Shown: piece by piece, positions 1 through 64,000 of the stretch
Position numbering within the stretch: position 1 is the stretch's first letter
Layout of the letters: the number at the start of each line of letters is the position of its first letter
NCBI GenBank assembly: GCA_963821585.1
Contig: CAWGEI010000005.1
Coordinates: 6,603-70,602, forward strand
DNA length: 64,000 bases
Origin: an uncultured Acidobacteriota bacterium
Lineage (GTDB): Bacteria > Acidobacteriota > Thermoanaerobaculia > Gp7-AA8
Reading direction: 5' to 3'
Program-made: the position numbers and the translations under genes
The notes under the pieces: generated by a model
The model's input: the letters and a program-made list of their open reading frames with translations, nothing else
Told to the model about the DNA's origin: nothing
Database searches by the model: none

Positions 1-348
1 GGCGTCGCGGCGTACCCAGGTCTTGCCGCCGTCGGCCGACATCGCGATCGCGCCGCCGCCCCACAGCCCCCACGCCGCCGCCCAGAGCTGCCCCTTCCCG
101 TCGAGCACGAGGTTGTCGACGACGTAGCCCGGGAAGGGGATGCCGTTCCGTGGCGACGTCCAGCTCTTCGCGCCGTCTCGGGAGACGTACACCTCACCGC
201 CGCTGGTGCCGAGGTAGAGGGTGTCCGGATCGCGCGGATCGACGATCAGCGCGCGGGTGTCCGCACCGTGCAGACCGGCCCTGCGCCATTGCGCCGCGGC
301 GGGAAGGGTGACGAGAAGGATCGCGAGGAGAATGAGGAGTTTACGCAT
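1..348 (-). CDS. BNR/Asp-box repeat (sialidase/Ycf48-like beta-propeller) secreted protein, N-terminal part; the gene runs off the left edge
   Basis: Not in the ORF track because it is truncated. Hand translation of the reverse strand from ATG (rc of 346-348) gives MRKLLILLAILLVTLPAAAQWRRAGLHG...GGEVYVSRDGAKSWTSPRNG...AMSADGGKTWVRRD. It has a signal peptide plus two S-x-D-x-G-x-x-W Asp-box motifs. Confidence 0.75.
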   Translation of the reverse strand, partial: MRKLLILLAILLVTLPAAAQWRRAGLHGADTRALIVDPRDPDTLYLGTSGGEVYVSRDGAKSWTSPRNGIPFPGYVVDNLVLDGKGQLWAAAWGLWGGGAIAMSADGGKTWVRRDA

Positions 349-423
349 GTCGGCCGTGTTCAGGATGTTTTACCACAGGCGGCCTAAGCAAACGGTCGGC
401 CACGCTGTTATTCTTCGCGGCCG

Positions 424-1287
424 ATGAACACCCTCCGGACGTGCGTCTTCCCCTGCGCGGGCTTCGGGACCCGCTTCTTTCCCGCCACGAAGGTCATCCC
501 GAAGGAGATGCTGCCGCTGGTCGACAAGCCGATCCTGCAGTACGGGATCGAGGAGGCGCGCGACTCCGGGCTGGACAAGCTGATCATCGTCACGTCCAAG
601 GGGAAGGACACGATCCTGGACCATTTCGACCGCACCGCGGAGCTCGAGCGCTCGCTGCAGGAGCGGGGGAAGAACGACCTGCTGGCGGAGGTGGACAACG
701 TCAGCCGCATGGTCGACCTCATCTCCGTCCGCCAGAAGGAAGCCCTCGGCCTCGGCCACGCGGTGCTGACCGCGAAGGACGCGGTGGGCGACCACCCGTT
801 CGCGGTCGTGCTGCCGGACGACGTCATCCTGGCCGAGGAGCCGTGCCTGCTGCAGATGCGGCACGTGTTCGAGGAGACCGGGCGTCCCGTCGTGGCGCTG
901 ATGGAAGTGTCGCGCGAGGAGACGTCGCGCTACGGCATCGTCGCCGGAGAGCTGGTCGGCGAGCGGCGGTTCCGGATCACGGACATGGTCGAGAAGCCGA
1001 AGGTCAAGCCACCGTCGCAGTACGCGATCATCGGACGCTACATCCTGCCGCCGGACATCTTCCCGCTGCTGGAGAAGACCGAGCGCGGCGCGGGCGGCGA
1101 GATCCAGCTCACGGACGCGCTGCGCGAGCTGGTGCGCACCGGGGACTTCTACGGCTACGTGTTCAAGGGGCAGCGCTACGACGCCGGCGAGAAGCTCGGC
1201 TACCTGAAAGCGACCGTCGACTACGCGCTGCGGCACCCGAAGCTCGGCAGCGAATTCCGCGAGTACCTGAAGACCGCCGTCTCGTGA
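424..1287 (+). CDS. galU: UTP--glucose-1-phosphate uridylyltransferase
   Basis: 287-aa ORF. The N-terminus CVFPCAGFGTRFFPATKVIPKEMLPLVDKPILQYGIEEA and the motif VLPDD are typical of GalU. Confidence 0.93.
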   Translation: MNTLRTCVFPCAGFGTRFFPATKVIPKEMLPLVDKPILQYGIEEARDSGLDKLIIVTSKGKDTILDHFDRTAELERSLQERGKNDLLAEVDNVSRMVDLISVRQKEALGLGHAVLTAKDAVGDHPFAVVLPDDVILAEEPCLLQMRHVFEETGRPVVALMEVSREETSRYGIVAGELVGERRFRITDMVEKPKVKPPSQYAIIGRYILPPDIFPLLEKTERGAGGEIQLTDALRELVRTGDFYGYVFKGQRYDAGEKLGYLKATVDYALRHPKLGSEFREYLKTAVS

Positions 1288-1742
1288 AAGACCCCGATAA
1301 GCACCTCGACAGGCACCTCGACGTACTGGACCTGCCCGAAGACCTGCGCGACCTGATTCGCGAGTGCGCGGCGAAGGGCACACGCACGGTATTCGAGCGC
1401 AACCGCCGCCCGGTGGCGGCACTGGTCTCGTACGACGAGTACATGGCCCTGCGCGAGACGATCGAGATCGCGAACGACTCCCTGCTCTTCGCCAAGATCG
1501 CCGAAGCGGACGACGAGGAGGTCGAGCAGCGCGGGAAATACGAGCGGTTGCGCTTCGCGAAATCCGCCGCACCGATCTACGACGCCGCGCTGCGCCGCAT
1601 CGAGCTCGACCCCATCGTAGGCGCGCCGCTGTTCGAACCGCTGAAGGGACTGTGGAGTTACCGGACCGAGGAGCTGCGGATCATCTACAAGATCGTCGCG
1701 GAGGCGAAGATCGTGGTGATTCTGCACGTCACGAAAATGTAG
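1284..1742 (+). CDS. Single-polypeptide fusion of a Phd/YefM-like antitoxin and a RelE/ParE-like toxin
   Basis: GTG at 1284 overlaps the galU stop (GTGA). The N-terminal half, RTVFERNRRPVAALVSYDEYMALRETIEIANDS, is Phd/YefM-like. The C-terminal half, RLRFAKSAA...LKGLWSYRTEELRIIYKIVAEAKIVVILHV, is RelE/ParE-like. No stop codon separates the two halves. The TAG stop lies inside the family-1 repeat. Confidence 0.7.
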   Translation: MKDPDKHLDRHLDVLDLPEDLRDLIRECAAKGTRTVFERNRRPVAALVSYDEYMALRETIEIANDSLLFAKIAEADDEEVEQRGKYERLRFAKSAAPIYDAALRRIELDPIVGAPLFEPLKGLWSYRTEELRIIYKIVAEAKIVVILHVTKM

Positions 1743-1800
1743 GGCGTGGCTTCAGCCCGCCCCCCCACGGGAGAGGCGGGCTGAAGCCACGCCCTACGTT
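1737..1800. repeat. Family-1 inverted-doublet (REPIN-like) element, copy 1
   Basis: Arms GTAGGGCGTGGCTTCAGCCCGCC / GGCGGGCTGAAGCCACGCCCTACGTT around a 14-nt loop. Confidence 0.9.
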
Positions 1801-1816
1801 CCTATAAACTCGCGAC

Positions 1817-2404
1817 GTGAAATTCATCCTTGCCTCGGCGTCGCCGCGACGGCGCGAGTTGCTGGCCTCGATCGGGCTCGAGTTCGAGGTCCGGCCGAGT
1901 CATGTGCCCGAGATTTATCGGGAGGGCGAGGCGCCGGCGGAGTATGTGGCGCGGCTGTCGCGGGACAAGGCGAACGCGCTGGCGACGGAGCATCCTTCCC
2001 GCTGGGTGATCGCCGCGGATACCACTGTCCTCCTCGGCGACGAGCTGCTGGAGAAGCCTGTCGATTCCGCCGATGCCGCGCGCATGCTGGGCACGATCGC
2101 GGGGAAGACGCACGTCGTGTACACCGGCGTCACGCTGCAGAACCTGGAGCGCGAGCACCACGACACGCGCGTGGCGGAGTCCGAGGTGCGGATGCTGCCG
2201 CTTTCGGCGGAGGAGATCGAGTGGTACGTTGCCACCGGCGAGCCGCTCGACAAGGCCGGTGCGTACGCCGTCCAGGGTATCGGCGCGATGTTCATCGATT
2301 CCATCCATGGCAGCTACACGAACGTAGTCGGACTGCCGCTTGCTACGCTTTTTCAGATGCTCAGAACAGCGGGCATCGACCCTCTTATGGAGCCTAAACC
2401 ATGA
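1817..2404 (+). CDS. maf: Maf-like nucleoside triphosphate pyrophosphatase (septum formation inhibitor family)
   Basis: 195 aa. ILASASPRRRELL...VIAADTTV...KAGAYAVQG matches Maf family signatures. Confidence 0.9.
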   Translation: MKFILASASPRRRELLASIGLEFEVRPSHVPEIYREGEAPAEYVARLSRDKANALATEHPSRWVIAADTTVLLGDELLEKPVDSADAARMLGTIAGKTHVVYTGVTLQNLEREHHDTRVAESEVRMLPLSAEEIEWYVATGEPLDKAGAYAVQGIGAMFIDSIHGSYTNVVGLPLATLFQMLRTAGIDPLMEPKP

Positions 2405-3948
2405 CGTCTGCAGCAAAAGTCGGCATCGTGATGCTGATCGCCCTGGCCGTTCTCGGATACTTCGTCCTCCGCATCGAGGACATCAGCCTGAGCCGCTCGA
2501 AGACCACGCACGTCGTGAAGGCGGTCTTCGACGACGTCGCCGGTCTCGACGACGAGTCGGCGGTGCGCATCGCCGGCGTCCGCAAAGGGCACGTGACGGA
2601 CATCAAGGTCCTGCCCGACGGCCGCGCGGTGGTGACGATGCAGGTGGACGACGACGTGCCCCTGCACACCAACGCGCAGGCGAAGGTGGCGAACCTCGGC
2701 CTCCTCGGTGAAAAGTACATCGAGCTGGATCCCGGATCAACGCAGGCTCCGGTGCTGAAGACGGACGGCGAGATCGAGCTGCCGGGGACGCAGCCGGCGA
2801 GCTTCGACGACGTGACGGACCAGGTCAAAGCCATCGCGGACGACGTGAAGGCGATCACCGAGTCGCTGCGCGCCGTCGCGGGCGGCCCGACGGGGCAGCA
2901 GCGCCTCGACGAGATCGTGGAGAACGTCCGCGTGATCACGGCGGAGACGCGGGCGCTGATCGCAGCGAACCGCAACAACGTGGACGCGACGCTGGAGAAC
3001 ACCCGCATCATCACCGAGCATCTCCGCAACGAGATCCCGCGCCTGGCGGAATCGATCGACCGCGTCGCGAAGCAGATGGGCGGAACGGTCGGCGAGAACC
3101 GCGAGGATGTACGCGTCGTCGTGCAGAACCTGCGCGGCCTCTCCTCCGACCTGCGCACGACGGCGGACAACCTGAACGCCATCACGGGCAAGGTGAAGAG
3201 CGGCGAAGGGACCGTGGGCAAGCTGTTCTACAGCGACGAAGCGCACGACAAGCTCACCAGCGCGCTGTCGTCCGTCGAAGGCGGCGTGAAGTCGCTGCAG
3301 GAGACCCTCGGCCGCGCCACCCGCATCCAGATGGACCTGGGCATCCGCGCGGATTACTACGCGGGGCTGTCCCAGCAGAAGATCGCGGGCATCGAGCCGA
3401 AGGAGTTCGGCTCGGGCAACTCGCGCAGCGCGGTGGGCCTGCGGCTGATCCCGAACCCGGACATCAACCGTTTCTACAACATCGAGCTGAGCGACGACCC
3501 GCGCGGGAAGCGGCGCGACAAGGTGAACGTCGAGACGCGCACGAACCCGGCCACTGGGCAGAGCGAGACCATCGTCACGGAGACGAGCCGCTACGAGCGC
3601 GACTTCCTGATCTCGGGTCAGGTCGGCTGGCAGCTCGACCCGGCGCTGGCAGTCCGCGTGGGACTGTTCGACAGCACCGGCGGCATGGGCGCGGACTACC
3701 GCCTCAACGACCGGCTCGTGGTGACGGGCGAAGCGTTCGACTTCGGCCAGCGCCGCGACGACAACCCGCACCTGCGCCTCTACGGCGAGTACACGGTCCG
3801 GAAGGAGAAGCCGCGCACGCCGCGCCTCTTCGTCACGAGCGGCATCGACAACGCGCTCAACGACACGGCCTTCACGTTCGGCGGCGGGCTGCGGTGGAAG
3901 GACGAAGACCTGAAGTACTTGCTGGGATCGATTCCCCTCGGAAAGTAG
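2401..3948 (+). CDS. MlaD/MCE-domain protein with a long C-terminal extension
   Basis: 515 aa. There is an N-terminal TM helix, then an MCE fold (VKAVFDDVAGLDDESAVRIAGVRKGHVTDIKV...ANLGLLGEKYIELDPG). The C-terminal half is rich in beta-strand-like segments. Confidence 0.85.
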   Translation: MTSAAKVGIVMLIALAVLGYFVLRIEDISLSRSKTTHVVKAVFDDVAGLDDESAVRIAGVRKGHVTDIKVLPDGRAVVTMQVDDDVPLHTNAQAKVANLGLLGEKYIELDPGSTQAPVLKTDGEIELPGTQPASFDDVTDQVKAIADDVKAITESLRAVAGGPTGQQRLDEIVENVRVITAETRALIAANRNNVDATLENTRIITEHLRNEIPRLAESIDRVAKQMGGTVGENREDVRVVVQNLRGLSSDLRTTADNLNAITGKVKSGEGTVGKLFYSDEAHDKLTSALSSVEGGVKSLQETLGRATRIQMDLGIRADYYAGLSQQKIAGIEPKEFGSGNSRSAVGLRLIPNPDINRFYNIELSDDPRGKRRDKVNVETRTNPATGQSETIVTETSRYERDFLISGQVGWQLDPALAVRVGLFDSTGGMGADYRLNDRLVVTGEAFDFGQRRDDNPHLRLYGEYTVRKEKPRTPRLFVTSGIDNALNDTAFTFGGGLRWKDEDLKYLLGSIPLGK

Positions 3949-5031
3949 ATGATCCAAGTCATCCTCCTCTTTGGCGGAAGGTCCGCCGAGCACGAAGTCT
4001 CGATTCTGTCCGCGCGGTCGGTGGTGAAGGCCGCGCCGGCGGACCGCATCACGTTCACGCCGATGTGCATCGCACGCGACGGGAGGTTCGTCGCGCCGGA
4101 GCGCAGCGCGCGGATTCTGGAAGGCGCGGAGAAGAGCGTCGAAGGCGACGCGGATTTCTCGTTCGAGATCTGGTCCCGTACCGCGACGATCGACCTGGTC
4201 TTTCCGCTGATCCACGGCACGGGCGGCGAGGACGGCGCGCTGCAGGGCTATCTGGAAATCCTCGGGCTGCCGTACGGCGGCAGCAGCGTCACCGCGTCGG
4301 CCGTGGCGATGGACAAGGTCCACATGAAGCAGGCGTTCGCCGCGGCGAAGCTGCCGATGGTGGATTTCGTTCCCGTGCAGGAACACGACTGGCGGAACGA
4401 GCGCGAGCGCGTCGTGCGCGCGGTGACCAACGCGCTGCGGCTGCCGTATTTCGTGAAGCCCGCGAACACCGGCTCGTCGGTGGGTGTCACGAAGGTGAAG
4501 AACGACAAGGACCTTGCGACGGCCATGGACCACGCGTTCCGGTTCGACGAGAAATTGCTGATCGAGCGGGGAGTGGACGCGAGAGAGATCGAGGTCTCGA
4601 TCCTCGGCAACGAGACGCCGCAGGGATCGGTGCCGGGGGAGATCGTCGTGGGCCGGGAGTTCTACGACTACACGGACAAGTACGTGGAGAACAAGTCCTC
4701 CCTGGTCATCCCGGCGAAGCTGGCGAGCGACAAGGCGGCGGAGATCCAGCGACTGGCAATCGCCGCGTTCAAGGCGGTCGGGGCGTCGGGGTTCGCGCGC
4801 GTGGACTTCTTCCTCGAGCGGGGCACGAACCGGCTGTACCTGAACGAGATCAACACCATCCCTGGATTCACGAACATTTCGATGTACCCCAAGCTGTGGG
4901 AAGCGACGGAGCTGAAGTACCCCCGGCTGATCGAGCGCCTCATCACCCTCGGCATCGAGCGCTCCAAGGCGCGCAAGGCGCGCGGGGAGTCGACGATGCG
5001 CTGGTTCGACGAGGTGGCGCCGATTACGTAG
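3949..5031 (+). CDS. ddl: D-alanine--D-alanine ligase
   Basis: 360 aa. LLFGGRSAEHEVSILSA, HGTGGEDGALQG and EINTIPGFT are Ddl motifs. The stop TAG lies in ACGTAGGGCG, a family-1 repeat terminus fragment. Confidence 0.93.
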   Translation: MIQVILLFGGRSAEHEVSILSARSVVKAAPADRITFTPMCIARDGRFVAPERSARILEGAEKSVEGDADFSFEIWSRTATIDLVFPLIHGTGGEDGALQGYLEILGLPYGGSSVTASAVAMDKVHMKQAFAAAKLPMVDFVPVQEHDWRNERERVVRAVTNALRLPYFVKPANTGSSVGVTKVKNDKDLATAMDHAFRFDEKLLIERGVDAREIEVSILGNETPQGSVPGEIVVGREFYDYTDKYVENKSSLVIPAKLASDKAAEIQRLAIAAFKAVGASGFARVDFFLERGTNRLYLNEINTIPGFTNISMYPKLWEATELKYPRLIERLITLGIERSKARKARGESTMRWFDEVAPIT

Positions 5032-5043
5032 GGCGCGTGTGTC

Positions 5044-5213
5044 CTGTCGCCCGCTACGCGGGCTCGTTCCAACGCCCGCTTCGTGTTCCCCCGGCTGAAG
5101 CCGGGGGCTATTTTCTGGCAGCCCGCTACGCGGGCAAGAGGCAATAGACCCCGGCTTCAGCCGGGGGAACGAGCGCGCGACGTTGGATCGAGTCCGCGTA
5201 GCGGGCGGCAGAC
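5044..5213. repeat. Family-2 nested composite palindrome, copy A
   Basis: Layout is CTGTCGCCCGCTACGCGGGCTCG ... CCCCCGGCTGAAGCCGGGGGCTATTTTCT ... GCCCGCTACGCGGGC ... AATAGACCCCGGCTTCAGCCGGGGG ... CGAGTCCGCGTAGCGGGCGGCAGAC. Confidence 0.9.
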
Positions 5214-5294
5214 AACGCGTGTTTGGAGTGCGGATCAGCTACCATCGCGCGATCGTGCCCATCAGCGCAGAATGAAGTCCACCGCCCCCTGATC

Positions 5295-6938
5295 ATGTGG
5301 CCCCTTCGCATCGCCGCTGCGCGGCTTCGTCCCTTCAACGCCTCCACGTTCATCCGCACGGGGATCGTGCTGGTCGTCGTCGCGGCGTTCCTCGTCGGCG
5401 ACTACGCGCTGTTTGCGCGGCTCTTCGGCGCGATCGCGGGCGTCGAGTCGGAGACGCCGCTCTTTGCCCTCGGCCTGCTCCGCAACCTGCTCGGGCTGGT
5501 GTTTCTCGTCGCGACGGTGACGCTGTTGTCCTCCGCGATGGCGGCGGCGATCGCGTCGTACTTCACGGACCTCGATCTCGACATCTACCACGCCGGTCCG
5601 CGGTCGAAGCTGCGCATCGCCCTCTCACGGTGGCTGAAGACGCTGGTGCAGAGCGCGACGGTGGTGTTCCTATTTCTCGTGCCGCTGATCGTCGCCTTCG
5701 CGCGCCAGTACGACAAGCCGTTCGCGTTCTATCCCGCCGTGCTGGTGAACCTCGCGCTGCTGCTGACGATCCCGGTGACGCTGGCCTCGATCGTCATCCT
5801 GATGCTCGTGCGCTGGTTTCCGGTGCGACGGGTCTACCAGATCGTGGCGTCGATCGCCGTACTCGTGCTGACGCTGGTCGTGATCGCGTTCCGCATGAGC
5901 CGGCCGGAGCGCTTCTTCGCCGAGCTCTCGACGATTGACGTGGCCGAGGTGCTGCGGGCGATCGAGCTGCCTTCGATGAGCATCTATCCGAGCACGTCGC
6001 TCGCGGAACTGATGACGCGCAGCGATGCAGCGCCGTTCGCGCCGCGCATCGTGCTGATCGCGCTGATCGCGTTCATGGCATTCGCGGTGCTGGCGCGGGC
6101 GTGGTACTTCCGCGCGTTCGTGCGGGCGCGGGAGAGCATGGCGCCGGCGGCGATCGGGGCGTCGTCCGCGACGCGCATCCTGGACCGGCTCTTCGCGCGC
6201 GCGGACCCGCCGCTGCGGGCGATGATCGGCAAGGAAGTGCGCACGATCGGGCGCGACGTCGCGCAGTGGTCGCAGGTGTTCCTCATGGGCGCGCTGCTGT
6301 TCATCTATCTCTACAACATCCGCATGCTGCCGCTGGGCGGCGACGCGCGCGCGACGCTGGTGGCGTACGCGAACCTCGGCATGTCGGGCTTCGTGATCGC
6401 GGCGATCTGCCTGCGTTTCGCGTATCCGTCGGTGTCGGCGGAGGGGAAGGCGTTCTGGCTGATCCAGAGCGCGCCGATCTCGTACCGCGACTTCCTGCTG
6501 GTGAAGGTCGCGGTCTACGCGGCGCCGCTGACGCTGCTCTCGCTGCTGCTCACCGCGTTCGCGAATTTCATCCTCGGCGCGAACGCGGTGGTGTGGACGT
6601 TCACGCTGGCGGGCGCGCTGCTGCTGGCGGTGACGCTGGTGAGCCTGGGCGTGGGCCTCGGCGCGCTCTCGCCGGACTTCAACGCGGAGAATCCGCTGCA
6701 GGTGGGGCTGTCGCTGGGAGGATTCGGCTACATGGCCATTTCGCTCGCGTACGTCGCGGCGGTGATGGTGCTGATGGCCCGTCCGGTGATGAGCTACTTC
6801 CTGCGCGTGGTGGGCGTGGAGCAGGCCGCGATCTCGGCGACGATCCCGATCGTGATTGCGCTCACGTTGTCCGCGCTGCTATCGGTGATATCTCTGCTGG
6901 CAGCGGAACGCCGCCTCACCCGCTTCAAAAGCGATTAG
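5295..6938 (+). CDS. Polytopic membrane protein (10 or more predicted TM helices; ABC-2/'putative ABC exporter'-like)
   Basis: The ORF is open from 5223, but the upstream part reads through the repeat. The ATG at 5295 (MWPLRIAAARL...) is the more likely start. The sequence is hydrophobic throughout. Confidence 0.75.
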   Translation: MWPLRIAAARLRPFNASTFIRTGIVLVVVAAFLVGDYALFARLFGAIAGVESETPLFALGLLRNLLGLVFLVATVTLLSSAMAAAIASYFTDLDLDIYHAGPRSKLRIALSRWLKTLVQSATVVFLFLVPLIVAFARQYDKPFAFYPAVLVNLALLLTIPVTLASIVILMLVRWFPVRRVYQIVASIAVLVLTLVVIAFRMSRPERFFAELSTIDVAEVLRAIELPSMSIYPSTSLAELMTRSDAAPFAPRIVLIALIAFMAFAVLARAWYFRAFVRARESMAPAAIGASSATRILDRLFARADPPLRAMIGKEVRTIGRDVAQWSQVFLMGALLFIYLYNIRMLPLGGDARATLVAYANLGMSGFVIAAICLRFAYPSVSAEGKAFWLIQSAPISYRDFLLVKVAVYAAPLTLLSLLLTAFANFILGANAVVWTFTLAGALLLAVTLVSLGVGLGALSPDFNAENPLQVGLSLGGFGYMAISLAYVAAVMVLMARPVMSYFLRVVGVEQAAISATIPIVIALTLSALLSVISLLAAERRLTRFKSD

Positions 6939-6976
6939 AATCGAACCGCCTGAAGACAATCCGGCAAGGAGAAGAA

Positions 6977-7408
6977 ATGACCGCTATTCCTCCGCCCACG
7001 GTCCCCCCTGTGACTCCTCCGCCACCGGGAGGCGGGTCGTACACTCCGCCGCCCCCACCGCCACCGGGCGGAGTCAGCCCCAGCTCCGACCGGACGCTGA
7101 TGATCGTGCTCTCATACCTCGGCCTGCTCGCTCTGATTCCGTATCTGACGAAGAAGGAAGACGCCGAGATCCACTGGCACGCGAAGAACGGCGTGGGCCT
7201 GCTAATCCTCGATGTGGTGGTCGGGGTCGCCCTGTTCGTCCTCGGCATGATCATCAATCAGGTAGGCATTCCCTGTGGCTCGTTGGCCGTGAGCTGCATC
7301 GTCTGGATCGGCATCCTCGTCCTGCACGTTTACTGCATCACCCAGGCGGTCGGCGGAAAGCGTCCGCGGATCCCGGTCGTGACCGACTTCGCCGAGAAAT
7401 CGCTCTAA
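6977..7408 (+). CDS. Pro-rich N-terminus plus DUF4870-like 3-TM membrane protein
   Basis: ATG at 6977 is preceded by AAGGAGAAG. Sequence: MTAIPPPTVPPVTPPPPGGGSYTPPPPPPPGG...LMIVLSYLGLLALIPYLTKKEDAEIHWHAKNGVGLLIL. It is embedded in the longer spurious ORF 6101..7408. Confidence 0.8.
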   Translation: MTAIPPPTVPPVTPPPPGGGSYTPPPPPPPGGVSPSSDRTLMIVLSYLGLLALIPYLTKKEDAEIHWHAKNGVGLLILDVVVGVALFVLGMIINQVGIPCGSLAVSCIVWIGILVLHVYCITQAVGGKRPRIPVVTDFAEKSL

Positions 7409-7418
7409 GGTAGATCGG

Positions 7419-7739
7419 ATGTCCGACTCCACGCCACCGTCCCCACCACCCGCCCCCGCCGGTCCCGGCGGGGGTGGTCTCGTCTATCCGGCCAATCCGC
7501 CGAAAGACCCGGTTCTGATTCTCATCCTGAACCTAGTCTTCGGAATCGGGTACATCATGATGGGCCAGAAGACGAAAGGGATCGTCGCCATCGGTGCTTT
7601 CTGGGTGGTGACGTTCGCAACGTGCGGCCCGGGGAGCATCATCGCCGCGTTGTATGCGATCGACGGCTACCTGCAAGCGCAGCAGCTCCAGCAGGGACAC
7701 CCGGTCGGCGAGTGGACGTTCTTCAACGACCATCGGTAG
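7419..7739 (+). CDS. Pro-rich N-terminus plus TM2-like small membrane protein
   Basis: 106 aa: MSDSTPPSPPPAPAGPGGGG...LILNLVFGIGYIMMGQKTKGIVAIGAFW...YAIDGYLQAQ. Confidence 0.75.
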   Translation: MSDSTPPSPPPAPAGPGGGGLVYPANPPKDPVLILILNLVFGIGYIMMGQKTKGIVAIGAFWVVTFATCGPGSIIAALYAIDGYLQAQQLQQGHPVGEWTFFNDHR

Positions 7740-7743
7740 TCTT

Positions 7744-7836
7744 TGGAGTGCGGCGACGACTAGTCGCCGCTTTTCAATCTTTGCACGCTGAGCGCTCGAA
7801 GATAGGAAAGCGGCGACTCGCCGTCGCCGCACTCCA
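7744..7836. repeat. Long hairpin between convergent genes (30-nt arms, about 33-nt spacer)
   Basis: TGGAGTGCGGCGACGACTAGTCGCCGCTTT pairs with AAAGCGGCGACTCGCCGTCGCCGCACTCCA (3 mismatches). Each arm is itself self-complementary (GCGGCGAC/GTCGCCGC). Confidence 0.85.
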
Positions 7837-7838
7837 TA

Positions 7839-8204
7839 TCAGAACGGGTACAGCGGCGTGTTCCGCACGATCCAGTAGCTGGTCAGGACGAAGAACGCCG
7901 CCCACGCGAACCAGGGTTGCATGAGGAAGCGGGGCTGGCGACCTCGGAACAGGCTGGGGAGCGCGCACAGGGTCACGGCCAGCAGCAGGAAGAGCATCGG
8001 ATTGAGGCGGAAGGCCTCTTCGACGCGGCCGTGCAGCAGATGATGGAGCGCGCGCGTGGTGCCGCAGCCGGGGCATTCCAAGCCCGTCATCAGCCGGAAG
8101 GGGCATTGGGGGTAGAAGGCGTACGCCGTCGGCGGGAAGGTGAAGAGCACCCACCCACCGACGGCAGCCACGGCCGCGCTAACCGCGATTCGCCTGAGCT
8201 GCAC
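7839..8204 (-). CDS. DUF2752 family membrane protein
   Basis: 121 aa. CPFRLMTGLECPGCGTTRALHHLLHGRVEEAFRLNP is the DUF2752 signature. The gene overlaps the upstream gene by 26 nt. Confidence 0.85.
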   Translation of the reverse strand: MQLRRIAVSAAVAAVGGWVLFTFPPTAYAFYPQCPFRLMTGLECPGCGTTRALHHLLHGRVEEAFRLNPMLFLLLAVTLCALPSLFRGRQPRFLMQPWFAWAAFFVLTSYWIVRNTPLYPF

Positions 8205-8595
8205 TGATTGCCTGCATCATGTTGGCGCCGAAGACGATTCCCCAGATGATCGTGGCGACCAAGCCAACGCCAACGCCGATGAGCAGGAACATCTTCGCCT
8301 TCTGCGACGCTTCCTGCGCGCCGGCGATGTCGCCCTGCGCGAGCTTGGAATTGACCTGCGCGGAGAAGATGATCGCCACGATGCCGAGCGGGAGGCAGCA
8401 GCAGAGCGTGACCACGATCGACTGCCACAGGTAGTTCGGGATGGTCGCGGCGCCGACCGGCGGCGGCGCACCGAAGTTCGACGGCGGCGGGGGAGGCGTA
8501 TACGACGACGGAGCCCCGGCGCTCAGGGAGCGTCCGCAGTTCACGCAGACCGAGGCGTTATCGAGGTTGGACGTACCGCAATTCGGACAGTTCAA
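8179..8595 (-). CDS. Zinc-ribbon + Pro-rich linker + CD225/dispanin-family membrane protein
   Basis: CPNCGTSNLDNASVCVNCG, then PNYLWQSIVVTLCCCLPLGIVAIIFSAQVNSKLAQGDIAGAQEASQKAK. The likely start is TTG at 8595, 6 nt after AAGGAGG. The ORF track extends it to 8694. Confidence 0.85.
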   Translation of the reverse strand: MNCPNCGTSNLDNASVCVNCGRSLSAGAPSSYTPPPPPSNFGAPPPVGAATIPNYLWQSIVVTLCCCLPLGIVAIIFSAQVNSKLAQGDIAGAQEASQKAKMFLLIGVGVGLVATIIWGIVFGANMMQAISAAQANRG

Positions 8596-8606
8596 ACCAT
8601 TCCTCC

Positions 8607-8942
8607 TTATTTCGACGTGGCGATCGAGTATCCGATGAACGCCGCGTACGCGAGACCGATCAGAGCACCGGCACCGAAGGCGATCCAGCACCACATCTTT
8701 GCCTTCTCGGACGCTTCCTGGGCGCCCCCGACGTCACCGGCGTGCAGCTTCGAGTTTACCTGCGCGGCATAGATGATCGCCACGACTCCGAGGGGCATGC
8801 AGCAGCAGAACGCCGTCAGCACTGCCTGCACGAGGTAGTTGTTGATCTGCGGCAGAGGCGGAAAGCGGCGGATGCGCTCGTTGCAGTTCGTGCAGACGGT
8901 GGCGTTGTCGGCGCGGGCCACGCCGCAGCTCGTGCAGAACAT
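8607..8942 (-). CDS. Zinc-ribbon + CD225/dispanin-family membrane protein (paralog)
   Basis: 111 aa: MFCTSCGVARADNATVCTNCN...NNYLVQAVLTAFCCCMPLGVVAIIYAAQVNSKLHAGDVGGAQEASEKAK. Confidence 0.88.
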   Translation of the reverse strand: MFCTSCGVARADNATVCTNCNERIRRFPPLPQINNYLVQAVLTAFCCCMPLGVVAIIYAAQVNSKLHAGDVGGAQEASEKAKMWCWIAFGAGALIGLAYAAFIGYSIATSK

Positions 8943-9529
8943 TACTGTTGCACTCCTTCCGGATACTGCACGAAGGTCCCCGTCGAGAAGACGATGTCGT
9001 TGTCGAAGTCGGTCGTCTTCGTAAACGGCGTGTACTCCTGCAGCGAGTCGTGCTCGAACGTCTTGTCCGCGCCGGCGCTGCCGATCGCATAGGTCTCACA
9101 TGCGCCCGCCGGCCAGCACTCGTAGCGGAACTGTGTCTCCCAGCCGTCGAGCGTGGGGACGGACTTGACGTATTTCGGCACGAGCGCCGAGGAGAGGTCG
9201 CTCACCGACGAGACTTCGGGGTAGTGGTTCTGATCGGTCGAGTAGGCTTCCACCGCCGTCGCGATCGTTCGCATGTCCGCCATCGAACGCTTCTGCTTCG
9301 ACCGGTTGAGCGCCGTCAGGAAGTTCGGGATGGCGATGGCGGCCAGGATGCCAAGGACCGCGACGAGCACCAGTCCTCCGACGATGACGCCGATGATGAT
9401 GCCCGCGCTCTTCGAGCCCTCGCCGCGGGCCACGCGCTGCGAGCCGTTGCTGGGATTGCCGCAACGCGGACACGCCGCGTAGGAAACGTCGGTGACCTGA
9501 TTGCCGCACCAGGCGCAAAACGCCATCAC
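8942..9529 (-). CDS. Zinc-ribbon + TM + type II secretion GspG-like pseudopilin ectodomain; no prepilin cleavage motif
   Basis: 195 aa. CAWCGNQV...CPRCG, then a TM helix ending AAIAIPNFLTALNRSKQKRSMADMRTIATAVEAYSTD...LDGWETQFRY...YAIGSAGADKTFEHD. A G/FTLIE class-III signal is absent. Confidence 0.85.
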   Translation of the reverse strand: MMAFCAWCGNQVTDVSYAACPRCGNPSNGSQRVARGEGSKSAGIIIGVIVGGLVLVAVLGILAAIAIPNFLTALNRSKQKRSMADMRTIATAVEAYSTDQNHYPEVSSVSDLSSALVPKYVKSVPTLDGWETQFRYECWPAGACETYAIGSAGADKTFEHDSLQEYTPFTKTTDFDNDIVFSTGTFVQYPEGVQQ

Positions 9530-9565
9530 AAGCTCCAGTCGTACCGGGATTGGATGGCGGATTGT

Positions 9566-9648
9566 AACGTAGGGCGTGGCTTCAGCCCGCCTCTCTGGTC
9601 GAAACCCCCGCCCACGAGGGGAGGCGGGCTGAAGCCGCGCCCTACGTT
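9566..9648. repeat. Family-1 inverted-doublet (REPIN-like) element, copy 2
   Basis: AACGTAGGGCGTGGCTTCAGCCCGCC ... GGCGGGCTGAAGCCGCGCCCTACGTT with a 31-nt loop. Confidence 0.9.
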
Positions 9649-9655
9649 TGTGACA

Positions 9656-10204
9656 TCACCACATCATGCCGAGCTGCAGGCGCGCCGCCTCGGACATCAT
9701 GCTGCGATCCCAGACGGGGTCGAACACGACGTCGACTTCGGCGTTCTTCACACCAGGCAGGCTCACGAGCTTGCTCTTCACGTCGCTGGCGAGGACCGGA
9801 CCCATGCCGCAGCCGGGCGCGGTGAGGGTCATCTTGATCTTGACGTTCTTCCCGCCCTCGTCCGACGCCTCCAACTCGCAGAGGTAGACGAGGCCGAGGT
9901 CGACGATGTTCACCGGGATCTCGGGGTCGTAGCAGGTTTTGAGCGCTTCCCAGACCATCTCTTCCAGCTTCTCGGGAGTGAGCTCTTCCGGTTTGACCTC
10001 CGCGGTCTCCAGCGGAGCCTTGCCGATGGCCTCGACTTCAACGCCGGACACCCGGACCATCAGCCCGCGGTCGGTGATCAGCGTGTACGTGCCGCCGAGG
10101 GACTGGGTGATCGTCGCCTGGGCGCCCTTCGGGACGAGGACTTTCTCCCCGCTGGGGATCATGACGGCTTCTGTGTTGCGGCTGAAGGTGATTTCTTCTC
10201 TCAT
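9656..10204 (-). CDS. sufT: SUF Fe-S assembly protein SufT (DUF59/MIP18 domain)
   Basis: 182 aa. CYDPEIPVNIVDLGLVY...LTAPGCGMG is a DUF59 motif. It is the last gene of the suf operon. Confidence 0.85.
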   Translation of the reverse strand: MREEITFSRNTEAVMIPSGEKVLVPKGAQATITQSLGGTYTLITDRGLMVRVSGVEVEAIGKAPLETAEVKPEELTPEKLEEMVWEALKTCYDPEIPVNIVDLGLVYLCELEASDEGGKNVKIKMTLTAPGCGMGPVLASDVKSKLVSLPGVKNAEVDVVFDPVWDRSMMSEAARLQLGMMW

Positions 10205-10220
10205 CGCAGTTCGCTCCCGC

Positions 10221-10670
10221 TCATTCGGTACTCACCTTCTCGTCCCGGCCCTCGAGAGCACTTCGAAGGGTGTGCCAGGCCAGCGTCGCGCACTTGACGC
10301 GGGCAGGAAACTCGCTCACGCCCGAGAACGCCGCCAGGCGGCCGAGGTCCGAGGCGCTGAGACCGCTCGCATCGCCGGTGACCAGACGATGGAACGTATC
10401 GAAGAGGCGCTCGGCTTCCTCTCTGGACTTTCCTTTGATGGTCGAGCTCATCACAGACGCCGACGCCTTCGAAATGGCGCATCCGCTCCCGGTGAAGCTC
10501 ACCTCGGCGATCTTCTCGCCGTCGGTCTTGAGGAAGATCGTGTAGTGATCGCCGCAAAGCGGGTTGTAGCCATCGACACGCGAGGTGGCGTCCGCCATCT
10601 CGTGGAAGTTGCGGGGGTTCTTGTTGTGGTCGAGGATGACCTGCTGGTACAGCTCGCGTAAGTCGGACAT
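10221..10670 (-). CDS. sufU: SUF NifU/IscU-like Fe-S scaffold SufU
   Basis: MSDLRELYQQVILDHNKNPRNFHEM...NPLCGDHYTIFLK...GSGCAISKASAS. Start is at ATG 10670; the ORF track extends to 10715. Confidence 0.88.
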   Translation of the reverse strand: MSDLRELYQQVILDHNKNPRNFHEMADATSRVDGYNPLCGDHYTIFLKTDGEKIAEVSFTGSGCAISKASASVMSSTIKGKSREEAERLFDTFHRLVTGDASGLSASDLGRLAAFSGVSEFPARVKCATLAWHTLRSALEGRDEKVSTE

Positions 10671-10677
10671 TTTAAAT

Positions 10678-11922
10678 TTACCGGAAGACCTCGATGACGT
10701 TGTGCAACGCGGCAACGAGCGCGTCTGCTTCCTCGCGGGTGTTGTAGAGACCGAACGACGCGCGTCCGGTGGCCGGCACGTTGAACCGCATCATCAGCGG
10801 CTGGGCGCAGTGATGGCCGGTGCGCACGGCGATGCCTTCCTGATCGAGGATCGTGCCGATGTCGTGCGGGTGTACGCCTTCGAGCACGAACGAGATCACC
10901 GCCGCCTTCTCCGCGGCCGTGCCGATGATGCGCAGGCCCTCGATCTCGAGCAGGCGATTGGTCGCGTAGACGAGCAGATCGTGCTCGTGCGCGCCGATCG
11001 CGTCGAGTCCGATGGAGTCGACGTACTCCAGCGCCGCGGCCAGGCCGATGACGCCTTCGATGTTCGGCGTGCCCGCCTCGAACTTGTAGGGGAGCGCGTT
11101 GTAGGTCGTCTTCTCGTACGAGACGGAGAGGATCATGTCCCCGCCGCCCTGCCACGGAGGCATGGCCTCGAGCAGCGCCTGGCGTCCGTAGAGCACACCG
11201 ACGCCGGTCGGGCCGTAGACCTTGTGTCCGGAGAACGCGTAGAAGTCAGCGTCGAGGTCCTGGACGTCGACGCGGAGGTGCGGGACGCCCTGCGCGCCGT
11301 CGATCAGCACCACCGAGCCGTTCGCATGCGCGGACGCGACGATGCGCTTCACCGGATTGATGGTGCCGAGGGCGTTCGAGCCGTGGTTGACGGCGACGAG
11401 CTTCACGCGCGGATTGAGCATCCGCTCGAGCTCCTCGACCATCAACTCGCCCGCGTCGTTCACCGGCGCGACGCGGAGCTTGGCGCCCTTCTCCGCGCAG
11501 AGCATCTGCCACGGGACGATGTTCGAGTGGTGCTCGATGGCGGTGATGATGATCTCGTCGCCTTCGCGGACGTTCGTGCGCCCCCACGTCTGGGCGACGA
11601 GGTTGATGGCCTCGGTCGTCCCGCGCGTGAAGACGACTTCCTTGATGTCCCTGGCGTTGATGAAGCGCTGCACGACGCCGCGCGCGTTCTCGAACTCGAT
11701 CGTGGAGATCTCGGAGAGGTAGTGGACGCCGCGGTGGACGTTCGAGTTCTCCTGCGTGTAGTAGCGCACGATGCGGTCGATGACCGCCTGCGGCTTCTGC
11801 GTCGTGGCGGCGTTGTCGAGGTAGACCAGGCGCTTGCCGCGGGCGGCGCGGGCGAGGATCGGAAAGTCGCGTCGGATGCGGTTGACGTCGTAGGTGGTGA
11901 GGACTTCGGCGACGCTCATCAT
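10678..11922 (-). CDS. sufS: Cysteine desulfurase SufS
   Basis: MMSVAEVLTTYDVNRIRRDFPILA...YLDNAATTQKP...FSGHKVYGPTGVGVLYG...RTGHHCAQP. The ATG overlaps the sufD stop (ATGA). Confidence 0.93.
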   Translation of the reverse strand: MMSVAEVLTTYDVNRIRRDFPILARAARGKRLVYLDNAATTQKPQAVIDRIVRYYTQENSNVHRGVHYLSEISTIEFENARGVVQRFINARDIKEVVFTRGTTEAINLVAQTWGRTNVREGDEIIITAIEHHSNIVPWQMLCAEKGAKLRVAPVNDAGELMVEELERMLNPRVKLVAVNHGSNALGTINPVKRIVASAHANGSVVLIDGAQGVPHLRVDVQDLDADFYAFSGHKVYGPTGVGVLYGRQALLEAMPPWQGGGDMILSVSYEKTTYNALPYKFEAGTPNIEGVIGLAAALEYVDSIGLDAIGAHEHDLLVYATNRLLEIEGLRIIGTAAEKAAVISFVLEGVHPHDIGTILDQEGIAVRTGHHCAQPLMMRFNVPATGRASFGLYNTREEADALVAALHNVIEVFR

Positions 11923-13090
11923 GCTTCTCCTATCCGCTCCGGCAGGCGCTGCGGGAGCGACTGGAAGAGCGCCCGGCGGATCTGCTCGCGCACGGGCTCG
12001 ATCTTCATACGGTCCACGAGCTCGCTGGCGAAGGCGTAGACGAGGAGGTTGCGGGCCTCTTCTTCGCCGATGCCGCGCGAGCGCAGGTAAAACAGCGGCT
12101 CCGGCTCGATCTGTCCGATGGTCGAGCCGTGGTTGCACTTGACGTCGTCGTTGTGGATCTCGAGGGTCGGCTTGGAGTCGACCACCGCGGTCTCGCTGAG
12201 CAGGAGATTGCGGTTCACCTGGCGCGAGACGGTCTTCTGCGCGTCGGGACGGACGATGATCTTGCCGTCGAACACGCCGCGCGCGTTCCCGTCGAGGATG
12301 CCCTTGTAAAGCTCGAAGCTCTCGCAGTGCGGCTTGATGTGGTCGATGACCGTGCGGTTGTCGAGATGCTGCGTGCCGGCGCCGACGAAGAGGCCGTCGA
12401 GGACGATGGACGCGCCTTCGCCCGCGAGGGCGACATGAATCTCGGTGCGTGCGATTGCGCCGCCGAGGAGGATGTTGTGCGAGGTGACGTTCGCCGCGCG
12501 CTCCTGGCGGATGAAGATGTTGCCGACGTGGAAGGCCTCGCGCGATTCGCACTCGACCTTGTAGTGGTCCACGACCGCGCTCTCGTCCGCGACGATCTCG
12601 GTGACGGAGTTGGTGAAGTACTTCCCAGAGCCGATGTACGTCTCGACGATCGTCACCTGCGCGTTGCGGCCCACGACGATCGTGTTGCGCGGGTGCGACC
12701 AGATGCCATCACCGCGACCGACGAAGATGAGGTGAATGAAGCCGTCGACGACCTTGCCGTCCGGGATGACGATTTGCGCGCCGTCCTGCTGGTTCGCGGT
12801 GTTGAGCGCGACGAGGGCGTTGCGCTCCCAGTCGGCGATATGGATTTCCGAGTCGCCGCGGTAGGGGTTTTCACCGGAGACGAAGCGGCCGTTGACAAAG
12901 ACGAGCTCCATCGACGCGTGTCCCGCGTGGGAGATTGGGGGATCAACAGCGATGGGCGAGTCATCCACGCGCCAGGCGATCTTCTGCAGCGGCGCGAGGT
13001 TGGTGTAGCGCCACTCCTCGATGCGCGGCGTCGGCCACCCGAGTTTTGCGAATCGCTCGGCGGCCTCGGATCGAAGGTCGGTGACGACGC

Positions 13091-13094
<4 letters not shown>
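11919..13094 (-). CDS. sufD: Fe-S cluster assembly protein SufD
   Basis: 391 aa with a SufB/SufD beta-helix C-terminal region (VDSKPTLEIHNDDVKCNHGSTIGQI...LFYLRSRGI). Confidence 0.9.
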
Positions 13095-13840
<746 letters not shown>

Positions 13841-13863
13841 TTGTTTCCTTTGGCTCAGTTGCT

Positions 13864-13929
13864 ATTCACCACAGAGAGCACAGAGATCACGGAGAGCTCT
13901 CTGTGGTCTCTGTGCCCTCTGTGGTGAAT
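13864..13929. repeat. 66-bp near-perfect palindrome between sufB and sufC (arms built from 9-nt CACAGAGNN sub-repeats)
   Basis: ATTCACCACAGAGAGCACAGAGATCACGGAGAG | CTCTCTGTGGTCTCTGTGCCCTCTGTGGTGAAT. The 33-nt arms have 3 mismatches and no spacer. Confidence 0.9.
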
Positions 13930-13935
13930 CGGTCC

Positions 13936-15368
<1,433 letters not shown>

Positions 15369-15372
<4 letters not shown>

Positions 15373-15827
15373 GAGGCCACCAGTCGTTGCTTGTCGATCA
15401 CGGGGATCGGCATTCCGCCACGCACGAGATCGTCGAGCGTGACCTGTTCAAAAGCTCCTTTGACTGCCCGGTTGATGCCGAACATGAACCGCCGGGACGG
15501 GCAGGCCACGCGGATCGCGCAGGTCGCCTCGCCGTGGTCGTCGAAGGTCTCGCACTCGGTGAGGTCCCATGGCCCCTCGAAGATCTCGATGAGGTGGCCG
15601 AGGGTAACGACCTCGGGGTTGCCGTCGAAGGAGTAGCCGCCCCCGACGCCCCGGTGCGAATGGATCACCGCGCCGTGGTTGAGAGTCTTCAGTACCTTGG
15701 TCACCGCCGGCAGGGGCAGGTGGTAGAACTCGGCAATCTCGCGCGCGGAGGTCACCTCTCCCGCACGGCGGGCGAGGTAAACAACGGCAAGAAGGCCGTA
15801 ATCGGTGAGTCTGGAGATCTTCAACAT
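15369..15827 (-). CDS. Rrf2-family transcriptional regulator (IscR/SufR-like), first gene of the suf operon
   Basis: 152 aa. [20 protein letters not shown]...HRGVGGGY, followed by a Cys cluster (C..C.....C). Confidence 0.88.
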
Positions 15828-15851
15828 GCGGGTCGTTTCCCCTGAAGCGGC

Positions 15852-15878
15852 GAAACCGTACCATGTCGGTACGGTTTC
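15852..15878. promoter_or_regulatory. Candidate Rrf2 operator: 11-bp inverted repeat with a 5-bp spacer upstream of the rrf2-suf operon
   Basis: GAAACCGTACC ATGTC GGTACGGTTTC is a perfect dyad lying 25-51 nt upstream of the rrf2 start codon (15827). Confidence 0.45.
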
Positions 15879-15910
15879 TTACAACCGGATGGATTGATGG
15901 GAGATTCCGC

Positions 15911-16098
15911 CTGCCGCCCGCTACGCAGGCTGGACATCAACGCTCCCTCGCGTCCCCCGGCTGAAGCCGGGGTCTATTCTCTCAAGCCGCCTACGGCGGC
16001 TGGAACCCGAGCCTGCGTAGCAGGCACCAGAAAATAGACCCCGGCTTCAGCCGGGGAGACGGCGGCGCGATGAGATCAGCCCGCGTAGCGGGCGGCAG
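15911..16098. repeat. Family-2 nested composite palindrome, copy B
   Basis: Same module order as copy A. The central hairpins here are GCCGCCTACGGCGGC and GCCTGCGTAGCAGGC. Confidence 0.88.
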
Positions 16099-16140
16099 AA
16101 AAGTGGCACCCTGCTTGCGATTCGTCAGACCAGGACGGCC

Positions 16141-16671
16141 ATGAAAAACAGACTGATGTTCCCGTTGGTATTTGTCGCGGCGTGGGGGGTGGCGTGCAGT
16201 GGCGACGGAGCCCGGCGCGGCGCACAGCAGAACAACTACGAAACCGTTCAGGAAGGCTCGGCCGCGGGCGTGACGTCGACGATTCACGGGCCGGGCGAGG
16301 TGCTTCCGCCGGTCACGGGGACGAACGCGGATACGACCTCAGCCTTCACGATCGACCCGAACACGGCCGCCACGACAGTAGCGGTCGCACCACCCATGCC
16401 GGAGCCAATGCCGGTCACGGCGACAACGCCGGCTCGTTATCCGATTCCTCAGACTTCCGCCGTGCCGGTCCGGCAACCGCCTCCGGAGCGCGCACCCGAA
16501 CCCGCGCCTGCACCGCCTACGGAGACCGCGCCGCCTACCGAGACGGCGCCTCCCACGGAGACCGCACCCCCGACAAAGACGGACACGGTCGCGCAGCCAG
16601 GCGAGCAGGAGCAGGCAGAGCCGCAAGCGGAAGAGCCGCCTCCGACGACGACGGACACAAGGGGACAATAG
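16141..16671 (+). CDS. Secreted (possibly lipidated) Pro/Thr/Ala-rich protein
   Basis: 176 aa. Signal peptide MKNRLMFPLVFVAAWGVAC, then a low-complexity tail with APPTET repeats. The stop TAG falls in the first unit of the downstream hairpin. Confidence 0.7.
   Translation: MKNRLMFPLVFVAAWGVACSGDGARRGAQQNNYETVQEGSAAGVTSTIHGPGEVLPPVTGTNADTTSAFTIDPNTAATTVAVAPPMPEPMPVTATTPARYPIPQTSAVPVRQPPPERAPEPAPAPPTETAPPTETAPPTETAPPTKTDTVAQPGEQEQAEPQAEEPPPTTTDTRGQ
16510..16581 (+). repeat. In-frame 18-bp tandem repeat x4 (APPTET/APPTKT)
   Basis: gcaccgcctacggagacc / gcgccgcctaccgagacg / gcgcctcccacggagacc / gcacccccgacaaagacg. Confidence 0.85.
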
Positions 16672-16768
16672 GACGGATAGGACGAATAGGACCTATAGGA
16701 CAAGCAAGAGTCCACCCACCCGTTTCTCCCTATCCGTCCTATAGGTCCTATCCGTCCTATCGTCCTAT
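16668..16768. repeat. Hairpin with arms built from 9-nt ATAGGACNN sub-repeats
   Basis: ATAGGACGGATAGGACGAATAGGACCTATAGGAC ... CTATCCGTCCTATAGGTCCTATCCGTCCTATCGTCCTAT. Confidence 0.88.
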
Positions 16769-16780
16769 ACTGCGCGCCCT

Positions 16781-17660
<880 letters not shown>

Positions 17661-17668
<8 letters not shown>

Positions 17669-19706
17669 ATACTTTTTCGAGCTGCTGACCGAAGAGATCC
17701 CCGCGTGGATGCACGACGCGGCGGCCGCCACGCTGCGCGAGCGCCTGAGCGCCCTGTCCCTAAACACGGTGTCTAACGACGTGACCGTCAACTCGACGCC
17801 ACGGCGCATCATCTTCCTGCTGAAGAACCTCGCCGTCCGCGAGGAAGACCGCGAGCAGGAAGTGAAAGGGCCGCCGAAGAAGTCGCCCGAGGCCGCGCTG
17901 CAGGGCTTCCTCAAGAAACAGAACGCCACGGCCGACGACATCCTCCCTTCGACCGACGAGTACATCCGCATCAGGAAGAAGATCACCGGCCGCGACACGC
18001 GGGAGATCCTCGCGGAGCGCATTCCGGAGATCGTTCAGTCGATCCGCTGGCCGAAGATGATGCGCTGGGGCAACGGCGAGCATTCGTACATCCGTCCGAT
18101 CCACAGCGTCGTCTCGATCTTCGAAGGCGAGCACCTGCCGATCACGATCTTCGGCACACCGTCCGGCACGACCACCGTCGGCCACCGCACGCTCGCGCCG
18201 AAGGCCTTCAGCGTCGCGTCGTACAACGACTACGTGACGAAGCTCGAACTGGCGCGCGTGTATATCGACGCCGACCGCCGCAGGCACGGGATGGCCGCGG
18301 CGGCGATCTCGCTGTCCAAGGACGTCGAAGGGAAGCCGGCTGACGACGCGTCGATCTGGTCGCAGTGGCAGTACCTCACCGAATATCCGGGCCTCGTGCG
18401 CGCGGAGTTCCGCGGCGAGTACCTGGCGCTGCCCGAGGAAGTGCTCGTGACGGTGATGCGCGTGCATCAGAAGCAGCTCCCGATCCGCGACCGCAACGAC
18501 CGCCTCACCAGCTCGTTCCTGGCGGTGCTCGACAACGAGGGCGATCCGGACGGCAACGCCGCGTACGGCAACTCCTTCGTCACCAACGCGCGCTTCGCCG
18601 ACGCGCAGTTCTTCTACGACACCGACCGGCGCAGGAAGCTCGAGGACCGCCTCGAGCAGCTCACGCACCTGCAGTTCCAGGAGAAGCTCGGCAACTATCT
18701 CGACAAGACGAAGCGCGTGGAGCGCATCGCGCGCGGGATCCTCGATGACGAGGACGTCGCGACGGCCGCGCGTCTCTGCAAGTCCGACCTCGTCACCGAG
18801 ATGGTGAAGGAGTTCACGGACCTGCAGGGCCAGATCGGCGGCATCTACGCGCGCGAGGAAGGGCTGCCGGACAATGTCTGGCAGGCGATCTACGATCACT
18901 ACCAGCCGGTCAGCCTCGACGACGCGCTGCCGCGCCACATCACCGGCGCGGTGGTCTCACTCGCCGATCGCATCGACACGCTCGTCGGCTTCTTCTCCAT
19001 CGGCGCGAAGCCGACCGGTTCGAAGGACCCGTTCGGCCTGCGGCGCGCCGCGCAGGGCGTCGTGCAGATCCTGCTGAACCGGGACAAACGCGAGGTGAAG
19101 ATCGGCATCGACAAGCTGATCGACCTCGGCATGGAAGCCTACGGACAACAGGCAACGGGTAACGGGCAACTCAAAACCGATCTCCTCGCCTTCTTCGCCG
19201 AGCGCGTCCGCACGATTCTCGAAGCCTCGGCGTGGCAATTCGCGTACGACGAGATCGCCGCGGCGATGGAAGCGGGATGGGCGTCATCGCTCACGGACCT
19301 CGTCGACCGCACCGGCGCCGTGAAGGCCGTTCGCAACGAGCCCGACTTTCTCTCCCTGCTCGACTCGGCGAAGCGCATCGCGAACATCACCGAGGGGCAT
19401 GCGTCGAACCGGGTCGATGCGACGCGGCTCGAGCACGCGACCGAGAAGCGGCTCAACGAGCTCGCCGACGCCGTCGTGGTCCAGATCGGGGAGCTGAGCG
19501 CCGAGCGGCAGTACCGCATGGCCCTCGAATCATTCGCGGCGCTGGCGCCCGAGCTGGAGACGTTCTTCAAGGACGTCCTCGTCAACGTGGAGGATCAGGA
19601 CGTGCGTACCAACCGGCTCTCGCTTCTCCGCAAGGTGGGCGGCGCGGCCATGAAGATCGCGGACGTGACGAAGATCGTCGTCGATCGCCGCGATTACCGC
19701 GCGTGA
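17661..19706 (+). CDS. glyS: Glycine--tRNA ligase beta subunit
   Basis: 681 aa. It overlaps the glyQ end and has a typical GlyS N-terminus ([11 protein letters not shown]). Confidence 0.93.
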
Positions 19707-20947
19707 GCCGCCCAGCCGTCGTCCTCCTGCTCTGCTGCACGCTCCTCGCGTGCCGCGAGGACGCGCCTCCTCCCGCCGCCGCCAAAGCACCCGCGCCGCC
19801 CGCGCGCATCGCGGCGACGCCGGACAATGACTCCGACAACTCGTTGAATCTCATGTACGGCGCCGCGGTCGTCTCCCGCACCGGCGAGCTGCACCTCGAA
19901 AACTCTGCCGTCCACACGATCGACGGGTTCGCCGAGACCATCTGGATGTCCGCGCCCGGCGTGCCGGAAGAGATGCTGGTCTATTCGATGCTCGCGCCCA
20001 CGCGCCTGCAGCGCGTCGGCATCAGCACCCACAGCGGCGACGACGCGGTGGACAGCGTCGCCTTCGCCGCGTCGATGGACGGGAAGACGTGGACGGATCT
20101 CGGCACGCTGAAAGCCACGCGCACGGACGAGCGGCAGTTCCTGGACGTGAAGCCGACCGTCGCGCACTACCTCCGCGTCCGCACGATCGATCCCGCGGGG
20201 CGCTACTACGTCCGCCTGCGCGGTGTCCACGCGATCGGCGAGGAGGTAGCGGCGCCGAAGACACCGTCGTTCAGCGGCTGCTGGATGATCAACGGGGAGC
20301 GCGCGCACCTGGAGCAGCACGGTGCGCGCATCACGGGCGTGATCGAGAGCGATCCGCCGGCGTACATCGACGGCGGCACGGACAACCGCGCGGGGATGAT
20401 CATGTGGATGCGCGGTCTGACGTGGGGCTACGCGGTGATCACGCGCTCGCCTAACGGAGAGCATCTCTCGGGGTTGAGCTTCTTCGAGGAAGTAGACAAG
20501 AACATCGGCGAGGGGTGGTTCGGGGAGAGATGTAACGTAGGGCGTGGCTTCAGCCCGCCCTCCCCGGGGGCGGGCGGGCTGAAGCCACGCCCTACGTTGT
20601 TCTTCGCTCGCGCGAAGCGGTATTCGCTGTACGGGCTGGTCTTCGATGCGAACGACCGGCTCGTCGAGGAAGTGAGCGAACCGACGCTCGATGTCCTGGC
20701 CTCGCTGATCGCCTCTGCGTCGCAGCCGATGCGGCTCGTCGCGCGCGAGCTGCGCTACACCCCCGAGCAGAACCGGCAGCACGCGGCGGCGCGGCTGCAG
20801 GCGATCCGCGCCGCACTCGAACGGCGCGGGGTGAACCTCTCCCGGATCGAGTTCGTCAACGCGGGCGGCGACACCGGCGGAATCGTCCTCCGCTCTTCCC
20901 TTCAGCGAGCGCTCCTCAGCCGCGTCGACCTCGTTTCTGGGACATAA
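19703..20947 (+). CDS. Lipoprotein with a discoidin (F5/8 type C)-like domain and a degenerate OmpA-like C-terminal domain; carries an in-frame family-1 repeat
   Basis: GTG at 19703 overlaps the glyS stop. Lipobox LLAC is present. ...[38 protein letters not shown] is discoidin-like. The frame stays open through the repeat ([23 protein letters not shown]). Confidence 0.75.
20534..20598. repeat. Family-1 inverted-doublet (REPIN-like) element, copy 3, located inside the CDS
   Basis: AACGTAGGGCGTGGCTTCAGCCCGCC ctccccgggggcg GGCGGGCTGAAGCCACGCCCTACGTT. Confidence 0.9.
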
Positions 20948-20957
20948 TCCGGGCGCT

Positions 20958-23663
20958 ATGACGACGACGTACGTCTATTACTTCGGTGATGGCCACGCCG
21001 AGGGCAACGCGAAGATGAAAGAGATCCTCGGCGGCAAAGGCGCGGGCCTCGCCGAGATGACGAACATCGGAGTGCCGGTGCCCCCGGGCTTCACGATCTC
21101 CACGGGCGTCTGCACGTACTTCTACGAGCACGACAAGTCGTATCCGCCCGAGCTGAAGCAGGCCGTCGCGGAGAACCTGGCGAGGGTCGAGGAGTCGGTC
21201 GGACGGAAGTTCGGCGATCACGCCCAACCGCTGCTCGTGTCCGTGCGCTCCGGCGCGCGCGCGTCGATGCCCGGGATGATGGACACGATCCTCAACCTCG
21301 GGCTCAACGACGAGACCACGCAGGGACTGGCGACGTCCTCGGGCGACGAGCGCTTCGCGCTGGATTCGTACCGCCGCTTCATCCAGATGTACTCGGACGT
21401 CGTGCTGGAGATCGACCGCGAGCACTTCGAGCACGAGCTCCACGCCTTGCGCGACCGCGTGGGCGTGAAGACCGACGCGGAGATCCCCGCCGAGTCGCTG
21501 CGCGAGCTCGTCGCCACGTACAAGGGCATCGTCCGCGAGCGCGGCGGCCGCGAGTTCCCGCAGGACGTCCACGATCAACTCTGGGGCGCGATCGGTGCCG
21601 TGTTCACGTCGTGGAACAACCAGCGCGCGATCACCTACCGCAAGCTGAACAACATTCCCGACGACTGGGGCACCGCGGTCAACGTGCAGTCGATGGTGTT
21701 CGGCAACATGGGCGACGACTGCGCCACCGGGGTCGCGTTCACACGCAATCCCGCGAACGGCGAGAGGCGATTCTTCGGCGAGTACCTCCCGAACGCGCAG
21801 GGCGAAGACGTGGTCGCGGGCATCCGCACGCCGCTGCCGATCAGCGAGCTCGAGAAGTCGATGCCCGACGCGTACAACCAGCTCGTCGACGTCTACAAGA
21901 AGCTCGAGTCGCACTACCGCGACATGCAGGACATCGAGTTCACGATCCAGTCGCGGAAGCTGTACCTGCTGCAGACGCGCACCGGCAAGCGCACCGGCTT
22001 CGCCTCCGTGAAGATCGCGTGCGACATGGTCGACGAAGGGCTGATCACGAACACCGAGGCCGTCGAGCGCGTCGAGGCCGGGCAGATCACGCAGCTCCTC
22101 GCGCCGGTGTTCGACGCCGCGGAGAAAGAGAAGGCCCTCAAGGGCGGACGCATGCTCGGACGCGGACTGCCCGCCGGACCGGGCGCCGCGGCGGGACAGA
22201 TCGTTTTCAGCGCGGAGAACGCCGTGCGCATGGCGAAGGACGGCCCGGTGATCCTCGTGCGCATCGAGACGTCGCCCGAGGACATCGCCGGTATGCACAG
22301 CGCCGCGGGCATTCTCACGACGCGCGGCGGACTCACGTCGCACGCCGCCGTCGTCGCGCGCGGCATGGGACGCCCGTGCATCGTCGGCGCGGGCGCGCTG
22401 CGAGTCGACTACGGCAAGGGCGAGCTGCGCAGCGAAGGCCACGAGCCGCTCGAAGAGGGCGACTGGGTCTCCATCGACGGCACGACCGGCGAGGTCATCG
22501 GCGGCAAGCTGGCCACGCGCCCCTCGGAAGTCGTGCAGGTCCTGCTCGAAGGCTCGATGAAGGCGGAGGACTCGGAGACGTACCGCAACTTCGACCGCCT
22601 CCTGAAGTGGGCCGACGAGATCCGCACCCTCGGCATCCGCACGAACGCGGACACGCCGAACGACGCGCACGTCGCGCGCCTGTTCGGCGCGCAGGGCATC
22701 GGCCTGTGCCGCACGGAGCACATGTTCTTCGCGGAAGAGCGCATCCTCCGCGTGCGCGAGATGATCCTCGCGCGCGACGAGAAGGGCCGCCGCAAGGCGC
22801 TCGCCGAGATCCTGCCGTATCAGGCCGGCGACTTCGAAGGGATCTTCCGCGAGCTCGCGGGCATGCCCGTCACCGTGCGCCTCCTCGATCCGCCGCTGCA
22901 CGAGTTCCTGCCGCAGACCGAAGCGCAGATCTCGGCCGTGGCGCGCGAGATGAACTGGGGCTTCGTCGAGCTGCGCAACAAAGTGTCGCAACTGCACGAG
23001 CTCAACCCGATGCTCGGCCACCGCGGCTGCCGCCTCGGCATCACCTACCCCGAGATCTACGAGATGCAGGTGCGCGCGATCTTCCAGGCCGCATGCGCCG
23101 TGAAGAAAGACGGCATCGACGTGTTCCCCGAGGTGATGATCCCCCTGGTCGGGACGACCAAGGAACTGCAGCTCACGACCGAAGTCACGCATCGCGTCGC
23201 CACCGAGGTGATGAAGGAGACGGGCATCCAGGTCGACTACCTCGTCGGGACGATGATCGAGATCCCGCGCGCGGCGCTCATCGCCGGCCAGCTCGCGGAG
23301 ATCGCAGAGTTCTTCTCGTTCGGCACGAACGACCTCACCCAGATGACGTTCGGCTACTCACGCGACGACGCGGGCTCGTTCCTCCCCGAGTACGTCGACA
23401 AGAAGATCCTGAAAAAGGACCCGTTCGAGTCGATCGACCAGGAAGGCGTCGGGCAGCTCGTCCGGCGGGGAACGGACGACGGGCGGGCGGCGAACCCGAA
23501 CCTCAAGGTCGGCGTGTGCGGCGAGCACGGCGGCGACCCCGACTCCATCCGCTTCTTCCGGGCGTGCGGCCTGAACTACGTGTCGTGCTCCCCGTACCGC
23601 GTACCGGTCGCCCGTCTGGCGGCCGCGCAGGCGGAGCTTGAACAGAAGGCCTACGAGGGTTGA
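20958..23663 (+). CDS. ppdK: Pyruvate, phosphate dikinase
   Basis: 901 aa. [10 protein letters not shown], the [18 protein letters not shown] phospho-His loop and the GICGE-like CGEHGGDP C-terminus. Confidence 0.96.
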
Positions 23664-23664
23664 G

Positions 23665-24228
23665 TCACTCGTCTTCCTTCTTTTCCTTGTACCGGTGCCA
23701 CACCCAGAACCCGATCGCAATCAGGGCGATGACCGCCAGGCCGTACTTCTCGATGTGCTCGACGCGGCCGAGGAGACTCTCGATGGCGCGGCCGAAGTAG
23801 TAGCCCGCGGCGGTGATGACCGCCGCCCATAGCGCGCAACTGATGGCCTGGTAGAACAGGAACTTCAGCAGCGCGATGCGCGACATGCCGATGATCACCG
23901 CGCAAGTGATCCGCAGCCCGTACACCCACTGCGTGAGGATGATCGCGGTAACGCCGTAGCGCTCGAAGACGCGCACGCCTTTCCCGAAGTGGCGCTTCAT
24001 CCTCGGGAAGCGATCGAGCAGCCTCACACCGTGCGCGCGGCCGAGCCAGAACCAGAAGAGATGCCCGAGGTAGGCGCCGGCGAACGCGACCACACCGACG
24101 GCGAACGGGTCGAGGTAGTTGCGTGACGCAAAGAACCCCGCGGCGACGAGAATGGCCTCGCCTTCGAGGAAGGTCCCGACAAAAACTGCCAGATAGCCGA
24201 AATCCTGCAGCAGTGATTCGGGTGACAT
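23665..24228 (-). CDS. DedA family membrane protein
   Basis: 187 aa: YLAVFVGTFLEGEAILVAAGF...RFPRMKRHFGK. Confidence 0.88.
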   Translation of the reverse strand: MSPESLLQDFGYLAVFVGTFLEGEAILVAAGFFASRNYLDPFAVGVVAFAGAYLGHLFWFWLGRAHGVRLLDRFPRMKRHFGKGVRVFERYGVTAIILTQWVYGLRITCAVIIGMSRIALLKFLFYQAISCALWAAVITAAGYYFGRAIESLLGRVEHIEKYGLAVIALIAIGFWVWHRYKEKKEDE

Positions 24229-24300
24229 TCAGCCCTCTGCCAGTGCAAGATTCGGGGCGCGGAGGAAATTGTGATGGTTCACGGGCACATTAAGGATGTC

Positions 24301-24810
24301 ATGTCCCGCACACTGACGATCAATCTGGTCGTGACTCTGGTCGTGATTCTGGTCGGGGCCCTCCCGGTCCTGGCTGAGGAAAAAAAGGCTGAGAAAAAGA
24401 CGGCGGATGCCGCGGCTACGACCACGGCTGCCGCCGCGAAGCCGCAGGCACAGCCCGACTCCCCGCTCGTCGCCGCGTCCAGGCGCGCGAACCGCCTCGG
24501 CAAGAAGCCCACGAACGTCATCACCAACGCGACGCTCAAGAGCTCCGGCGCGAACGCGCACGTCTCCACCACGGACAAGCCGGCCCTCCCGGTGCTCCAG
24601 CCGCTCGCGCCGTCCAGCGACACGCCCGAGGTGGCAGCCGTGAAAGCGCAGCAGGAGCAGCGCGCGAAGGCCGCCGAGCAGGCGGAAAAGGATCGTAAGA
24701 CGAAGGACGAGGAGCAGCAGAAGGCGCGGAGGGAAGCCGCCGCGGCCGAGGAAGGCCAGGAGGGCGACGCGTCGGAAGTCACCGGGTCCACGCCGCCGCC
24801 GCAATTCTGA
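24301..24810 (+). CDS. Secreted low-complexity Ala/Lys/Glu-rich protein
   Basis: ATG at 24301 follows AAGGA. There is a signal/TM segment (LTINLVVTLVVILVGALPVLA), then a charged low-complexity region. The ORF track starts at 24271. Confidence 0.6.
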   Translation: MSRTLTINLVVTLVVILVGALPVLAEEKKAEKKTADAAATTTAAAAKPQAQPDSPLVAASRRANRLGKKPTNVITNATLKSSGANAHVSTTDKPALPVLQPLAPSSDTPEVAAVKAQQEQRAKAAEQAEKDRKTKDEEQQKARREAAAAEEGQEGDASEVTGSTPPPQF

Positions 24811-24884
24811 TCCCGTGCGCACCGCGGCTAGCGGCGCACTCCTTCCCGTGATTTCTGCAGGTGCATGGACCCAATGCTAACAGC

Positions 24885-24945
24885 AACGTAGGGCGTGGCT
24901 TCAGCCCACCTTTTTGGACGGCACGCTGTAGCCACGCCCTACATT
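24885..24945. repeat. Family-1 element, copy 4 (degenerate right arm)
   Basis: AACGTAGGGCGTGGCTTCAGCCCACC ... GCTGTAGCCACGCCCTACATT. The inner part of the right arm is missing. Confidence 0.7.
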
Positions 24946-24952
24946 CTTTCGC

Positions 24953-25108
24953 TTACGCGTGTCGGTGCTGGCTCCGGCGCCACGCCTTCACTCCGCCGAT
25001 GACGCCGGCGATCATGGCGAGACGGCCGAAGCCGAGCATGCGCGCCGCGCCCCTGGCCGAGGTCTGGCCGAGGCGGAAGGCGACCAGTCGCTTGATGAAG
25101 TTCAGCAT
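24953..25108 (-). CDS. Unannotated 51-aa small basic/hydrophobic protein
   Basis: Below the ORF-track size cutoff. GGAGG lies 7 nt before the ATG (rc of 25106-25108). Sequence: MLNFIKRLVAFRLGQTSARGAARMLGFGRLAMIAGVIGGVKAWRRSQHRHA. Confidence 0.45.
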   Translation of the reverse strand: MLNFIKRLVAFRLGQTSARGAARMLGFGRLAMIAGVIGGVKAWRRSQHRHA

Positions 25109-25186
25109 GTGTTGTCCTCCATTCTCTCCGCTTCTTTTGCAACCGCGAGGCCAGCGCTAACCCTCTGAGGTAAGATCACTTAGCAC

Positions 25187-27208
25187 ATGCGTCGGACGCT
25201 CCTGATCTTCCTCGCCGTGGCCCTCCTTTACACCGGTCTCGGCTTCCTTCCCGGCTACACGTTTGCGCCTCTCGACGTGCCGCTGGACTTCGACGCGTGG
25301 AAGCACGATCCGACGCAGCGCGTGCGCGTCTCCAACTCCCTGCTCACCGACGTCATCGTGCAATTCATCCCCTGGGATCGCGAGATCCTCCGCCTGGCGG
25401 GGGAAGGCCAGTGGCCGTGGACGAATCGCTGGGCGGGCGACGGCGGACCGCTGTTCGCGAATCCGCAGACCGCGCTCTTCTCGCCGTTCACTTGGCCGCG
25501 CATGCTCCTCGGGCTCGACGGCTGGGCGGTGATGGCGTTGCTGAAGCTCCTGGCGGCAATGCTGTGCGCGTATTGGCTCGCACGCGAGCTCGACGTGCCG
25601 CGGCCGCAGGCGATCTTCTCCGGAATCGTGTACGCGACCGCGGGCTACACGATCGTCTGGCTCCTGTATCCGATCACCAGCGTCTTCACGCTCCTCGCGG
25701 GACTGGCCGCGGCGATGCTGCGTCTGATGAAGGTCCCGCGCATGCGCAACGCCGCGCTGGTGATCCTCTTCGCCGCGCTGTGTGCCGCCGGCGGTCATCC
25801 GGAGACGCTCTTCCTCGGCGTCCTCGGCATCGGACTGTTCCTGATCTGGGAAGCGGAGAAGCGCCGCGAATTCGGACTGCTGGCCCTCGTGCCGTCGTTC
25901 GCCGGCGCGGTGCTCGGCTTTCTGCTGATGGCGGTGCAGCTCGCGCCGTTCCTGGCGCTGCTCCGCGACAGCTACGCCGAGGTGCTGCGGCCGCGGATCG
26001 CGCATCCGTTCCGCGCGTGGGGCGTGCTGTCTCAGGTGCTGCCCGGAGTCCTCGGCAGTCCACTGCAGGGCGAGCTCGATCTGACGGCGGTGCCGCTGGC
26101 GGAGAACTTCAACCTGCGCGCGGGCGGCTTCATCGGCGCGATCGTGCTGCTGGCCATCATCCTCGCGTGGCGCGGGCTCACGCCGTCGCTGAAACGCGGG
26201 CTGGCCATCGGTGTCCTCGCGCTCGTCGCCTCGTGGTATCCGCCGGGACTGTGGTCCGTACTGCGGAACGTGCCGGTGCTGCGCGTGCTCACACTCGAGT
26301 ATGGCGTGGCGTTGTTCGTCCTGTTCGGATCGATCGCGGCGGGTCCGGCGCTCTTCATTCTTGCGTCCCGCCGGCGCCGCAAGATCGGCAGCGCGCTCGC
26401 GCTGGCGGGAGTGATCGCGGTGATCGCCGGACTCTTTCCGCTCGTCGCACCCGGCCCGCTGAAGAGCATCGCCCGGACCGGGATCACGGCGCTGCGCGAG
26501 CGCGGCCAGCTGCGTCAGGCGCCGGAAGTCTACGAAGAGCGCCTCGGCTATTACGTCTCCGCCGCGGGACTGACGACGCTGCGCCGGGCCGCGCTGCCGG
26601 GCGCGTGCTGGCTGCTGGCGGGGATCGCGCTCGCGCTGCCGGTGCGGCGCCGGATGGCGATGCTGCTCATCGCCGCGGGGGGTGAGCTGCTCGCGTTCGG
26701 CATCGGCTTCAATCCGGCGGTGAAGATGACGGACGTCCCCCCGGAGCCGGACGTCGTCCGCGAGATCCGCCTGCGCGATCCCGAACGGCAGTTCCTCCTC
26801 GCGGAGCACTTCGAGGTCTTTCCTGCGAATCTCGCGACGCTGTACCAGGTCCGCGACGCAATCTCGTACGACGCACTGAGCCAGAAGCCGCGCGTCGAGG
26901 AGCTGGCACCACGCGGCTACGACCCGCTGATGCACACGTTCAATCCGATCCTGGCGCCCGAGGAGGTGCAGCAGCTCGGAGCGATCGGCGTGCGCTGGGT
27001 GCTGAGCCGTGGCGACGTCGCCGGCGCGACGCGCATCGCGGGCCCGCCTCCGCCCGCGGTCGGCGTGTACGAAGTGCCGAACGCCGTTCCGCAGCCGCTG
27101 CCGGCGAACAACGTCCCGCCGGGCCTGATCCTCGGCGCGGTGATCTCCCTGCTCGCGGCGGCGGCGAGCATCGGATGGCTGCGGCTCTACACGATCGAGC
27201 CAGGTTAA
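25187..27208 (+). CDS. Large polytopic membrane protein, YfhO/GT-C-like
   Basis: 673 aa. The N-terminus LDVPLDFDAWKHDP...DVIVQFIPWD...FANPQTALFSPF resembles the YfhO family. Many TM helices are present. Confidence 0.7.
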   Translation: MRRTLLIFLAVALLYTGLGFLPGYTFAPLDVPLDFDAWKHDPTQRVRVSNSLLTDVIVQFIPWDREILRLAGEGQWPWTNRWAGDGGPLFANPQTALFSPFTWPRMLLGLDGWAVMALLKLLAAMLCAYWLARELDVPRPQAIFSGIVYATAGYTIVWLLYPITSVFTLLAGLAAAMLRLMKVPRMRNAALVILFAALCAAGGHPETLFLGVLGIGLFLIWEAEKRREFGLLALVPSFAGAVLGFLLMAVQLAPFLALLRDSYAEVLRPRIAHPFRAWGVLSQVLPGVLGSPLQGELDLTAVPLAENFNLRAGGFIGAIVLLAIILAWRGLTPSLKRGLAIGVLALVASWYPPGLWSVLRNVPVLRVLTLEYGVALFVLFGSIAAGPALFILASRRRRKIGSALALAGVIAVIAGLFPLVAPGPLKSIARTGITALRERGQLRQAPEVYEERLGYYVSAAGLTTLRRAALPGACWLLAGIALALPVRRRMAMLLIAAGGELLAFGIGFNPAVKMTDVPPEPDVVREIRLRDPERQFLLAEHFEVFPANLATLYQVRDAISYDALSQKPRVEELAPRGYDPLMHTFNPILAPEEVQQLGAIGVRWVLSRGDVAGATRIAGPPPPAVGVYEVPNAVPQPLPANNVPPGLILGAVISLLAAAASIGWLRLYTIEPG

Positions 27209-27237
27209 GTGTGGATGGGGTCAGACCCCAACCATAC

Positions 27238-28236
27238 TTACGCCACCTCGGACTTCAGCGAACGCGTCATGAGCCGCTGGATGGCGCCTCGCGGCGACTC
27301 GCCTTCGTAGAGCACGCGGTGCATCTCGTGCGTGATCGGCATCTCGATGTGATGCCGCTCCGCGAGCGCCTGCGCCGATTTCGAGGTCTTGATCCCCTCG
27401 GCCACGAACTTCGCGTCGCGGAGGATGTCTTCGAGCTTCTGCCCTTTGCCGAGTTGCACGCCGACGGTGCGGTTCCGCGAGAGCGCGCCGGTACACGTGA
27501 GCACGAGATCGCCCATGCCCGCCAGCCCCGCGAACGTCTCCAGGCGTCCGCCGAGGGCGATGCCGAGGCGGGTCATCTCGCGGAGGCCGCGCGTGATCAG
27601 CGCGGCGTTGGTGTTGAAGCCGAGGCCGAGGCCTTCGAGGGTCCCGGCGGCGATGGCGACGACGTTCTTCAGCGACCCCGCCAGCTCGACGCCCACCACG
27701 TCCTCGGAGTGATACAGCCGGAACGTCGGCGACGACATGAAGTGCTGCGCCTGTTGCGCGAACTCGACGTTGCGGGACGCGATCACCGCCGCCGTGGGAT
27801 TGCCGTTCGCGGTCTCGATCGCGAAGGTCGGACCGGAGAGCACGGCGAACGCCGTGAGCTGGTCGCCGAGGACTCCCGCCGTCACCTCGGACATCCGATC
27901 GAGTGATTCGTTCTCGATGCCTTTCGTGCCGGAGATGACCTTCACCGGCCCGAGGAAGTGCTCGCGCAGGTTGGTGAGGACTTCGCGGTAGTGATGGCTG
28001 GGTACGACCATGAAGTGCGTGTCGGAGAACGTCGCCGCCTCGGCGAGATCATTCGTCGCGCGGATCCCCTCGCCGAGCTTCACGCCGCGCAGGTAGTCGG
28101 GATTCTCGCCCGTCTCGGCGATCGTCTGCGCGACCGCGGCGTCGTGCGCCCACAGCACGACCTCGTTGCCCGCGCGCTGCGCGGCCACGGCCATCGCCGT
28201 GCCGAACGCACCCGCGCCGATGACGGAGATCTTCAT
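27238..28236 (-). CDS. gpsA: NAD(P)H-dependent glycerol-3-phosphate dehydrogenase
   Basis: MKISVIGAGAFGTAMA...NPDYLRGVKL...KGIE...GLREM. The ATG at 28236 overlaps the plsY stop (ATGA). The ORF track extends spuriously to 28650. Confidence 0.93.
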   Translation of the reverse strand: MKISVIGAGAFGTAMAVAAQRAGNEVVLWAHDAAVAQTIAETGENPDYLRGVKLGEGIRATNDLAEAATFSDTHFMVVPSHHYREVLTNLREHFLGPVKVISGTKGIENESLDRMSEVTAGVLGDQLTAFAVLSGPTFAIETANGNPTAAVIASRNVEFAQQAQHFMSSPTFRLYHSEDVVGVELAGSLKNVVAIAAGTLEGLGLGFNTNAALITRGLREMTRLGIALGGRLETFAGLAGMGDLVLTCTGALSRNRTVGVQLGKGQKLEDILRDAKFVAEGIKTSKSAQALAERHHIEMPITHEMHRVLYEGESPRGAIQRLMTRSLKSEVA

Positions 28237-28883
28237 TCGTCCTCCTCCTTCTTGCGGCCGAGCCTCCGCTCCGTGCCGCGCGCGAGCCGGGCGATGTTCG
28301 AGTGATGCTTGAGAATCACGGCCAGCGCGATGCCGATGCTGAGGACCGTGCGCCAGTACGGCGCGTCGATCGCGACGAAACGGAACAGCAGCGGAATCGA
28401 CGCGGCGCTGAGGATCGACGCCAGCGAGACCATCCGCGACAGCAGGACGACGATCGCGAACACCAGCACCGACGCCGCGAACACGCGCGGATCGAGCGCG
28501 AGGATGACCCCCGCCGCCGTCGCCACACCCTTGCCTCCATGAAAGCGCAGCCACACCGGAAACATGTGTCCGAGCACGGCCACAAGCCCCGCCAGCGCGA
28601 TCCACATCTCCCGCGACTGCCACGGCTGTGGCCCCGGCCCATACGGCCACTCCGGCCGCCCGACGATCCAGCGCGCGATCAGGATGATGGCCACGCCTTT
28701 CGCGAGATCGCCCAGCAGCGCGAGCACCCCGGCCCCCTTCCCCGCCGTCCGCGCGACATTCGTCGCCCCCACGTTCCCGCTCCCCTCCCGCCGCACGTCC
28801 TTCCCCGCAAACACCCGCGCCACGAGATAGCTGAAGGGAATCGAGCCGACAAAGTACGCGACGAGGAGGAGGGCGGCGGACAT
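28233..28883 (-). CDS. plsY: Glycerol-3-phosphate acyltransferase PlsY
   Basis: 216 aa: YFVGSIPFSYLVAR...GSGNVGATNVAR...HMFPVWLRFHGGKGVAT. Confidence 0.93.
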   Translation of the reverse strand: MSAALLLVAYFVGSIPFSYLVARVFAGKDVRREGSGNVGATNVARTAGKGAGVLALLGDLAKGVAIILIARWIVGRPEWPYGPGPQPWQSREMWIALAGLVAVLGHMFPVWLRFHGGKGVATAAGVILALDPRVFAASVLVFAIVVLLSRMVSLASILSAASIPLLFRFVAIDAPYWRTVLSIGIALAVILKHHSNIARLARGTERRLGRKKEEDE

Positions 28884-28890
28884 GCGGGGG

Positions 28891-29406
28891 CTATTGTAGT
28901 TTGCGCACTCGCTCCGCGAAGCGCGCCAGACTGATCGCGGGATAGCGGTAGAGGTCGGGCTCGATGGCGGTGAAGAACGCGAACAGCTTCGCCGGCTCGA
29001 CGAGCCCGTTGTCGATCATCGCTCGCACATCCTGCCGGTCGATATCATGGTCGCGTTCGATCTTCGCCAGCGCCTGCGCATAGAAGTCGTAGTGATGAAA
29101 GGACAGCTTGCCTTCACGTGCGATGAAACGGCTGCGGTCCTCCCATCCTGGCAGTTGCGGGATGAAGTCATCGGGAGATGCGAGCTCCACGTTGATCTGC
29201 AGGGCTTCCTTCACTTCAGGAATCGCACGCAGCACGCGATCGTGCTCGGGGATGAGCTTGATGTCGATGTCGAGCGTGCTCTCCCGCCATCCCTGCAGCA
29301 CCGCGGTCGCGCCGCCGGTGAGATAGATGCGGCCTTCCACGACCGCTTCGCGCGCCAGTGCGCGCATGAAAGCGCGAAGCCGATCCTGCGTTACTCGCTC
29401 ACGCAT
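28891..29406 (-). CDS. Minimal nucleotidyltransferase-fold protein (DUF6036/AbiEii-like)
   Basis: 171 aa. TGGATAVLQGWRESTLDIDI fits the NTase G[GS]-x(n)-D-x-D motif, followed by a helical C-terminal domain. Confidence 0.6.
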   Translation of the reverse strand: MRERVTQDRLRAFMRALAREAVVEGRIYLTGGATAVLQGWRESTLDIDIKLIPEHDRVLRAIPEVKEALQINVELASPDDFIPQLPGWEDRSRFIAREGKLSFHHYDFYAQALAKIERDHDIDRQDVRAMIDNGLVEPAKLFAFFTAIEPDLYRYPAISLARFAERVRKLQ

Positions 29407-29678
29407 TCGGCGGCGCGCTCGAAACTCACCAGGCGTCGGATCAGTGCGTTGTAACGAGAGTGCGCCTCGTCGGGATCATCTTCGGCGAGAAGATCGTAGA
29501 GGCGATGTTCCGGGTGGCTGCCGTCGGCCGGATCGGCGATGACCAGTCCGAGATCGCGCAACCGCGGCGCCCCTACCAGAACGAGGAACGCCGGAACGGA
29601 TTCAACGCCGTTGGCGAGGTCGCGAAGGCCTTCGCGAATCAGATCCGCGCCGGGGAGCGCATCGGAGATCTCTCGCAT
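29391..29678 (-). CDS. 95-aa acidic protein, translationally coupled partner of the nucleotidyltransferase
   Basis: It overlaps the downstream gene by 16 nt. I recognised no family. Confidence 0.55.
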   Translation of the reverse strand: MREISDALPGADLIREGLRDLANGVESVPAFLVLVGAPRLRDLGLVIADPADGSHPEHRLYDLLAEDDPDEAHSRYNALIRRLVSFERAAECVSE

Positions 29679-29701
29679 CTGGCGCGAGTATAAGGGGATC
29701 T

Positions 29702-29890
29702 CTGTCGCCCGCTACGCGGGCTCGTTCCCAGCGACCGCGCTATTCCCCCGGCTGAAGCCGGGGTCTATTTTCTGTAGCCCGCTACGCGGGCAGAATTTGC
29801 CGCCGTAGGCGGCGACAGAAAATAGCCTCCGGCTTCAGCCGGAGGACTGCGACGGGTTGGGGTTGCGAGCCCGCGTATGCGGGCGGCAGA
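29702..29890. repeat. Family-2 nested composite palindrome, copy C
   Basis: CTGTCGCCCGCTACGCGGGCTCGTTCC ... CCCCCGGCTGAAGCCGGGGTCTATTTTCT ... GCCCGCTACGCGGGC / GCCGCCGTAGGCGGC ... AATAGCCTCCGGCTTCAGCCGGAGG ... CGAGCCCGCGTATGCGGGCGGCAGAG. Confidence 0.9.
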
Positions 29891-29900
29891 GATTTGCCCC

Positions 29901-31040
29901 TCACATCCCGTCGAAGGCGTTCTCGAGATCCGCGATCAGGTCCTCGATGTCCTCGATCCCCACCGAGATGCGCACGAGGCCCGGGGTGATGCCGAGGCGA
30001 GTGCGGGTCTCCAGGGGGACGGACGCGTGCGTCATCGTCTCCGGGTGCGAGATCAGCGTCTCCACGCCGCCGAGGGATTCGGCGAGGGAGCAGAGGCGGA
30101 CGCGGTCGAGGAACTTCTTCGCGTTCTCCAGCGAGCCCAGATCGAACGAGATCATCGAGCCGAAGCCGTTCATCTGGCGCTTCGCCAGCTCGTGCTGCGG
30201 ATGGTCCGAGAGGCCGGGGTAATAGATCTTCTGCACCTTCGCGTGGTGCGAGAGGTAATTCGCCATCGCCATCCCGTTCTCTTCGTGGCGCTTCATCCGC
30301 ACCGCCAGCGTCTTCACGCCGCGCAGCACGAGCCACGAATCGAACGGCGACAGGATCGCGCCGACCGCGTTCTGCAGGAAGCCGATCTGCTCGCCGAGGT
30401 CGTCGCGGTTCGAGATCACCGCGCCACCCACCGAGTCCGAATGACCGTTGAGGAACTTCGTTGTCGAGTGCACGACGATGTCCGCGCCCAGCTCGATCGG
30501 CTTCTGCAGCCAAGGCGAGCAGAACGTGTTGTCGACGACCACCAGCGCGCCCGCCTGGTGCGCGACGTCCGCGCACGCGGCCAGGTCCGTTACCGTCATC
30601 ATCGGATTCGTCGGCGTCTCCAGGAACACGAGCTTCGTGTTCGCCTGCAGCGCGTTGCGCACGTTGTCCACGTTCGACGTATCGACGTACGTGAACTCCA
30701 GCCCGAACTTCCCCAGCACGCGGCTGAACAGGCGGTACGAGCCGCCGTACATGTTCTCGCCCGCAATCACGTGATCGCCCGACTTCAGCAGGCGGAAGAC
30801 CGTGTCCGTCGCCGACATGCCGGACGCGAAGCAGTGTCCGTACTTGCCCTTCTCCAGCGCGGCGAGGTTCGCCTCGAGCGCCGAGCGCGTCGGGTTCTGC
30901 GTGCGCGCGTACTCGTAGCCCTTATGGCGTCCGAGCTCGGGCTGCACGTACGTCGAGGTCTGATAGATCGGGATGGTGACGGCGCCGGTGTGCGGCTCGG
31001 GCTCCTGCCCGGCGTGAATGCAATCGGTGGAAAAACCCAT
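29901..31040 (-). CDS. Cystathionine gamma-synthase/gamma-lyase family PLP enzyme
   Basis: 379 aa: TGAVTIPIYQTSTY...HSTTKFLNGHSD. Confidence 0.9.
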   Translation of the reverse strand: MGFSTDCIHAGQEPEPHTGAVTIPIYQTSTYVQPELGRHKGYEYARTQNPTRSALEANLAALEKGKYGHCFASGMSATDTVFRLLKSGDHVIAGENMYGGSYRLFSRVLGKFGLEFTYVDTSNVDNVRNALQANTKLVFLETPTNPMMTVTDLAACADVAHQAGALVVVDNTFCSPWLQKPIELGADIVVHSTTKFLNGHSDSVGGAVISNRDDLGEQIGFLQNAVGAILSPFDSWLVLRGVKTLAVRMKRHEENGMAMANYLSHHAKVQKIYYPGLSDHPQHELAKRQMNGFGSMISFDLGSLENAKKFLDRVRLCSLAESLGGVETLISHPETMTHASVPLETRTRLGITPGLVRISVGIEDIEDLIADLENAFDGM

Positions 31041-31045
31041 GGTGA

Positions 31046-31993
31046 TCAGGACTCCTTGCGCCAGCGCGAATAGACGCCCTTGGACATGTAGCGTTCCGAG
31101 GCGTCGGGGATGAGGGTCACGACCCGCTTGCCGCGGCCGAGGCGGCGCGCGACTTCCAGCGCGGCGCTGACGTTCGCACCCGCGGAGGACGCGCCGAGGA
31201 TGCCTTCCTCACGAGCCAGCCGCGCGACCATATCGAACGCGGGATCGTCATCGACTTTGATCACGTCCGTCGCCAGCGACATGTCGAGGACGGGAGGGAT
31301 GAACGACGATGCGCCGATGCCTTCCACTTCGTGCGGACCTGCTTCGCCGCCCTTGAGGATCGATCCCTGCGGCTCGACCACATAACACTCGACGTCCGGC
31401 AGGCGTTCGCGCAGGTACTTCGCGACGCCGCTGAACGTACCGCCCGTGCCCGCGCCCGCGAGCCATGCGTCGACGCGGCCTTCCATCTGTTCGAAGATCT
31501 CGGCGCCGGTCGTTTCGTAGTGCGACTCCGCGTTGTACGGATTCGCGAATTGCTGCGGGACGTATGCGCCTTCGATGTCCAGCGCGAGCTCCTGCGCCTT
31601 CGCGATCGCGGCCTTCATGCCCGCGTCCTTCGGCGTGAGGATCACTTCGCCGCCGAGGGCTTTCATGACTTCGCGCTTCTCGATGGAGAAGTTCTCGGGG
31701 ACGCAGAGGATGACGCGATAGCCCTTCTGCACGCCGGCGAGCGCGAGGCCCACGCCGGTGTTGCCGGCGGTCGGCTCGATGATCGTGCCGCCGGGCTTCA
31801 GCAGACCGTCGCGCTCCGCGCGCTCGATCATGCCGATGCCGATGCGGTCTTTCACCGAGAAGCCCGGGTTGAGGAGCTCCATCTTCACGAAGATGTCTGC
31901 GTCGTCGGGGCCGGGGATGCGGTGCAGTCGGACCATCGGCGTGTTGCCGATGAGATCGAGGACGGAGTCAACAGGGAGGGAGGTCTTGCTCAA
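31046..31993 (-). CDS. Cysteine synthase / cystathionine beta-synthase-like PLP enzyme
   Basis: LIGNTPMVRL...NPGFSVKDRIG...GNTGVGLA. The ORF is open to TTG 32017, but that codon lies inside the upstream terminator's U-tract, so TTG 31993 is preferred. Confidence 0.85.
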   Translation of the reverse strand: MSKTSLPVDSVLDLIGNTPMVRLHRIPGPDDADIFVKMELLNPGFSVKDRIGIGMIERAERDGLLKPGGTIIEPTAGNTGVGLALAGVQKGYRVILCVPENFSIEKREVMKALGGEVILTPKDAGMKAAIAKAQELALDIEGAYVPQQFANPYNAESHYETTGAEIFEQMEGRVDAWLAGAGTGGTFSGVAKYLRERLPDVECYVVEPQGSILKGGEAGPHEVEGIGASSFIPPVLDMSLATDVIKVDDDPAFDMVARLAREEGILGASSAGANVSAALEVARRLGRGKRVVTLIPDASERYMSKGVYSRWRKES

Positions 31994-32011
31994 GCGGCGC
32001 GGATGATAGCG

Positions 32012-32043
32012 CAACAAAAAGCCGGCGCGGTTGGCGCCGGCTT
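32012..32043 (-). terminator. Rho-independent terminator of the zinc-ribbon gene
   Basis: Minus strand reads AAGCCGGCGC caacc GCGCCGGCTT TTTGTTG, 27 nt after the stop at 32070. Confidence 0.7.
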
Positions 32044-32069
32044 CGGAAGGGTCGATTGTTCCTGAACTG

Positions 32070-32393
32070 TCAGGCCCAGCTCGAAGGGCGGCTGTTCGAT
32101 CGGCGCTGGTTGTAGCAATCGCGGCAATAGACCGGCTTGCCGCTGACGGGCGTGAACGGAACCTCGGTCGGGATTCCGCAGCTGTCGCAGGTAACGCTCA
32201 CCATCTGGCGCGAGCGGCCGTCGGAACCGCCGTTCCCGTCGCGGGAGGTCTTGCGTTTGTCGCGGCAGTTCTTACAGCGCTTCGGCTCGTTCGTGAATCC
32301 GCGCTCGGCGTAGAACGCCTGTTCGTTGCGGCTGAAAATGAATTCCTGTCCGCAGTCGGCGCAGTTGAGGGATTTGTCGTTGAAAGTGTCCAT
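32070..32393 (-). CDS. Duplicated CxxC zinc-ribbon protein
   Basis: 107 aa. CADCGQEFIFSRNEQAFYAERGFTNEPKRCKNC plus a second CDSCG...CRDC unit. Confidence 0.8.
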   Translation of the reverse strand: MDTFNDKSLNCADCGQEFIFSRNEQAFYAERGFTNEPKRCKNCRDKRKTSRDGNGGSDGRSRQMVSVTCDSCGIPTEVPFTPVSGKPVYCRDCYNQRRSNSRPSSWA

Positions 32394-32683
32394 GAAACCT
32401 TGATCTCCTAACCTGTTGTTACCTGATGAACGACGTTTGCCGCAGCGGATGTCACGTGCGGGGGGCCGCGACCCTGCCCCCGCTTGATGGGTAGATACTA
32501 CGAAGTGCGTTGAGAATCGACCCCCTTCCGAGTCCGCAGGAACAACACGATCCCCTCAACGAACGCCGCTGTCCGACTGGAGGTGTGCATATTGATCCCG
32601 ATGGCATGGGTTTTAGCATAGTTTTCGAAAGGAAGGCAACGCAGAAGGACGTACTCCAAATAAAAGCGTCAAGGTATTGACCA

Positions 32684-33523
32684 TTGAAGGAACCAACCAA
32701 AATCCGCATCGGCCCGGCGGGCTGGAGCTACAAAGATTGGGAAGGCGTCGTCTACCCGTCGCACGGTTCGAAGTTCGACGCACTCGGCTATCTCGCGCAG
32801 TTTTTCGACACCATCGAGATCAACTCGCCGTTCTATCGCATCCCTCCGCCGACACACTCGAAGAGCTGGGTGAAGCGCGTCGCCGTGAACGACAATTTCA
32901 AGTTCACGACGAAGATCTATCGCGGCTTCACGCACGAGACCGAGGCGCTGTCGAAGGATGACGTGCAGGCGTTCCGCAACTACCTCGACCCTCTCATGGA
33001 AGCCGACCGCCTCGGCGCGATCCTCATCCAGTTCCCGTGGAGCTTCAAGAACACGCCCGAGTCCCGCGCGAAGCTCGTCAAGCTCTTCGGCGCCTTCAAG
33101 GACTACCCGCAGTCCCTCGAAGTACGGCACTCGACGTTCCAGGTGCCGGAGCTCTACGAGCTCCTGGACGAGCACGACGTCGCCTGGGTGAACGTCGACC
33201 AGCCGCTGTTCAGCGACTCCGTGAAGCCGGCGGACACGGTGACCGGTCCCGTCGCGTACGCGCGCTTCCACGGACGCAACTACGAGAAGTGGTTCGCGCA
33301 CGACGAATCGTGGGAGCGCTACAACTATCTCTACTCCGAGCGGGAGCTCGCGCCGTGGGTCGAGCGCATCGAGCGGATGGCGAAGAAGCGCGACACGTAC
33401 GTGATCACCAACAACCACTTCCGCGGCCAGGCCATCCTGAACGCGGGCGACCTCAAGGAGTCGCTGGGCCAGGACGCAACGCTGCCTCCGCAGTTGAAGG
33501 AGGCCTACCCCGACCGGACGTAG
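32684..33523 (+). CDS. DUF72 (UPF0759/YecE-like) protein
   Basis: 279 aa. IRIGPAGWSYKDWEGVVYP...FDTIEINSPFYR is the DUF72 signature. The start is TTG. The stop TAG lies inside the family-1 repeat. Confidence 0.88.
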   Translation: MKEPTKIRIGPAGWSYKDWEGVVYPSHGSKFDALGYLAQFFDTIEINSPFYRIPPPTHSKSWVKRVAVNDNFKFTTKIYRGFTHETEALSKDDVQAFRNYLDPLMEADRLGAILIQFPWSFKNTPESRAKLVKLFGAFKDYPQSLEVRHSTFQVPELYELLDEHDVAWVNVDQPLFSDSVKPADTVTGPVAYARFHGRNYEKWFAHDESWERYNYLYSERELAPWVERIERMAKKRDTYVITNNHFRGQAILNAGDLKESLGQDATLPPQLKEAYPDRT

Positions 33524-33580
33524 GGCGTGGCTTTAGCCCGCCTCCCCCGGGGGAGGCGGGCTAAAGCCACGCCCTACGTT
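33518..33580. repeat. Family-1 inverted-doublet (REPIN-like) element, copy 5, with a compensatory arm substitution
   Basis: ACGTAGGGCGTGGCTTTAGCCCGCC tcccccggggga GGCGGGCTAAAGCCACGCCCTACGTT. Confidence 0.9.
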
Positions 33581-33600
33581 GCGAGGTACGATTCGCGCGA

Positions 33601-35475
33601 ATGACTCGCAAGAAACGCGTGGTCGGGACGGCCGGCCACATCGATCACGGGAAGACCTCCCTCGTGCGCGCGCTGACCGGCATCGACACCGATCGCCTTC
33701 CCGAAGAGAAGCGCCGCGGCATCACCATCGACCTCGGATTCGCGAGCTGGTTCACCGACGACTTCCAGATCGGCTTCGTCGACGTGCCCGGCCACGAGCG
33801 CTTCGTCAAGAACATGCTCGCCGGCATCGGCGGCATCGACAGCGTGCTCCTCGTGGTCGCGGCGGACGAATCGATCAAGCCTCAGACCCGCGAGCATTTC
33901 GCGATCTGCAAGCTCCTCGGCATCAGCTCCGGCGTCATCGCCATCACCAAGAGCGATCTCGTGGAGCGCGACATCCTCGAGCTTGTCCGATTGGAGGTGG
34001 AAGAGCTCGTGGCCGGGAGCTTCCTGGAAGGAAAAGCGATCGTGCCGGTGAGCAGCACGACCGGCGCCGGTCTCGACGACCTCCGCGCGGCGATTCTCGA
34101 ATCCGTTTCCGCCATCGGCGACCGCGACGCGAGCACGCGCGTGTTCCGTCTGCCCATCGACCGCGTGTTCACCATGAAAGGCTTCGGCTCGGTGATCACC
34201 GGCACGACGTACTCCGGCCGCGTGAAAGTCGAGGACGAAGTGGAAGTGCTCCCCAGCGCGCGACGCAGCCGCGCGCGTGCGATCCAGGTCCACAGCGAGC
34301 CGCGCGACGAAGCGTCCGCGGGCGAGCGGACGTCGATGAACCTCGCCGACATCGCGCTCGAGGATCTGCACCGCGGACATCAGGTGCTGCACCCAGACAC
34401 GCTGCGGCCGTCGCAGGTGATCACCGTGCGCATCGAGCTCCTTCCCGATGCGAAGCCGCTCAAGGAACAGACCCGCATCCGCTTCCACCACCTGTCCGCC
34501 GAGCTCCTCGGCACGGTTCGATTTGTCGACGTCACGACAGAGCTACGCCCCGGCGAGAGCGCGTTCGCGCAGATCCGTCTCGAATCGCCCATCGTCGCCG
34601 TCGCCGGCGATCGCTTCGTCATACGCCGCTACTCGCCCGCGTTCACCATCGGCGGCGGAGTGATCCTCGACGCGCACCTCTCGAAGCTCAGCCGCAGCAC
34701 GCGTCCGGAGATCCTGGAGACGCTCGCGAGCGGCACGCTGCCGCAGCGCGTGGAACTGATCGCGAAGCTGCAGGGACTCCGCGGCGTATCGCTCGATGAG
34801 CTGCAGGCGCGCACCGGCATCCGCATCGAGTCGCTGACGAAGGAACTGCGCGGCGTCCCGAACGTCGCGAAGACCGGCAATATGTTCGTCCACAACGACG
34901 TGCTCACCGACTTCCGCCGCAAGTCGATGGCCTTCATGGAGCGCTACTTCAAGGACAACAAGATGGCGACGAGCGTGCCGAAGGGAGAGTTCGTGCAGAA
35001 GCTCATCCCCCCGGGCGCGCCGGTGAACTATCTACTCAACGACCTGGCGAAGGAGAACATCGCCACGGTGCAGGGCGACGCTCTCGACATCCCCGGGCGC
35101 TCGAAGACGCTGGGCGGCACGGAAGGCGAGCTCGCGCGCGCCATCGAGCTGAAGTACGCCGATGCGGGATTACAGACGCCCGCGACGTCCGAGCTCATCA
35201 AAGCGATTCCGCAGAGGCCAAAAGTCATCGAAGGCATCATCGCGTACCTCGTGAAACAGGGAACGCTCGTGCGCCTCGCCGACGGCATCTACCTGCACCG
35301 CGACGTCGTCGCATCCGCGCGCGAGAAGCTCGCGACGAAGAAGGGCGAGACGATCGACGTCGGCCAGTTCAAGGACCTCTTCGGCATCTCCCGCAAGGTC
35401 GCGATCCCGCTGCTGGAGCACTTCGATCGCGAGGGAGCGACGAAGCGGATTGGCGACGCGCGGCAGGTGCTGTGA
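33601..35475 (+). CDS. selB: Selenocysteine-specific translation elongation factor
   Basis: 624 aa. [40 protein letters not shown], plus C-terminal winged-helix repeats. Confidence 0.9.
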
Positions 35476-35577
35476 TCACCTGAGCTCCGCGCTCGATAAG
35501 ACCGTCACCGTTTGGTTCTCGAATGGAGACGGCGTGATGATCTCTGACGTGCGTGCAATCTGTACGATCCACTGAAC

Positions 35578-36180
35578 ATGCTTCTACTCGCACTCGCACT
35601 GGCCGCGACCCTGGACGTTCCCCGCGTCTCGGCACCCGTCATCGACGGCACGGTCGCGGCCGGGGAATGGAGATCCGCGAAACGCGTCGAGCTGACGAAC
35701 GGCGGCCACGCGCTGCTGCAGCACGACGGAACGTTTCTGTACATCGCCATCCGCGGCCCGCGCACCGGAATCGCGAGCCTGTGCATGCCGCAGGGGAAAG
35801 ACGTAGCGATTCTCCACGCTTCGGCCGCACTCGGCACCGCGGTGTTCCGGGACGGCCACGCGACGCGCGAGTTCGTCTGGACCAATCGCGACACGACGGA
35901 CACCGCCGCGCGCGACAAGTTCCTCGCCGCCGAGCATTGGTTCGCGAACACCACCCCGCGCGGCCACGTCGATCGCGAGATGCAGATCGCCATCGCGGGG
36001 AGGAAGGAGATCCCGCTCACGATCGCCTTCATGAGCTTCGCGCCGAACGAAGAGCAGCGCATTCACGTGTGGCCGGCAGAGTTGAACGACGCCTGCGCGT
36101 CGATCGACCTCGCCTCGGGGAAGACCGAGGGGACGCTGGTGTTCGATCGCGCCCAATGGGGCGTGCTGCGGCTTCGCTGA
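35578..36180 (+). CDS. Secreted hypothetical protein (CBM9/DOMON-like by pattern)
   Basis: 200 aa. Signal peptide MLLLALALAATL, then PVIDGTVAAGEW. The family assignment is weak. Confidence 0.6.
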   Translation: MLLLALALAATLDVPRVSAPVIDGTVAAGEWRSAKRVELTNGGHALLQHDGTFLYIAIRGPRTGIASLCMPQGKDVAILHASAALGTAVFRDGHATREFVWTNRDTTDTAARDKFLAAEHWFANTTPRGHVDREMQIAIAGRKEIPLTIAFMSFAPNEEQRIHVWPAELNDACASIDLASGKTEGTLVFDRAQWGVLRLR

Positions 36181-36181
36181 C

Positions 36182-36349
36182 CTAGTCGTCCTTGCCGCTG
36201 GTCCAGGACGGCGGGTCGCTCGCGGGGAAGGACTCCGCGATGGCTTCGTCCACGCGGTCGTCGTCGTCGAGCGGGGCCTTCGGGTCCCGCAGCGGATCAA
36301 TTCTTCCGCCGCGCTCCTTTTCCCAGTCCTTCTGCGGTGGCTCTGCCAT
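36182..36349 (-). CDS. Unannotated 55-aa acidic protein with an ESFPASDPP motif
   Basis: Hand translation gives MAEPPQKDWEKERGGRIDPLRDPKAPLDDDDRVDEAIAESFPASDPPSWTSGKDD. It is below the ORF-track cutoff. It overlaps the 3' end of the upstream gene by 53 nt in another frame. Confidence 0.5.
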   Translation of the reverse strand: MAEPPQKDWEKERGGRIDPLRDPKAPLDDDDRVDEAIAESFPASDPPSWTSGKDD

Positions 36350-37043
36350 TGGTCCGGTCCTCGTAGCCTTTCGGAATTGCGACCATACTCTCCGGGACGT
36401 CCCGCTGCGAAATCGCGACCACCGCGCGCTCTACGACCAGCTCGCCTTTGCCGACCGGAACGGTGGTGCGGTCGAGGAGCGGAAAGCCGCGCACGGCGAC
36501 GAGCTCGCGGTCGACGTCGCGCATCATCGGCGCGAGCGGCGACGACGGCGTCTCGCTCGCGTGCATCATGGCAAAGAGCTCGTCCGGGATGGCCGAGTGC
36601 TCCGCGAGCCAGAGCTCGCGTTTGTAGCCGCCGGAGACGATCGTCACCTGCTCCGCGCGGACTCCCTGGAGCTCGCGCCGTTCCTTCGTCCGCGCGAACA
36701 CCGCGCGCGCGTAGTGCGGCGGCAGCGCGGCGGAGTTCACCGCCGTGCGGCGCTCGACGATCGCGGGCAACGCCTCGGTCTTCACCGTACGCGCGACGTC
36801 GTCCACGACCGTGACCGTCTTCGCGCGGGTGTCGAAGAGCCGCCAGACATCGTGCTCGGCCGTGCTGCGGGCCCGGTCTCCGGCGATGACGATGGTGTGA
36901 TCGTGCGGTTTCTTGTCGATCGTCGTCCGGATGGTCACGATCGTCGCGCGCACCTGCGGCCCCGCTGCGGCAGGCTTCGCCGGCTGTGGCGCGGGTTTAC
37001 ACGAGAGGCAAACCGCAATGACGAGGAGGCAGAGACGTCTCAC
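36297..37043 (-). CDS. Hypothetical secreted/lipoprotein
   Basis: 248 aa. MRRLCLLVIAVCLSCKPAP is a signal sequence. No family recognised. Confidence 0.65.
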   Translation of the reverse strand: MRRLCLLVIAVCLSCKPAPQPAKPAAAGPQVRATIVTIRTTIDKKPHDHTIVIAGDRARSTAEHDVWRLFDTRAKTVTVVDDVARTVKTEALPAIVERRTAVNSAALPPHYARAVFARTKERRELQGVRAEQVTIVSGGYKRELWLAEHSAIPDELFAMMHASETPSSPLAPMMRDVDRELVAVRGFPLLDRTTVPVGKGELVVERAVVAISQRDVPESMVAIPKGYEDRTNGRATAEGLGKGARRKN

Positions 37044-39709
37044 TACTCTTTCGCGTCGTACCAGCTCTTCCCCCAGTGCACATCCACGGCGAGAGGGACA
37101 GCCAGCGGGAAAATACCCTCCATGGTCTCTTTCACGATCCCCGCCACGTCGGCCGCGCTCGGCTCCGGCGCCTCGATCACGATCTCGTCATGGACGGTCA
37201 GCAGCATCCGCGCGCCCGCACCGTGCGCGGTGAGGCGATCCTCCAGGGCGATCATGGCCATCTTCAGGATGTCCGCCGCCGTGCCCTGGATCGGCGCGTT
37301 CGTCGCCATCCGCTCGGCGTTGCCGCGTACGGTGAACGAGCGGTTGTGGATCTCCGGGATGTACCGCACGCGGCCGAACAGCGTCGTCACCTTCCCCGTG
37401 CTCCGCGCGTCGGCCAGCGTCCGGTCCAGATACTCCTGGATCTTCGGATAGCGCGAGAAGTACGCCTCGATCCACTCCTTCGCCTGCTGCCCCGAGATCC
37501 CGAGCTCGTTCGCCAGCCGGAAGGCCGACATGCCGTACAGCACGCCGAAGTTGATCGTCTTCGCCGCGCGGCGCTGCTCCACCGTCAGCTCGTCCTCAGG
37601 GATGTTGAACATCTTCGACGCCGTCGCGCGGTGGATGTCGGCGCCGCGGCGGAAGGTCTCGATCAGCGACTCGTCCTGCGAGATGTGCGCGAGGATGCGC
37701 AGCTCGACCTGCGAGTAATCCGCGGAGAGCAGCACCGAGCCCTCGTCCGCGATGAACGCCTTGCGGATCTCCCGGCCGGTCTGCGTACGGATGGGGATGT
37801 TCTGCAGGTTCGGGTCGGACGACGACAGCCGTCCCGTCGCCGCGACGGCCTGGTTGAACGTCGTGTGGACGCGCCCGTCTTTCCCGACGAGCAGCGGCAG
37901 CGCGTCGATGTACGTCCCCTTGAGCTTGTGCAGCTCGCGGTGCTGGAGGATGAGCTGCGGCACGGCGAAGCCGTGGCTGGCCAGCTCTTCGAGCACTTCC
38001 ACGCTCGTCGAGAAGCTCTTCGTGGTCTTGGTCTTCTTGATGACCGGGTAGTTCAGCTTCTCGAAGAGGATGTGGCCGAGCTGGAGCGGGGAGTTGATGT
38101 TGAACTCCGTCCCCGCCTCCTCGTACACGCGGCGCTCGAGGTCCGCGATCTGCTCGCCGAACGTCTTCGACATCGCGCGCAGCAGGCCGGTGTCGATGCG
38201 GATGCCGCGGTCTTCCATCTTGCCGAGGACGGGGAAGAGCGGCATCTCGATCTGCTCGTAGATGCGCGGCAGGGCCTCGTCGCGGCGCAGCTCCGGCCCG
38301 AGCACGTCCTTCAGCGCCACCGTCACCTCGGACTTCTCGCCGAGGTACTGCAGGAGCGGGGTGAGTCTCGAGGAGCCGATCTCGTGGTCGATCTCGAACA
38401 GCGGGGCCGTCTTCTCGACCACCTTGCGCGCGGAAATGTCCTGCTTGAGACGATCGCGGGCGATGTTCCCCAGCGCGTGGCTGGGCAGGCCGGGATTGAT
38501 GACGTACGACATCAGCATCACGTCTTCCCAGCGCGTGGGAACGGGCCAGCCGAGGGCGTGGAGACGGCGGGTCTGCGCCTTCGCGTCGTACGTGACGATG
38601 ACGCGGTCGCTGGCGAGGAGGTCGCGCAGCGCGTCGTGCATCTCGCTCGTGCCGCCGTACTCCTTCGCGATCGGAACGAGCAGCGACTCCGAGGGCTTCA
38701 TGGAGAGCGAGGCGGCGATCGGGGCGTCGAAGCCGTCCGGCGTCTCCGGCTCGAGCCACAACGCGATCGGCTCGCCGGGCCCGGCGAATGTGCGGACGTC
38801 CTCCGCGCTCCCCGCAATCCGCACCTCCTTCTCCACCGGCGGCGCCTCGGGCAGAAACTCCTGCATCAGGGAGGCGAACTCCAGGCGGGAGAAGATGTCG
38901 TGCAGCTTCGGGCGGTCGGGATCGGTGCGCTTGAGCGTCTCGAAGTCGATGGCGAGATCGAGGTCGCACTTGATGCGCGCCAGTTCCTTGGAGAGGTAGG
39001 CCTTGTCCTTGTTGTCCTCCAGCGCTTTGCGCTGCGTCGCCTTCTTGATCTGATCGAGGCTCCCGTACACGCCGTCGAGCGAGCCGAACTGCTGGATCAG
39101 GCCCTTCGCGCCCTTCTCGCCGATGCCGGGGACGCCCGGGATGTTGTCGATGGCGTCGCCCCAGATGGCCATGACGTCGACGACCTTCTCCGGCGGCAGG
39201 CCGAACGCCTCTTCGACGCCCTTGGCGTCGTACATGGTCTCGCGGCCGGTGTGGTAGAGGCGGATGCCGTCGCCGACGAGCTGGAAGAAGTCCTTGTCGC
39301 TGGTGGCGATGACGACGTCATAGCCGCGGTCGCGCGCCGAGCACGCCAGCGAGCCGATGAAGTCGTCCGCCTCCCACTCCGTCGAGCGGATCACCGGGAT
39401 GCGGAAGCCGTCCAGGACTTCATAGACCAGCGGCACCTGCACGACGAGGTCGTCGGGCATCGGCTTGCGGTCTTTCTTGTAGTCGGCGAACTGGCTCGTG
39501 CGCGCCGTCTCCCGGCCATCGTCGAAGGCCACAGCGATGCAATCGGGGTTGTGGTCCTTGAGCAGCTTCTTCAGCGTCGTGACGAAGCCGTAGACGGCGT
39601 TCGTCGAAAACCCGTCCGAGTTCGTCAGATGACGGATCGCGTAGTAGGAGCGGTAGACGTTGTTGGAGCCGTCAATGATGAAGAGGGAGGGGCGCTTCGA
39701 CTTGGGCAC
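37043..39709 (-). CDS. polA: DNA polymerase I
   Basis: 888 aa. 5'-nuclease N-terminus (LFIIDGSNNVYRSYYA) and polymerase motifs (DYSQVELRILAH, QGTAADI, VHDE). Confidence 0.97.
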   Translation of the reverse strand: MPKSKRPSLFIIDGSNNVYRSYYAIRHLTNSDGFSTNAVYGFVTTLKKLLKDHNPDCIAVAFDDGRETARTSQFADYKKDRKPMPDDLVVQVPLVYEVLDGFRIPVIRSTEWEADDFIGSLACSARDRGYDVVIATSDKDFFQLVGDGIRLYHTGRETMYDAKGVEEAFGLPPEKVVDVMAIWGDAIDNIPGVPGIGEKGAKGLIQQFGSLDGVYGSLDQIKKATQRKALEDNKDKAYLSKELARIKCDLDLAIDFETLKRTDPDRPKLHDIFSRLEFASLMQEFLPEAPPVEKEVRIAGSAEDVRTFAGPGEPIALWLEPETPDGFDAPIAASLSMKPSESLLVPIAKEYGGTSEMHDALRDLLASDRVIVTYDAKAQTRRLHALGWPVPTRWEDVMLMSYVINPGLPSHALGNIARDRLKQDISARKVVEKTAPLFEIDHEIGSSRLTPLLQYLGEKSEVTVALKDVLGPELRRDEALPRIYEQIEMPLFPVLGKMEDRGIRIDTGLLRAMSKTFGEQIADLERRVYEEAGTEFNINSPLQLGHILFEKLNYPVIKKTKTTKSFSTSVEVLEELASHGFAVPQLILQHRELHKLKGTYIDALPLLVGKDGRVHTTFNQAVAATGRLSSSDPNLQNIPIRTQTGREIRKAFIADEGSVLLSADYSQVELRILAHISQDESLIETFRRGADIHRATASKMFNIPEDELTVEQRRAAKTINFGVLYGMSAFRLANELGISGQQAKEWIEAYFSRYPKIQEYLDRTLADARSTGKVTTLFGRVRYIPEIHNRSFTVRGNAERMATNAPIQGTAADILKMAMIALEDRLTAHGAGARMLLTVHDEIVIEAPEPSAADVAGIVKETMEGIFPLAVPLAVDVHWGKSWYDAKE

Positions 39710-39726
39710 GGGGGCGGATTATAGGA

Positions 39727-39807
39727 GTGCTGAGTGCTGGGTGCTGAGTGCTGGGTGCTGAGTGCTGGGTCACGCCTGCCGTTCTCTCAGCACCCAGCAC
39801 TCAGCAC
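39727..39807. repeat. Hairpin/tandem repeat built from a 7-nt (14-nt) GTGCTGA/GTGCTGG unit
   Basis: (GTGCTGAGTGCTGG)x3 GT ... CTCAGCACCCAGCACTCAGCAC, followed by TTTT. Confidence 0.88.
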
Positions 39808-39809
39808 TT

Positions 39810-40300
39810 TTCCTCTGAAAGCACTAACGGACCCTTTCGGGTCCGTTGTGGTACATCGGGCTGGACTGCTGCGGCCAGTTGGTGGGGTTCAAGGAAGCTA
39901 AGTGAGTAATCGTCCAAAATCGGTCCAATAGTCAAGGAGGGAGCCCGCAGCAGCCACTTGGCGCAGGCAAGTCAGGTGTGACCCGCGCAAGCGTGGTTTC
40001 GAGGTCCATTTCGAAACCTGATTCATCGTGCTCTCTCCTACTGCATTCGGTAGGCCAACTTCACCGGAAGCGTCCCAATCAGCACAGAAACAGAATGTTT
40101 CAGCGGGCGCAAGCGCAGAAGTTCCAGTAATCAAGAGAGATACGCCCTCCGCTTGTGAAAAAAAGCGCATGCGGGATGACGACAGGATCGGTGGAAAGTT
40201 TTTCCACCCCTCGAAGGGCCGTTGCAATTCTGACCACCCGGCAGGAGGTAAATATTGACCACCCCGCTTCCCCCGGCGCGCGATGCACCAGGGTTGAGCC
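39810..40300. other. About 490-bp low-GC non-coding island with several stable local hairpins; candidate structured RNA locus of unknown class
   Basis: Hand counts give about 48-53% G+C in 60-nt blocks, against much higher flanks. There is no convincing ORF. Hairpins: AACGGACCC-TTTC-GGGTCCGTT (39826-39847), GGTTTCGA-ggtccatt-TCGAAACC (39996-40019) and GGTGGAAA-gtt-TTTCCACC (40190-40208). Confidence 0.4.
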
Positions 40301-40303
40301 GCG

Positions 40304-40522
40304 TCAGCGCGCGGCGGAACCCAGCAACGAGTTCAGATCCCGCAGGAACGACTCCAGCTCGATGCGATACCCCTCCGCGACCTCCGCGAGCGTCTCATCG
40401 TTGGCGCGGCTGCAGCCGTTGCAGCCGCCGAGGTGATACGCCGCGAAGACCCAGCGCGCTTTCGGGTGCTTCTCCAGCGCCTCGGAAACGATGGTCGTGG
40501 GCGTAAACATGCGGCCGAACAT
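40304..40522 (-). CDS. DUF1858 / hybrid-cluster-associated redox disulfide domain protein
   Basis: 72 aa: TIVSEALEKHPKARWVFAAYHLGGCNGCSRANDETLAEVAEGY. Confidence 0.75.
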   Translation of the reverse strand: MFGRMFTPTTIVSEALEKHPKARWVFAAYHLGGCNGCSRANDETLAEVAEGYRIELESFLRDLNSLLGSAAR

Positions 40523-40530
40523 TCTAGATC

Positions 40531-40618
40531 AGAGCGCGGAGCGCAGAGGGCAGAGCGCAGAAGGCCACCGCCCCACCACCGAGTTCTTCTGCCCTCTGCG
40601 CTCTGCCCTCTGCGCTCT
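40531..40618. repeat. Hairpin with arms built from 7-nt AGAGCGC/AGAGGGC sub-repeats; fills the divergent intergenic region
   Basis: AGAGCGCGGAGCGCAGAGGGCAGAGCGCAGAAGG ... TTCTTCTGCCCTCTGCGCTCTGCCCTCTGCGCTCT. Confidence 0.88.
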
Positions 40619-40621
40619 ACA

Positions 40622-40876
40622 ATGCGGACCGTGACCGTGCGCCTCCTCTTCTTTGCCGTCCTCCGCGACATCGCGGGGACCGATTCCCGCGAGCTCGCGC
40701 TGGCGGACGGGACGACGGCGCGCGACGTGTGGCAATCGCTACGCGGGGAGTTCGCGAAGCTGGCCGACTACACCCAGCCGCCGATGATCGCCGTCAACGA
40801 GAGCTACGCCGATCCCGAGACCATCCTTCGCGACGGCGACGAGCTCGCGTTCATCCCCCCCGTGGCCGGCGGTTGA
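40622..40876 (+). CDS. moaD: Molybdopterin synthase sulfur carrier subunit (MoaD/ThiS fold, C-terminal GG)
   Basis: 84 aa: MRTVTVRLLFFAVLRDIAG...DGDELAFIPPVAGG*. Confidence 0.85.
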   Translation: MRTVTVRLLFFAVLRDIAGTDSRELALADGTTARDVWQSLRGEFAKLADYTQPPMIAVNESYADPETILRDGDELAFIPPVAGG

Positions 40877-40878
40877 CG

Positions 40879-41295
40879 ATGCCCTACCTCACCGACGACC
40901 CGATCGATCCCCGCGCGCTCGTCGAGCGCGTCATGCGCCGTTCCGACGGCGCGTACGTCCTCTTCGAAGGCGTCGTGCGCAACCACCACGAAGGCCGGGC
41001 CGTCGAGTCGATCTTCTACGACGCCTACCGTCCCATGGCCGAGAAGGAGATCGATACGATCGTGCGCGAGATCGCCGCTCGCTACCCCGACGTCGCCCTC
41101 GCCATCCTCCACCGCCTCGGCCACCTCATCGTCGGCGACTCCTCGATCGCGATCGTCGCGTCGTCGCCGCACCGCGCCGAGGCGTTCGAGGCCTGCCGGA
41201 TGATGATCGACCGCATCAAAGAGACCGTCCCCATCTGGAAGAAAGAGCGCGGCCCGAATGGCGAGGAGTGGGTCGGATGGCAGGGCCGATGCTGA
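40879..41295 (+). CDS. moaE: Molybdopterin synthase catalytic subunit
   Basis: 138 aa: GAYVLFEGVVRNHHEGRAV...IVASSPHRAEAFEACRMMIDRIKETVPIWKKE. Confidence 0.9.
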   Translation: MPYLTDDPIDPRALVERVMRRSDGAYVLFEGVVRNHHEGRAVESIFYDAYRPMAEKEIDTIVREIAARYPDVALAILHRLGHLIVGDSSIAIVASSPHRAEAFEACRMMIDRIKETVPIWKKERGPNGEEWVGWQGRC

Positions 41296-41924
41296 GCGAC
41301 GAAGTCCCAGCCCTGCCCGCGGCGAGCGCCATCGTCCTCCGCGAGCCATTCGAGATCCTGATGATGCGCCGCCACGCCGGCGCGTCGTTCATGCCCAACG
41401 CCTGGGTCTTTCCCGGCGGCATCGCCGAGGAGCTCGATCACGAGCTCGGCGGACTGAAAGTCACCGCCGTGCGCGAGACCTTCGAAGAGACCGGCGTCTG
41501 GCTCGCCGCGCCGCTCGAAGACCCGGAGCACAAACGCCGGCGCCTCCTCGCCGGCAGCACATCCATCCGGCACCTGCTGGCCGAGGCGCCGTTCGATCCC
41601 GGGACCCTCATCCTCACCTCCCGCTGGATCACGCCCATCGGCGTCCCGAAACGCTTCGACACGTACTTCTACCTGGCCAGGGCCCCCCGCGACACGATCG
41701 CGACCGCCGAGGACCACGAGTCCGTCGACGTCACCTGGATCCATCCCGAAGCAGCGCTCGCGAAACACGCCGCCCGCGAGATGCAGATGGTCTTTCCCAC
41801 CCTGCGCAACCTCGAGGCGCTGTGCGGCTTCGACAGCATCGACGCATTGATCGAGTCGCGCCGCGGCATCACCGTCGAGCCGATCATCCCCGTGCTCGTG
41901 GATGGCAAACCAACGCTGAAGTGA
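41268..41924 (+). CDS. NUDIX hydrolase
   Basis: 218 aa. Nudix box GGIAEELDHELGGLKVTAVRETFEETGV. The start is uncertain; several ATG codons lie within the moaE overlap. Confidence 0.85.
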   Translation: MGRMAGPMLSDEVPALPAASAIVLREPFEILMMRRHAGASFMPNAWVFPGGIAEELDHELGGLKVTAVRETFEETGVWLAAPLEDPEHKRRRLLAGSTSIRHLLAEAPFDPGTLILTSRWITPIGVPKRFDTYFYLARAPRDTIATAEDHESVDVTWIHPEAALAKHAAREMQMVFPTLRNLEALCGFDSIDALIESRRGITVEPIIPVLVDGKPTLK

Positions 41925-41926
41925 CC

Positions 41927-42676
41927 ATGGACATCCGCTCCATCACCGCCCCGAACCCCGGCCCGTTCACCCTCGACGGCACGCGCACCTACCTCCTCGG
42001 CGAGACGGCGGTCCTCGACCCCGGTCCCGCGATCGGCTCGCACATCGATGCGATTCACGCCGCGATGCCGCGTCTCGAGACCATCCTCATCACCCACCGC
42101 CACGGCGATCACGCGCCCGCCGCGGTGCCCCTGAAACAGCGCACCGGCGCGCGGATCATCGCGCCGCGCAACGTCCTCGATAGCGGATTGGACAAGGTCG
42201 ACCAGCGCGTCGAAGGCGGAGAAGTCCTGTCCATCGGCGGCGTCGAGGTCGAAGTGATCGCCACCCCCGGCCACACGAACGAGCACGTGTGCTATCTGAC
42301 GTCCGAGGGCGACCTCTTCACCGGCGACACCATCCTCGGCGCCGGCACCACCGCCATCTTCCCTCCCGACGGCCACATGGGCGACTACCTCCGCTCCCTG
42401 CAGATCCTCCGCGAGCGCAACCCGAAACGGATCCACCCCGCCCACGGTCCCACCCGCGACGACGCCGTCGCGCTCATCGACGAGTACATCACCCACCGTC
42501 TGGCCCGCGAGCGCCAGATCCTCGCCGCAATCGCCGCGGGCGCGCAGACGCTGCAGGACCTGCGCAAGCGCGTCTATCCGGTGCTCAACCCTCAGCTCCA
42601 CGGCGCCGCGGAGATCCAGCTGACCGCGCACCTGATCAAGCTGCGCGAAGAGGGCCGCACCACCCTGTCATTCTGA
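41927..42676 (+). CDS. MBL-fold metallo-hydrolase
   Basis: 249 aa: ILITHRHGDHAPAA...TPGHTNEHVC. The stop TGA lies inside the family-3 repeat. Confidence 0.88.
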   Translation: MDIRSITAPNPGPFTLDGTRTYLLGETAVLDPGPAIGSHIDAIHAAMPRLETILITHRHGDHAPAAVPLKQRTGARIIAPRNVLDSGLDKVDQRVEGGEVLSIGGVEVEVIATPGHTNEHVCYLTSEGDLFTGDTILGAGTTAIFPPDGHMGDYLRSLQILRERNPKRIHPAHGPTRDDAVALIDEYITHRLARERQILAAIAAGAQTLQDLRKRVYPVLNPQLHGAAEIQLTAHLIKLREEGRTTLSF

Positions 42677-42766
42677 GCCGCGTAGACGGCGAAGAATCCC
42701 CCGCCGAAGCATACGACGCGCTCAACGCACGGGATCCTTCGCCGTCTACGCGGCTCAGGATGACAG
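42665..42766. repeat. Family-3 hairpin element (GTCATCCTGAGC...GCGTAGAC...GAAGGATCC type), copy 1
   Basis: CTGTCATTCTGAGCCGCGTAGACGGCGAAGAATCC ... GGATCCTTCGCCGTCTACGCGGCTCAGGATGACAG. Confidence 0.9.
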
Positions 42767-42767
42767 G

Positions 42768-43223
42768 TCAGCGCGGGATTACCGTCCTGATGAAGCTCTT
42801 GTTCACGAAGTACGTGTCGTCCTCGGCGTCGATGCGCACGAACGACTCCGTCTGATCGTTCAGCACGTCCGAGATGCGCGAGGACTCGCGGGGGCGGTCG
42901 CCGATGGGGATCATTCCTTCGATGCGCGTGCCGTCCGCGAGCTCGAGGATGGTCAGCTTCTCGATCATCGTCGAGTCGAGGTCCACGATGTCCGGGAGCT
43001 TCTCGTAGCGTACCCAGAGGACCTGGTCGCGATTGAGCATCTTCGGCACGCCGGCGCAGACCATAGGGAAGAAGCGCCGCCTCCCGTTGAGATAGTCGGC
43101 GACGGACTCCGGGCCGTCGCGCCGCTCCGCGTACGGCGCCAGATAGAGAAAGTGCTCCTCGGGCTCGGCGCGTGCGAGAGCGACGATCACCGCGACCTCG
43201 ATCATCGGGACCTGGTAGGCCAT
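42768..43223 (-). CDS. Hypothetical protein
   Basis: 151 aa with non-repetitive, protein-like composition. No family recognised. Confidence 0.6.
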   Translation of the reverse strand: MAYQVPMIEVAVIVALARAEPEEHFLYLAPYAERRDGPESVADYLNGRRRFFPMVCAGVPKMLNRDQVLWVRYEKLPDIVDLDSTMIEKLTILELADGTRIEGMIPIGDRPRESSRISDVLNDQTESFVRIDAEDDTYFVNKSFIRTVIPR

Positions 43224-43249
43224 TCGTGCGCAATAGAATACGACGCGAC

Positions 43250-44173
43250 ATGAAACACAAAGACTTCATCGAAGTAACCGACTACACCGCGGACGAGGTC
43301 CTGGAGCTCTTCCGCCTCGCCGCGGACATGAAGAAAGACAAGGACCAGTACCGCACCGCGCTGGCGGGGCAGACGCTGGCGATGATCTTCGAGAAATCGT
43401 CGACGCGCACGCGGGTCTCGTTCGAGGTGGGGATGTACCAGCTCGGCGGCCACGCGCTGTTCCTCTCCTCGCGCGACATCCAGCTCGGCCGCGGCGAGCC
43501 GATCACCGACACCGCGCGCGTGCTCTCGCGCTACGTCGACGGCATCATGGCCCGCACTTTCGCGCACAAGACCGTCACCGACCTCGCCGAGTACGCGACC
43601 GTACCCGTGATCAACGGACTCACGGACCTCTCGCACCCCTGCCAGTCGATGACCGACTACTTCACCGCGTGGGAGAGGTTCGGCGGCAATCTCAAGGGCC
43701 GCAAGATGGCGTACGTCGGCGACGGCAACAACATGGCCCACTCGCTCCTCGTCGCCGCGCCGAAGGTGGGCATGGACATCGCTGTAGCCACTCCCGCGGA
43801 CTACGCCCCGAACGCCGAGGTCGTGGCGGAGGCGCAGGCAGCCGCGCGCGAGGCGGGAACGAAAGTGATCCTCACGAACTCGATGGACGAAGCCATCAAA
43901 GACGCCGACATCGTCGAGACCGACGTGTGGGCGTCGATGGGACAGGAAGCCGAGGCCGAGAAGCGCAACCGCGACTTCCACGGCTGGATGGTCGACGCCC
44001 GCCACATGGCCTCGGCGAAGAAGGACGCGATCTTCATGCACTGCCTCCCCGCCCACCGCGGCGAGGAAGTCGCGGCCGAAGTCATCGACAGCCCGGCATC
44101 CGTAATCTACGACGAAGCGGAGAATCGCCTGCACGTGCAGAAGGCGATCATGTATACCTTGATGAAGAAGTAG
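43250..44173 (+). CDS. argF: Ornithine carbamoyltransferase
   Basis: MKHKDFIEVTDYT...FEKSSTRTRVSFE...HPCQ...HCLPAHRGEE. Start is at ATG 43250; the ORF track starts at 43172. Confidence 0.93.
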   Translation: MKHKDFIEVTDYTADEVLELFRLAADMKKDKDQYRTALAGQTLAMIFEKSSTRTRVSFEVGMYQLGGHALFLSSRDIQLGRGEPITDTARVLSRYVDGIMARTFAHKTVTDLAEYATVPVINGLTDLSHPCQSMTDYFTAWERFGGNLKGRKMAYVGDGNNMAHSLLVAAPKVGMDIAVATPADYAPNAEVVAEAQAAAREAGTKVILTNSMDEAIKDADIVETDVWASMGQEAEAEKRNRDFHGWMVDARHMASAKKDAIFMHCLPAHRGEEVAAEVIDSPASVIYDEAENRLHVQKAIMYTLMKK

Positions 44174-44174
44174 G

Positions 44175-44262
44175 CAGTCGACAGTTGGCAGTTGACAGGA
44201 GAGCCCGCACACCCCCGGCGTTCTCCCTCTCCTGCCAACTGCCAACTGCAAACTGTCAACTG
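44175..44262. repeat. Hairpin with arms built from 7-nt CAGTTGG/CAGTTGA sub-repeats
   Basis: CAGTCGACAGTTGGCAGTTGACAGGAGAG ... CTCTCCTGCCAACTGCCAACTGCAAACTGTCAACTG. Confidence 0.88.
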
Positions 44263-44264
44263 AA

Positions 44265-45269
44265 ATGGCAGACGCTCACACACGCCACGGCCGCGGCCTC
44301 GTCGTCGTCATCTTTCTGGCCGTCGTCTTCTTCGCACTCCTCGCCCTGATCATCCTCAGATCGGGCGGAGGAAAGAGCGAGGAAGCGGCGGCGGTCGAGA
44401 CGTTGACGGTGCTGCCGGCGCGCGTCCGCATGCGCACCGAGCCGCAGGCGCGCGCGCCCGTCGTGGCGACGCCGACGAGCGGCGACCGCCTCACGCTGCT
44501 CGAGGACCGCGGCGCGTGGGTCCGCGTGCAGACCGCGGACGGCCTGGTCGGCTGGGCCGAGCGCTCCGCGCTGGAGAAGACGGCCGAGGTGCAACGGCGG
44601 ATGCAGCGGTACGAGGCGATCCGGAAACTGCCGCCGCTGCAGGGCGAAGCCACCGATCGCGTCCAGCTCTACGCCGGCCCGGGCATCTTCTATCCGCTGA
44701 TGGGAGAGATCGCGGCGGGCACGCAGGTCGTCGTCTACACGCGCGATCACGACTTCTACGTCGTCGAGCACGGCAAGGCCATCGCGTACGCGAACGTCGA
44801 CGCGATCGACCTCAGCGCGTCCGGCACGCGCCAGCTCGACGTCCGGACCGCGAGCCTGCCGCAGACCGGGACCGCCGCGACCGAAACGCAGCCGCCCGTC
44901 GCCGACACCGCCGTCGCGGAGCCTCCGCCGATCACCGAAACGCAGCCCGAACCGGAGCCGGTGGAGCGCTCCACGGGCGTCTACAGCGCCGTGCCTCCCG
45001 GCGGAACGCAACCCGAGGAGCTGGATCGCGTCGTGCCGCGCTATCCGCCCGCCGCGCGACGCGCGGGCGTCGCCGGCGCCGTCGTGGTCCGCGGGATCGT
45101 CCGCCGCGACGGTACGATCGACAACGTCGAGATCCTCAAGGACCTCCCCCACGGCCTCGGCGACGAAGCGCGCCGCGCGGTGAGCCGCTGGCGCTTCCGC
45201 CCGGCAACGTTCCGCGGCGAGCCGATCGACGTGTATTACACGGTGACGGTGAATTTCAAACTGCAGTAG
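44265..45269 (+). CDS. TM + tandem SH3-like domains + Pro-rich linker + TonB C-terminal domain protein
   Basis: 334 aa. [46 protein letters not shown] is SH3_3-like. [18 protein letters not shown]...[12 protein letters not shown]...[24 protein letters not shown] is TonB_C-like. Confidence 0.85.
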
Positions 45270-45287
45270 CGCGTTCTGATCGCGCCC

Positions 45288-46226
45288 ATGTCCCGCTTCA
45301 CCTTCCCCCATGCTCCCGGCGATCTCATCGGTGCACACCTCTCGACGCAGGGAGGGCTGCACACGATCTTCGAGCGCGCGTCCGCCATCGGCGCAACCGC
45401 CGCGGCGCTGTTCGCGAAGAACGGAAACCAGTGGCTAGGGAAGACGCTCACGGACGAGCACTGTGCGACGTTCGCGTCGCAGCGCAACGTGGCGCCGCTG
45501 CTCACGCACGCGTCGTATCTGATCAACCTCGCGGGAACAAACGAGGACTTCCACCGCAAGTCGATCGCCGCGCTGATCGACGAGCTCGATCGCGCCGAAC
45601 GCCTCGGCATTCACGCCGTCGTCCTCCACCCCGGTGCGCACCTGGGCGCGGGCTCCGCTGCAGGGGTAGACCGCATCGCCCGCTCGCTGGACCAGGTCCA
45701 TGCGGCAATCCCGCACCATCGCGTCGTCACGCTGCTGGAGACGGGCGCGGGACAGGGCACGTGCGTCGGCTGCACGTTCGAGGAGCTGGGCCGCATGATC
45801 CGGCTCGTCGACGATCCCAAGCGCGTCGGCATCTGCTTCGACACCTGTCACGTGTTCGCCGCCGGCTACGAGATGCGCACGCGCGACGCGTACGAGCGAA
45901 CCATGGACGAGCTGATCCGCCACGTGGGCCTGGACAACGTCGGCGCGTTCCACCTCAACGACTCGAAGAAACTCCTCGGCTCCCGCGTCGACCGCCACAC
46001 CCACATCGGCGAAGGCGAGCTCGGACTGGAGCCGTTCCGCTTCCTGCTCAACGACCCGCGGTTCGCGCGCATCCCGAAGGTGATCGAGACGCCGAAGGAC
46101 GTGGAGACGATTTCGGACCAGCGCAATTTGCGCGTGTTGCGGTCGCTGATCGGGGAGTCTCAAAGTCGGAAAGTCTCAAAGTCTCAAAGAAGAAGACGAA
46201 CGGCTGCTGTCGCAGCATCTCTTTGA
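45288..46226 (+). CDS. nfo: Endonuclease IV (deoxyribonuclease IV)
   Basis: 312 aa: IGAHLS...HASYLINLA...VLHPGAH...LETGAGQG...CFDTCH...HLNDSK. The last about 25 codons ([24 protein letters not shown]) are encoded by the downstream hairpin repeat. Confidence 0.9.
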
Positions 46227-46245
46227 GACTTTGCGACTTTGAGAC
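46155..46245. repeat. Hairpin with arms built from 8-nt GTCTCAAA sub-repeats
   Basis: GAGTCTCAAAGTCGGAAAGTCTCAAAGTCTCAAAGAAG ... CTCTTTGAGACTTTGCGACTTTGAGAC. The loop holds its own mini-hairpin, GCTGC-tgtc-GCAGC. Confidence 0.88.
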
Positions 46246-46291
46246 CCCGTATTGCGAGGGTCGTGACGGTTCAGCTAGAGTGCGGCGCCAA

Positions 46292-47540
<1,249 letters not shown>

Positions 47541-47542
<2 letters not shown>

Positions 47543-47712
47543 GCTGGAATCAGCAAAATGATGCTGGAGCCAGCTCCACGATGCTGTGGCCAGCTCAAAT
47601 GTGCTGGAAACAGCAGGAAAATGCTGGCGCCAGCAAAATAATGCTGCGGCCAACAAAATAATGCTGCGGCCAGCTCCAGAAATGCCGGACCAGCACGAAA
47701 ATGCTGGAATTA
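47541..47712. repeat. Tandem array of about 9 x 20-bp units, each with a GCTGGNNCCAGC dyad
   Basis: Units start at 47541, 47561, 47581, 47601, 47621, 47641, 47661, 47682 and 47701. The consensus is about ATGCTGGNGCCAGCNAAAAT. Confidence 0.88.
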
Positions 47713-47770
47713 ACTCGTTCGACGATTTTTCCAGCTCGCCAGAGCTCCGCGCAGCATTTATGGAGTGCCG

Positions 47771-47857
47771 GTGTCATCCTGAGTCGCGTAGACGCGGAGG
47801 ACCTTCCCCCCTGCCACGTGGAAGGTCCTTCGCTGTCTACGCAGCTCAGGATGACAC
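47771..47857. repeat. Family-3 hairpin element, copy 2
   Basis: GTGTCATCCTGAGTCGCGTAGACGCGGAGGACCTTCC ... GGAAGGTCCTTCGCTGTCTACGCAGCTCAGGATGACAC. Confidence 0.9.
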
Positions 47858-47912
47858 CTTGGATGACACCTGGGCACACGCCTCTGAAACCCCGCGTTGT
47901 GGCAGCCGTAGG

Positions 47913-48068
47913 CCGTACCGGCGAGCCGCCGGTGGACCGGCCGGCCAGCGGCCGGCGCTCCACATGTGCCCTCACCCCGCTCGTCGAGAAGGCGAACGAC
48001 GCACGAGCAGACGCAGGAAGGCGCGCCGGCTGCCAGCCGGCCGGTCCACCGGCGGCTCGCCGGTGCGG
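47913..48068. repeat. Long GC-rich inverted repeat (about 46-nt arms, about 64-nt spacer)
   Basis: CCGTACCGGCGAGCCGCCGGTGGACCGGCCGGCCAGCGGCCGGCGC ... GCGCCGGCTGCCAGCCGGCCGGTCCACCGGCGGCTCGCCGGTGCGG. Confidence 0.85.
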
Positions 48069-48090
48069 GGCCTGTGGTGAATGCAAGACC

Positions 48091-48978
48091 TCACGCGCTG
48101 GCGGCGCGGAATTCGAGGAACCAGGGCTCGCGGCGGCCGAATTTGGTCGCGAGGGCTACGCCGACGCCGAAGATGCTGGACAGGGACCAGAGGATGGTTC
48201 CGACGACGGGGATGAAGCGCAACGAACCGAGAAGCAACACGCCGATCACGACCATGGCCAGGTCGCCGCGGAGCCACTTCCGCTGCTCGAGCTGACCGCG
48301 CGAGCGCGCGCCGGCGATCAGGGTGCCCACCGCGTGGAAGACGGCGATCATGCCGTAGATCTTGGTCAGCAGAGCGAACACGGCCAGCGCGGCGAGCAGC
48401 GGGATGCCGACGACGTACGGCACGAGGTAGCTGAACGCGATCGCGGTGAGGACGAAGCTGGTCAGCGCGACGAGGCCGAGGACGAAGCAGTGCAGCGCGC
48501 TGGTGCGCACTTCGACGGACGACAGGCGGATCTCACGGCCGCTCATGAGCGTCACCACGATCGCCGCGATCAGCCACACCAGCACCAGCGAGGCGATGAT
48601 GGCATTCTTCGTCAGCGCGCCCGCGGCCCCTTCCAGCGACGCCAGCGGGTAGATCCGGCCACCCACGCGCCCTTCCGCACCCATCAGCGTCGCGCCCGCA
48701 TGGATCAGGTTTCCCTGCACGCGTCCGTTCCCCGCGAACGTCACCTTCCCGCCGATGACCAGCAGATCGCCAGCGATCACTTCCCGCAGCAGGAGCGTCC
48801 CGCCGTAGACCTGCACCGTGCCGAGGACCGGCTCGTCGATGGTCGCGTTCTCGTCGACGAAGTGCGTGTCCGAGGTCGTCGTCCGCGACTGCCCCTTCGC
48901 CCCGGTCGGCAGAACGACCGCGAACAGCGCCACCAGCGCCGCAACGACGGTCAGCGGAACGACGAGCCGTCTAAACAT
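48091..48978 (-). CDS. Membrane protein with an N-terminal bactofilin-like (polymer-forming beta-helix) repeat region and 5-6 TM helices
   Basis: 295 aa: GTVQVYGGTLLLREVIAGDLLVIGGKVTFAGNGRVQGNLIHAGATLMGAEGRVGGRIY, then a hydrophobic C-terminal half. It is the third gene of the ECF sigma operon. Confidence 0.65.
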   Translation of the reverse strand: MFRRLVVPLTVVAALVALFAVVLPTGAKGQSRTTTSDTHFVDENATIDEPVLGTVQVYGGTLLLREVIAGDLLVIGGKVTFAGNGRVQGNLIHAGATLMGAEGRVGGRIYPLASLEGAAGALTKNAIIASLVLVWLIAAIVVTLMSGREIRLSSVEVRTSALHCFVLGLVALTSFVLTAIAFSYLVPYVVGIPLLAALAVFALLTKIYGMIAVFHAVGTLIAGARSRGQLEQRKWLRGDLAMVVIGVLLLGSLRFIPVVGTILWSLSSIFGVGVALATKFGRREPWFLEFRAASA

Positions 48979-49387
48979 CGACTCCCTTCGGCGCGCGGCG
49001 CAGCAGGAAGTACAGGATGGTATTGATGGCCACGAACAGCACCGCGACGAGCGGTCCGCCGATCGCGCGCCCGGTCAGCTGCAAGAACGTGAGCAGCGCT
49101 TCGAGCGACGGCATCGACGACGTGACGACCGTGATCGGAGAGATCCCTGCATACGCCGAGAGCACGATCGCCAGCGTCAGCGCCGACACCAGGCCCGCGC
49201 CGACCAGAGGCCACGTGCGGTGCGACGAGCCTTCCCAGGACGCCAGCGGCAGCGCGTCCACACGGATGGGACGATGCTCGATCTCGAGCGGCAGCGCGAA
49301 GTCCTCCTCGAGCGCGCGGCACTCCGCGCACGACTCGAGGTGAGCCGCGTTCGCCTCCGGATCCTGCAGGTATTCCTCACATGTCAT
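48971..49387 (-). CDS. Anti-sigma factor (zf-HC2-like N-terminus, membrane anchored)
   Basis: 138 aa: MTCEEYLQDPEANAAHLESCAECRALEE, then TM helices. It overlaps the sigma gene by 4 nt. Confidence 0.75.
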   Translation of the reverse strand: MTCEEYLQDPEANAAHLESCAECRALEEDFALPLEIEHRPIRVDALPLASWEGSSHRTWPLVGAGLVSALTLAIVLSAYAGISPITVVTSSMPSLEALLTFLQLTGRAIGGPLVAVLFVAINTILYFLLRRAPKGVDV

Positions 49388-49971
49388 AAAGGTTCCACGA
49401 AAGATCCGAGCGATTCCTTCAGCAAATTCCGCGCTCGGAACAGTTTGTTCTTGACCGTGCCGAGGGGGAGCTTCTTCATCGAAGCGATCTCCTCGTACGA
49501 GAGCTCCGCGAAGTGGCGGAGCTGAATGAGCTCGCGATAATCGGACGGCAACTGCTCGACGGCCTTGTCGATCGCGGCGCTGAGCTGCTTGTTCTTGAGC
49601 GCGCGGTACGGAGAAATGCCGTCGTCGGCAAACTCGCGCTCTTTCCCGCTCGGCTCTTCCTCGGTCGGCCGCGCCAGCGGCACCTCGGAGATCGACTTCT
49701 TCCGCAGCGCATCGATGGCGCTGTTCTGCGCGATCCGGAACAGCCAGGTCGAGAACTGATACTTCGGATCGTAGCGATCGAGTGCGAGATAAACCTTCAC
49801 GAAAATTTCCTGCGCCAGATCGTGCGCGTCTTCGTAGCGATGCGTGATCCGGTACACGTAATTGACGAGCCGCTTCTCGTAGCGGCCCACCAGCGTCGTG
49901 AACAGGTCCCTTTCGCCGCCGAGGATCCGCTCCACGAGGGCGCGGTCATCGAGCTGAACACGTTCTGCCAT
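49384..49971 (-). CDS. ECF-type RNA polymerase sigma-70 family factor
   Basis: 195 aa with region 2 (DAHDLAQEIFVKVY...FSTWLFRIAQN) and region 4 (SYEEIASMKKLPLGTVKNKLFRAR). Confidence 0.92.
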   Translation of the reverse strand: MAERVQLDDRALVERILGGERDLFTTLVGRYEKRLVNYVYRITHRYEDAHDLAQEIFVKVYLALDRYDPKYQFSTWLFRIAQNSAIDALRKKSISEVPLARPTEEEPSGKEREFADDGISPYRALKNKQLSAAIDKAVEQLPSDYRELIQLRHFAELSYEEIASMKKLPLGTVKNKLFRARNLLKESLGSFVEPL

Positions 49972-50030
49972 TCGATTCTACGGGCGTCAGGACTGAAGGT
50001 TGCCCGAGGGCGATGATACCCTGCCGCGGG

Positions 50031-50753
50031 ATGATCGAAATCCAAGATCTCACAAAGAGATACGGCGATTTCACGGCCGTGGATGGCCTCAGCCTTACCG
50101 CCGCGGCCGGTGAGATCTTCGGCTTCCTCGGACCGAACGGGGCCGGAAAGACCACCACCATCCGCATCGTGGCGGGCTTATCCCTGCCGTCCAGCGGCTC
50201 CGTGGTGGTCAACGGAGTCGACGTCATCCACGACGCCGTGCGGGCAAAATCGATCATGGGCTACGTGCCCGACCGGCCGTACCTCTACGAGAAGCTCACC
50301 GGCCGCGAGCTGCTGCACTTCGTCGCCGACCTCTACCGGCGGCCATGGAGCGAGTGCGAGCCGCGCGCGGTCGAGATGCTCCGCTACTTCGACCTCGGCG
50401 ACTGGATCGACGCCCGCATCGAGAACCTGTCGCACGGGATGAAGCAGAAGCTCGTGCTCGTCTCGGCGCTGGTCCACGACCCCACGGTGCTGGTGATCGA
50501 TGAGCCGATGGTCGGCCTGGACGCGCTCGCGCAGAAACAGGTGAAGGTGCTGTTCCGCAACCTCGCGAATGCGGGAAAGACCGTGTTCCTGACGACGCAC
50601 ACGCTGTCGGTGGCGGAAGCGGTGTGCGACCGCATCGCCATCATCAACCGCGGCCGGATCGTCGCGAGCGGCACGACCGCGGAGCTGAAGAAGGATGCGG
50701 CGCTGGAGGACGCGTTCCTGGCGCTGACGTATGACACTTCGACGCCTGGATGA
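50031..50753 (+). CDS. ABC transporter ATP-binding protein (ABC-2 type)
   Basis: MIEIQDLTKRYGDF...GPNGAGKTTT...LSHGMKQKL...LVIDEP. The ORF track starts at 50013. Confidence 0.92.
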   Translation: MIEIQDLTKRYGDFTAVDGLSLTAAAGEIFGFLGPNGAGKTTTIRIVAGLSLPSSGSVVVNGVDVIHDAVRAKSIMGYVPDRPYLYEKLTGRELLHFVADLYRRPWSECEPRAVEMLRYFDLGDWIDARIENLSHGMKQKLVLVSALVHDPTVLVIDEPMVGLDALAQKQVKVLFRNLANAGKTVFLTTHTLSVAEAVCDRIAIINRGRIVASGTTAELKKDAALEDAFLALTYDTSTPG

Positions 50754-51567
50754 GCTCCGCGCGCACCGCAGGGACGACGCGCTCCGCCGCGGCATCAATC
50801 CGCGGGATGTGGATCTCCTGCTCTCCGATCTTCTCGACCGGTCGCTCGCGTATCTGTACGCGCACGGCGAGCTGGAAGTGGACTCCACGCAGCTCGACGC
50901 ACGGCTCGCGCGGCGTTACGCGGGCGAGCCGCTGCAGTACATCCGCGGGCACACGGAGTTCTACTCGCGCGACTTCCTGGTCGACGCGCGCGCGCTGATC
51001 CCGCGCCCGGAGACGGAGCTGCTCGTGGAGACGGCGATCGAGCGCGCGCCTGCGCACGGACACGTGGTCGACATCGGCACGGGGACCGGGTGCATCGCGA
51101 TCTCCATCGAGCGCGAGCGCTCGGACCTGCAGGTGCTGAGCGTCGATCGATCGCTCGACGCACTCGCGCTCGCGGCGACGAACAAGGCGCGGCTGGAGTC
51201 CAACGTGATGCTCGCGGCGTCGGACGTGCTCGCGAGCGTCCGCGGCACGTTCGACATCATCGTGTCGAATCCGCCGTACGTGCCGCTCGGGGAGTACCGG
51301 CAGCTCGCGGTCGAGGTGCGCATTCACGAGCCGCGCATGGCGCTGACGCCCGGGCCGGCCGGCACGGAGATCATCGAGCGGATTCTCGACGAGGCGCACG
51401 CGCGCCTGGAGCCGCGCGGCTGCCTGATCCTGGAAGTGGGATACGGGCAGGAGGAAGCGATCCGCACGCTGGCCGCGGCGAAGCGATACGACGTCGAGGA
51501 GTTCCTTCCTGACCTCGCCGGGATTCCGCGCGTCGTCGTATTATCCGCGCATGCCGAGCCACGATAA
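50731..51567 (+). CDS. prmC: Peptide chain release factor N(5)-glutamine methyltransferase
   Basis: 278 aa: VDIGTGTGCIAIS...IIVSNPPYV. Confidence 0.9.
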   Translation: MTLRRLDELRAHRRDDALRRGINPRDVDLLLSDLLDRSLAYLYAHGELEVDSTQLDARLARRYAGEPLQYIRGHTEFYSRDFLVDARALIPRPETELLVETAIERAPAHGHVVDIGTGTGCIAISIERERSDLQVLSVDRSLDALALAATNKARLESNVMLAASDVLASVRGTFDIIVSNPPYVPLGEYRQLAVEVRIHEPRMALTPGPAGTEIIERILDEAHARLEPRGCLILEVGYGQEEAIRTLAAAKRYDVEEFLPDLAGIPRVVVLSAHAEPR

Positions 51568-51904
51568 GTGCCTCTTCTGCCGCATCGCCGCGGGCGAGAT
51601 CCCGGCGAAGAAGGTCCACGAAGACGCCGACGTCGTCGCCTTCCACGACATCAACCCCCAGGCCCCGACGCACGTGCTGGTGATCCCGCGCAAGCACATC
51701 CCGATGCTGAACGACCTCACGGACGCGGACGCCGCGACGATCGGCACGACGCTCGTACGGGCATCGGAGATCGCGCGCGACCTGCGGCTGCACGATGACG
51801 GCTACCGCCTGGTGGTCAACAACGGCGAAGGCGCGGGCCAGACGGTGTTCCACATCCACGTCCACATCCTCGGCGGCCGCAACTTCGGCTGGCCACCCGG
51901 CTGA
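51551..51904 (+). CDS. HIT family (histidine triad) protein
   Basis: 117 aa: CLFCRIAAGEIPAKKVHED...GQTVFHIHVHILGG. Confidence 0.93.
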   Translation: MPSHDKCLFCRIAAGEIPAKKVHEDADVVAFHDINPQAPTHVLVIPRKHIPMLNDLTDADAATIGTTLVRASEIARDLRLHDDGYRLVVNNGEGAGQTVFHIHVHILGGRNFGWPPG

Positions 51905-51910
51905 GGCCGG

Positions 51911-51943
51911 GATTGAGGATGAAGGATTGAGGATTGAGGATTA
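51911..51943. repeat. 7-nt tandem repeat GATTGAG/GATGAAG x about 5
   Basis: gattgag gatgaag gattgag gattgag gatta. A weak complementary segment, CCTCAGATTCATCTCC, lies at about 52124-52139. Confidence 0.75.
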
Positions 51944-51981
51944 GAACCCGTAGCCCAAGACGGTGGCGCTCGGAGGGAAGT

Positions 51982-52107
51982 CCCCTCTCCCCGCGCGTCG
52001 AGCGTGGGGAGAGGGTTAGGGTGAGGGGTCGCTCCTCGCTCGAGGCACGTCCCCTCACCCGGCGCTTCGCGCCACCCTCTCCCCACGCTCACGCGCGGGG
52101 AGAGGGG
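51982..52107. repeat. Inverted pair of CCCCTCTCCCC...GGGGAGAGGG-T-GAGGGTGAGGGG type hairpin repeats
   Basis: CCCCTCTCCCCGCGCGTCGAGCGTGGGGAGAGGGTTAGGGTGAGGGG (51982-52028) and CCCCTCACCC...ACCCTCTCCCCACGCTCACGCGCGGGGAGAGGGG (52051-52107). Confidence 0.8.
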
Positions 52108-52169
52108 ACGGGGGCCGAGAGACCTCAGATTCATCTCCTGCCCCCCGCGCCCTGCCCCCCGCCCCCTGA

Positions 52170-54026
52170 TCAAGCCGGCGGGGGCACGCGGAAGCGCGTG
52201 CCGCTGAAGGTCAGCCGGCCGCTCTTCTTGCGCGCGCCACGGCGCTGGGCGAGGAAGTCTTCCTTCGCTTCCTTGAGCGTCGAGGGCACGTAGCTCGCGC
52301 CGGCCTTGAGGGTCTTCTGGCGGTCGCGCGAGAACGCGGAGCCGCCGGCCACGATGGCCAGCTCGGGGAAGTTCGCGTTCAGGAGCTGCAGCATCGCGTG
52401 GCCCTGGCCGAGGTGGTCGGGGTTCGTGCAGGAGACGAACACGGCTTCCGGCTTCACTTCGTTGATGAACGCGATCAGCTCGGGCTCCGGCAGGTCGGTG
52501 AAGTAATCCGCCGTATACCCCTCGGTCCGCAGCAGCTGGGTGAGCATCAGCGTGCCGAGGGAGAGGCGCTCGCCGGCGACGGAGACGGCGACGATGTGCT
52601 TCGTCGGATCGGGCGTCCCCGCGTTGCGGTCGCCGAAACGGATGATCAGCTCGCGCACGACGTCCTTGATGAAGTGATCGTGCGCCTGGGTGATGCGCTT
52701 GCGGTCGAGCTCTTCCTGCGCGAACGTGAGCGTCGGGATGAAGAGGTCCGTGAACATCTCCTCCATCGTCGAGGCCTCGGCGTACCGGTCGGCGATGGCG
52801 ATCGCGCCCGTTCTGTCGCGCAGGAGCAGGCGGTTGTAGTAGCTGAGGTAGCCCTCCAGCGGGTCCTCGCTGCCGAACATGATCGAGAAGATCCGCAGCG
52901 CGGGGATGAACTCGCCGCCGACGGTGAGACACACGGTGATCGGTGTCGCGAGCAGCAGGCCGACCGGACCCCAGAGCCAGCCCCAGAAAATCGCCGCGAG
53001 TAACAGGGCTATGGGAGATACCCCGACGCGATGTCCGACGACGATCGGCTCGATGAACCCGCCGATCAGCTGGTCGCTGAAGACGAACAGGCCGAGGACG
53101 GCGAGGGAGGAGTACCAGTTCGGAAAGACGGCGAACGCGAGGAACGTCGGCGCCGCGGCACTGAGCACCGCGCCGATGTACGGGATGAAGCGCAGCAATC
53201 CCGCGAGCACACCCCACAGCGCGGCGTGCGGCACGCGCAACATCCACAGGCCGATGCCGATGAGCACACCGAACCCGATGTTCAACAACGCAATCGTGAG
53301 CAGGTAACGGCTGATGCGCTGCGACGTCTCGCCGATGGCCTGGGTCGTCACGGTGAGATGGGCGCGTCCCGCGACGCGCAGCAGTTTGTCCCGCAATTGC
53401 TCGCGGTCGCGGAGGAGGAAGAAGACGACCACGACGACGAGGAACGTCGCGGCGACACCCTCGACGCTCGGCGCCACTTCCTCGTAACGCTCGGCGAGCG
53501 TCTTCCGCTCCGGGATGACGCGCACCTTGAGCTGCTCGCGCTCGCGTGTCTCGCCGACGGCGGCCACGCGCTGCAGCGCGTCTTCGAGCAGGGTGAACTG
53601 GCCGGCGCGCTTGCGGATCGACGCCAGCTTGCGGTCGACGTTGTCGCTGGTCGCCGCGCTGCTCAGCTCTTTTGCGACGGAGTTCAACTGCTGGTAGATC
53701 CACCAGCCGCCGAATCCCAGGGCGATCGTCGTCAGGCCGAGGGAGAGGACGATGGCGCCGGTGCGGCGGATGATGGTGCGCTCCAGGCGGATGACGATCG
53801 GCGTCAGAAGAAATGCGAAGAGCACCGCGAGCGCGACCGGCACGACCACGGGTCGCGCAAAGTGCAGCACGGCGATGACGATGATCGTCCCGACCAGGAT
53901 GCGGGCGTTGCCTTCGCGCCGGTCGACCGTGCGCTTGTCGACGACAGCCTCCGGCTGGGGGCGCGGAGGCATGCGCCGCATGGAGAGCGTGCGGTCAAAC
54001 CGATCTGTGTCTTCTTCGTCGGGCAC
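52170..54026 (-). CDS. AI-2E (PerM/UPF0118) family permease fused to a C-terminal CarH/LitR-type helical bundle and B12-binding-like domain
   Basis: 618 aa. The N-terminal about 380 aa are permease (LLRFIPYIGAVLSAAAP). The C-terminus HIVAVSVAGERLSLGTLMLTQLLRTEGYTADYF...KPEAVFVSCT...LAIVAGGSAF follows the B12-binding Rossmann pattern, with Leu where the DxHxxG His normally sits. Confidence 0.8.
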   Translation of the reverse strand: MPDEEDTDRFDRTLSMRRMPPRPQPEAVVDKRTVDRREGNARILVGTIIVIAVLHFARPVVVPVALAVLFAFLLTPIVIRLERTIIRRTGAIVLSLGLTTIALGFGGWWIYQQLNSVAKELSSAATSDNVDRKLASIRKRAGQFTLLEDALQRVAAVGETREREQLKVRVIPERKTLAERYEEVAPSVEGVAATFLVVVVVFFLLRDREQLRDKLLRVAGRAHLTVTTQAIGETSQRISRYLLTIALLNIGFGVLIGIGLWMLRVPHAALWGVLAGLLRFIPYIGAVLSAAAPTFLAFAVFPNWYSSLAVLGLFVFSDQLIGGFIEPIVVGHRVGVSPIALLLAAIFWGWLWGPVGLLLATPITVCLTVGGEFIPALRIFSIMFGSEDPLEGYLSYYNRLLLRDRTGAIAIADRYAEASTMEEMFTDLFIPTLTFAQEELDRKRITQAHDHFIKDVVRELIIRFGDRNAGTPDPTKHIVAVSVAGERLSLGTLMLTQLLRTEGYTADYFTDLPEPELIAFINEVKPEAVFVSCTNPDHLGQGHAMLQLLNANFPELAIVAGGSAFSRDRQKTLKAGASYVPSTLKEAKEDFLAQRRGARKKSGRLTFSGTRFRVPPPA

Positions 54027-54039
54027 TCGGGTGCTGAGT

Positions 54040-55869
54040 CTACTGCAAGGGCGTGGCCGCCGGCTCGGACCAGGAGATTGCTTCGAGGCTCAACCCGAGC
54101 TCGCGACCGTCATCTTTCGGCCGGATGGGCTGGTCGGTCGCGAGGAGCAGCTGGTTCGCGCCTTCGCGATGGCTCGGCAGGATGTACCGGAGATCCAGCT
54201 TGCCGTTCGGTGGCGCGGTCCGGCGATCGATCACGGTCCCGTTCCACGTCAAGGTGATCACCGGCGGCCTCGGCGTCGCATCCACGGGCGCATGCAGTCT
54301 CAGGCGCAGCTCTCCCTGCCCGTAAAGCGCGGGGGAAAGGAGGATCTCGCCCTCGCGCTGCATCCAGCGCCAGTGGTTCCGGCCGTCGGTCTCGAGCAGG
54401 TGCCAGCCGCGGGACCAGCGAATGATGCGGCGCATCGGGACGACACCGATCTCGAAGAAGCGCGGCCGTGTGATCTCGAAGAGCTGCTCCCGCTTGCGCG
54501 TGAACATGCGGATGCCGGGATGCTGCCGCTCGCCCTCGAAGAGGTAGTAATTCCCGGCCACCAGATCCTCGGCCGGCAACTCTTCGTCATGGCCAACGAT
54601 GCGGTAGTCATAGTCGCCGATGACATACGCCGCGTGGTAGGCGAGATTCACCTGCACGTAGACGCGGGGCCCGGTTTTGGGGACGTTCGTCCGGATCCAT
54701 TGGAATGCAGCGACGGCCGGGGCCGGCTCGGTGCGCGCGAAGCGCAGCGCCGGCCATGTCCATTTGGCAAGCGACCAGGTGACGAACCCCGACAGGACCA
54801 GGAAAAGCGGCAGGCGCGCGCGCGACGGCACGAGCTGCGCGACGGCCTCCGCACCCGCGACGGCGAGGAATGCGTGCAGCGGCAGATAGGCGATCGCGTA
54901 GCGCGCCAGCGCCGACATGTCGAGCATCAGCCAGGTGAGGACCGCCATCGGCAGGAACATGACCAGGAGCACGGCGATGCTCCACCGTCTCCGCACGAGC
55001 GCGTCGAGGAGCGCGACGGCAGCGAGAATCACCACCGCGAACCGCGCTCGCCCGCCTCCCTGCGGATAGAGAAACACGCGCGGCGCCAGTTCGCGCAGCG
55101 GCGTGCGGTACGGATTGCGGAAGGAGTCGGTCTCGCGGAGGTGCTTCTGGATGTAGCGCACTTCCTCGAGGTAGGCGGCAGGAAAGCCGGTGGAGTAGTA
55201 CGCCGCGCCGAGATAAGCGAGGAAGACGACCGCCGCGGCGGCGAGCCACGAGAGAACGAAAGTCTTCATCCGGCGCAACGCGAAGGCGCCGAGGAGCGCG
55301 GGGGGCGCGGCGACGAGGAGGAGTTGCGGGCGGATGCCACACGCCAGGGCGGTGAGGAGCGCGCCGGCCAGGTAGGCACTCGAGCTGCGTCCGCCGCGCA
55401 GCAGCAGAGCCGCCGCGAACAGGATCAGCGCCAGGGCGGGGACGTCGCTCAAGCCGGTACCGCCGTGGTACCAGACGGACGGCAGAAACGCGGTCATCGC
55501 CGCCACGCTGAACGCGAACGGCGTCCGGAAACGCAGCTCGCGGGCCAGGAGGAATGCCGCGGGGAAGACCAGCATCGACGCCAGCGTGGCCACGGCTTGC
55601 AGCGCGTGAAAATCGGTGTCGGTGAAGAGCCGCGCGACCTTCGCCGCGGCGATGAAGAGCGGATAGCCGGGCGGATGGGGGTGGTGCGGCTTGACGTCGT
55701 ATTCGCTCACGCCGAACGCGAACAGGGTCTCGTCCCAGTCGTGAAGCGTCATCGACAGCGCGGGAAAGCGGGTGAGCGCAATCGCGACTGCAAGAATGTT
55801 GAAGAGGATTTTCTGGCCGCGGGTCAAGGAGATGGGAGACTCACGAAGGGCAGCGAGATACGCGAGCAT
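54040..55869 (-). CDS. GT-C-fold membrane glycosyltransferase (DUF2723/PMT-like)
   Basis: 609 aa: DWDETLFAFGVSEYDVKPHHPHPPGYPLFIAAAK, then many TM helices and a soluble C-terminal domain. Confidence 0.75.
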   Translation of the reverse strand: MLAYLAALRESPISLTRGQKILFNILAVAIALTRFPALSMTLHDWDETLFAFGVSEYDVKPHHPHPPGYPLFIAAAKVARLFTDTDFHALQAVATLASMLVFPAAFLLARELRFRTPFAFSVAAMTAFLPSVWYHGGTGLSDVPALALILFAAALLLRGGRSSSAYLAGALLTALACGIRPQLLLVAAPPALLGAFALRRMKTFVLSWLAAAAVVFLAYLGAAYYSTGFPAAYLEEVRYIQKHLRETDSFRNPYRTPLRELAPRVFLYPQGGGRARFAVVILAAVALLDALVRRRWSIAVLLVMFLPMAVLTWLMLDMSALARYAIAYLPLHAFLAVAGAEAVAQLVPSRARLPLFLVLSGFVTWSLAKWTWPALRFARTEPAPAVAAFQWIRTNVPKTGPRVYVQVNLAYHAAYVIGDYDYRIVGHDEELPAEDLVAGNYYLFEGERQHPGIRMFTRKREQLFEITRPRFFEIGVVPMRRIIRWSRGWHLLETDGRNHWRWMQREGEILLSPALYGQGELRLRLHAPVDATPRPPVITLTWNGTVIDRRTAPPNGKLDLRYILPSHREGANQLLLATDQPIRPKDDGRELGLSLEAISWSEPAATPLQ

Positions 55870-55895
55870 GGGACGGCCCGCATTCTGTCATCATT

Positions 55896-57653
55896 ATGTC
55901 CATCACAAACAAGCAGCATCCGGGAGGTCTCGTGTCACGAATTCGCGTGTGGACGCTGTTCGCAGTCGTCGTTCTCTGCTGTACCGCGTCCGCGCAGGAC
56001 ACGCGCATCGGGGAATCGATCGAGGTCTCGATCGTCAACGTCGAGGTTCACGTCACGGACAAGCAGGGGAACCGCGTGACCGGGCTGCGGGCGGAGGACT
56101 TCGAGATCCGGGAGAACGGCAAGGCCCAGCCGATCACGAACTTCTCGGAGTACGTTTCGGCGGGCTCCGCCGGGACGGCGGCGGTCGAAGCGGCGCCCGG
56201 GAGTGCGGCTGTGAGCTCGTCCGTGAAGGCCGAGGCTCCGCCGCGGCTGCGGCGCTCGATCGTGCTGTTCATCGAGCCACTCACCCTCGCCAACTTCCGG
56301 GCGAAGGAGTTTTTCGACTCCCTCCGCACCCTGCTGCGGCGCACGGTCGAGAAAGGCGATCAGGTCTCGATCGTCACCTTCGTGCGCGCGACGCGCATCC
56401 GCCAACCGTTCACGGACGACATGGCCAGCATCGACACCACGCTCGCCGCGCTGGAGAAAGAAATGACCGGCGTCGAGGGCAATACCTACGACGAGAGCAG
56501 GTTCGTGCTCGCCGAGGCGGCGTCGTTCGAGAAGGAGTACGAGGAAGCGCTTACCGAGCTCGGATTCCCCCCGCCGGGCAACAGTACACCCGTGTCCATG
56601 TCCGAGCTGGCTGCGGCACGGCGGGAGCTCTTCCTGATCCGCCAGAAGACCGCGGCGCTGGAGTCGCTCATCCAGAGCATCTCCGGCGCGGACGCACGCA
56701 AGATCCTGATCATGGCCCCGCGCCGCTTCGGGTTGTACGCGGGGGCCCATTACTTCGGCGGAGCCGTTCCGACCCAATACAGGCAGGAACTGGACACGAC
56801 GCAGTATCGGCAGTCGCTCATCGCCAAGGCGAACGCCAACGGCGTGACGATCTACACGCTCCATCCGGAAGGGCTGCTGAACACGAGCAGCAACGATCCG
56901 TCGATCTCGGGCCAGGACCGCATGGTGAGCACGCTCGAGCAGGATCTCGCCCGTGCGAGACTCGGCAACGGGATCCTGATGAATGAGTCCTCGGCGCTGG
57001 ATGAGGTCGCGGTCGCGACCGGCGGTCTCAGCGCATGGGGGAGCACGGGCATCGCGAAGCTGCTCCCCCGGGTCGGCGACGACCTCGAGACCTACTACTC
57101 GCTCGCGTACAGGGCCACGGCGACGGGGAAGGACGCCGCGCGCAAGATCGTCGTCACGACGAAGAATCCGGCCCACGTCGTGCGGGCGCGGAAGCAGTTC
57201 GTCGAAAAGTCCGAGACGACGCAGATCAAGGACCGCGTGCGCTCGAACCTGTTCCAGAAGGTCGAGGGCTCGAGCGCGCAGATTCCGTTCGACGTGGCGG
57301 TGGGGACGGTCAAGAAGACCGGCAGGAACCGCTGGACGGTGCCGCTGAAGATCCGCATCCCGATCGGCAGCCTGACGACCTTGCCGCGCGGCCCCGAGGA
57401 GTCGGGAACGTTCTCCGTCTTCTTCGCCACCGGCGGCGTCCTCGGCGTCATGAGCGAAGTCGAGCAGCGCACACAGTCGTTCACCATCCCCCGCGGCGAC
57501 GTCGCGCGCGCGAAGACGTCGCACTTCACGTACGACCTCGAGCTCTCGATCGACCAGCTCGTGAAGTCCCTGTCGATCGCGGTGATGGACGACGTCGGCA
57601 AGGAGTTCGGCATCAAGCGGTACACGCTGCCGAAGGAATCTGCCGCCCGCTGA
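55896..57653 (+). CDS. VWFA-related (acidobacterial-type) domain protein, secreted
   Basis: 585 aa: IEVSIVNVEVHVTDKQGNRVTGLRAEDFEIRENGKAQPITNF, then a VWA-like region. The last codons and the TGA stop lie in family-2 copy D. Confidence 0.85.
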   Translation: MSITNKQHPGGLVSRIRVWTLFAVVVLCCTASAQDTRIGESIEVSIVNVEVHVTDKQGNRVTGLRAEDFEIRENGKAQPITNFSEYVSAGSAGTAAVEAAPGSAAVSSSVKAEAPPRLRRSIVLFIEPLTLANFRAKEFFDSLRTLLRRTVEKGDQVSIVTFVRATRIRQPFTDDMASIDTTLAALEKEMTGVEGNTYDESRFVLAEAASFEKEYEEALTELGFPPPGNSTPVSMSELAAARRELFLIRQKTAALESLIQSISGADARKILIMAPRRFGLYAGAHYFGGAVPTQYRQELDTTQYRQSLIAKANANGVTIYTLHPEGLLNTSSNDPSISGQDRMVSTLEQDLARARLGNGILMNESSALDEVAVATGGLSAWGSTGIAKLLPRVGDDLETYYSLAYRATATGKDAARKIVVTTKNPAHVVRARKQFVEKSETTQIKDRVRSNLFQKVEGSSAQIPFDVAVGTVKKTGRNRWTVPLKIRIPIGSLTTLPRGPEESGTFSVFFATGGVLGVMSEVEQRTQSFTIPRGDVARAKTSHFTYDLELSIDQLVKSLSIAVMDDVGKEFGIKRYTLPKESAAR

Positions 57654-57834
57654 CGCGGGCTCGTTCTCGCGCCGCCCGCACGGTCCCCCCGGCTGAAGCC
57701 GGGGTCTATTGTCTGGCAGCCCGCTACGCGGGCAAGAGAACAGGCCCGCGTAGCGGGCCCAAGGGAATAGCTCCCGGCTTCAGCCGGGAGACGACGAGGG
57801 GCAACCCAGGAACGAGCCCGCGTAGCGGGCGACA
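57640..57834. repeat. Family-2 nested composite palindrome, copy D
   Basis: CTGCCGCCCGCTGACGCGGGCTCGTTC ... CCCCCGGCTGAAGCCGGGGTCTATTGTCT ... GCCCGCTACGCGGGC / GCCCGCGTAGCGGGC ... AATAGCTCCCGGCTTCAGCCGGGAG ... GAACGAGCCCGCGTAGCGGGCGACAG. Confidence 0.9.
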
Positions 57835-57841
57835 GTTGCCC

Positions 57842-59338
57842 CTACTTCTTCCAGCGCAAAACCGGCTGGCGCGCCGCACGGGCTTCGTCGAGTCTCCGCA
57901 CCGGCGTCGTGTGCGGCGCGCTGCGCACGAGCTCCGGGCGCTCCTCGGTCTCGCGGGCGATGGAGATCATCGCCTCGCAGAACGCGTCCAGCTCTTCCTT
58001 CGGCTCGCTCTCCGTCGGCTCGATCATGAGCGCGCCGGAGACGATCAGCGGGAAGTAGATCGTCGGCGGGTGGAAGCCGTAGTCCATGAGGCGCTTGGCG
58101 ATGTCGAGGGTGTGGACGTCCTTCGGCGTCTGCAGCTTGTCCGAGAAGACCACCTCGTGCAGCGACGGCGCGTCGTAGGGCAGGTGGTAGTGCTTCTTCA
58201 GGCGCGCACGGATGTAGTTGGCGTTCAGCACGGCGAGCTGCGCGATGCGCCGCAGGCCGGTGGGGCCCATCGAGCGCATGTACGTCAGCGCGCGCACGAG
58301 CACGTTGAAGTTGCCGTGGAACGCGCGCATGCGGCCGATGGAGTCCGGGTGCGAGAAGTCGCAGTAGAACGTGCCGTCTTCACGGCGCTCGATCGTCGGC
58401 GTCGGGAGGAACGGCACGAGCGTCTCGCTGACGCCCACCGGACCCGCACCCGGTCCGCCGCCGCCGTGCGGCGTGGAGAACGTCTTGTGCAGGTTCGAGT
58501 GAATGACGTCGATGCCCATGTCGCCGGGCCGGGCGATGCCGACGAAGGAGTTGAGGTTCGCGCCGTCGCAGTAGAGGTACGCACCCTTCGCGTGCAGGAT
58601 GTCCGCCATGGCGCGGATCTCGGACTCGAAGACGCCCAGCGTGTTCGGCACGGTGATCATCAGCGCCGCCACGTCCTCGGTCACCGCGGCCTCGAGGGTC
58701 GACAGATCGACCGTGCCGCGGTTGTTCGACTTCAGCTCCCGGATCTCGTAGCCGGCAAACGCCGCGGACGCGGGATTCGTCCCGTGCGCGGAGTCGGGGA
58801 TGAGGATGTACTTGCGCGGGTTGCCGGTCTTGGCCAGCGCCTTGTGCACCATCAGGATGCCGGTGAGCTCCCCGTGCGCGCCCGCGACCGGCTGCAGCGT
58901 CACGCGCGGCAGGCCGAAGATCTCTTTCAGCGTCTGCTCGAGGTGCCATAGCAGCTCGAGGTTGCCCTGCACCTGATGCTCGGCCTGGAGCGGATGCGAG
59001 TGCGCGAAGCCGGGCGTGCGCGCGATCTCTTCGTTGATGCGCGGGTTGTGCTTCATCGTGCACGAGCCGAGGGGATAGAGGCCGGCGTCGATGGAGAGGT
59101 TCAGCTTCGACAGCCGCGTGAAGTGCCGGATCACGTCGACCTCGGACACCTCGACTTCGTCCACGATCTCGTCGCGCCGGAGCGACGCGGGGAGCAGCGC
59201 GTCGAGCGGCTGCTCCGGGACGTCCAGCGTGGGCAGCTGGTAGCCGCGGCGGCCGGCCTTCGAGCGCTCGAAGATGAGCGGCTCGAGAGACGACTGCTTC
59301 TTCATGGTTTCCTCGTCGACTGCTTCGATGACCGTCAT
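57842..59338 (-). CDS. gcvPB: Glycine dehydrogenase (decarboxylating) subunit 2
   Basis: MTVIEAVDEETMKKQSSLEPLIFERSKAGRRGY...GSCTMKHNP...HSNLHKTFSTPHGGGGPG. The ATG at 59338 overlaps the gcvPA stop. Confidence 0.95.
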   Translation of the reverse strand: MTVIEAVDEETMKKQSSLEPLIFERSKAGRRGYQLPTLDVPEQPLDALLPASLRRDEIVDEVEVSEVDVIRHFTRLSKLNLSIDAGLYPLGSCTMKHNPRINEEIARTPGFAHSHPLQAEHQVQGNLELLWHLEQTLKEIFGLPRVTLQPVAGAHGELTGILMVHKALAKTGNPRKYILIPDSAHGTNPASAAFAGYEIRELKSNNRGTVDLSTLEAAVTEDVAALMITVPNTLGVFESEIRAMADILHAKGAYLYCDGANLNSFVGIARPGDMGIDVIHSNLHKTFSTPHGGGGPGAGPVGVSETLVPFLPTPTIERREDGTFYCDFSHPDSIGRMRAFHGNFNVLVRALTYMRSMGPTGLRRIAQLAVLNANYIRARLKKHYHLPYDAPSLHEVVFSDKLQTPKDVHTLDIAKRLMDYGFHPPTIYFPLIVSGALMIEPTESEPKEELDAFCEAMISIARETEERPELVRSAPHTTPVRRLDEARAARQPVLRWKK

Positions 59339-60726
59339 CGGCGCTCCCGGGAGATCGCAGCGCTCAGCGCGGCCGCGTACGTGTCGAGCTGCTCTCTGGT
59401 GTGCAGCTCGGTGACGGCGACGAGGAAGTCGCGCTCGTGGCCCGCGTAGAACGGCCCGAGCGGAATGCCGCCGAGGATCTTTTCGTGCTCGAGGTCGGCG
59501 AGGATCTGCGTGGCGTCGACGGGCGTCCGCACGACCAGCTCGTTGTAGACCGGGCCGCCGAACGGAAACTCGACCTGCGCAATTGCTTTCAGCTTGTCGC
59601 GCAGGTACGCGGTCTTCTGCAGGCACTGCGTCCCCACCTCGCGCAGGCCTTCCTTGCCCATCAGCGAGAGGTACATGTTCGCAGCGAGCGCGATGAGCGC
59701 CTGGTTCGTGCAGATGTTCGACGTGGCCTTGCCGCGGCGGATGTGCTGTTCGCGCGTGGCCAGCGTCAGGACGTACGCGCGCTTCCCGTCGACATCCACC
59801 GTCTCGCCGACGAGACGTCCCGGCATGTGGCGCTTCAGCGCGTCGCGGACGACCATGAAGCCGACGTACGGGCCGCCGAACTGCGTCGGAATCCCCCACG
59901 CCTGCCCCTCGCCCACGCAGATGTCGAAGCCGTGGTTTCCCGGAGGAGCGAGCACGCCGAGGGACGTGGCTTCGGCGATGACGGCGATCTTGGTGAGACC
60001 ACCCGCCGCCTGCGCGACCGCGTCGTAGTCCTCGATGACGCCGAGAAAGTTCGGCGACTGAATCGCGACCGCGAATGCGCCTTCGCTTGCGGCGCGAAGG
60101 GCATCGAGATCCACGCGGCCGTCCGCGTCCCAGCCGATCTCCACGATCTCGAGACCGAGGTTCTGCACGTACGTGTGGACGGTGTCGAGGTAATGCGGGT
60201 GGATCGACTTCGCGACGACGACCTTCGTCTTCCCTTTGACCAGGCGCTCCGCGAGCAGCACGGCCTCACACAGCGCGGTCGAGCCGTCGTACAGCGACGC
60301 GTTGGCGACGTCGAGTCCCGTCAGCAGGCACTGGTGGGTCTGGTACTCGAAGATCGACTGCAGCGTCCCCTGCGACACCTCGGGCTGATACGGCGTGTAC
60401 GCGGTGAGGAACTCCGCGCGCAGCAGGAGCTGATCGACGCAGGCGGGCTGGTAGTGCGCGTAGGCGCCGCCGCCGAGGAAGGAGATGTGGTCGACGGCGG
60501 TGAGGTTGCGCGCCGCCAGGCCACGGAACCACCGCCGCGTCTCGATCTCGGACCACGGCCCGGGGATGTCGAGCAGGCCCTCGAGCTTGACGTCGTCCGG
60601 GATGGTGTCGAACAGGCGGTCGATGGAGTCGACGCCGATGACATCCAGCATCTCGCGGATGTCTTCACCGGCGTTGGGGATGTAACGGTGGGAAGAAGAG
60701 GAAGCTGTCGGGTCGGGAAGACTCAT
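59335..60726 (-). CDS. gcvPA: Glycine dehydrogenase (decarboxylating) subunit 1
   Basis: 463 aa: HRYIPNAGEDIREML...FLGGGAYAHY...AYTPYQPEVSQG. Confidence 0.95.
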   Translation of the reverse strand: MSLPDPTASSSSHRYIPNAGEDIREMLDVIGVDSIDRLFDTIPDDVKLEGLLDIPGPWSEIETRRWFRGLAARNLTAVDHISFLGGGAYAHYQPACVDQLLLRAEFLTAYTPYQPEVSQGTLQSIFEYQTHQCLLTGLDVANASLYDGSTALCEAVLLAERLVKGKTKVVVAKSIHPHYLDTVHTYVQNLGLEIVEIGWDADGRVDLDALRAASEGAFAVAIQSPNFLGVIEDYDAVAQAAGGLTKIAVIAEATSLGVLAPPGNHGFDICVGEGQAWGIPTQFGGPYVGFMVVRDALKRHMPGRLVGETVDVDGKRAYVLTLATREQHIRRGKATSNICTNQALIALAANMYLSLMGKEGLREVGTQCLQKTAYLRDKLKAIAQVEFPFGGPVYNELVVRTPVDATQILADLEHEKILGGIPLGPFYAGHERDFLVAVTELHTREQLDTYAAALSAAISRERR

Positions 60727-60738
60727 GGAAATGACGGG

Positions 60739-61131
60739 TCAGTGCGCGGATTCTTTTTCGATGTACTCGTCGTACTCTTCGGCGGTCATCAGCTCGTCGA
60801 TCTCGGTCGGGTCGCTGACGCGGATGCGGACCATCCACCCGTCGCCATACGGGTCGGAGTTGATGAGGGCGGGGTTGTCGGCGAGTGCTTCGTTCACTTC
60901 GACGACTTCGCCCGACACGGGCGAGAAAAGCTCCGAGACGGCCTTCACCGACTCGATGCTGCCCAGTTCGTCGACCGCGTCGAGCTGCGAGCCGACCTGC
61001 GGCAGCTCGACGAATACGACGTCGCCGAGCTCTTTCTGCGCGTAGTCGGTGATGCCGATCGTCGCCACGTCGCCTTCGAGGTGAACGTACTCGTGGCTCT
61101 TCGCGTACCGGTTGTCTTCAGGGCTGGCCAT
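60739..61131 (-). CDS. gcvH: Glycine cleavage system H protein
   Basis: 130 aa. SHEYV...GITDYAQKELGDVVFVELP...ESVKAVSELFSP contains the lipoyl-Lys motif. Confidence 0.96.
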   Translation of the reverse strand: MASPEDNRYAKSHEYVHLEGDVATIGITDYAQKELGDVVFVELPQVGSQLDAVDELGSIESVKAVSELFSPVSGEVVEVNEALADNPALINSDPYGDGWMVRIRVSDPTEIDELMTAEEYDEYIEKESAH

Positions 61132-61149
61132 AGCTTGCCTCCAGGTGTG

Positions 61150-62247
61150 CTATTTCGCTCGCTTGTAGAAAGGAGTAGGGATGACGCGGGCCCGGGTTTC
61201 CTTACCGCGGATGAGCACCATGAACTCGCTGCCCTGGGCCGACTTGTCGAGCGGAAGATAAGCGAGTCCGATCGCTTTTTTCAATGTCGGCGAATGGGTA
61301 CCGGACGTAACGACGCCGATCTCCTCGCCGCCTTCGACGACCGGGTAGCCGTGACGGCCGATGCCGCGGTCGACCATCTCGAAGCCGACGAGCTTCCGCC
61401 GCGGCCCTTCGGACTTCTCCCGCGCGATGACGTCGCGCCCGACGAAGTCGCCCTTGTCGAGCTTCACGATCCACCCGAGGTCGGCTTCGATCGGGGTCGT
61501 GGTCTGGTCGATGTCGTTGCCGTAGAGCGCCATCTTCGCTTCGAGCCGGAGCGTGTCCCTCGCGCCGAGGCCGCACGGCTTGACGCCGGCGTCGACGAGC
61601 TTGCGGAGAATGCGCGGCGCGTGCTCGGGCGCGACGTAGATCTCGAAGCCGTCCTCGCCGGTGTAGCCCGTGCGCGAGACGATCGCCGGCACGCCGTCGA
61701 CGTTGCCGGTGGTGAAGCGGTAGTACTTGATGTCCGCGAGGCTCGCATCGGTCATCGGCTGCAGCACGCGCTCGGCCTCGGGGCCCTGGATCGCGAGCTG
61801 GGCGTAATCGGCGCTGACGTTCTGTACCTCGACGTCGAGCCCGCTCGCTGCCTGCCGGAGCCACTCGAAGTCCTTGTCGGTATTCGAGGCGTTGACCACG
61901 ACGAAGAAGTCGCTGGGCGTGTTCTGGTAGATGAGGATGTCGTCGACGAATCCGGCGTCCTGGTAGAGCAGGCCGTTGTAGTGGATGCGGCCCGTGTCGA
62001 GCTTCGCGACGTCGTTGCAGGTAGAGAGCTGCAGGAGCTCGAGCGCCTGCGGACCTTTGACGGTGAGCTCGCCCATGTGCGAGACGTCGAACACGCCGAC
62101 CTTCGTGCGCACCGCCTCGTGCTCTTCGAGGATGCCGCTGAACTGCACCGGCAGCTCCCAGCCGCCGAAGTCGACCATCTTCCCGCCGAGCTCTTTCTCG
62201 ACTTCGTTGAGAGGGGTTTTCTTCAGCGGCTCCGTGGATTCAGACAT
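61150..62247 (-). CDS. gcvT: Glycine cleavage system aminomethyltransferase T
   Basis: 365 aa: MVDFGGWELPVQF...HEAVRTKVGVFDVSHMGE. Confidence 0.96.
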   Translation of the reverse strand: MSESTEPLKKTPLNEVEKELGGKMVDFGGWELPVQFSGILEEHEAVRTKVGVFDVSHMGELTVKGPQALELLQLSTCNDVAKLDTGRIHYNGLLYQDAGFVDDILIYQNTPSDFFVVVNASNTDKDFEWLRQAASGLDVEVQNVSADYAQLAIQGPEAERVLQPMTDASLADIKYYRFTTGNVDGVPAIVSRTGYTGEDGFEIYVAPEHAPRILRKLVDAGVKPCGLGARDTLRLEAKMALYGNDIDQTTTPIEADLGWIVKLDKGDFVGRDVIAREKSEGPRRKLVGFEMVDRGIGRHGYPVVEGGEEIGVVTSGTHSPTLKKAIGLAYLPLDKSAQGSEFMVLIRGKETRARVIPTPFYKRAK

Positions 62248-62254
62248 CTCTGCG

Positions 62255-62270
62255 GCCTCCCGAGGGAGGC
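62255..62270 (-). promoter_or_regulatory. Hairpin that pairs the gcvT Shine-Dalgarno with an adjacent anti-SD
   Basis: The minus-strand mRNA reads GCCUCC-CUCG-GGAGGC cgcagag AUG. The GGAGG sits 8 nt before the start codon and forms the 3' arm of a perfect 6-bp stem. Confidence 0.5.
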
Positions 62271-62412
62271 GTAACGTAGCACAACTGGCGCTGCACGGGA
62301 CCCTTTCACGACTCGATGCCGGCGACTTGCCGCTATGAAGTGCGGCGGCAGCGCGTAGAGTACTTGCTCGCGTGGCTTGCGTTTCCTATGCGGTTGCAAC
62401 ATATTGTTATTC

Positions 62413-63192
62413 ATGCACCGCCTGGCTGCTGTTCTTCTCGCCGTCCTGGCCACGCTATCGCTCCACGCCGCGCTCGGTCCGGGCGCGGAGATGCCGGTCA
62501 CGCCGGCGTCGTACGGGGCCATCTCCGGCTCGCAGCAGACTCTCGCGGTGGCCACGGACGGAACGGACTTTCTGGCGCTGTGGCGTGATGACACTCCGGG
62601 CCGCGACGGCATCTACGCGACCGTCCTGAGCGAAAACGGCGGGACGCGGCCGCTCGCGCCGGTGCCGATCGTCCGCGGAGGACTGATCGACATCAGCGTC
62701 GTGTGGACAGGCCACAGCTATCTCGTCGTGCTGGCGCGCTACCTGGAGCCGGGATTCGTCCTGAGCCTGAATCGCGACGGCGAGATCGTCTCGCCGCTGC
62801 GTGCCCTGGATCTCGGCGGCGATCTGGGCATCACCGAGCTGGCGTGGAACGGCAGCCGGGTGCTGGCCCTGGCCCGCGACGAATCCGGGACCACCGCGGC
62901 GCTGCTGGACGCGGAAGGCAACGTCGTGCGCTCGGGAATCCAGCTGCCCGGCGGAATTCATGATTTCCGCGTGGAGGCGGCCGGCGACGCGTTCCTCGTC
63001 GCGTGGGTCGAGCAGCTCTCTCTGTCGCCCCACACGATGCGCGCCCGCGCGGCAAGAATCTCGGCCACGGGCAAGGTCAGCGCTCCGGTCAACCTGACGG
63101 AGCCGCTGCCGGGATTCGTCGGCATCGAGACCGCGTCCAACGGTACGGAAGTGGGCGTCGTGGCGAGGCGGGCAGCTCGTCCGACACGGTGA
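62413..63192 (+). CDS. Secreted repeat protein (propeller-like ...ASNG...V.W... units), first part
   Basis: ATG at 62413 gives the signal peptide MHRLAAVLLAVLATLSLHA. The ORF track starts at TTG 62377. The ORF ends ...ETASNGTEVGVVARRAARPTR*, in the middle of a repeat unit. Confidence 0.7.
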   Translation: MHRLAAVLLAVLATLSLHAALGPGAEMPVTPASYGAISGSQQTLAVATDGTDFLALWRDDTPGRDGIYATVLSENGGTRPLAPVPIVRGGLIDISVVWTGHSYLVVLARYLEPGFVLSLNRDGEIVSPLRALDLGGDLGITELAWNGSRVLALARDESGTTAALLDAEGNVVRSGIQLPGGIHDFRVEAAGDAFLVAWVEQLSLSPHTMRARAARISATGKVSAPVNLTEPLPGFVGIETASNGTEVGVVARRAARPTR

Positions 63193-64000
63193 TCTACCGC
63201 GCCACCATCGATGCGGAACTCGCGGTAAGCGCGGACGCGCCGCTCGCACTGGAGCCGTACGCGAGCAGCAACGTCGAGGTCAGCGCGACGTCACGCGGCT
63301 TCGTGGCAACGTATTTCGCGATCAATCACGCTCAACTGAAGACGGTCGCCTTCGGATTCACCAGGAAAATCGGCACGATCGATTTGCCGTGGTCGCCGGG
63401 CTACGGCATGACCATCGCCTCGAATGGCCACGCGATCATGGCGTTCTGGGGGATCTATCCAGCGCGCGCCGCGGCGTTCGATGCGTCGCTCACGCGTGTG
63501 ACGAGCGGGATCATCGCCGTCCCTCGTGCTCCGGTGGCGCAGGCGGCCCCGGTCATCGCCAGCGCCGGCGATACGGGCCTGGCCGCATGGCTCGAATCCG
63601 GGACGCTGAAGCTGCGGCGGCTGGACCAGCACGCAAACCCGCTCGACGCGCAGCCGGTCGTGGTCGCGAGCAACGTCGAATACCGCCCGGCCATGGTCTT
63701 CACCGGCCAGCTCTGGCTGATCGCCTTTGTGGATATCACCACGGGGATCCGGGTCCAGCGGATGTCGCCGGAGGGCGTGCTGCTCGGCGAGCCGCTCACC
63801 CTGGACATTCCGACGGGCGACGTCGCCATCGCGTGGAACGGCAAAGTCGCGGCGCTGGTCATGACGTCGAGCTTCCGCCGCATCGGCCTGAGCCTGGTCC
63901 GATTCTCCGCGACCGGCGAGCGCCTGGACGCGTCTCCGATCGTGTTGACGGGCGAGCGATCGGTCGACGATCCGGCCATCGCCTCGAATGGCGACGGGTT
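63189..64000 (+). CDS. Continuation or second gene of the same repeat protein; runs off the right edge
   Basis: Not in the ORF track because it is truncated. Hand translation from GTG 63189 (GTGA overlap) is open to 64000: VIYRATIDAELAVSADAP...MTIASNGHAIMAFWGIYP...GDVAIAWNGKVAALVM...PAIASNGDG. The unit pattern matches the upstream ORF. Confidence 0.7.
   Translation, partial: MIYRATIDAELAVSADAPLALEPYASSNVEVSATSRGFVATYFAINHAQLKTVAFGFTRKIGTIDLPWSPGYGMTIASNGHAIMAFWGIYPARAAAFDASLTRVTSGIIAVPRAPVAQAAPVIASAGDTGLAAWLESGTLKLRRLDQHANPLDAQPVVVASNVEYRPAMVFTGQLWLIAFVDITTGIRVQRMSPEGVLLGEPLTLDIPTGDVAIAWNGKVAALVMTSSFRRIGLSLVRFSATGERLDASPIVLTGERSVDDPAIASNGDG

Follow-up and report, generated by a model that had tools for sequence, protein, structure and literature searches.

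The usefulness of chromosomal type II toxin–antitoxin (TA) modules to the cell has been the subject of a long-running argument. The closest solved relatives of the gene described here are RelBE2 (Rv2865/Rv2866, PDB 3G5O) and RelBE1 (Rv1247c/Rv1246c, PDB 9G12) of M. tuberculosis, in both of which the antitoxin comes first and the toxin second. Genes in which the two partners are fused are already known: Phd/YefM-YoeB mono-gene modules have been described, including PID41999.1 (148 aa) and M. shinjukuense BBX74620.1 (179 aa) (Gerdes, mBio 2025, PMC11980606). The published YefM-YoeB fusions are few (five prokaryotic and two eukaryotic, of the YoeB family), and their authors predict YefM-mediated dimerisation and a role as operator-binding regulators (PMC11980606).

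The 64-kb stretch of DNA analysed here (the window) carries a single open frame on the forward strand, GTG1284 to TAG1742, that encodes a 152-residue protein reading ...RTVFERNRRPVAALVSYDEYMALRETIEI...RLRFAKSAAPIYD...ILHVTKM* (Table 1). The sequence-only reading had proposed that an antitoxin-like and a toxin-like part are joined in this polypeptide, and both domains were indeed matched within it; the window has one ORF at the position where the canonical organisation has two cistrons. That reading had also coupled the gene to galU, which agrees with the GTGA shared by the galU stop and the start of the fusion gene. The identical four-nucleotide overlap is found at four related loci (L001, L015, L021 and L022). 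Orthologues of galU are 85–97% identical, and PF00483 is carried in the relatives. Upstream of galU, a search among the relatives for a conserved operator palindrome found none; the only element they have in common there is a −10-like TATCCT box, the rest being variable or occupied by repeats. A search of sequencing runs returned only partial DNA matches (at most 26% of words), from soil metagenomes, and no RNA runs. ORFs on the minus strand over this region (370–1572 and 1221–1727) were taken as high-GC artefacts, since the plus-strand frame is conserved with a low dN/dS.

Table 1. Features of the fusion gene and its flanks (positions in the window).
Feature	Position	Strand	Basis or remark
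galU, UTP-glucose-1-phosphate uridylyltransferase, NTP_transferase family; lies upstream in the operon	424..1287	+	287-aa ORF
Fusion ORF	1284..1742	+	152 aa plus TAG; Phd/YefM-type antitoxin domain followed by RelE/ParE-type domain
GTGA overlap, galU stop / fusion-gene start	1284..1287	+	Read from sequence
12-nt tandem repeat AAGCACCTCGAC/AGGCACCTCGAC, within a lineage-specific 8-codon N-terminal extension	1299..1322	+	
Phd/YefM-fold antitoxin domain (residues 20–78)	1341..1517	+	Pfam PF02604, profile matches, AF2 model
Fusion junction R83-G84-K85-Y86-E87-R88	1530..1547	+	Alignment of split and fused forms
RelE/ParE-fold domain (residues 88–150)	1545..1733	+	Pfam PF05016, profile matches, Foldseek
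TTG (Leu89), candidate internal start	1548..1550	+	Not conserved as a start codon
REP/REPIN-like palindrome between fusion gene and maf	1736..1800	.	31-nt arms, 3-nt loop
maf, nucleoside-triphosphate pyrophosphatase family; downstream gene	1817..2404	+	

The structural description that follows uses an AF2 model calculated from an alignment of 73 sequences (pLDDT 89, pTM 0.76); a model from a shallow alignment of 30 near-identical sequences was unusable (pLDDT 45) and was replaced by it. Pfam places PhdYeFM_antitox (PF02604) at residues 20–78 (E 6e-7). Scored alone, the N-terminal half reaches 31.2 bits against a cut-off of 29.8 (E 1.8e-7) and so belongs to that family, while the whole protein falls just below the cut-off at 29.5 bits; the match to TIGR01552 is weak (18.9 against a cut-off of 20.8). 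A profile of the family matches the antitoxins RelB1 (9g12_C, E 4.6e-9), Rv2865 (3g5o_A, E 1.4e-6) and YefM (2a6q_A). The predicted elements of this half (helix 19–31, strands 35–39 and 42–47, helices 50–63 and 66–76; pLDDT ∼90) correspond to the strand-helix-strand-strand-helix fold of Phd/YefM N-domains, with Foldseek matches to 9g12_C and 3g5o_A; the expected first strand, LDVLDL (residues 12–17), is not called as a strand in the model. The N-terminal extension is absent from most relatives, in which V/M-K-R-L-D-V-L-D-L begins right at the GTG, and residues 1–10 of the window protein are modelled at a pLDDT of 55.

The C-terminal part had been read as RelE/ParE-like, an assignment upheld by Pfam at a marginal score and by profile and Foldseek matches to RelE-type chains. 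ParE_toxin (PF05016) lies at residues 88–150 (E 2e-4), covering profile positions 19–83 of 89; the C-terminal half alone, at 23.3 bits (E 9.5e-5), lies marginally above the cut-off of 23, and the score of the whole protein is 22.1 bits. The family profile matches the toxins Rv2866 (3g5o_B, E 9.6e-7) and RelE1 (9g12_A, E 4.6e-5), and the model matches the RelE2 chain 3g5o_B with a Foldseek probability of 1.0 and a TMt of 0.67; a Foldseek search of viral structures returned nothing below E 1e-2. An identity as a ParE-like gyrase poison was rejected, since RelE-type proteins give the best matches in both sequence and structure, with ParE structures placed far below them. The protein also falls outside the YoeB/Txe family (TIGR02116, 16–18 bits against 51.8; PF06769, 13.4 against 27), whose C-terminal His-Tyr pair is absent from it. 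The RelE/ParE fold is incomplete in the model: its sheet is present (strands 89–92, 123–127, 131–138 and 143–151), with one helix only (101–108) instead of a two-helix hairpin, and alignments show the hairpin to be 11 residues shorter than in the split relatives described below and in the long-linker fusion P0121. This half is basic (net +4, pI 9.6) and keeps the Rv2866-like positions S125/R127/R132/Y135, of which the conserved R127 and R132 are the counterparts of basic beta-sheet residues of Rv2866. Net charge of the toxin-like domain was tried as an indicator of ribosome binding and did not discriminate.

The catalytic segment at the C-terminus of RelE-type mRNases is (H/N)R(K/R)D(V/I)Y, with R81 and Y87 in E. 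coli RelE, and three canonical relatives (P0194, P0255 and P0187) carry such a tail as HRKDVY or NRRDVY. The window protein, ending ...ILHVTKM*, has no such motif, and its family ends in ...L.(I/V).R plus 0–8 variable residues. The sequence-only reading had put the stop codon inside a REP element and had taken clipping by that element as the cause of the short toxin. The first point holds: the TAG lies in the left arm of the palindrome, which probably also supplies the codon for the last methionine, Met152. The second does not: every one of 30 aligned family members ends 0–8 variable residues from a conserved ...VV(I/V)L.(I/V).R core (three of them at precisely the position of the window protein), and the short end, without (H/N)R(K/R)D(V/I)Y, is also seen in toxins of this family that are not fused (P0154, which is the split toxin of L026, P0156 and P0162). 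Judged by these alignments, the short C-terminus is a trait of the whole syntenic family, split or fused. The active sites of the RelE superfamily are notoriously variable, so the absence of the Arg/Tyr tail is no proof that nuclease activity has been lost.

The palindrome qualifies as a REP/REPIN-like element, a short GC-rich palindrome repeated many times between genes: the window holds five copies with aligned consensus arms where chance alone would give 0.03, and the folding energy of the hairpin is −61.8 kcal/mol (z = −12). It resembles described REP/REPIN elements in being a multi-copy, intergenic, GC-rich perfect hairpin of ∼65 nt, and differs from them in that its left arm extends into a coding sequence at the 3′ end and contributes the stop codon. 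Sub-threshold matches of the palindrome to miRNA hairpins in an Rfam search of positions 1–3000 (31 and 28 bits, against 99 and 86) were dismissed as chance. The palindrome is missing at four orthologous loci (L002, L003, L005 and L007), and at L021 a different palindrome occupies the same place. At seven loci (L002, L008, L009, L017, L019, L020 and L026) the fusion or toxin gene ends within a GTGA or ATGA that also contains the maf start. Comparison of these loci indicates that the REP insertion replaced at most a few (0–8) variable, non-conserved end residues, and that it broke an ancestral stop/start overlap with maf, parting the two genes.

The fusion gene is a real, well-conserved gene of soil Thermoanaerobaculia. 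We collected 344 homologues of the same fused architecture from this class (144–157 aa, 75–96% identity), together with some 17 more distant fused cluster representatives (137–176 aa); the homologues are intact and full-length, with no frameshifts or stops. The order BNR(−)|galU|X|maf|mlaD|ddl, in which X is the fusion gene, is shared by five loci (L001, L017, L019, L021 and L022) and is partial on the short contigs of L015 and L016. Wherever a locus is long enough for both flanks to be visible, the module has galU on one side and maf on the other, except at L020 and L027, where galU is missing from the upstream flank. This fixed syntenic position differs from the mobile, patchy distribution of type II modules, and searches for relatives on viral contigs and plasmids found none. 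The dN/dS of the fusion gene is 0.18 overall, 0.22 for the antitoxin part and 0.15 for the toxin-like part, as compared with 0.11 for galU, 0.16 for maf and 0.26 for mlaD. Both halves are under purifying selection, and the gene is therefore not a decaying remnant. The notion of a neutralised, functionless TA remnant clipped by a REP insertion draws on the shortness of the toxin-like domain, at either end, relative to canonical RelE/ParE proteins and on the REP-derived stop codon; given selection at the level of the neighbouring housekeeping genes (similar, overall and in the toxin-like half, to that on maf), hundreds of intact homologues and a REP element that took only the variable end residues, we consider it very improbable.

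At this locus, related genomes have the usual module of two separate genes (L020, L024/L025 and L026/L027), with a conserved junction. An antitoxin of ∼89 aa and a toxin of ∼88 aa overlap there by 11 nt, the toxin starting with TTG and its Shine–Dalgarno sequence (SD; GGAGGA) lying within the LPEDLF codons of the antitoxin; the module precedes maf and in most cases follows galU. The split antitoxins end ...(A/M)(I/M/L)LPEDLF(V/G)E-stop, overlapping the TTG of the toxin gene; a free antitoxin, P0161, ends LPEDLFVE, and P0146 and P0163 have close variants of this ending. Alignment of the split and fused forms shows that the window's clade lacks ∼10 C-terminal codons of the antitoxin, its stop, the GGAGGA SD and the toxin start, and this missing stretch accounts for the fusion. 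We conclude that the fusion gene descends from an ordinary bicistronic module, long resident between galU and maf. In the window's clade a junction deletion fused the two genes, and one toxin helix was trimmed later; independent fusions seem to have taken place in other lineages (the argument for repeated fusion uses a maf-based NJ tree, that is, a tree of one short protein).

It had been allowed beforehand that relatives might show a normal two-gene module, with this copy simply carrying a mutated stop codon. The two-gene module is there; the private mutation is not, the fusion being clade-wide and deletion-mediated. An origin of the single frame in such a mutation, or in an assembly or sequencing artefact, would fit the presence of two genes at the locus in related genomes, but independent assemblies (NCBI, JGI, ENA and Logan) show the same fused frame, and what sets the junction apart from the split form is a multi-codon deletion, not a point change, so that we give this explanation practically no weight. 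The internal TTG was correctly singled out as the sole candidate for an internal start. The production of two proteins, the full fusion and a free toxin initiated at TTG1548, could appeal to this codon and to the TTG with which the toxin of the split relatives does start; TTG1548, however, does not coincide with the ancestral start position and is replaced by CTG, CTC or CTT in 11 of 14 relatives, and no SD was found upstream of it because the ancestral GGAGGA has been deleted. We regard such internal translation as highly unlikely.

Taken together, the explanation towards which we lean, by a modest degree, is that the gene encodes a functional, vertically inherited, single-chain derivative of a RelBE-type module that is dimeric, cis-neutralised and domesticated, with no releasable poison. 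By analogy, its N-terminal Phd/YefM-fold domain would dimerise and bind DNA, and the trimmed RelE-fold domain is joined directly to it. The resulting homodimer would correspond to the T-A2-T complex formed in RelBE or YefM-YoeB systems, so that the RelE-fold domain would be held permanently in cis and would probably be attenuated as a nuclease. Its role might then be non-lethal, for example as a fixed-stoichiometry repressor of the galU-X-maf-mlaD-ddl operon, or alternatively as a ribosome- or RNA-binding factor.

A different possibility, to which we assign a lower but real likelihood, is a live cis-inhibited toxin comparable to EzeT, CapRel and the YefM-YoeB mono-gene modules, in which a RelE-fold domain able to inhibit translation would be restrained by the antitoxin domain bound to it covalently, until that N-terminal domain is proteolysed or a trigger such as phage infection or stress intervenes. 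The toxin-like half is the most conserved part of the protein, with long invariant runs, and its basic character and Rv2866-like positions would suit such activity; fused TA genes of the superfamily have been described, some of them in defence (PMC11980606; PMC4826407, PMC13423816). Against this, the window's clade has deleted both the LPEDLF segment of the antitoxin and one toxin helix, the C-terminal Arg/Tyr motif is missing, and the gene occupies a core, syntenic, non-mobile site with no defence-island context and no defence-system match in PADLOC. The model contains no disordered linker for cleavage, its domain junction being compact and confidently predicted (pLDDT 87–96 over residues 61–100), and release by proteolysis, while possible, is disfavoured by a junction that would be so short and structured.

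The domesticated single-chain derivative that we favour can also be cast in a more specific form, which we put forward tentatively. A core operon of Thermoanaerobaculia for the envelope and cell division (galU-X-maf-mlaD-ddl) would have taken in a RelBE-type module long ago, and independent fusions would have domesticated that module repeatedly into a single chain. Its RelE-fold domain, without the nuclease tail and no longer in need of a releasable antitoxin, would now have a new task, perhaps as a built-in co-repressor that keeps the operon's repressor at 1:1 stoichiometry, or as a sensor of ribosomes or RNA that does not cleave and ties translation status to the supply of envelope precursors.

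The locus amounts to a natural experiment: at one housekeeping position some lineages have the orthologous module as two genes, and others have it fused, a change that seems to have occurred more than once. Purifying selection still acts on both halves despite the loss of the antitoxin's neutralising tail, a toxin helix and the canonical catalytic tail, which is the pattern to be expected if a TA module were domesticated to serve the host, and matched split and fused orthologues are available for direct tests. Current annotation gives little sign of this: NCBI/nr records name these genes 'Phd/YefM family antitoxin' or 'hypothetical protein', RelE appears only in JGI names, and, among the matches listed, the precomputed Pfam column holds PF05016 for only 2 of 120 homologues, so that a Pfam-domain screen would miss the toxin domain.

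Among known systems, the likeness to RelBE1 and RelBE2 is expressed in a Foldseek probability of 1.0 at 23–31% identity. Those modules consist of two separate proteins, whereas the window encodes one chain; their toxin chains run 6–11 residues past the aligned core at which the window's family stops, and the window's clade is without one helix of the toxin hairpin and without the C-terminal segment by which the antitoxin wraps the toxin. Other TA systems made of a single polypeptide are EzeT of E. coli, CapRel, and Slr1999 (HicA-HicB) of Synechocystis, whose toxins (a zeta kinase, a toxSAS and HicA, respectively) belong to families unrelated to that of the window. Toxicity and triggers have been demonstrated for EzeT and CapRel. 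Slr1999 has been reported without a fused homologue in other organisms; the fusion in the window, by contrast, is fixed across its lineage.

As a single ORF that combines an antitoxin DNA-binding domain with a toxin domain of the BECR fold, the gene is itself a member of the fused RelE/ParE-superfamily mono-gene modules. Like the fusions described by Gerdes in 2025, it has a single ORF of ∼150 aa in which a YefM domain at the N-terminus precedes the BECR-fold toxin domain, and its alignment with PID41999.1 is collinear along 115 residues (23% identity, E 1e-4). PID41999.1 ends ...MWTHYE, a tail that the window protein lacks; on the YoeB model the window protein scores 16 bits against 51.8. The tables of PMC11980606 contain no Thermoanaerobaculia entry. 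The linker of the M. shinjukuense protein is reported to be unstructured, whereas the junction in the window protein is predicted to be compact, and the gene described here differs from the published fusions in being a clade-wide, syntenic core gene.

The antitoxin-toxin gene downstream of galU is a single frame, as the sequence-only reading had claimed, and its product carries two Pfam domains: PhdYeFM_antitox at residues 20–78 (E 6e-7) and ParE_toxin at residues 88–150 (E 2e-4; profile positions 19–83 of 89). Scanned alone, each half narrowly passes its curated cut-off (31.2 bits versus 29.8 for the antitoxin half, and 23.3 versus 23 for the toxin-like half), and the NCBIfam matches (phd_fam, YoeB and RelE_StbE) are all weak. 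The family profile matches both chains of M. tuberculosis RelB1/RelE1 (9G12; E 4.6e-9 and 4.6e-5) and of Rv2865/Rv2866, or RelBE2 (3G5O; E 1.4e-6 and 9.6e-7). The overlap of its GTG with the galU TGA (as GTGA) and the placement of its stop within a repeated palindrome were likewise read correctly; all of the described features are present, far beyond chance. The observation is confirmed and its interpretation partly supported. An 8-codon N-terminal extension, which contains a 12-nt tandem repeat and is modelled by AF2 with low confidence, is shared only with the homologue P0002 and, in part, P0053.

A search of 5.8 billion proteins found 344 homologues. The best 120 of these are 141–157 residues long (all but one 144–157) and 75–96% identical across 88–100% of the query, and those that are named come from Thermoanaerobaculia MAGs; the close form is present in 13 species-representative genomes, 13 of 13 being Thermoanaerobaculia. 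An exhaustive profile search over 1.84 billion cluster representatives added approximately 17 more distant full-length fusions (137–176 residues, 28–61% identity), together with free antitoxins of ∼87 residues and free toxins of ∼85–92 residues. No relatives were found in searches of viral contigs and plasmids, and PADLOC contains no matching model. The fusion is a trait of the family, not an accident of the window copy.

The gene is also under constraint. An alignment of 30 homologues contains no internal stops and no frameshifts, and its longest invariant runs fall in the toxin-like half (...LRFA.S..P..DA.LR.IELDPI.G.PLFEP.KGLWS.R...LR..Y.I..EA..VV.L). Pairwise Nei–Gojobori comparison of 14 loci gave dN/dS of 0.18 for the whole gene (antitoxin core 0.22, linker 0.16, toxin-like part 0.15), with 0.11 for galU, 0.16 for maf and 0.26 for mlaD. 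These values exclude a decaying remnant, and the proposal of a neutralised remnant fails in that sense. The only candidate internal start, TTG1548 (Leu89), lacks an SD, and 11 of 14 relatives have CTG, CTC or CTT in its place, making a separately translated toxin unlikely.

The gene sits in a housekeeping operon. Gene order in every locus of sufficient length is aldolase, a hypothetical gene, a BNR/sortilin gene (− strand), galU, the fusion, maf, mlaD, ddl and ABC_tran_2 (seen in full in loci L001, L017 and L019, while L021 and L022 cover galU onward only); BLAST of the flanks in the short contigs L015 and L016 agrees with this order. The 4-nt overlap with galU recurs in L001, L015, L021 and L022. 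On the other side, the stop overlaps the maf GTG as GTGA in L002, L008 and L009, a 4-nt overlap with maf is also found in L017 and L019, and the spacing is merely 10–40 nt in L003, L005, L007, L010 and L011. The gene was thus ancestrally coupled to its neighbors on both sides. Separately, a −10-like box lies 9–12 nt upstream of the galU ATG (TATCCT in most relatives) and is conserved at that position in L002–L014, with variable sequence farther upstream, which suggests that the galU mRNA is leaderless or near-leaderless.

Three separate lineages carry an ordinary two-gene module at the same locus, from which the fusion derives. In all three the genes overlap by 11 nt: the antitoxin ends ...LPEDL(F/L)(V/G)E-TGA and the toxin TTG start lies inside that sequence, preceded by 6 nt (about 8 nt in L020) by GGAGGA, which codes for P-E-D and serves as the toxin SD. 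Neutralising tail, ribosome binding site and toxin start are therefore held in one short sequence. Representatives of free antitoxins end in the same or a similar way (P0161 ...VLPEDLFVE, P0146 ...LLVEDLLEIE, P0163 ...LLGEDLVDE). The junction of the window clade reads ...VEQRG|KYERLRF..., versus ...VKRGAIMLPEDLFGE* plus (M)GNDRIRI... in split locus L026; the segment with the antitoxin's tail and stop and the toxin's SD and start is absent, which is what a fusion by deletion would produce. Other fused lineages retain an EDLF-like motif with differing linker lengths (P0126 ...WDDLFDGRRDRIRI, P0127 ...PEELFGLEGQFGNDRLRL, P0139 and P0131), which points to separate fusion events. A neighbor-joining tree of Maf interleaves split and fused loci (split L026 pairs with the fused clade of the window, and split L020 with fused L017, as sisters), although the tree is built from one short protein and the number of events is provisional. 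The 176-residue fusion P0121, in which a long linker joins the N-terminal half of the close clade to a toxin part with a complete hairpin, looks like an intermediate and suggests that fusion came first and trimming later. As to the flanks, L024/L025 and every fused locus have galU ahead of the module; in L020 and L027 it is missing and the module immediately follows an opposite-strand gene, so linkage to maf is wider than linkage to galU.

Coordinates of features in the window and in compared loci
Feature	Coordinates	Strand	Remarks
galU (NTP_transferase gene)	424–1287	+	287 aa; directly upstream of the fusion
Region before galU ATG (424)	~400–423		−10-like box TATTCT
Fusion gene	1284–1742	+	one open frame, GTG1284 to TAG1742, 152 aa
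Tandem repeat	1299–1322		AAGCACCTCGAC/AGGCACCTCGAC
REP/REPIN-like palindrome	1736–1800		31-nt arms; fusion stop codon in left arm
Its family, other copies	~9566–9648, ~20534–20598, ~24885–24945, ~33517–33580		five in 64 kb, with 1736–1800
Fusion/maf junction, window	1743–1816
Fusion/maf junction, L021	1398–1529
Fusion/maf junction, L022	1758–2103
Fusion/maf junction, L012	~4424–7657
Split module, L020	4742–5273		89-aa and 90-aa genes; maf directly downstream; no galU
Split module, L024 (and L025)	3748–4267		galU, 87-aa and 88-aa genes; then maf in L025, next called gene mlaD in L024
Split module, L026 (and L027)	117–642		91-aa and 86-aa genes; then maf in L026, downstream gene cut off in L027

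The palindrome at the 3′ end belongs to a family with five copies in the window versus 0.03 expected (consensus arms AACGTAGGGCGTGGCTTCAGCCCGCC ... GGCGGGCTGAAGCCACGCCCTACGTT; the loop is longer in one copy, and another is degenerate), and it folds at −61.8 kcal/mol (z = −12). Alignment with orthologous loci identifies it as an insertion that L002, L003, L005 and L007 do not have. Its left edge (AATGTAGGGCG here, consensus AACGTAGGGCG) supplies the TAG and probably the Met152 codon; residue 151 is Lys in the window, whereas at least 90% of relatives have Arg there. The claim that a REPIN clips the toxin holds for the stop codon, but what is affected is a variable end: family members terminate 0–8 variable residues past the conserved ...VV(I/V)L.(I/V).R, and P0073, P0110 and P0120 stop at exactly the window protein's end position. 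The clipping is thus real but trivial. The chief effect of the insertion is that a 74-nt gap holding a very stable hairpin replaces the ancestral stop/start coupling to maf. The junction is a hot spot for insertions. In L021, the closest relative, whose protein is 96% identical, the same place holds an unlike, GT/CA-rich palindromic insert of ∼130 nt; L022 and L023 carry Uma2-like ORF fragments there, and L004, L006 and L012 carry insertions of 0.35–3.2 kb.

The shortness of the toxin-like domain lies elsewhere. Canonical stand-alone relatives found with the same profile end in a common manner (P0194 ...VRHRKDVYRL, P0255 ...VGNRRDVYR, P0187 ...IKHRKDVYRDMLRR), and the solved RelE2 and RelE1 chains run 6 and 11 residues beyond the aligned core. 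The present family lacks this tail motif, its unfused toxins included (P0154 ...AIARVGDQQLR, P0156 ...KIERVESSVSETWSR, P0162 ...RISDAGEEKAAMT). In E. coli RelE, R81 and Y87 of this tail take part in catalysis. Its absence suggests, on sequence grounds, an attenuated domain, but is no proof of attenuation since active sites are highly variable in this superfamily. Compared with split toxins and P0121, the helical hairpin of the window clade is also 11 residues shorter, and accordingly the AF2 model (73 sequences; pLDDT 89.3, pTM 0.76) packs a single helix (101–108), not two, against a sheet of four strands. Model confidence is high across the domain junction (pLDDT 87–96, residues 61–100). Among PDB structures, Foldseek ranks RelE2 (3g5o_B; probability 1.0, E 2e-4, TMt 0.67, 31% identity) and RelE1 first; T. 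thermophilus RelE, A. tumefaciens YoeB/ParE, HigB2 and E. coli RelE come next, with ParE structures ranked lower. The protein is a conserved single chain in which a trimmed RelE-fold domain follows a complete YefM-fold domain.

Antitoxins of the YefM fold form dimers and bind their operators, and in systems of the RelBE and YefM-YoeB types it is the T-A2-T complex that represses. Given such dimerisation, a covalent 1:1 fusion should form a T-A2-T-type complex constitutively, leaving no pool of free toxin. The selected function would no longer be poison release. The antitoxin part has lost its neutralising tail, and the toxin part one helix and the catalytic tail; these losses argue for this reading, and the lack of a flexible linker points in the same direction. 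A live cis-inhibited toxin, as the sequence-only reading had also entertained, would agree with a toxin-like half that is the best-conserved part of the protein, is basic (pI 9.6) and retains Rv2866-like Ser/Arg/Arg/Tyr positions in strands 2–3; in view of those losses we regard it as rather unlikely. We lean, with modest confidence, toward a domesticated, cis-neutralised module.

Annotation largely misses the second domain. The toxin half lies at or below the Pfam cut-off, PF05016 appears in the precomputed Pfam column for two of the best 120 of 344 homologues, and NCBI/nr records name homologues Phd/YefM antitoxin or hypothetical protein; JGI names mention RelE. The architecture itself is already known. 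Published single-chain systems include EzeT (PMC4826407), CapRel (PMC13423816), a Synechocystis HicA-HicB fusion (PMC4963859) and the 195 fused genes of this superfamily compiled by Gerdes (mBio 2025, PMC11980606). That set includes Phd/YefM-YoeB fusions (five prokaryotic, two eukaryotic), predicted there to be transcription regulators acting as YefM-mediated dimers; its tables contain no Thermoanaerobaculia entries. One of these fusions, PID41999.1 (148 residues, ending ...MWTHYE), aligns collinearly with the present protein along 115 residues (23% identity). What is new here is a fusion that is fixed, syntenic and part of the core genome throughout a lineage, with matched split and fused orthologues at one locus and trimming of domains in the fused protein.

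Follow-up and report, generated by a model that had tools for sequence, protein, structure and literature searches.

A high-copy REPIN family in a soil lineage of Thermoanaerobaculia

Background

Five hairpin-forming repeats of closely similar sequence lie within a 64-kb stretch of acidobacterial DNA (the whole stretch is hereafter called the window), and they raise the question of what kind of element they represent, how such elements reach their sites and whether the host keeps them for a purpose of its own. A sequence-only reading of the window had proposed that they are REPINs, that is, inverted pairs of GTAG-initiated REP units of the kind mobilised by RAYT enzymes.

Several known systems are relevant to this proposal. 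The REPs of Escherichia coli are organised as BIMEs, with binding sites for host factors. In IS200/IS605 elements, a Y1 HUH enzyme recognises the hairpin ends in single-stranded form, and movement leaves no target duplication. IS200/IS605 elements, the presumed source of REPIN chemistry, carry a transposase between their hairpins, whereas the doublets described here carry nothing. The GTAG-REPs surveyed by Di Nocera et al. (2013, PMC3733652) possess a terminal GTAG, a stem of 6-13 bp and a short loop, and form HH dimers whose GTAG ends lie outside, tens of bp apart, past the 3' ends of genes. The TAG of the tag serves as a stop codon, and intragenic dimers encode 20-30 residues (PMC3733652).

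Results and discussion

Five inverted doublets in the window

Ten REP arms, arranged as five head-to-head doublets, are present in the window (Table 1), where the chance expectation is none. Scanning with the 25-mer ACGTAGGGCGTGGCTTCAGCCCGCC at up to three mismatches returned nine matches on alternating strands, against zero in 100 shuffles, while the remaining arm, on the right of copy 4, is decayed and recognisable at up to five mismatches. All five copies could be read in the sequence where the sequence-only reading had placed them. Each arm follows the layout (A)AY-GTAG, then an imperfect hairpin, GGGCG(T)GGC-TTCA-GCCCGCCC. GTAG stands at the outer end in 10 of 10 arms, and the conserved unit reaches three bases past it, position -2 being A in approximately 95% of arms and position -1 being C or T.

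Table 1. Positions in the window of the REPIN copies and of the 10-mer at the ddl stop codon
Feature	Position	Strand	Details
REPIN copy 1	1737..1800		Left arm 1737-1761 (AATGTAGGG..., one mismatch), 13-nt spacer, right arm 1775-1799
ACGTAGGGCG	5026..5035	+	10-mer over the ddl stop codon (TAG 5029-5031), abutting a family-2 element
REPIN copy 2	9566..9648		Arms 9567-9591 and 9623-9647 (right arm with one mismatch), 31-nt spacer
REPIN copy 3	20534..20598		Arms 20535-20559 and 20573-20597, 13-nt spacer
REPIN copy 4, decaying	24885..24945		Left arm 24886-24910 (one mismatch), right arm 24923-24945 (four to five mismatches), 9-nt spacer
REPIN copy 5	33518..33580		Perfect 62-nt palindrome, arms 33518-33548 and 33549-33579, T variant in both arms

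A single arm is predicted to fold into an 8-bp stem with one bulged T and a TTCA loop (-8.3 kcal/mol as DNA); an unpaired GTAG with a short stem-loop beside it is the published definition of a GTAG-REP, as had been proposed. The two arms of a doublet are 90-100% complementary, and the predicted folding energies of intact doublets range from -37 to -43 kcal/mol (z of roughly -9.5 to -11.5), against just -21.4 kcal/mol for copy 4. Inverted doublets with the GTAG ends outside and a predicted single-hairpin fold were found in five of five copies, which upholds the REPIN architecture. Measured between the 23-nt cores, the spacers of copies 1 to 5 are 13, 31, 13, 9 and 12 nt; the previously suggested loop range of 12-31 nt therefore suits four copies but not the decayed copy 4.

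Of the five copies, three have co-directional genes as neighbours, one is flanked by convergent genes and one is located within a gene. In two cases the tag supplies a stop codon: the TAG of copy 1 (1740-1742) terminates an upstream ParE-like toxin gene, with the start of maf at 1817, and that of copy 5 (33521-33523) terminates a DUF72 gene, with the start of selB at 33601. Copy 2 separates two minus-strand genes: in the direction of transcription, an FeS-assembly gene (9656-10204) has its stop 8 nt before the repeat, and the gene at 8942-9529 starts 37 nt after it. Copy 4 sits between the end of a plus-strand gene (24810) and a small minus-strand ORF. Copy 3 is in frame within a plus-strand ORF (19694-20947), a conserved lipoprotein gene, where it encodes 21-22 residues of an interdomain linker. 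It is kept in a genome of 87.5% identity, and at the orthologous site in locus L067 the doublet is joined by one extra REP (+27 nt) with the ORF still open. A second in-frame intragenic copy occurs in an efflux-transporter (RND-type) gene in locus L053. The REPINs account for several features of the window, namely two stop codons, the insert in the lipoprotein and the separation of the toxin gene from maf. The sequence-only reading had overlooked the intragenic position of copy 3. A search with the REP-encoded peptide was uninformative.

The 10-mer ACGTAGGGCG, which the same reading had reported at the ddl stop, is indeed located there; about 0.11 chance occurrences are expected in the whole window, making the single extra one marginally significant. 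It is unchanged in the contig of a soil relative and may be either what is left of a REP terminus or a match by chance.

A large, uniform family with turnover between strains

Copies beyond the window, which the sequence-only reading had expected, were found in quantity: at least 90 REP-bearing loci came from genomes and at least 120 from metagenomes, and the matches listed, from Thermoanaerobaculia genomes and soil metagenomes, contain 114 non-redundant doublets. The 210 loci listed hold about 356 arms, 236 of them in doublets and 120 not, many of the latter where a contig breaks off before the partner arm; arms standing alone or in tandem occur as well. This locus sample was picked by exact pattern, so the conservation of doublets and singlets is not fairly comparable within it. 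The five hairpin repeats of the window are true members of a high-copy REPIN family of a soil Thermoanaerobaculia lineage. As a bacterial element the family is of an ordinary kind, and it fits published GTAG-REP and REPIN biology.

Uniformity is pronounced. Among doublets in the matches listed, GTAG is retained in 114 of 118 left arms and in 115 of 118 right arms at positions 2-3, and the worse arm is at most one mismatch from the master sequence in 77 of 91 GC-rich doublets. Spacer lengths fall into classes of about 11-14, 26-29, 37-41 and 46-51 nt. Copies sit mainly past the 3' ends of genes and seldom between divergent ones (11 convergent, 7 co-directional and 4 divergent placements across the loci, by rough gene calls). 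Assembler word depth in soil run X3 was ~800-1700 over the REP versus ~10-20 in the flanks, a ratio of about 100, and many MAG contigs terminate within a REP. The REPINs account for the fragmentation of this lineage's draft genomes into many contigs. For the source genome, copy number is an extrapolation, ten arms in 64 kb having been counted directly. Viral contigs scanned for the REP gave no matches.

Comparison with related strains, which records differences between strains rather than events within one culture, revealed that the doublet is missing where the window has copies 1, 2 and 5, three sites out of five. At the site of copy 1, a contig of a related soil strain has 38 other nt, and no REPIN, between the counterparts of 1706 and 1817. 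At that of copy 5, related-strain contigs skip 33518-33583/6 and have instead 32-37 nt of a different palindrome family. At both of these sites doublets are gained or lost as whole units, while the copy 2 site holds, depending on the strain, a doublet, a single REP-like unit or the 14 nt GATTGTAGTCTACG. No clear repeat-free allele was found for copies 3 and 4 in the soil relatives. Doublet presence also varies at sites shared by L065 and L098, whose genomes are ~83% identical. Such differences between related strains are as expected of a mobile element.

Probable arm-to-arm copying in copy 5

A C>T change in one arm of copy 5, matched by G>A in the other, had been interpreted by the sequence-only reading as a compensatory, pairing-preserving double substitution. 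The arm sequences are as it gave them (GGCTTTAGCC and GGCTAAAGCC), but the interpretation fails: the altered base lies in the TTCA tetraloop of the REP itself. The T variant is a widespread allele across the family, usually on one arm, as in 10 of 13 T-carrying doublets from GC-rich genomes. Arm variants in family doublets yield 15 C.A mismatches versus 12-13 T.G wobbles, and this equal frequency gives no sign of pairing selection at the RNA level. Copy 5 is the sole perfect palindrome among 52 short-spacer copies, which suggests that one arm was copied from the other. The matched pair is not evidence of selection on pairing, as arm-to-arm copying explains it without selection. Matched changes on the two arms of such elements can come from arm copying and should not be taken as structural covariation.

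The search for a partner RAYT

Six-frame ORFs from the window and the 210 loci listed were searched by tblastn with the E. coli RayT, by an HUH-motif scan and with an HMM built from about 80 RAYTs. These three approaches support the earlier statement that the window contains no RAYT. The further suggestion of a RAYT gene flanked by these REPs is answered in part: RAYTs were detected in two of the 210 loci listed, L178 and L103 (47% and 48-50% identity, respectively, to the E. coli probe in the matched segments), but each is accompanied by other REP types, and the 1.65 Mb of REP-bearing DNA in these loci yielded no RAYT flanked by the GTAGGGCGYGGCTTYAGCCCGCC REP. The two RAYT loci caught by the scan and five relatives are all flanked by other REPs, GTAGGGTGGGCA... 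or GTAGCCCGTATG..., and protein searches, a cluster look-up and five contig look-ups reached only RAYTs with flanking REPs of the GTAGGGTGGGCA type. The RAYTs of related metagenomes carry GTAG REPs of their own on their flanks, exactly as the arrangement predicts.

Absence of a cognate RAYT from this sample is weakly informative, because RAYT-flanking arms would make up ~1% of all arms and because short, repeat-bounded contigs are often dropped in metagenome binning. Two other kinds of candidate were rejected. Plus and minus arms 150-2500 nt apart, considered as a possible RAYT bracket, gave two matches (L183 and L089), both of them doublets interrupted by small elements. The genes situated between close doublets, considered as a partner enzyme, are ordinary ones, for example that of a cytochrome c-like protein in L115.

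Comparison with known REP systems

With the GTAG-REP superfamily (PMC3733652) the window REPINs share the tag, the stem-loop, HH dimers, placement, TAG stops and an intragenic dimer. The sequence GTAGGGCGYGGCTTYAGCCCGCC is absent from the text of that paper and its searched supplements, and from searchable papers. The host survey of Di Nocera et al. (2013, PMC3733652) did not include Thermoanaerobaculia; the present family adds an acidobacterial host to REPIN biology. The REPINs of Pseudomonas fluorescens SBW25 (Bertels and Rainey 2011, PMC3116915) are likewise inverted doublets that form a long hairpin, with conserved arms, a less conserved spacer, doublets gained or lost at certain sites and a built-in asymmetry. 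Each SBW25 group, however, has its own RAYT beside it, whereas no cognate RAYT was found here in the window or the 210 loci listed, and excision was seen there in single-culture reads, whereas turnover is seen here only between related strains (PMC3116915).

The E. coli REPs and BIMEs are similarly GTAG-tagged imperfect palindromes, intergenic and of high copy number, but they differ in REP sequence, and the window lacks a RayT-like gene. Copy 3 and the L053 copy resemble the Rickettsia palindromic elements (RPEs) and the intragenic REPs of Opitutus terrae in being in-frame palindromes tolerated as extra peptide. RPEs are longer and mostly of other sequence classes, and, unlike them, most copies here are intergenic.

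Probable mobilisation by a RAYT and its alternatives

These repeats are REPINs in architecture, in the large size of their family, in their position past the 3' ends of genes and in their gain and loss at orthologous sites, and the doublets are probably non-autonomous, moved by a RAYT encoded elsewhere. By analogy, the RAYT mechanism established for this class is the most plausible one here, and it is on this basis that we infer RAYT mobilisation of the family and its single-strand chemistry. In single-stranded DNA, a doublet would form a long hairpin, and its movement would require an enzyme supplied by another locus. That enzyme would be a RAYT, a Y1 HUH transposase of the IS200/IS605 type present as a single copy at another place in the genome. 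It would recognise the REP hairpin and GTAG on single-stranded DNA, then cleave and religate the strand, so that doublets are transferred or copied to other positions, for the most part immediately downstream of genes. After insertion the elements become part of the neighbouring host genes, as TAG stops (copies 1 and 5) or as a tolerated coding linker (copy 3).

The placement could also be read as a sign that the hairpins are kept mainly as host RNA elements, serving as two-way terminators or as stabilisers of mRNA 3' ends, with their spread due to selection for that role rather than to ongoing transposition. Copies lie mostly right after stop codons or between convergent genes, the hairpins are very stable, conserved flanks give a short GTT(T) past the stem on either strand and E. 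coli REPs are reported to act in mRNA turnover (PMC3479197). Such a role is nonetheless quite unlikely here. There is no T-run, and a terminator scan does not pick up the REPINs, although it does pick up two of the window's other repeat families; on these grounds we reject a classical intrinsic terminator. Rfam, at gathering and permissive thresholds, gave no family match, only generic microRNA-hairpin models far below threshold. The balance of C.A and T.G pairs described above, a spacer polarity unbiased with respect to gene direction (by crude gene calls) and the copy within a coding region also argue against it, and it would leave unexplained why the sequence is nearly identical across hundreds of sites and in several phyla. 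Still less credible, indeed highly improbable, is an origin as MITEs of a DDE-type insertion sequence with the arms as terminal inverted repeats. Small size and inverted-repeat architecture would agree with this; however, filled and doublet-free sites reveal no target-site duplication, on which ground we reject it, every arm forms a GTAG-tagged hairpin of its own, arms also occur singly and in tandem, and nowhere in the sample do two arms enclose a transposase.

The failure to find a cognate RAYT in the window and the 210 loci listed is what would be expected if the enzyme had been lost or never acquired, with copies persisting by recombination, slippage and intra-hairpin conversion, or being moved by the RAYT of another REP family. 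Loss of RAYT-REP units is documented in some species and strains (PMC3733652), copy 4 is decaying, the copy 2 site takes doublet, singlet and 14-nt forms across strains, and the RAYT-linked REP of Methylococcales has the same ACGTAGGG head as the present family. We regard this as rather unlikely: the arms are very uniform, and strains at roughly 5-10% divergence lack copies 1 and 5, indicating recent gain, both of which are hard to square with long decay without replication. Movement by a cognate RAYT is the reading that we prefer.

An identical core in four phyla

Unexpectedly, an identical 23-nt REP core is present, in doublets or single units, in four phyla. It occurs in Acidobacteriota (Thermoanaerobaculia, 66% GC), in Pseudomonadota (Methylococcales, including Bathymodiolus mussel symbionts of about 40% GC, and one Rhodobacteraceae genome), in Verrucomicrobiota (Opitutaceae) and in Planctomycetota (Tepidisphaeraceae). 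Recent movement of a REPIN-RAYT system from one phylum to another or, alternatively, retention of the family without a RAYT of its own might tentatively be put forward for this distribution, although we hold the proposal doubtful. The sharing of the core across phyla is the only point in this work that could bear on whether REPIN-RAYT systems ever move horizontally, and recent inter-phylum transfer, if true, would contradict the view that their inheritance is almost purely vertical.

A family of head-to-head GTAG-REP doublets

The repeats designated family 1, in which two GTAG-REP arms are paired head-to-head with their GTAG ends outside, constitute a genuine GTAG-REP/REPIN family, a new sequence family and new for its host lineage but of a kind already well known, and it displays all of the structural and population features open to testing. 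Reading of the sequence at each site placed all five doublets (copies 1-5) exactly where the sequence-only reading had put them. Nine matches to the 25-mer ACGTAGGGCGTGGCTTCAGCCCGCC with no more than three mismatches occur in the window, on alternating strands, compared with none in 100 dinucleotide-preserving shuffles; copy 4 supplies the tenth arm, its right one, which is detectable at up to five mismatches. The doublet arms, as delimited by an inverted-repeat finder, are 28-32 nt long and 90-100% complementary. Folded as DNA, a lone arm gives a stem with one bulge, GGGCG(T)GGC/GCCCGCCC, closed by a TTCA loop (-8.3 kcal/mol), while intact doublets reach -37 to -43 kcal/mol and the decayed copy 4 reaches -21 kcal/mol. 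The conserved unit extends slightly past GTAG and the hairpin: about 95% of arms have A two positions ahead of GTAG, and the position adjoining it is C or T.

Repeat elements and their setting (coordinates without a locus handle are window positions; L numbers are genome or metagenome loci)
Feature	Position	Setting
Copy 1	1737-1800	between Phd/ParE-like toxin-antitoxin pair (upstream) and maf (downstream)
Copy 2	9566-9648	flanked by two minus-strand genes
Copy 3	20534-20598	within ORF 19694-20947 (+)
Copy 4	24885-24945	plus-strand gene on one side, small minus-strand ORF on the other
Copy 5	33518-33580	DUF72 gene before, selB after
Family-2 element	29798-29845 (-), 5088-5127 (+); also 15955-16056, 29744-29846, 57688-57788	
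Low-complexity hairpins	13864-13929, 16653-16765, 39726-39808, 40530-40617, 44169-44261, 46154-46248	intergenic
Doublets inside a larger inverted repeat	L008 1236-1380, L009 6357-6500, L036 4593-4730, L054, L058, L069	

Insertion at and within genes

Genes were called from third-position G+C periodicity and Pfam matches. Both the toxin gene at copy 1 and the DUF72 gene at copy 5 take their stop codon from the TAG of GTAG. Stop codons of this origin, and intragenic dimers coding for 20-30 residues, have already been described for GTAG REPs (PMC3733652). At copy 3, the reading frame and codon periodicity run unbroken across the repeat. The ORF belongs to a conserved lipoprotein family of about 410 residues with an N-terminal F5/8 type C domain, in which two conserved motifs, GxAWFGxRC and RWSLYGLxFD, enclose a variable linker. 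The repeat adds 22 residues to this linker; that of the closest representative (72% identity) is unrelated. The ortholog in L067, a Thermoanaerobaculia metagenome-assembled genome contig, has a further REP in addition to the doublet; the extra 27 nt are divisible by three, and the ORF remains open. A 969-residue ORF for an RND-type efflux transporter (L053 4794-7703, minus strand) contains three tandem REPs and one inverted REP, which share a single repeat reading frame (VGRGFSPP / GGLKPRPT) with those of the lipoprotein.

Distribution

The window has a G+C content of 66%; a 6.8-kb stretch of it is 87.5% identical to L067, and many soil metagenomes hold contigs roughly 90-95% identical to it. 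Scans with GTAGGGCGYGGCTTYAGCCCRCC returned at least 90 REP-bearing loci from genomes, each species being represented by one, and subsequently at least 120 from metagenome contigs. The listed loci and the window together hold at least about 356 arms and at least 114 non-redundant head-to-head doublets. Many contigs of metagenome-assembled genomes terminate within a REP, as expected because repeats break assemblies, and in soil run X3 the assembler word depth is about 800-1700 in the REP versus 10-20 in its flanks. Copies beyond the window, on whose existence the sequence-only reading had staked its claim, are thus plentiful, given at least 210 loci and this word depth.

The least ordinary result is the presence of an identical core across phyla of very different base composition. 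At least four Thermoanaerobaculia metagenome-assembled genomes among the matches listed contain the 23-nt core, and it is present as single units in Opitutaceae and other Verrucomicrobiota, one Rhodobacteraceae genome and one Tepidisphaeraceae genome. Further carriers, all of about 40% G+C and mostly with the core in doublets whose spacers are AT-rich, are Methyloprofundus, other Methylococcaceae and the methanotrophs that live in Bathymodiolus mussel gills as symbionts. By our own estimate, fewer than one chance match would be expected across the 596-Gb collection. A survey of GTAG REPs likewise found some families in distant organisms (PMC3733652). No carrier emerged from a scan of viral contigs for the REP.

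Turnover between strains

Contigs from four soil runs (X1-X4) were aligned to the window. In X1 and X4, position 33517 is joined to 33584/33587 and copy 5 is absent, its place being taken by 32-37 nt of a different palindrome family. This family, TGGAGTGCGGCG...CGCCGCACTCCA with a terminator-like T-run, also occurs at window 7744-7836 and at about 2030-2150 of L065, and recurs in relatives. Its presence at the copy-5 site of strains without the REPIN indicates that palindrome families replace each other at shared intergenic spots. In X1, position 1706 is joined to 1817 through 38 other bases in place of copy 1, and the toxin gene stop shares bases with the maf start codon GTG (GTGA; window region 1290-1820); in the lineage of the window, copy 1 therefore replaced the last few codons of the toxin gene and split a coupled gene pair. 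At the copy 2 site, X2 has GATTGTAGTCTACG only and X4 has one REP-like unit; no clear alleles were recovered from these contigs for copies 3 and 4. Two genomes about 83% identical among the listed loci also differ in doublet presence at shared intergenic sites. No target-site duplication is visible in any comparison of filled and doublet-less sites, in the soil contigs or in this genome pair.

On a larger scale, about 4 kb in one Thermoanaerobaculia genome (L048 2655-6622) corresponds in another to 250 nt with a REP arm facing outward at either end (L064 4974-5222), a difference that may reflect a REP-mediated deletion or insertion.

The matched substitution in copy 5

The sequence-only reading took the C>T and G>A changes in the two arms of copy 5 as compensation that preserves pairing, an interpretation that the wider family does not support. 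The C>T change falls within the tetraloop of the REP itself (TTCA to TTTA) and so carries no cost to the single-REP hairpin, and the T allele is common. Among the listed loci it dominates in low-GC genomes (15 T/T doublets, 6 C/C and 2 mixed) and makes up about 8% of arms in GC-rich ones. GC-rich doublets comprise 78-82 C/C, 10 with T on one arm only and 3 T/T; the T/T excess is modest (Fisher p = 0.015), and unmatched T doublets exceed matched ones three to one. At position 9, the bulged T/C, the arms vary nearly independently (Fisher p = 0.09, permutation p = 0.017), with 15 C.A mismatches against 12-13 T.G wobbles. Such near-independence, with C.A as frequent as T.G, gives no sign of selection for pairing, whether in RNA or elsewhere.

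The spacer is also informative. Short spacers (11-14 nt; for example L184 2810 and L133 12434) in GC-rich loci follow a conserved asymmetric consensus, TCCCCCGGGAGG or its reverse complement, which gives polarity to an otherwise palindromic doublet. Owing to this asymmetry, only 12 of 52 short-spacer copies have a Watson-Crick pair outermost in the spacer, below the shuffled expectation of 27, and the other 40 have C.A or T.G there. Copy 5 has the sole T..A pair and is the sole perfect 62-nt palindrome among the 52. The simplest account is a template switch across the hairpin, or a similar event, in which an arm with half of the spacer was rewritten from the other half of the doublet; a single event of this kind would both create the matched pair and remove the usual asymmetry. 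Copying of this sort is the outcome that the sequence-only reading had itself said would refute its proposal of covariation. The longer spacers cluster at about 26-29, 37-41 and 46-51 nt and are in part palindromes themselves.

Presumed mobilization and alternative roles

RAYT, a Y1 HUH transposase, is the presumed mobilizer of the window family. A search for a RAYT-like ORF in the window found none, in agreement with the sequence-only reading, and the cognate RAYT of the family was not found in the 210 listed loci either. Two RAYT genes occur among these loci, both on low-GC contigs. That of L178 (10082-10850) is intact, 47% identical to E. coli RayT and bracketed on both sides by GTAGGGTGGGCA...TGCCCACC units; that of L103 is disrupted, with flanking units of the GTAGCCCGTATG type. 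Five relatives of the L178 enzyme (61-77% identity) all have one GTAGGGTGGGCA-type REP upstream and one downstream, GTAG outward. The L178-type clade thus shows the expected RAYT-REP arrangement, with a REP other than that of the window family. Across this clade (L178 and L213-L219, from Methylococcales and other low-to-mid-GC bacteria) the flanking REP is consistently GTAGGGTGGGCA(N8-10)TGCCCAC, which has the ACGTAGGG head in common with the window family. The lack of a cognate gene in this sample carries little weight: about 1% of arms would be expected to flank a RAYT, and metagenome-assembled genomes often lack short contigs that end in repeats. Some species and strains are, moreover, documented to have lost the RAYT-REP unit (PMC3733652). 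A RAYT as partner of the window family is accordingly presumed rather than demonstrated.

A secondary role for family 1 as an mRNA 3' hairpin is conceivable. As to an RNA element, it matches no Rfam family, yielding nothing beyond generic microRNA-hairpin matches far below threshold. A terminator scan does not call family 1, but does pick up two of the window's other repeat families. Spacer polarity was unbiased relative to flanking gene direction in a crude test for strand-specific function.

Neighbouring and nested elements

Family 2, a second repeat element consisting of CCCCGGCTGAAGCCGGGG followed by TCTATTTTCT, is terminator-like in appearance (hairpin and T-run) and matches the Rfam Acido-Lenti-1 RNA at 38.9 bits against a threshold of 37, a second copy scoring 28.5 bits. 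In soil runs it has a word depth of 400-2500, versus about 10 in the flanks, and it therefore acts as a high-copy repeat, not a single small-RNA gene. Its hairpin and the family-1 arm have the 10-mer GGCTGAAGCC in common. The window also has many intergenic hairpins with arms of low-complexity, short-period repeats, such as CACAGAGAGCACAGAGATCAC and GAGCGCAGAGGGCAGAGCGCAGA, and each seems to be of unique sequence. In Methylococcales, a larger inverted repeat, TTAAGGCGGGACATTATATATTG ... TTTTCAATATGTCCCGTGTTAAAA, is centred on several of the doublets, giving what looks like a composite or nested element. Elsewhere, REPINs are split by small elements with terminal inverted repeats of their own, of about 300 nt (L183 489-920) and about 180 nt (L089 1554-1782).

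Follow-up and report, generated by a model that had tools for sequence, protein, structure and literature searches.

Hairpin repeats at gene 3' ends and the origin of stop codons in a Thermoanaerobaculia chromosome

The window, meaning the whole 64-kb stretch of DNA that was analysed, came from the chromosome of a soil Acidobacteriota (Thermoanaerobaculia) in which stable hairpin repeats lay flush with gene ends. The 3' intergenic spacers of the window were packed with highly stable hairpin repeats, which fell into four kinds (F1, F2, F3 and tandem-unit hairpins). Gene models were built from ORFs and GC3, not with a trained gene caller. Pfam confirmed or supported five identities, which were ddl, DUF72, an MBL hydrolase (MBL + BLACT_WH), nfo and, as a borderline case, Phd + ParE. 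The Pro-rich and "VWFA" proteins gave no match in the Pfam search. The original prediction was that at least seven genes in the window take their stop codon or C-terminus from a repeat. All seven stop codons were found where they had been placed. Six of them fell inside a repeat or hairpin or on its edge, and the TAG of ddl lay outside. The features were as follows.

1736-1800: F1 copy; TAG 1740-1742 is the stop of a conserved Phd/ParE-like gene (about 1290-1742); fold of −61 kcal/mol
1805-1807, plus strand: remnant of the native stop (TAA) of the Phd/ParE-like gene, in frame once F1 is removed
5029-5031, plus strand: native TAG stop of ddl, with no contribution from a repeat
5044-5211: F2 copy A, a composite between TIRs that holds two Acido-Lenti-1-like modules in inverted orientation; starts 12 nt past the ddl stop
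7742-7838: TGGAGTGCGG-type palindrome that exactly fills a convergent spacer
9566-9648: F1 copy that follows, after about 8 nt, the stop of a minus-strand gene ending at 9656
16663-16765: tandem-unit hairpin, unit NNATAGGAC; its first TAG (16669-16671) is the native stop of a Pro-rich lipoprotein-like gene (16141-16671)
20534-20599: intragenic F1 copy, in frame and translated, within the gene of a 414-aa F5/8-type-C protein (19703-20947)
29702-29858: F2 copy C, with an inner module above the RF01687 gathering score
33518-33579: F1 copy; ACG-TAG 33518-33523 is the last codon and stop of DUF72 (32684-33523; TAG 33521-33523)
42664-42767: F3 with head CCTGTCATYCTGAGCC; CTG TCA TTC TGA encodes L-S-F-stop (TGA 42674-42676) of the MBL hydrolase
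44169-44261: tandem-unit hairpin, unit GTTGNCAG; begins on the native TAG 44171-44173 of an OTCase-like gene
46154-46248: tandem-unit hairpin, unit GTCTCAAAG; the nfo (45288-46226) stop TGA 46224-46226 lies in its right arm
57640-57835: F2 copy D; supplies (S)AAR and TGA 57651-57653 of a VWFA-related protein (55896-57653)

F1 was a GTAG-headed REP doublet that resembled a REPIN, and all copies started with (AAY)GTAGGGCG, giving a conserved 5' GTAG. The inverted REPs formed one long hairpin with arms of 28-32 nt that were 90-100% complementary (−61 and −66 kcal/mol). The copy number was high, with five copies in the window, at least 88 loci among the matches listed and 130 heads in high-GC loci. 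F2 was a composite, about 190 bp long, with the TIRs CTGYCGCCCGCTACGCGGGC and GCCCGCGTAGCGGGCGRCAG at its ends and two inverted Acido-Lenti-1-type modules inside. It had no coding capacity and occurred four times in the window, at 160-196 bp, which is the structure of a MITE. F3 was a long palindrome with a GTCATCCTGAGC head. In the tandem-unit hairpins, each arm consisted of 3-9 tandem units of 7-10 nt. Fold energies of six elements (F1 at 1736 and 33518, F3 at 42664, and the hairpins at 16655, 44167 and 46150) were −50 to −76 kcal/mol, with z-scores of −7 to −13. The sequence 3' of the elements was CCTATAAAC or TGCGAGG after F1, TCAGCGCGG after F3 and CCCGTATTGCG after the nfo hairpin.

Orthologs were compared to see what each terminus looks like where the element is missing. 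In the case of the Phd/ParE-like gene, orthologs read ACGCGG|ATAGAC.. and the window read ACG[AAAATGTAG..F1..CTACGTTCC]TATAAAC. The tail had changed from NL* to KM*, and the last two codons, K and M, were also F1 sequence. When F1 was removed and the flanks were joined, the ancestral tail ...HVTNL* was restored, and an equivalent TAA ends the gene in orthologs L095 and L102. More than 100 DUF72 orthologs ended in ..YP[DE]RF* at 279 aa, and the window protein ended in ..YPDRT*, with the conserved F changed to T. Relatives that were 92-96% identical had no F1 at this site. MBL orthologs without the element ended in ..EEGR[V/A/G]*, and those of the window, L125 and L126 ended in ..EEGRTTLSF with TGA inside F3. 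The MBL genes of L128, L129 and L143 ended in ..LSS with TGA in F3-like heads. The right end of F3 adjoined the stop (42768-42770) of a convergent gene. VWFA orthologs ended in ..LPK followed by P*, RE*, TAKE* or EARK*, and the proteins of the window and L190 ended in ..LPK[E/Q]SAAR with TGA inside F2. The TGA of copy D had been described as a replacement of the loop TAC; it actually arose when the first hairpin loop gained one nucleotide (CTAC to CTGAC). The right end of this copy was 6 nt from the stop (57842-57844) of a convergent gcvP-like gene.

The nfo gene was translated through the left arm and loop of its hairpin, and about 25 C-terminal codons were hairpin sequence. Distant orthologs without the hairpin had 280-288 aa and ended in ..LRSLLSR*. 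In the window and at least nine relatives, nfo ran 20-30 codons into a GTCTCAAAG-type hairpin with the TGA in the right arm. The solved Nfo fold aligned only to residue 269 of 312. This hairpin is an old, orthologously conserved structure and not a recent insertion, so selection for function, beyond mere tolerance, may have acted here.

Two of the seven stops were native. The ddl orthologs without the element (L096, L098, L106, L108 and L112) had the same-position TAG, the tail ...DEV(A/K)(P/S)LT and the same length. The ddl TAG, which lay 12 nt upstream of F2 copy A, had been assigned to a family-1 fragment, a resemblance that covered only 10-12 nt (ACGTAGGGCGCG). Part of it, ACGTAGGG, was also found in an element-free context in ortholog L089. 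In the case of the Pro-rich gene, the TAG was indeed the first TAG of the ATAGGAC hairpin; it was not donated by the repeat, since ...TTTDTRGQ* was conserved in dozens of orthologs and L197 had the TAG stop without the hairpin. The count of at least seven replaced termini was thus inflated. Comparison of orthologs located the change of C-terminus at the element boundary in the Phd/ParE-like, DUF72, MBL, nfo and VWFA genes, and not in the ddl and Pro-rich genes. These results partly supported the original interpretation: in five of the seven named genes a repeat has overrun the last codons and is now the source of the stop codon. Simple insertion did not describe all five replacements. In DUF72 and in the intragenic F1 copy, native sequence was replaced, not added to. 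An extra step is then needed at these two sites, which could be a deletion, a recombination event or the exchange of an older hairpin for F1. The intragenic copy, missed in the first reading, took the place of a variable linker in the F5/8-type-C protein.

The position of elements relative to stops was counted over 1.34 Mb of related loci. A gene stop lay no more than 300 nt upstream of 60 of the 130 F1 heads, within 26 nt in 28 of those 60, so F1 was predominantly extragenic. Six heads donated the TAG and 22 lay 4-26 nt past a stop. Sharing of the TAG by 6 of the 60 heads with a nearby gene end compared with about one head per neighbouring position (Poisson P of about 6e-4, uncorrected for about 28 positions). 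About 12 F1 elements lay in frame inside long ORFs and were read in their two stop-free frames. F3 heads that donated a TGA numbered six, including that of ddl in L115 as an independent case. For the tandem-unit hairpins, 48 sides faced a gene end in the related loci; 13 contained the stop and 25 were within 3-15 nt of it. Elements were present or absent at orthologous sites, termini diverged at the element boundary and the outcome depended on the reading frame.

These results suggested that the very 3' ends of genes are probably where the elements come in or displace sequence, with selection retaining only those copies that offer a stop at once or leave the frame open. Elements would arrive within the few nucleotides on either side of a stop codon, or take the place of sequence there, and would sometimes do so within genes. 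Selection may then act as a filter that removes each copy damaging the protein, and three kinds of survivor would be left. The first would be copies just downstream of a stop. In the second, to which five of the seven listed genes belong, the last 1-25 codons are overrun and an in-frame stop is met at once or soon after. Such a stop comes from the GTAG head (TAG), from GTCATCCTGAG (TGA), from the complement of GTCTCAAA (TGA) or from the F2 loop indel, which creates a TGA. The third would be copies inside genes, read in a stop-free frame. The hairpins may also function as 3'-end RNA structures. No transposase was found in the loci examined and no target-site duplication was evident, which counts against this explanation; no direct repeat was visible at the boundaries of the four F2 copies.

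Selection for function is a less probable explanation, which we regard as doubtful. By analogy with E. coli REPs at less than 16 nt from a stop, hairpins at or over the stop might couple termination to mRNA 3'-end formation, stability or ribosome stalling, and the overlap would then be adaptive. Nearly every species had a hairpin, of differing families, in the same 3' spacers (ddl-downstream, DUF72-selB and murC-ddl). The nfo hairpin and its read-through persisted in at least nine species, and 79% of the tandem-hairpin sides were over the stop or within 15 nt of it. A REP no more than 15 nt from the stop reportedly stalls ribosomes and reduces translation (PMC12306157). However, no T-run followed the hairpins in a direct reading of the seven stop regions, so they were not canonical intrinsic terminators. 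The orthologous spacers of L094, L095, L100, L101 and L105 had no hairpin, and deletion bias in a compact genome would likewise pack the elements tightly.

Targeting of stop codons, by a mobilising enzyme that inserts beside a (G)TAG-like target and prefers native TAG stops, seemed very unlikely. The shared TAG would then be host sequence. IS200/IS605 transposases offer an analogy, as their insertion takes place 3' of a tetranucleotide matching the site that they themselves cleave. The spike of F1 heads exactly on the stop (6/60) would fit, as would the Pro-rich TAG, which is native yet also the first of the ATAGGAC array. About half of the ATAGGAC hairpin sides started on a TAG stop, and TAG is scarce elsewhere in this 66% GC genome. 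However, the Phd/ParE-like orthologs had no TAG at the insertion point, and the last DUF72 codon had changed together with the stop. Most F1 copies were 4-26 nt from stops, or were intragenic without an in-frame TAG. The 23-nt arm of F1 was also present in Methyloprofundus and other gammaproteobacterial methanotrophs, and in Methyloprofundus none of 37 heads touched a gene end. Coincidental abutment, in which elements lie just past pre-existing stops and share TAG or TGA by chance without replacing a terminus, described the ddl, Pro-rich and OTCase-like (44171) genes, and the spacers were so short that many elements fall 0-15 nt from stops anyway; as a general account it was highly improbable, since in five genes the pre-stop residues differed from all element-free orthologs exactly at the element start and the relic TAA returned to frame on F1 removal. 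For the Phd/ParE-like, DUF72, MBL, nfo and VWFA genes it was already refuted by the ortholog comparison.

Entry or replacement at gene ends, followed by selection, was consistent with known systems. F1 resembled the GTAG REPs and REPINs (PMC3733652; Nunvar et al. 2010, PMC2817692) as a short, high-copy palindrome with a GTAG head and inverted doublets. GTAG REPs also lie mostly 3' of unidirectional or convergent genes, flanking ORFs use their TAG as a stop codon, and a number of copies are wholly within ORFs (Di Nocera, De Gregorio & Rocco 2013, PMC3733652), as was the case for F1. The idea that the GTAG head of family 1 is a ready-made stop was correct and already published. However, the hosts listed for GTAG REPs are Proteobacteria, Cyanobacteria, Chloroflexi and the PVC group, and Acidobacteria are mentioned only for TIR-flanked tyrosine transposases (PMC3733652). 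In addition, no RAYT-like ORF flanked by F1 and no pair of F1 heads 300-1500 nt apart was found in the loci examined. The mobilising enzyme of F1 is presumably a RAYT-type Y1 transposase.

Coxiella burnetii QMITE1/2 overlap only the 3' ends of functional genes and supply the stop, or a few to 33 C-terminal residues, with little change in protein size (Wachter et al. 2018, PMC5896051). The DUF72, Phd/ParE, MBL and VWFA cases matched this pattern, and nfo matched it for the longer tail; the element families and host are unrelated. In E. coli, REPs that follow a stop codon by less than 16 nt stall ribosomes, according to reference 17 as cited in PMC12306157. They share with the present elements a stable hairpin within the ribosome footprint of the terminating codon, most here being at 0-15 nt or overlapping. 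In contrast, several window hairpins are translated and not merely adjacent.

Rickettsia palindromic elements (RPE) are palindromic repeats that lie within genes and are translated in frame, and Neisseria Correia elements are palindromic repeats that alter gene ends. The peptide of the intragenic F1 copy was comparable with both, with different sequences and hosts. RPEs carry CGTC-type tags (PMC3733652).

The inner module of F2 matched the covariance model of the Acido-Lenti-1 RNA motif (RF01687; Weinberg et al. 2010, PMC2864571), with 38.9 bits at 29798-29845 against a gathering score of 37. A second match at 5088-5127 had 28.5 bits, below that score. Here the motif was half of a multi-copy, TIR-bounded inverted dimer whose presence varied between species. 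It therefore behaved as a dispersed repeat and not as a stand-alone sRNA gene.

Stop-supplying repeats of this type are a principle already described for bacterial REPs and MITEs, and what is new in the present case is the lineage, not the principle. Within one 64-kb window, at least four different classes of element behaved alike at gene ends and stops. The less familiar part of the phenomenon is the tandem-unit hairpins. The TAG of the OTCase-like gene was an eighth stop inside a hairpin and was absent from the original list. The TGGAGTGCGG-type palindrome began 2 nt after a plus-strand stop (7737-7739) and was followed directly by a minus-strand stop at 7839. Its family was also found 3' of DUF72 in L194 and L195.

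Four classes of hairpin element were defined in the window (66% GC) by repeat finding and alignment. Gene ends were compared across dozens of syntenic Thermoanaerobaculia loci (L-numbers), and wider counts were taken over 1.34 Mb of related loci. Gene models followed our own ORF and GC3 criteria. The MurC protein of the window shared 92% identity with its counterpart in the Thermoanaerobaculia MAG SMAG_U1737. The elements were as follows:

1736-1800, 9566-9648, 20534-20599, 24886-24946 and 33518-33579: F1, a GTAG-headed REP doublet, (AAY)GTAGGGCGYGGCTTYAGCCCGCC-loop-inverse
5044-5211, 15911-16070, 29702-29858 and 57640-57835: F2, a composite of 160-196 bp, bounded by CTGYCGCCCGCTACGCGGGC and its inverse as terminal inverted repeats
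42664-42767 and 47770-47858: F3, long palindromes with the head CCTGTCATYCTGAGCC
13862, 16663, 39723, 40527, 44169 and 46154: tandem-unit hairpins, arms of 3-9 tandem units of 7-10 nt
7742-7838: TGGAGTGCGG-type palindrome, filling the spacer between two convergent stops (gaps of 2 nt and 0 nt)

Predicted folding of six elements gave −50 to −76 kcal/mol, with z-scores of −7 to −13. Matches of the hairpins to microRNA families in Rfam were discarded because they were generic hairpin matches far under the gathering scores. Convergent spacers were occupied to the base at 7742-7838, 42664-42767 and 57640-57835. The TGGAGTGCGG-type family was also present 3' of the DUF72 gene in L194 and L195. In addition, the convergent spacer that follows icd (550 nt) contained, beside the second copy of F3, a GC-rich palindrome of 156 nt at 47913-48068, whose 49-nt arms were 90% complementary. 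A literature search with the F3 head returned unrelated primer matches only.

The original prediction was that at least seven genes take their stop or C-terminus from a repeat element, which replaces the native 3' terminus. The stop coordinates were correct for all seven, and the gene identities were supported by Pfam wherever Pfam has models. Comparison of ortholog C-termini at the element boundary gave five replaced termini (Phd/ParE-like, DUF72, MBL hydrolase, nfo and VWFA) and two native ones (ddl and the Pro-rich protein). The observation was largely right, and the interpretation was good for five of the seven genes. A hairpin TAG at 44171-44173 and an intragenic F1 copy were absent from the predicted list.

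The predicted TA fusion, the Phd/ParE-like gene (about 1290-1742), was a single gene whose protein resembled an antitoxin (Phd/YefM) at its N-terminus and a toxin (ParE) at its C-terminus, both Pfam matches being just under the gathering scores. In every locus, covering about 25 species, it was flanked by galU and maf. This conserved place meant that it is a stable core gene and not a mobile toxin-antitoxin module. The orthologs ended in VVILxVxRxxx with variable tails of 4-9 residues, and the window protein ended in HVTKM. DNA alignment placed F1 between ACG and TATAAAC, and joining the flanks without F1 gave an ending of HVTNL with TAA at 1805-1807. These results indicated that F1 arrived two codons ahead of the native stop and now provides K, M and the TAG. 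In the case of DUF72, more than 100 orthologs ended in YP[DE]RF at 279 aa, including relatives of 92-96% identity, and the window protein ended in YPDRT. The relatives carried CGG TTY TAG/TGA followed by other hairpins, and the window carried CGG ACG TAG, the TAG being that of F1. This meant that the last codon and the stop are F1 sequence and that the native spacer was replaced.

Element-free orthologs of the MBL hydrolase ended in KLREEGR with 1-2 further residues. In the window, L125 and L126 the ending was EEGRTTLSF with the TGA in F3, and in three further species it was LSS with the TGA in F3-like heads. Distant nfo orthologs ended in LRSLLSR at 280-288 aa, about 12 nt from icd. In the window and at least nine relatives, 20-30 codons were read through a GTCTCAAAG-type hairpin to a TGA in its right arm. 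Solved Nfo structures aligned only to residue 269 of the 312 in the window protein. This hairpin is old and orthologous and no recent arrival. The VWFA orthologs, gathered by protein search and contig look-ups (the contig scan alone gave one locus), ended in LPK followed by P, RE, TAKE, EARK or TARQ. The window protein and an 89%-identical relative ended in LPK[E/Q]SAAR with the TGA inside F2, and both carried the same loop insertion. The TGA had been attributed to replacement of the TAC in this F2 copy (copy D). One extra nucleotide in its first loop, turning CTAC into CTGAC, created the TGA, and no substitution was present. Without the inserted base, the ORF would be 14 codons longer, to the TGA of GGCTGAAGCC.

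The remaining two genes kept their own stops. About 27 ddl orthologs ended in DEVxxL[TS] with TAG or TGA at equal length. Loci without an element after the stop ended alike, so the ddl stop is native. The ddl TAG, predicted to lie within an F1 fragment, was 12 nt before F2. The F1 match there was only 10-12 nt, was partly native sequence in L089 and had no second half beyond F2; the fragment was rejected, and insertion of F2 into an F1 was ruled out on the same grounds. The tail EEPPPPTTTDTRGQ of the Pro-rich protein was kept in dozens of orthologs, and L197 had the same TAG without a hairpin. This meant that the stop is native and that the ATAGGAC array merely starts on the TAG. Similarly, the native TAG of an OTCase-like gene (44171-44173) was inside the base of a GTTGNCAG-type hairpin (44169-44261), and its orthologs had the same MKK ending with other hairpins.

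Stop donation was also observed in the 1.34 Mb. At about 6745 in L115, ddl read into an F3 head and ended in EVTSIADVSS with the F3 TGA, in contrast to the usual EVxxLT; this was an independent case, in another species, of an F3-donated stop. Six F3 heads donated TGA, including that of L115, and the remaining heads were 3-28 nt after stops. Among the F1 matches listed, 60 of 130 heads had a gene end within 300 nt upstream. The head TAG served as the stop in six of these 60, giving proteins that ended in M or T from AAT/CGTAG, and 22 were 4-26 nt after a stop. The prediction that the GTAG/TAG motif is a ready-made stop was borne out by these six ends, and such behaviour was previously published. 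Six heads on the stop compared with about one per position (Poisson P about 6e-4 before correction for about 28 positions). Targeting of stop codons by the transposase is a possible contributor, but the data were explained without it. A search for a RAYT (the Y1-type transposase cognate to REPs) flanked by F1 found none among the retrieved loci.

F1 was also found inside genes. Among the matches listed, about 12 elements, approximately one sixth of the F1 elements seen, were in frame inside long, high-GC3 ORFs (window 20534-20599; L003, L010, L012, L021, L023, L025, L031, L035, L046, L073 and L087). They were translated in the two stop-free frames, one of which reads CRARLQPAP. The window copy was within a variable linker of a 414-aa F5/8-type-C protein. 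It was common to SMAG_U1737 (L046), where it was partly duplicated. No close relative of this F1-bearing gene was confirmed in the metagenome scan. Homologs in the representative search, of at most 72% identity, had a variable linker at the F1 site and no clean empty site.

We propose that elements reach or replace sequence at or around gene ends, and occasionally inside genes, and that the survivors are the copies harmless to the protein. Copies read in a stop-containing frame would persist only at the very 3' end of a gene, within two codons for F1. Copies read in an open frame would persist in linkers, where they are translated as short peptides. Positive selection that favours hairpins close to the stop (compare PMC12306157) is a possible contributor, but it was not needed to explain the data. 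In Coxiella, QMITEs affected functional genes at their 3' ends only (PMC5896051), which is the same behaviour as that of the window elements. Since GTAG REPs donating TAG stops and MITEs altering 3' ends have been published, the principle is not new. The window is a new instance of the described phenomenon: the phylum is new, and several classes of element are involved together. It provides an ortholog-tested case series, from a soil phylum that has received little study, of protein C-termini remodelled by selfish or structural hairpin repeats. For annotation, repeat-derived tails (25 additional residues in nfo) and in-frame REPIN peptides will be taken for true protein sequence, and C-termini regarded as "family-specific" may be scars left by repeats.

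The tandem-unit hairpins and the turnover at orthologous 3' spacers are the less familiar part of the material. In the 1.34 Mb, 67 such hairpins were found across L003-L179, beginning on stop codons or a few nucleotides from them. Of 48 hairpin sides facing a gene end, 13 contained the stop and 25 were 3-15 nt away. The unit types (including ATAGGAC, GTCTCAAAG, GTGCTGA, GTTGNCAG, GCAGAAG, GGATTGA and GTTCCTCGG) were shared between unrelated loci and species, with unrelated loops and unit counts of 3-9. In orthologous 3' spacers the hairpin family differed between species or the hairpin was absent. This was observed at the following sites:

ddl-downstream spacer: L089-L115
murC-ddl spacer (about 5545-5640): L090, L094, L095, L098, L101, L103 and L112
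DUF72-selB spacer: L193-L195
downstream of the Phd/ParE-like gene: L090, L099, L104 and L105

After ddl, for example, F2 was present in the window, F3 in L089, L103 and L115, and GTTGNCAG-type, CAGCTCG-type or AGCCAGA-type hairpins elsewhere. The different families per spacer indicated fast turnover at fixed sites. The nfo hairpin was translated over long evolutionary time. The tandem-unit hairpins might arise where they stand, extending from the stop codon through slippage and arm-to-arm template switching. Alternatively, they might be binding-site arrays for a mobilising or RNA-binding protein. It is conceivable, although we consider it rather doubtful, that Thermoanaerobaculia have in these clade-wide hairpins a type of 3'-end element not described before. 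If so, either origin would amount to a new way of producing and replacing gene 3' ends.

In genomes of about 40% GC, the 23-nt F1 arm GTAGGGCGTGGCTTYAGCCCGCC was likewise found as REPIN-like doublets, the loops of which were AT-rich. The hosts were Methyloprofundus, Bathymodiolus methanotrophic symbionts and Methylococcaceae, with one match in a Verrucomicrobia MAG (L045). The loci were L004, L007, L015, L024, L028, L036, L040, L047, L049, L051-L053, L058-L062, L070, L071, L082, L084, L085 and L088. In these genomes, 0 of 37 F1 heads contacted a gene end. The identical arm across phyla suggests cross-phylum transfer of a REP/RAYT system.

The inner modules of F2 matched Rfam Acido-Lenti-1 (38.9 bits at 29798-29845; the gathering score is 37). 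F2 was a multi-copy inverted dimer bounded by terminal inverted repeats, and its presence varied at orthologous sites. Because of this variation, the Rfam family may represent a piece of a dispersed repeat and not an sRNA gene, and Acido-Lenti-1 is probably better re-read as a module of such a repeat.

Follow-up and report, generated by a model that had tools for sequence, protein, structure and literature searches.

Four composite palindromes in an acidobacterial genome as probable REP-like repeats of an IS200-family transposase

Introduction

What are the long palindromes that lie between the genes of an uncultured Acidobacteriota bacterium (Thermoanaerobaculia; Gp7-AA8), and is there an enzyme to which they belong? 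The stretch analysed, here called the window, comprises 64,000 nt (GCA_963821585.1, CAWGEI010000005.1:6,603-70,602, forward strand). An earlier note on this DNA had listed four composite palindromes, and all were found where it had placed them, each of them intergenic. It had taken the composite palindrome for the element; this is indeed present four times, yet its building block is a monomer of about 100 nt and the dimer is not the basic unit. We consider it probable that the four elements are tail-to-tail pairs of this three-hairpin unit, that they belong to a REP/REPIN-like non-autonomous DNA repeat family of Thermoanaerobaculia and other Acidobacteriota, and that their partner is a dedicated, usually single-copy Y1 (HUH) transposase of the IS200 family.

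Architecture of the repeat unit

The basic unit reads CTGTC, hairpin X1, a variable spacer of 21-25 nt, hairpin Y, CTATT, a short linker and hairpin X2. It was defined with 51 copies first and then with 97. X1 carries a TGTC tag, a 6-bp stem made up of G/C only, a 3-nt loop and a TCG/TGG tail. The window was scanned with a covariance model of the full unit (R1). Eight full-length units were detected, with 77-99 bits and E-values of 1e-18 to 1e-24, and no further one; they form four tail-to-tail dimers. The Y hairpin pattern, with at most three mismatches, occurred 15 times against 0.15 expected by chance. The module order X-spacer-Y-X(X')-Y'-spacer-X' had been described correctly, with a single central X in copy 1 and two in copies 2-4. 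Beyond the window, the same unit was found in related Thermoanaerobaculia and in other Acidobacteriota as singletons and as tail-to-tail or head-to-head dimers. Part of the unit matches an Rfam motif, Acido-Lenti-1 (RF01687), and the scores below include this model and a second one, R2, built only from 22 non-Lentisphaera seeds of that motif (Weinberg et al., 2010; PMC2864571).

Copy 1 (5044-5213) lies in tandem between ddl (stop 5031) and an ABC-type gene (ABC_tran_2, start 5223). Its X hairpins are at 5049-5063, 5121-5135 and 5192-5206, the last with a T.G pair, and its Y hairpins at 5089-5106 (+) and 5149-5166 (-). Unit 1a (5036-5141, +), built as CTGTC-X1-spacer-Y-CTATTTTCT-X2, scored 91.9 bits with R1, 40.5 with R2 (at 5088-5134) and 28.5 with RF01687; unit 1b (5115-5219, -), which has the central X in common with 1a, scored 77.4 bits with R1 and 28.3 bits with R2 (at 5120-5167). 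Copy 2 (15911-16098) separates divergent genes, an Rrf2 gene (start 15827, minus strand) and a 176-aa ORF (start 16141). Here X is found at 15916-15930 (with a C.A mismatch), 15986-16000 (GCCGCC/GGCGGC), 16011-16025 (GCCTGC/GCAGGC) and 16079-16093, and Y at 15955-15972 (+) and 16039-16056 (-). Its units are 2a (15903-16006, +; R1 83.1, R2 29.7 bits) and 2b (16005-16106, -; R1 93.5, R2 35.2 bits).

Copy 3 (29702-29890), a heterodimer, is placed in tandem on the minus strand between a 95-aa ORF (start 29678) and a Cys/Met PLP enzyme gene (stop 29901). Its X hairpins occupy 29707-29721, 29777-29791, 29799-29813 (GCCGCC/GGCGGC) and 29869-29884 (loop GTAT), and the Y hairpins 29746-29763 (+) and 29827-29844 (-, CTCCGG/CCGGAG). 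Unit 3a (29694-29797, +) scored 99.4 bits with R1 and 28.7 with R2, unit 3b (29793-29897, -) 88.3 bits with R1 and 46.3 with R2. A single strand of copy 3 folds into one long hairpin with -91 kcal/mol as DNA and -158 kcal/mol as RNA (z -14 and -16, respectively). Copy 4 (57640-57835) lies between convergent genes, a 585-aa ORF and gcvP2 (stop 57842). X is at 57645-57660 (loop TGAC), 57719-57733, 57744-57758 and 57816-57830; Y is at 57687-57704 (+) and 57772-57789 (-, TCCCGG/CCGGGA). The corresponding units are 4a (57632-57739, +; R1 80.0, R2 27.5 bits) and 4b (57738-57843, -; R1 90.9, R2 33.6 bits). The stop codon of the 585-aa ORF (57651-57653) falls within the first X loop of copy 4.

Genomic setting

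The gene contexts which had been assigned to the four copies, tandem for 1 and 3, divergent for 2 and convergent for 4, were borne out. Across all loci, and going by crude gene calls, none of 60 unit clusters was intragenic, and of the 44 clusters that had called genes on both sides, 23 were in a tandem, 15 in a convergent and 6 in a divergent setting. No unit was present in 80 loci of gcvP2 orthologs (405 kb), about 35 of them with at least 79% amino-acid identity. In the syntenic locus L072 the site orthologous to copy 4 is without the element and without the 585-aa gene. Orthologous sites in relatives sometimes carry different palindromic families, and a clean pair of a filled and an empty orthologous site was not encountered among the loci compared. 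Judged from these sequences, the presence of units appears to be lineage-specific.

The setting bears on the possibility that the dimers are bidirectional intrinsic terminators or insulators, or stabilisers of mRNA 3' ends, selected by the host, the link to a transposase being incidental. A terminator-like signal was assigned to Y plus CTATTTTCT, in copy 3 on either strand and in copy 1 on one; of the four window copies, three adjoin the 3' end of a gene, convergent and tandem contexts dominate, and the hairpins are kept despite spacer drift. Against this, what is conserved is CTATT and not a T-run; CTATTTCCT, CTATTGATCT or CTATTACCT are found in other genomes, and in L082 even CTATT is missing. 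Copy 2 and five other clusters are located between divergent genes, neither the X hairpins nor the CTGTC tag has a part in termination, and at the 3' end of gcvP2 the approximately 35 close relatives have no such element. We regard a host terminator as an unlikely explanation of the family. As a possible secondary effect of the dimers, in which Y with CTATTTTCT looks like an intrinsic terminator whichever way it is read, neighbouring genes might be subject to polar effects.

Conservation of stems

The earlier note had argued for selection or recognition at the level of structure, had considered a cruciform or a multi-hairpin form, and had named random decay of the stems as the contrary outcome. 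In the 97-unit census 96.9% of the stem cells were paired compared to 87.8% in shuffles, and none of 500 shuffles reached the observed value. When the 3' partner was slid by 1-3 columns as a control, only 34-48% were paired. Double-sided changes were observed at 13 of 20 stem pairs, in 120 cells. This does not agree with random decay and supports recognition at the level of structure. The compensated X stems GCCCGC/GCGGGC, GCCGCC/GGCGGC and GCCTGC/GCAGGC in the window are all real; the uncompensated variants in the X hairpins at 15916-15930 and 5192-5206 exist as well. Compensation extends to other genomes: units adjoining the transposase gene in L082 carry a Y variant GCC/GGC. In Bryobacterales, X1 and X2 are altered in concert to GCCC-CTYCA-GGGC while Y is retained.

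Constant across units are the loops (TAC, TGAA) and the tags, CTGTC 5' of X1 and CTATT 3' of Y. The TAC/GTA loop is not invariant as had been claimed, since TGAC in copy 4 and GTAT in copy 3 depart from it. Between the window copies the spacers are about 64% identical and the hairpin modules 85-93%. Drifted spacers next to conserved hairpins require either selection on each copy or an ascertainment bias. Covariation alone fits DNA hairpins and RNA hairpins alike. Among about 1,870 stem cells, read in the Rfam orientation, we counted 7 G.T pairs versus 23 A.C mismatches; this scarcity of wobble pairs is unlike a selected RNA in that orientation.

A transposase gene flanked by units

The cognate Y1 transposase for which a search had been suggested was found in relatives, with units on both sides; the 64-kb window contains no transposase of this clade. 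The gene between the units encodes a 150-aa IS200-family Y1/HUH transposase, and intact copies were present in four other genomes (L076, L082, L085 and L167). The flanking units point with their heads (X1) inward on both sides of tnpA. In L076 they lie at 2858-2960 (-) and 3536-3637 (+), in L082 at 2847-2952 (-) and 3449-3552 (+); in L085 a tail-to-tail dimer, and in L167 a dimer, is found on either side. A fifth genome, L026, has a decayed tnpA with a frameshift and an internal deletion between units at 3703-3818 (-) and 4250-4351 (+); this copy, the sole one scanned with PF01797, matched with 77.5 bits.

The intact genes passed the IS200 model NF033573 (66-83 bits, cut-off 55), whereas the proteins P0121, P0135 and P0155 failed the RAYT model NF047646 (at most 26 bits, cut-off 80). 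By sequence, the enzyme is assigned to the IS200 clade and not to the canonical RAYT clade. In P0121 the HUH motif reads DHLHLL and the catalytic tyrosine is in ARYIERQKIHH. L076, L085 and L171 carry tnpA at the same locus, between an AMP-binding and a Trp_halogenase gene, with flanks 80-84% identical and 79% identity between the transposases of L076 and L085 (P0121 and P0135). Each of the transposases looked up had one locus, and tnpA appears RAYT-like in its single-copy, vertical behaviour. Because units flank this small IS200-type gene on both sides in related soil bacteria, the palindromes are best read as REP-like repeats that hitch-hike on the enzyme.

The biochemistry of Y1/HUH enzymes such as IS608 TnpA and E. 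coli TnpA-REP is established and provides the basis for a mechanism. By analogy, we infer that the units are mobile; indirect signs of this are their lineage-specific presence and the differing palindromic families at orthologous sites. The Y1 enzyme would bind hairpins extruded from single-stranded DNA, e.g. the lagging-strand template, the loops and tags being read by sequence and the stems by shape; dimers could form a hairpin of about 90 bp or a cruciform. Cutting and rejoining beside the foot of a hairpin would then copy or move units or dimers to sites between genes, the target not being duplicated. The copies in the window have diverged spacers, and the 64 kb are devoid of the transposase; these copies may be old and currently immobile. 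A classical DDE transposon that has the elements as its MITEs, moves them via their terminal inverted repeats (CTGYCGCCCGC...) and duplicates the target site is highly improbable in spite of the MITE-like size and the inverted ends of about 26 bp in each dimer. Direct target duplications are absent around all four window copies, monomers with a single such end are common, and between inverted units a Y1/HUH transposase was the sole gene found.

Relation to the Acido-Lenti-1 motif

The part of the unit that matches Acido-Lenti-1 is Y-linker-X2. The motif is built like Y-CTATT-linker-X2: a first hairpin (8 bp, 4-nt loop) is followed by GCUAUU, some 7 nt and a second hairpin (5-6 bp, 3-nt loop); the unit described here has X1 and the spacer in addition, at its 5' side. 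At the gathering score of 37 bits, RF01687 recognised one of the eight window units (29798-29845 of unit 3b, 38.9 bits), unit 1a being second; in 18 related loci with about 36 units it recognised none. With R2 all eight were matched (27.5-46.3 bits, E 8e-13 to 6e-7; next-best match in the window 16.8 bits), and in related loci 59 matches were obtained, transposase-flanking units among them.

Could the units then encode a structured non-coding RNA, or a portion of one, with stems kept for the RNA fold, as the Rfam listing implies? The unit above the gathering score, the eight matches to a model from published seeds and the strong stem covariation, from which Acido-Lenti-1 was judged a likely RNA (Weinberg et al., 2010), are in favour. 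However, units occur in both orientations, in palindromic dimers, in a divergent promoter region and as inverted copies around a transposase gene. G.U-type pairs are outnumbered by A.C mismatches, a promoter-like site was not found beside copies 1 and 3, the two scanned, and the published seeds themselves sit in repeat-like arrays, 74-200 nt apart. An RNA is thus less likely than a DNA repeat and, in our estimate, distinctly unlikely, slightly more so than a host terminator. Rfam lists the motif as Gene; sRNA, function unknown, and has no transposase link, whereas the units here flank a transposase. To read the units as REP-like repeats of the Y1 enzyme gives a likely explanation for this orphan "RNA motif".

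Taking the DNA-repeat interpretation further is tentative, and we put it forward as possible though rather doubtful. Acido-Lenti-1 would be no RNA gene but the module of DNA that a domesticated Y1 transposase of the IS200 clade recognises, and both together would make up a new REPIN/RAYT-like replicator system across Acidobacteriota and possibly across further phyla in which the motif occurs. The system would have a modular substrate of unusual complexity, three-hairpinned with a freely varying spacer of fixed length, and at gene ends the dimers would have been recruited to serve as bidirectional terminators. If so, a motif catalogued since 2010 as an sRNA would be reassigned to a transposase substrate.

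Comparison with known repeat systems

The family would be a variant of REP/REPIN-type repeats, a kind that is already known. REP/RAYT systems are also described by Nunvar (2010) and Ton-Hoang (2012). As in REP/BIME and REPIN with their RAYT (TnpA-REP) in E. coli and Pseudomonas, short extragenic palindromes occur in many copies, eight units in 64 kb here. Some stand alone, and others are joined, head-to-head or tail-to-tail, in inverted dimers that can fold into one long hairpin. Stem variation is compensated, and inverted repeats surround a single-copy HUH/Y1 gene at a fixed locus in related genomes (Bertels and Rainey, 2011; PMC3116915). Unlike REP, with one hairpin of 20-35 nt, the unit here has about 100 nt, three different hairpins and a variable spacer of fixed length. 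The GTAG that had been pointed out is present, but inside the X loop, and is not the canonical REP tag GT[AG]G directly 5' of the hairpin. The tags are CTGTC and CTATT instead; X1 is preceded by CTGTC and Y' by ATAG. The enzyme fits the IS200 and not the RAYT model, and the host phylum is Acidobacteriota.

TIRtrons (TIRYT) are tyrosine transposases with long, sometimes double-palindromic inverted repeats, among them a sharply delimited group from Acidobacteria (Di Nocera et al., 2013; PMC3733652). Going by their description, they are similar in having a Y1 gene within inverted composite repeats, dispersed dimers or clusters and an acidobacterial host. Yet the acidobacterial TIRYTs, e.g. K. versatilis aba_1552, are RAYT-type with Y..NPV, whereas the enzyme here is IS200-type with HVVFSTKDR...YIERQKIHH. 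The CGTC/TGTC-tagged REP of the same study (8-9-bp stem opening with A/T pairs, 4-5-nt loop, CCA tail) was considered for X1 and rejected, as stem, loop and tail differ.

With IS200/IS605 and the transposase-less PATEs the family shares the transposase family, the lack of target duplications and, by analogy, hairpin ends that would be recognised as ssDNA. Canonical IS200/IS605 elements have asymmetric ends and are multi-copy and horizontally mobile as a whole; here the ends are inverted and of one unit type, there is one copy of the gene, at a conserved locus, and amplification is confined to the end units. RAYT-like "IS200 Group 3" transposases are of such a single-copy kind (Bertels et al., 2017; PMC5581495). 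As in IS200, the start codon of tnpA is predicted to be sequestered by a leader hairpin (L076, 2987-3006).

Structure of the window copies

The four Family 2 copies lie at 5044-5213, 15911-16098, 29702-29890 and 57640-57834, where the earlier note had placed them, and can be aligned end to end. In each copy the order of elements is CTGYC-X-spacer-Y-CTATTnnCT-X-(X')-AGnnAATAG-Y'-spacer-X'-GRCAG, where X stands for GCCCGC-TAC-GCGGGC and Y for CCCCGGC-TGAA-GCCGGGG. Between copies, identity is 85-93% in the hairpin modules and about 64% in the spacers. With up to three mismatches allowed, the Y pattern was matched 15 times in the window (0.15 expected by chance). The compensated X stem variants GCCGCC/GGCGGC and GCCTGC/GCAGGC were read directly from the copies, as had been reported, and single mismatches occur in a few stems. 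The X loop, however, is not invariant as claimed: the hairpins at 57645-57660 and 29869-29884 have the loops TGAC and GTAT, respectively. All four copies are intergenic, and their contexts (tandem genes, a divergent pair, an operon-like run and convergent genes) were those described before.

Two details of the neighborhood were recorded. In copy 4 the first X hairpin (57640-57660), with the loop TGAC in place of TAC, supplies the last four codons and the TGA stop of a 585-aa ORF (55896-57653) which has a signal-peptide-like N-terminus and is without a Pfam match; in the census described below the X1 loop is TGAC or TAAC in 9 of 97 units, creating a stop codon each time. Directly right of copy 2, a sigma-54-type promoter consensus, TGGCAC-N5-TTGC (16104-16118), precedes the ATG at 16141 by 23 nt.

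The repeat unit and its occurrence

A monomer of about 100 nt was read from the flanks. It starts with CTGTC and X1 (6-bp stem, loop TAC), followed by a spacer of 21-25 nt with variable sequence, Y (8-bp stem, loop TGAA), CTATT, a short linker and X2 (6-bp stem, loop TAC) as the 3' end. This monomer is the basic building block. R1, a covariance model of the unit, detected exactly eight units in the window, which form four tail-to-tail dimers whose X2 ends face inward, and about 85 more among the matches listed in loci from other genomes. A one-genome-per-species scan for CCGGCTGAAGCCGGNNNCTATT yielded at least 69 loci; those among the matches listed were mostly from Thermoanaerobaculia and other Acidobacteriota MAGs. 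Units are arranged as singletons, tail-to-tail dimers or head-to-head dimers (junction GGCAGATCTGTC), and the dominant dimer type varies from genome to genome. A scan of viral contigs for Y plus CTATT gave no matches, and a literature search for the Y sequence returned nothing relevant. Tandem arrays of Y-like hairpins, whose core is GGCTGAAGCC or GGGCTAAAGCCC with CTATT after it, were seen in Bacteroidota MAGs (L009 4469-4590, L019 974-1367, L031 5001-5539, L047 261-351); thus the hairpin-plus-CTATT module is found well outside Acidobacteriota.

According to crude gene calls, no unit clusters were located in genes, and the 44 clusters situated between two called genes were in tandem (23), convergent (15) or divergent (6) contexts. 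As a side effect, a role in transcription termination is plausible. In copy 3 both strands gave a terminator-like call for Y plus CTATTTTCT, yet the T-run is not kept between genomes and copy 2 is situated between divergent genes.

Conservation of the hairpins

The earlier note had named random decay of the stem variants as the outcome speaking against its claim of compensation. This was not observed. Across 97 units standard pairs occupy 96.9% of the stem cells compared with 87.8% when partners were shuffled (0 of 500 shuffles reached the observed value), and 13 of 20 pairs carry double-sided changes (120 cells). When the 3' partner was displaced by 1-3 columns, pairing fell to 34-48%. The search pattern prescribed the inner Y stem and its loop, so that only the outer Y pairs are informative. 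The loop TAC is present in 76 of 97 X1 and 75 of 97 X2 hairpins, and the tags CTGTC and CTATT are constant. Structure rather than sequence is conserved. In Bryobacterales units X1 and X2 are both altered to GCCC-CTYCA-GGGC while Y is retained; this joint change suggests that a single reader recognizes both X hairpins. Wobble pairs are scarce in the Rfam orientation, with 7 G.T against 23 A.C cells. This is a weak argument against an RNA with that orientation and hints that the relevant strand may be the complement, with ATAG-Y' and with GTAG in its X loops; because the events are not independent, the asymmetry is only a lead. Compensated stem variation, fixed loops and tags, and X1 and X2 co-changing between lineages amount to a natural recognition experiment, and the unit could reveal how HUH enzymes read composite ssDNA hairpin substrates.

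A transposase gene flanked by the units

An acidobacterial tyrosine transposase from Di Nocera 2013, used as the tblastn query, led to locus L026, in which head-to-head units at 3703-3818(-) and 4250-4351(+) are positioned around 430 nt. This interval contains an IS200-family transposase gene, frameshifted and internally deleted (PF01797, 77.5 bits; NF033573, 61.6 bits). Intact 150-aa homologues were examined in their own contigs, and four share the arrangement with units on both sides. In L076 (tnpA 3001-3453) the units are at 2858-2960(-) and 3536-3637(+), in L082 (tnpA 3001-3453) at 2847-2952(-) and 3449-3552(+). In L085 (tnpA 3001-3453) a tail-to-tail dimer stands on either side, and L167 (tnpA 2001-2453) likewise has a dimer left and right. 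The cognate Y1 transposase sought by the earlier note exists in relatives; none of this kind was found within the 64-kb window. By profile the enzyme is IS200 and not RAYT. Its HUH motif is DHLHLL, its tyrosine motif YIERQKIHH; RAYT/HUH motif regexes had no matches in the window or in the first 69 loci.

L076, L085 and L171 share the locus AMP-binding/tnpA/Trp_halogenase with 80-84% flank identity, and the transposases of L076 and L085 (P0121 and P0135) are 79% identical. In L171 the units are decayed and the transposase C-terminus is altered. Bertels 2017 describes, for a RAYT-like 'IS200 Group 3', a pattern of a single copy, vertical inheritance and an abundant repeat as flanks. The transposase leader has a conserved hairpin, GCATGCG-TCGGAA-CGCATGC, enclosing the ATG start (L076 2987-3006; also L026 and L082), which is like the translational-control hairpin of IS200. 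Directly upstream of a Pyrinomonadaceae transposase homologue, an abiF RNA (L168 1910-1946; RF03085, 55 bits) adjoins an Abi_2 gene, a known motif-gene pair.

Relation to Acido-Lenti-1

The Y-linker-X2 part of unit 3b, the minus-strand half of copy 3 (29793-29897), scored 38.9 bits against the gathering score of 37 bits of RF01687 (Acido-Lenti-1) and was the sole passing window unit. None of about 36 units from 18 related loci passed the gathering threshold. As the Rfam seed is mostly from Lentisphaera, a second model, R2, was built from 22 published non-Lentisphaera seeds only. With R2, all 8 window units scored between 27.5 and 46.3 bits and the best other match in the window 16.8 bits; transposase-adjacent units were detected as well. 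The published seeds occur in arrays, 74-200 nt apart.

In the original publication Acido-Lenti-1, from Acidobacteria and Lentisphaerae, is a likely sRNA with unknown function. An sRNA fits the units poorly, because they occur in both orientations, form palindromic dimers and flank a transposase gene. As a candidate identity, Acido-Lenti-1 may be part of a Y1-transposase repeat. The orphan family would then gain a testable identity as a transposase substrate instead of an sRNA. In Acidobacteriota genomes, many intergenic calls of 'structured RNA' or of terminators are explained by the units.

Distribution and insertion sites

The window organism is a Thermoanaerobaculia relative; 36.8-60 kb of the window is syntenic with GCA_035627015.1 (L072) at about 75-90% DNA identity. 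At the copy-4 site of L072 the 585-aa gene is absent and a palindrome of Family 3 is present. The Family 2 site of L028 is occupied by a different palindrome in L072 and the window; at the orthologous Lactamase_B/OTCase intergenic site the fourth family is present in L072 and the window, a Family 2 dimer in L028. A flank-to-flank search of all loci yielded no clean empty site. No units were present in 80 gcvP2 ortholog loci (405 kb), where the same gcvP2 3' ends hold other palindromic families. In the 100-200 nt past the gcvP2 stop (L086-L116) nearly every relative has a different palindromic element, L105 none. The gcvP2 3' end looks like an insertion hotspot for hairpin repeats. The presence of the units is lineage-specific.

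Family 2 as a probable REP/REPIN-like system

The explanation that fits Family 2 best is a family of REP/REPIN-like repeats that has an IS200-clade Y1 transposase of its own. The units are associated with the transposase gene, flank it in inverted orientation, are conserved at the level of stem structure, are intergenic and are restricted to particular lineages. A MITE of the DDE type is unlikely: target duplications were not seen at the four window copies, monomers are common and the only gene enclosed is that of a Y1 transposase. The CGTC/TGTC-tagged REP family was excluded by stem, loop and tail features. By analogy with IS608 and TnpA-REP biochemistry, the transposase of the REP/REPIN-like family would recognize extruded ssDNA hairpins, read loops and tags by sequence and cut near the hairpin foot; units would be copied or moved without target duplication. 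REPIN/RAYT-type systems would reach beyond Proteobacteria into a poorly studied soil phylum, here with a single-copy IS200-clade enzyme and a population of hairpin repeats.

Other palindrome families

Family 1 consists of GTAG-tagged hairpins (ACGTAGGGCGTGGCTTCAGCCCGCC) at window 1736-1800, 9567-9649, 20534-20598, 24886-24946 and 33518-33581, with copies also in L017, L041 and L064. Its inverted doublets have the classic REPIN layout, and its hairpin core GGCTGAAGCC is common to Y.

A canonical RAYT gene (L002 7068-7790; NF047646, 76 bits) was rejected as the Family 2 partner because its flanking repeat differs: it and at least 120 homologues are flanked by TGGAGTGCGGCAGCG.., the third family (Family 3). 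This family (TGGAGTGCGGCnnCG..CGCCGC) is located at window 7744-7836, L002 6937-7005 and 7826-7897, L070 10530-10620, and L072 9895-9950 and 18205-18300. In related genomes it flanks a canonical RAYT gene that scores about 77 bits with NF047646; repeat and gene are a REP-RAYT pair of their own within the same lineage.

The fourth family (TGTCATCCTGAGCCGCGTAGACGGCGAAGGA...) is present at window 42655-42776 and 47771-47857 and at L072 5715-5800. In the L072 interval 9885-10586 a RAYT gene is placed between Iso_dh and a 299-aa gene, and the corresponding window interval 47521-48110 is without a gene. At this position the window carries AATGCTGG/CCAGC tandem repeats (47540-47700) and the Family 4 palindrome at 47771-47857. 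A GC-rich palindrome of 156 bp (47913-48068) occurs also in L051 and L086. Finally, compared with syntenic L072 (3755-3760), a perfect-looking palindrome of 81 bp at window 40538-40618 (GGAGCGCAGAGGGCAGAGCGCAGAAGGC...) is an insertion.
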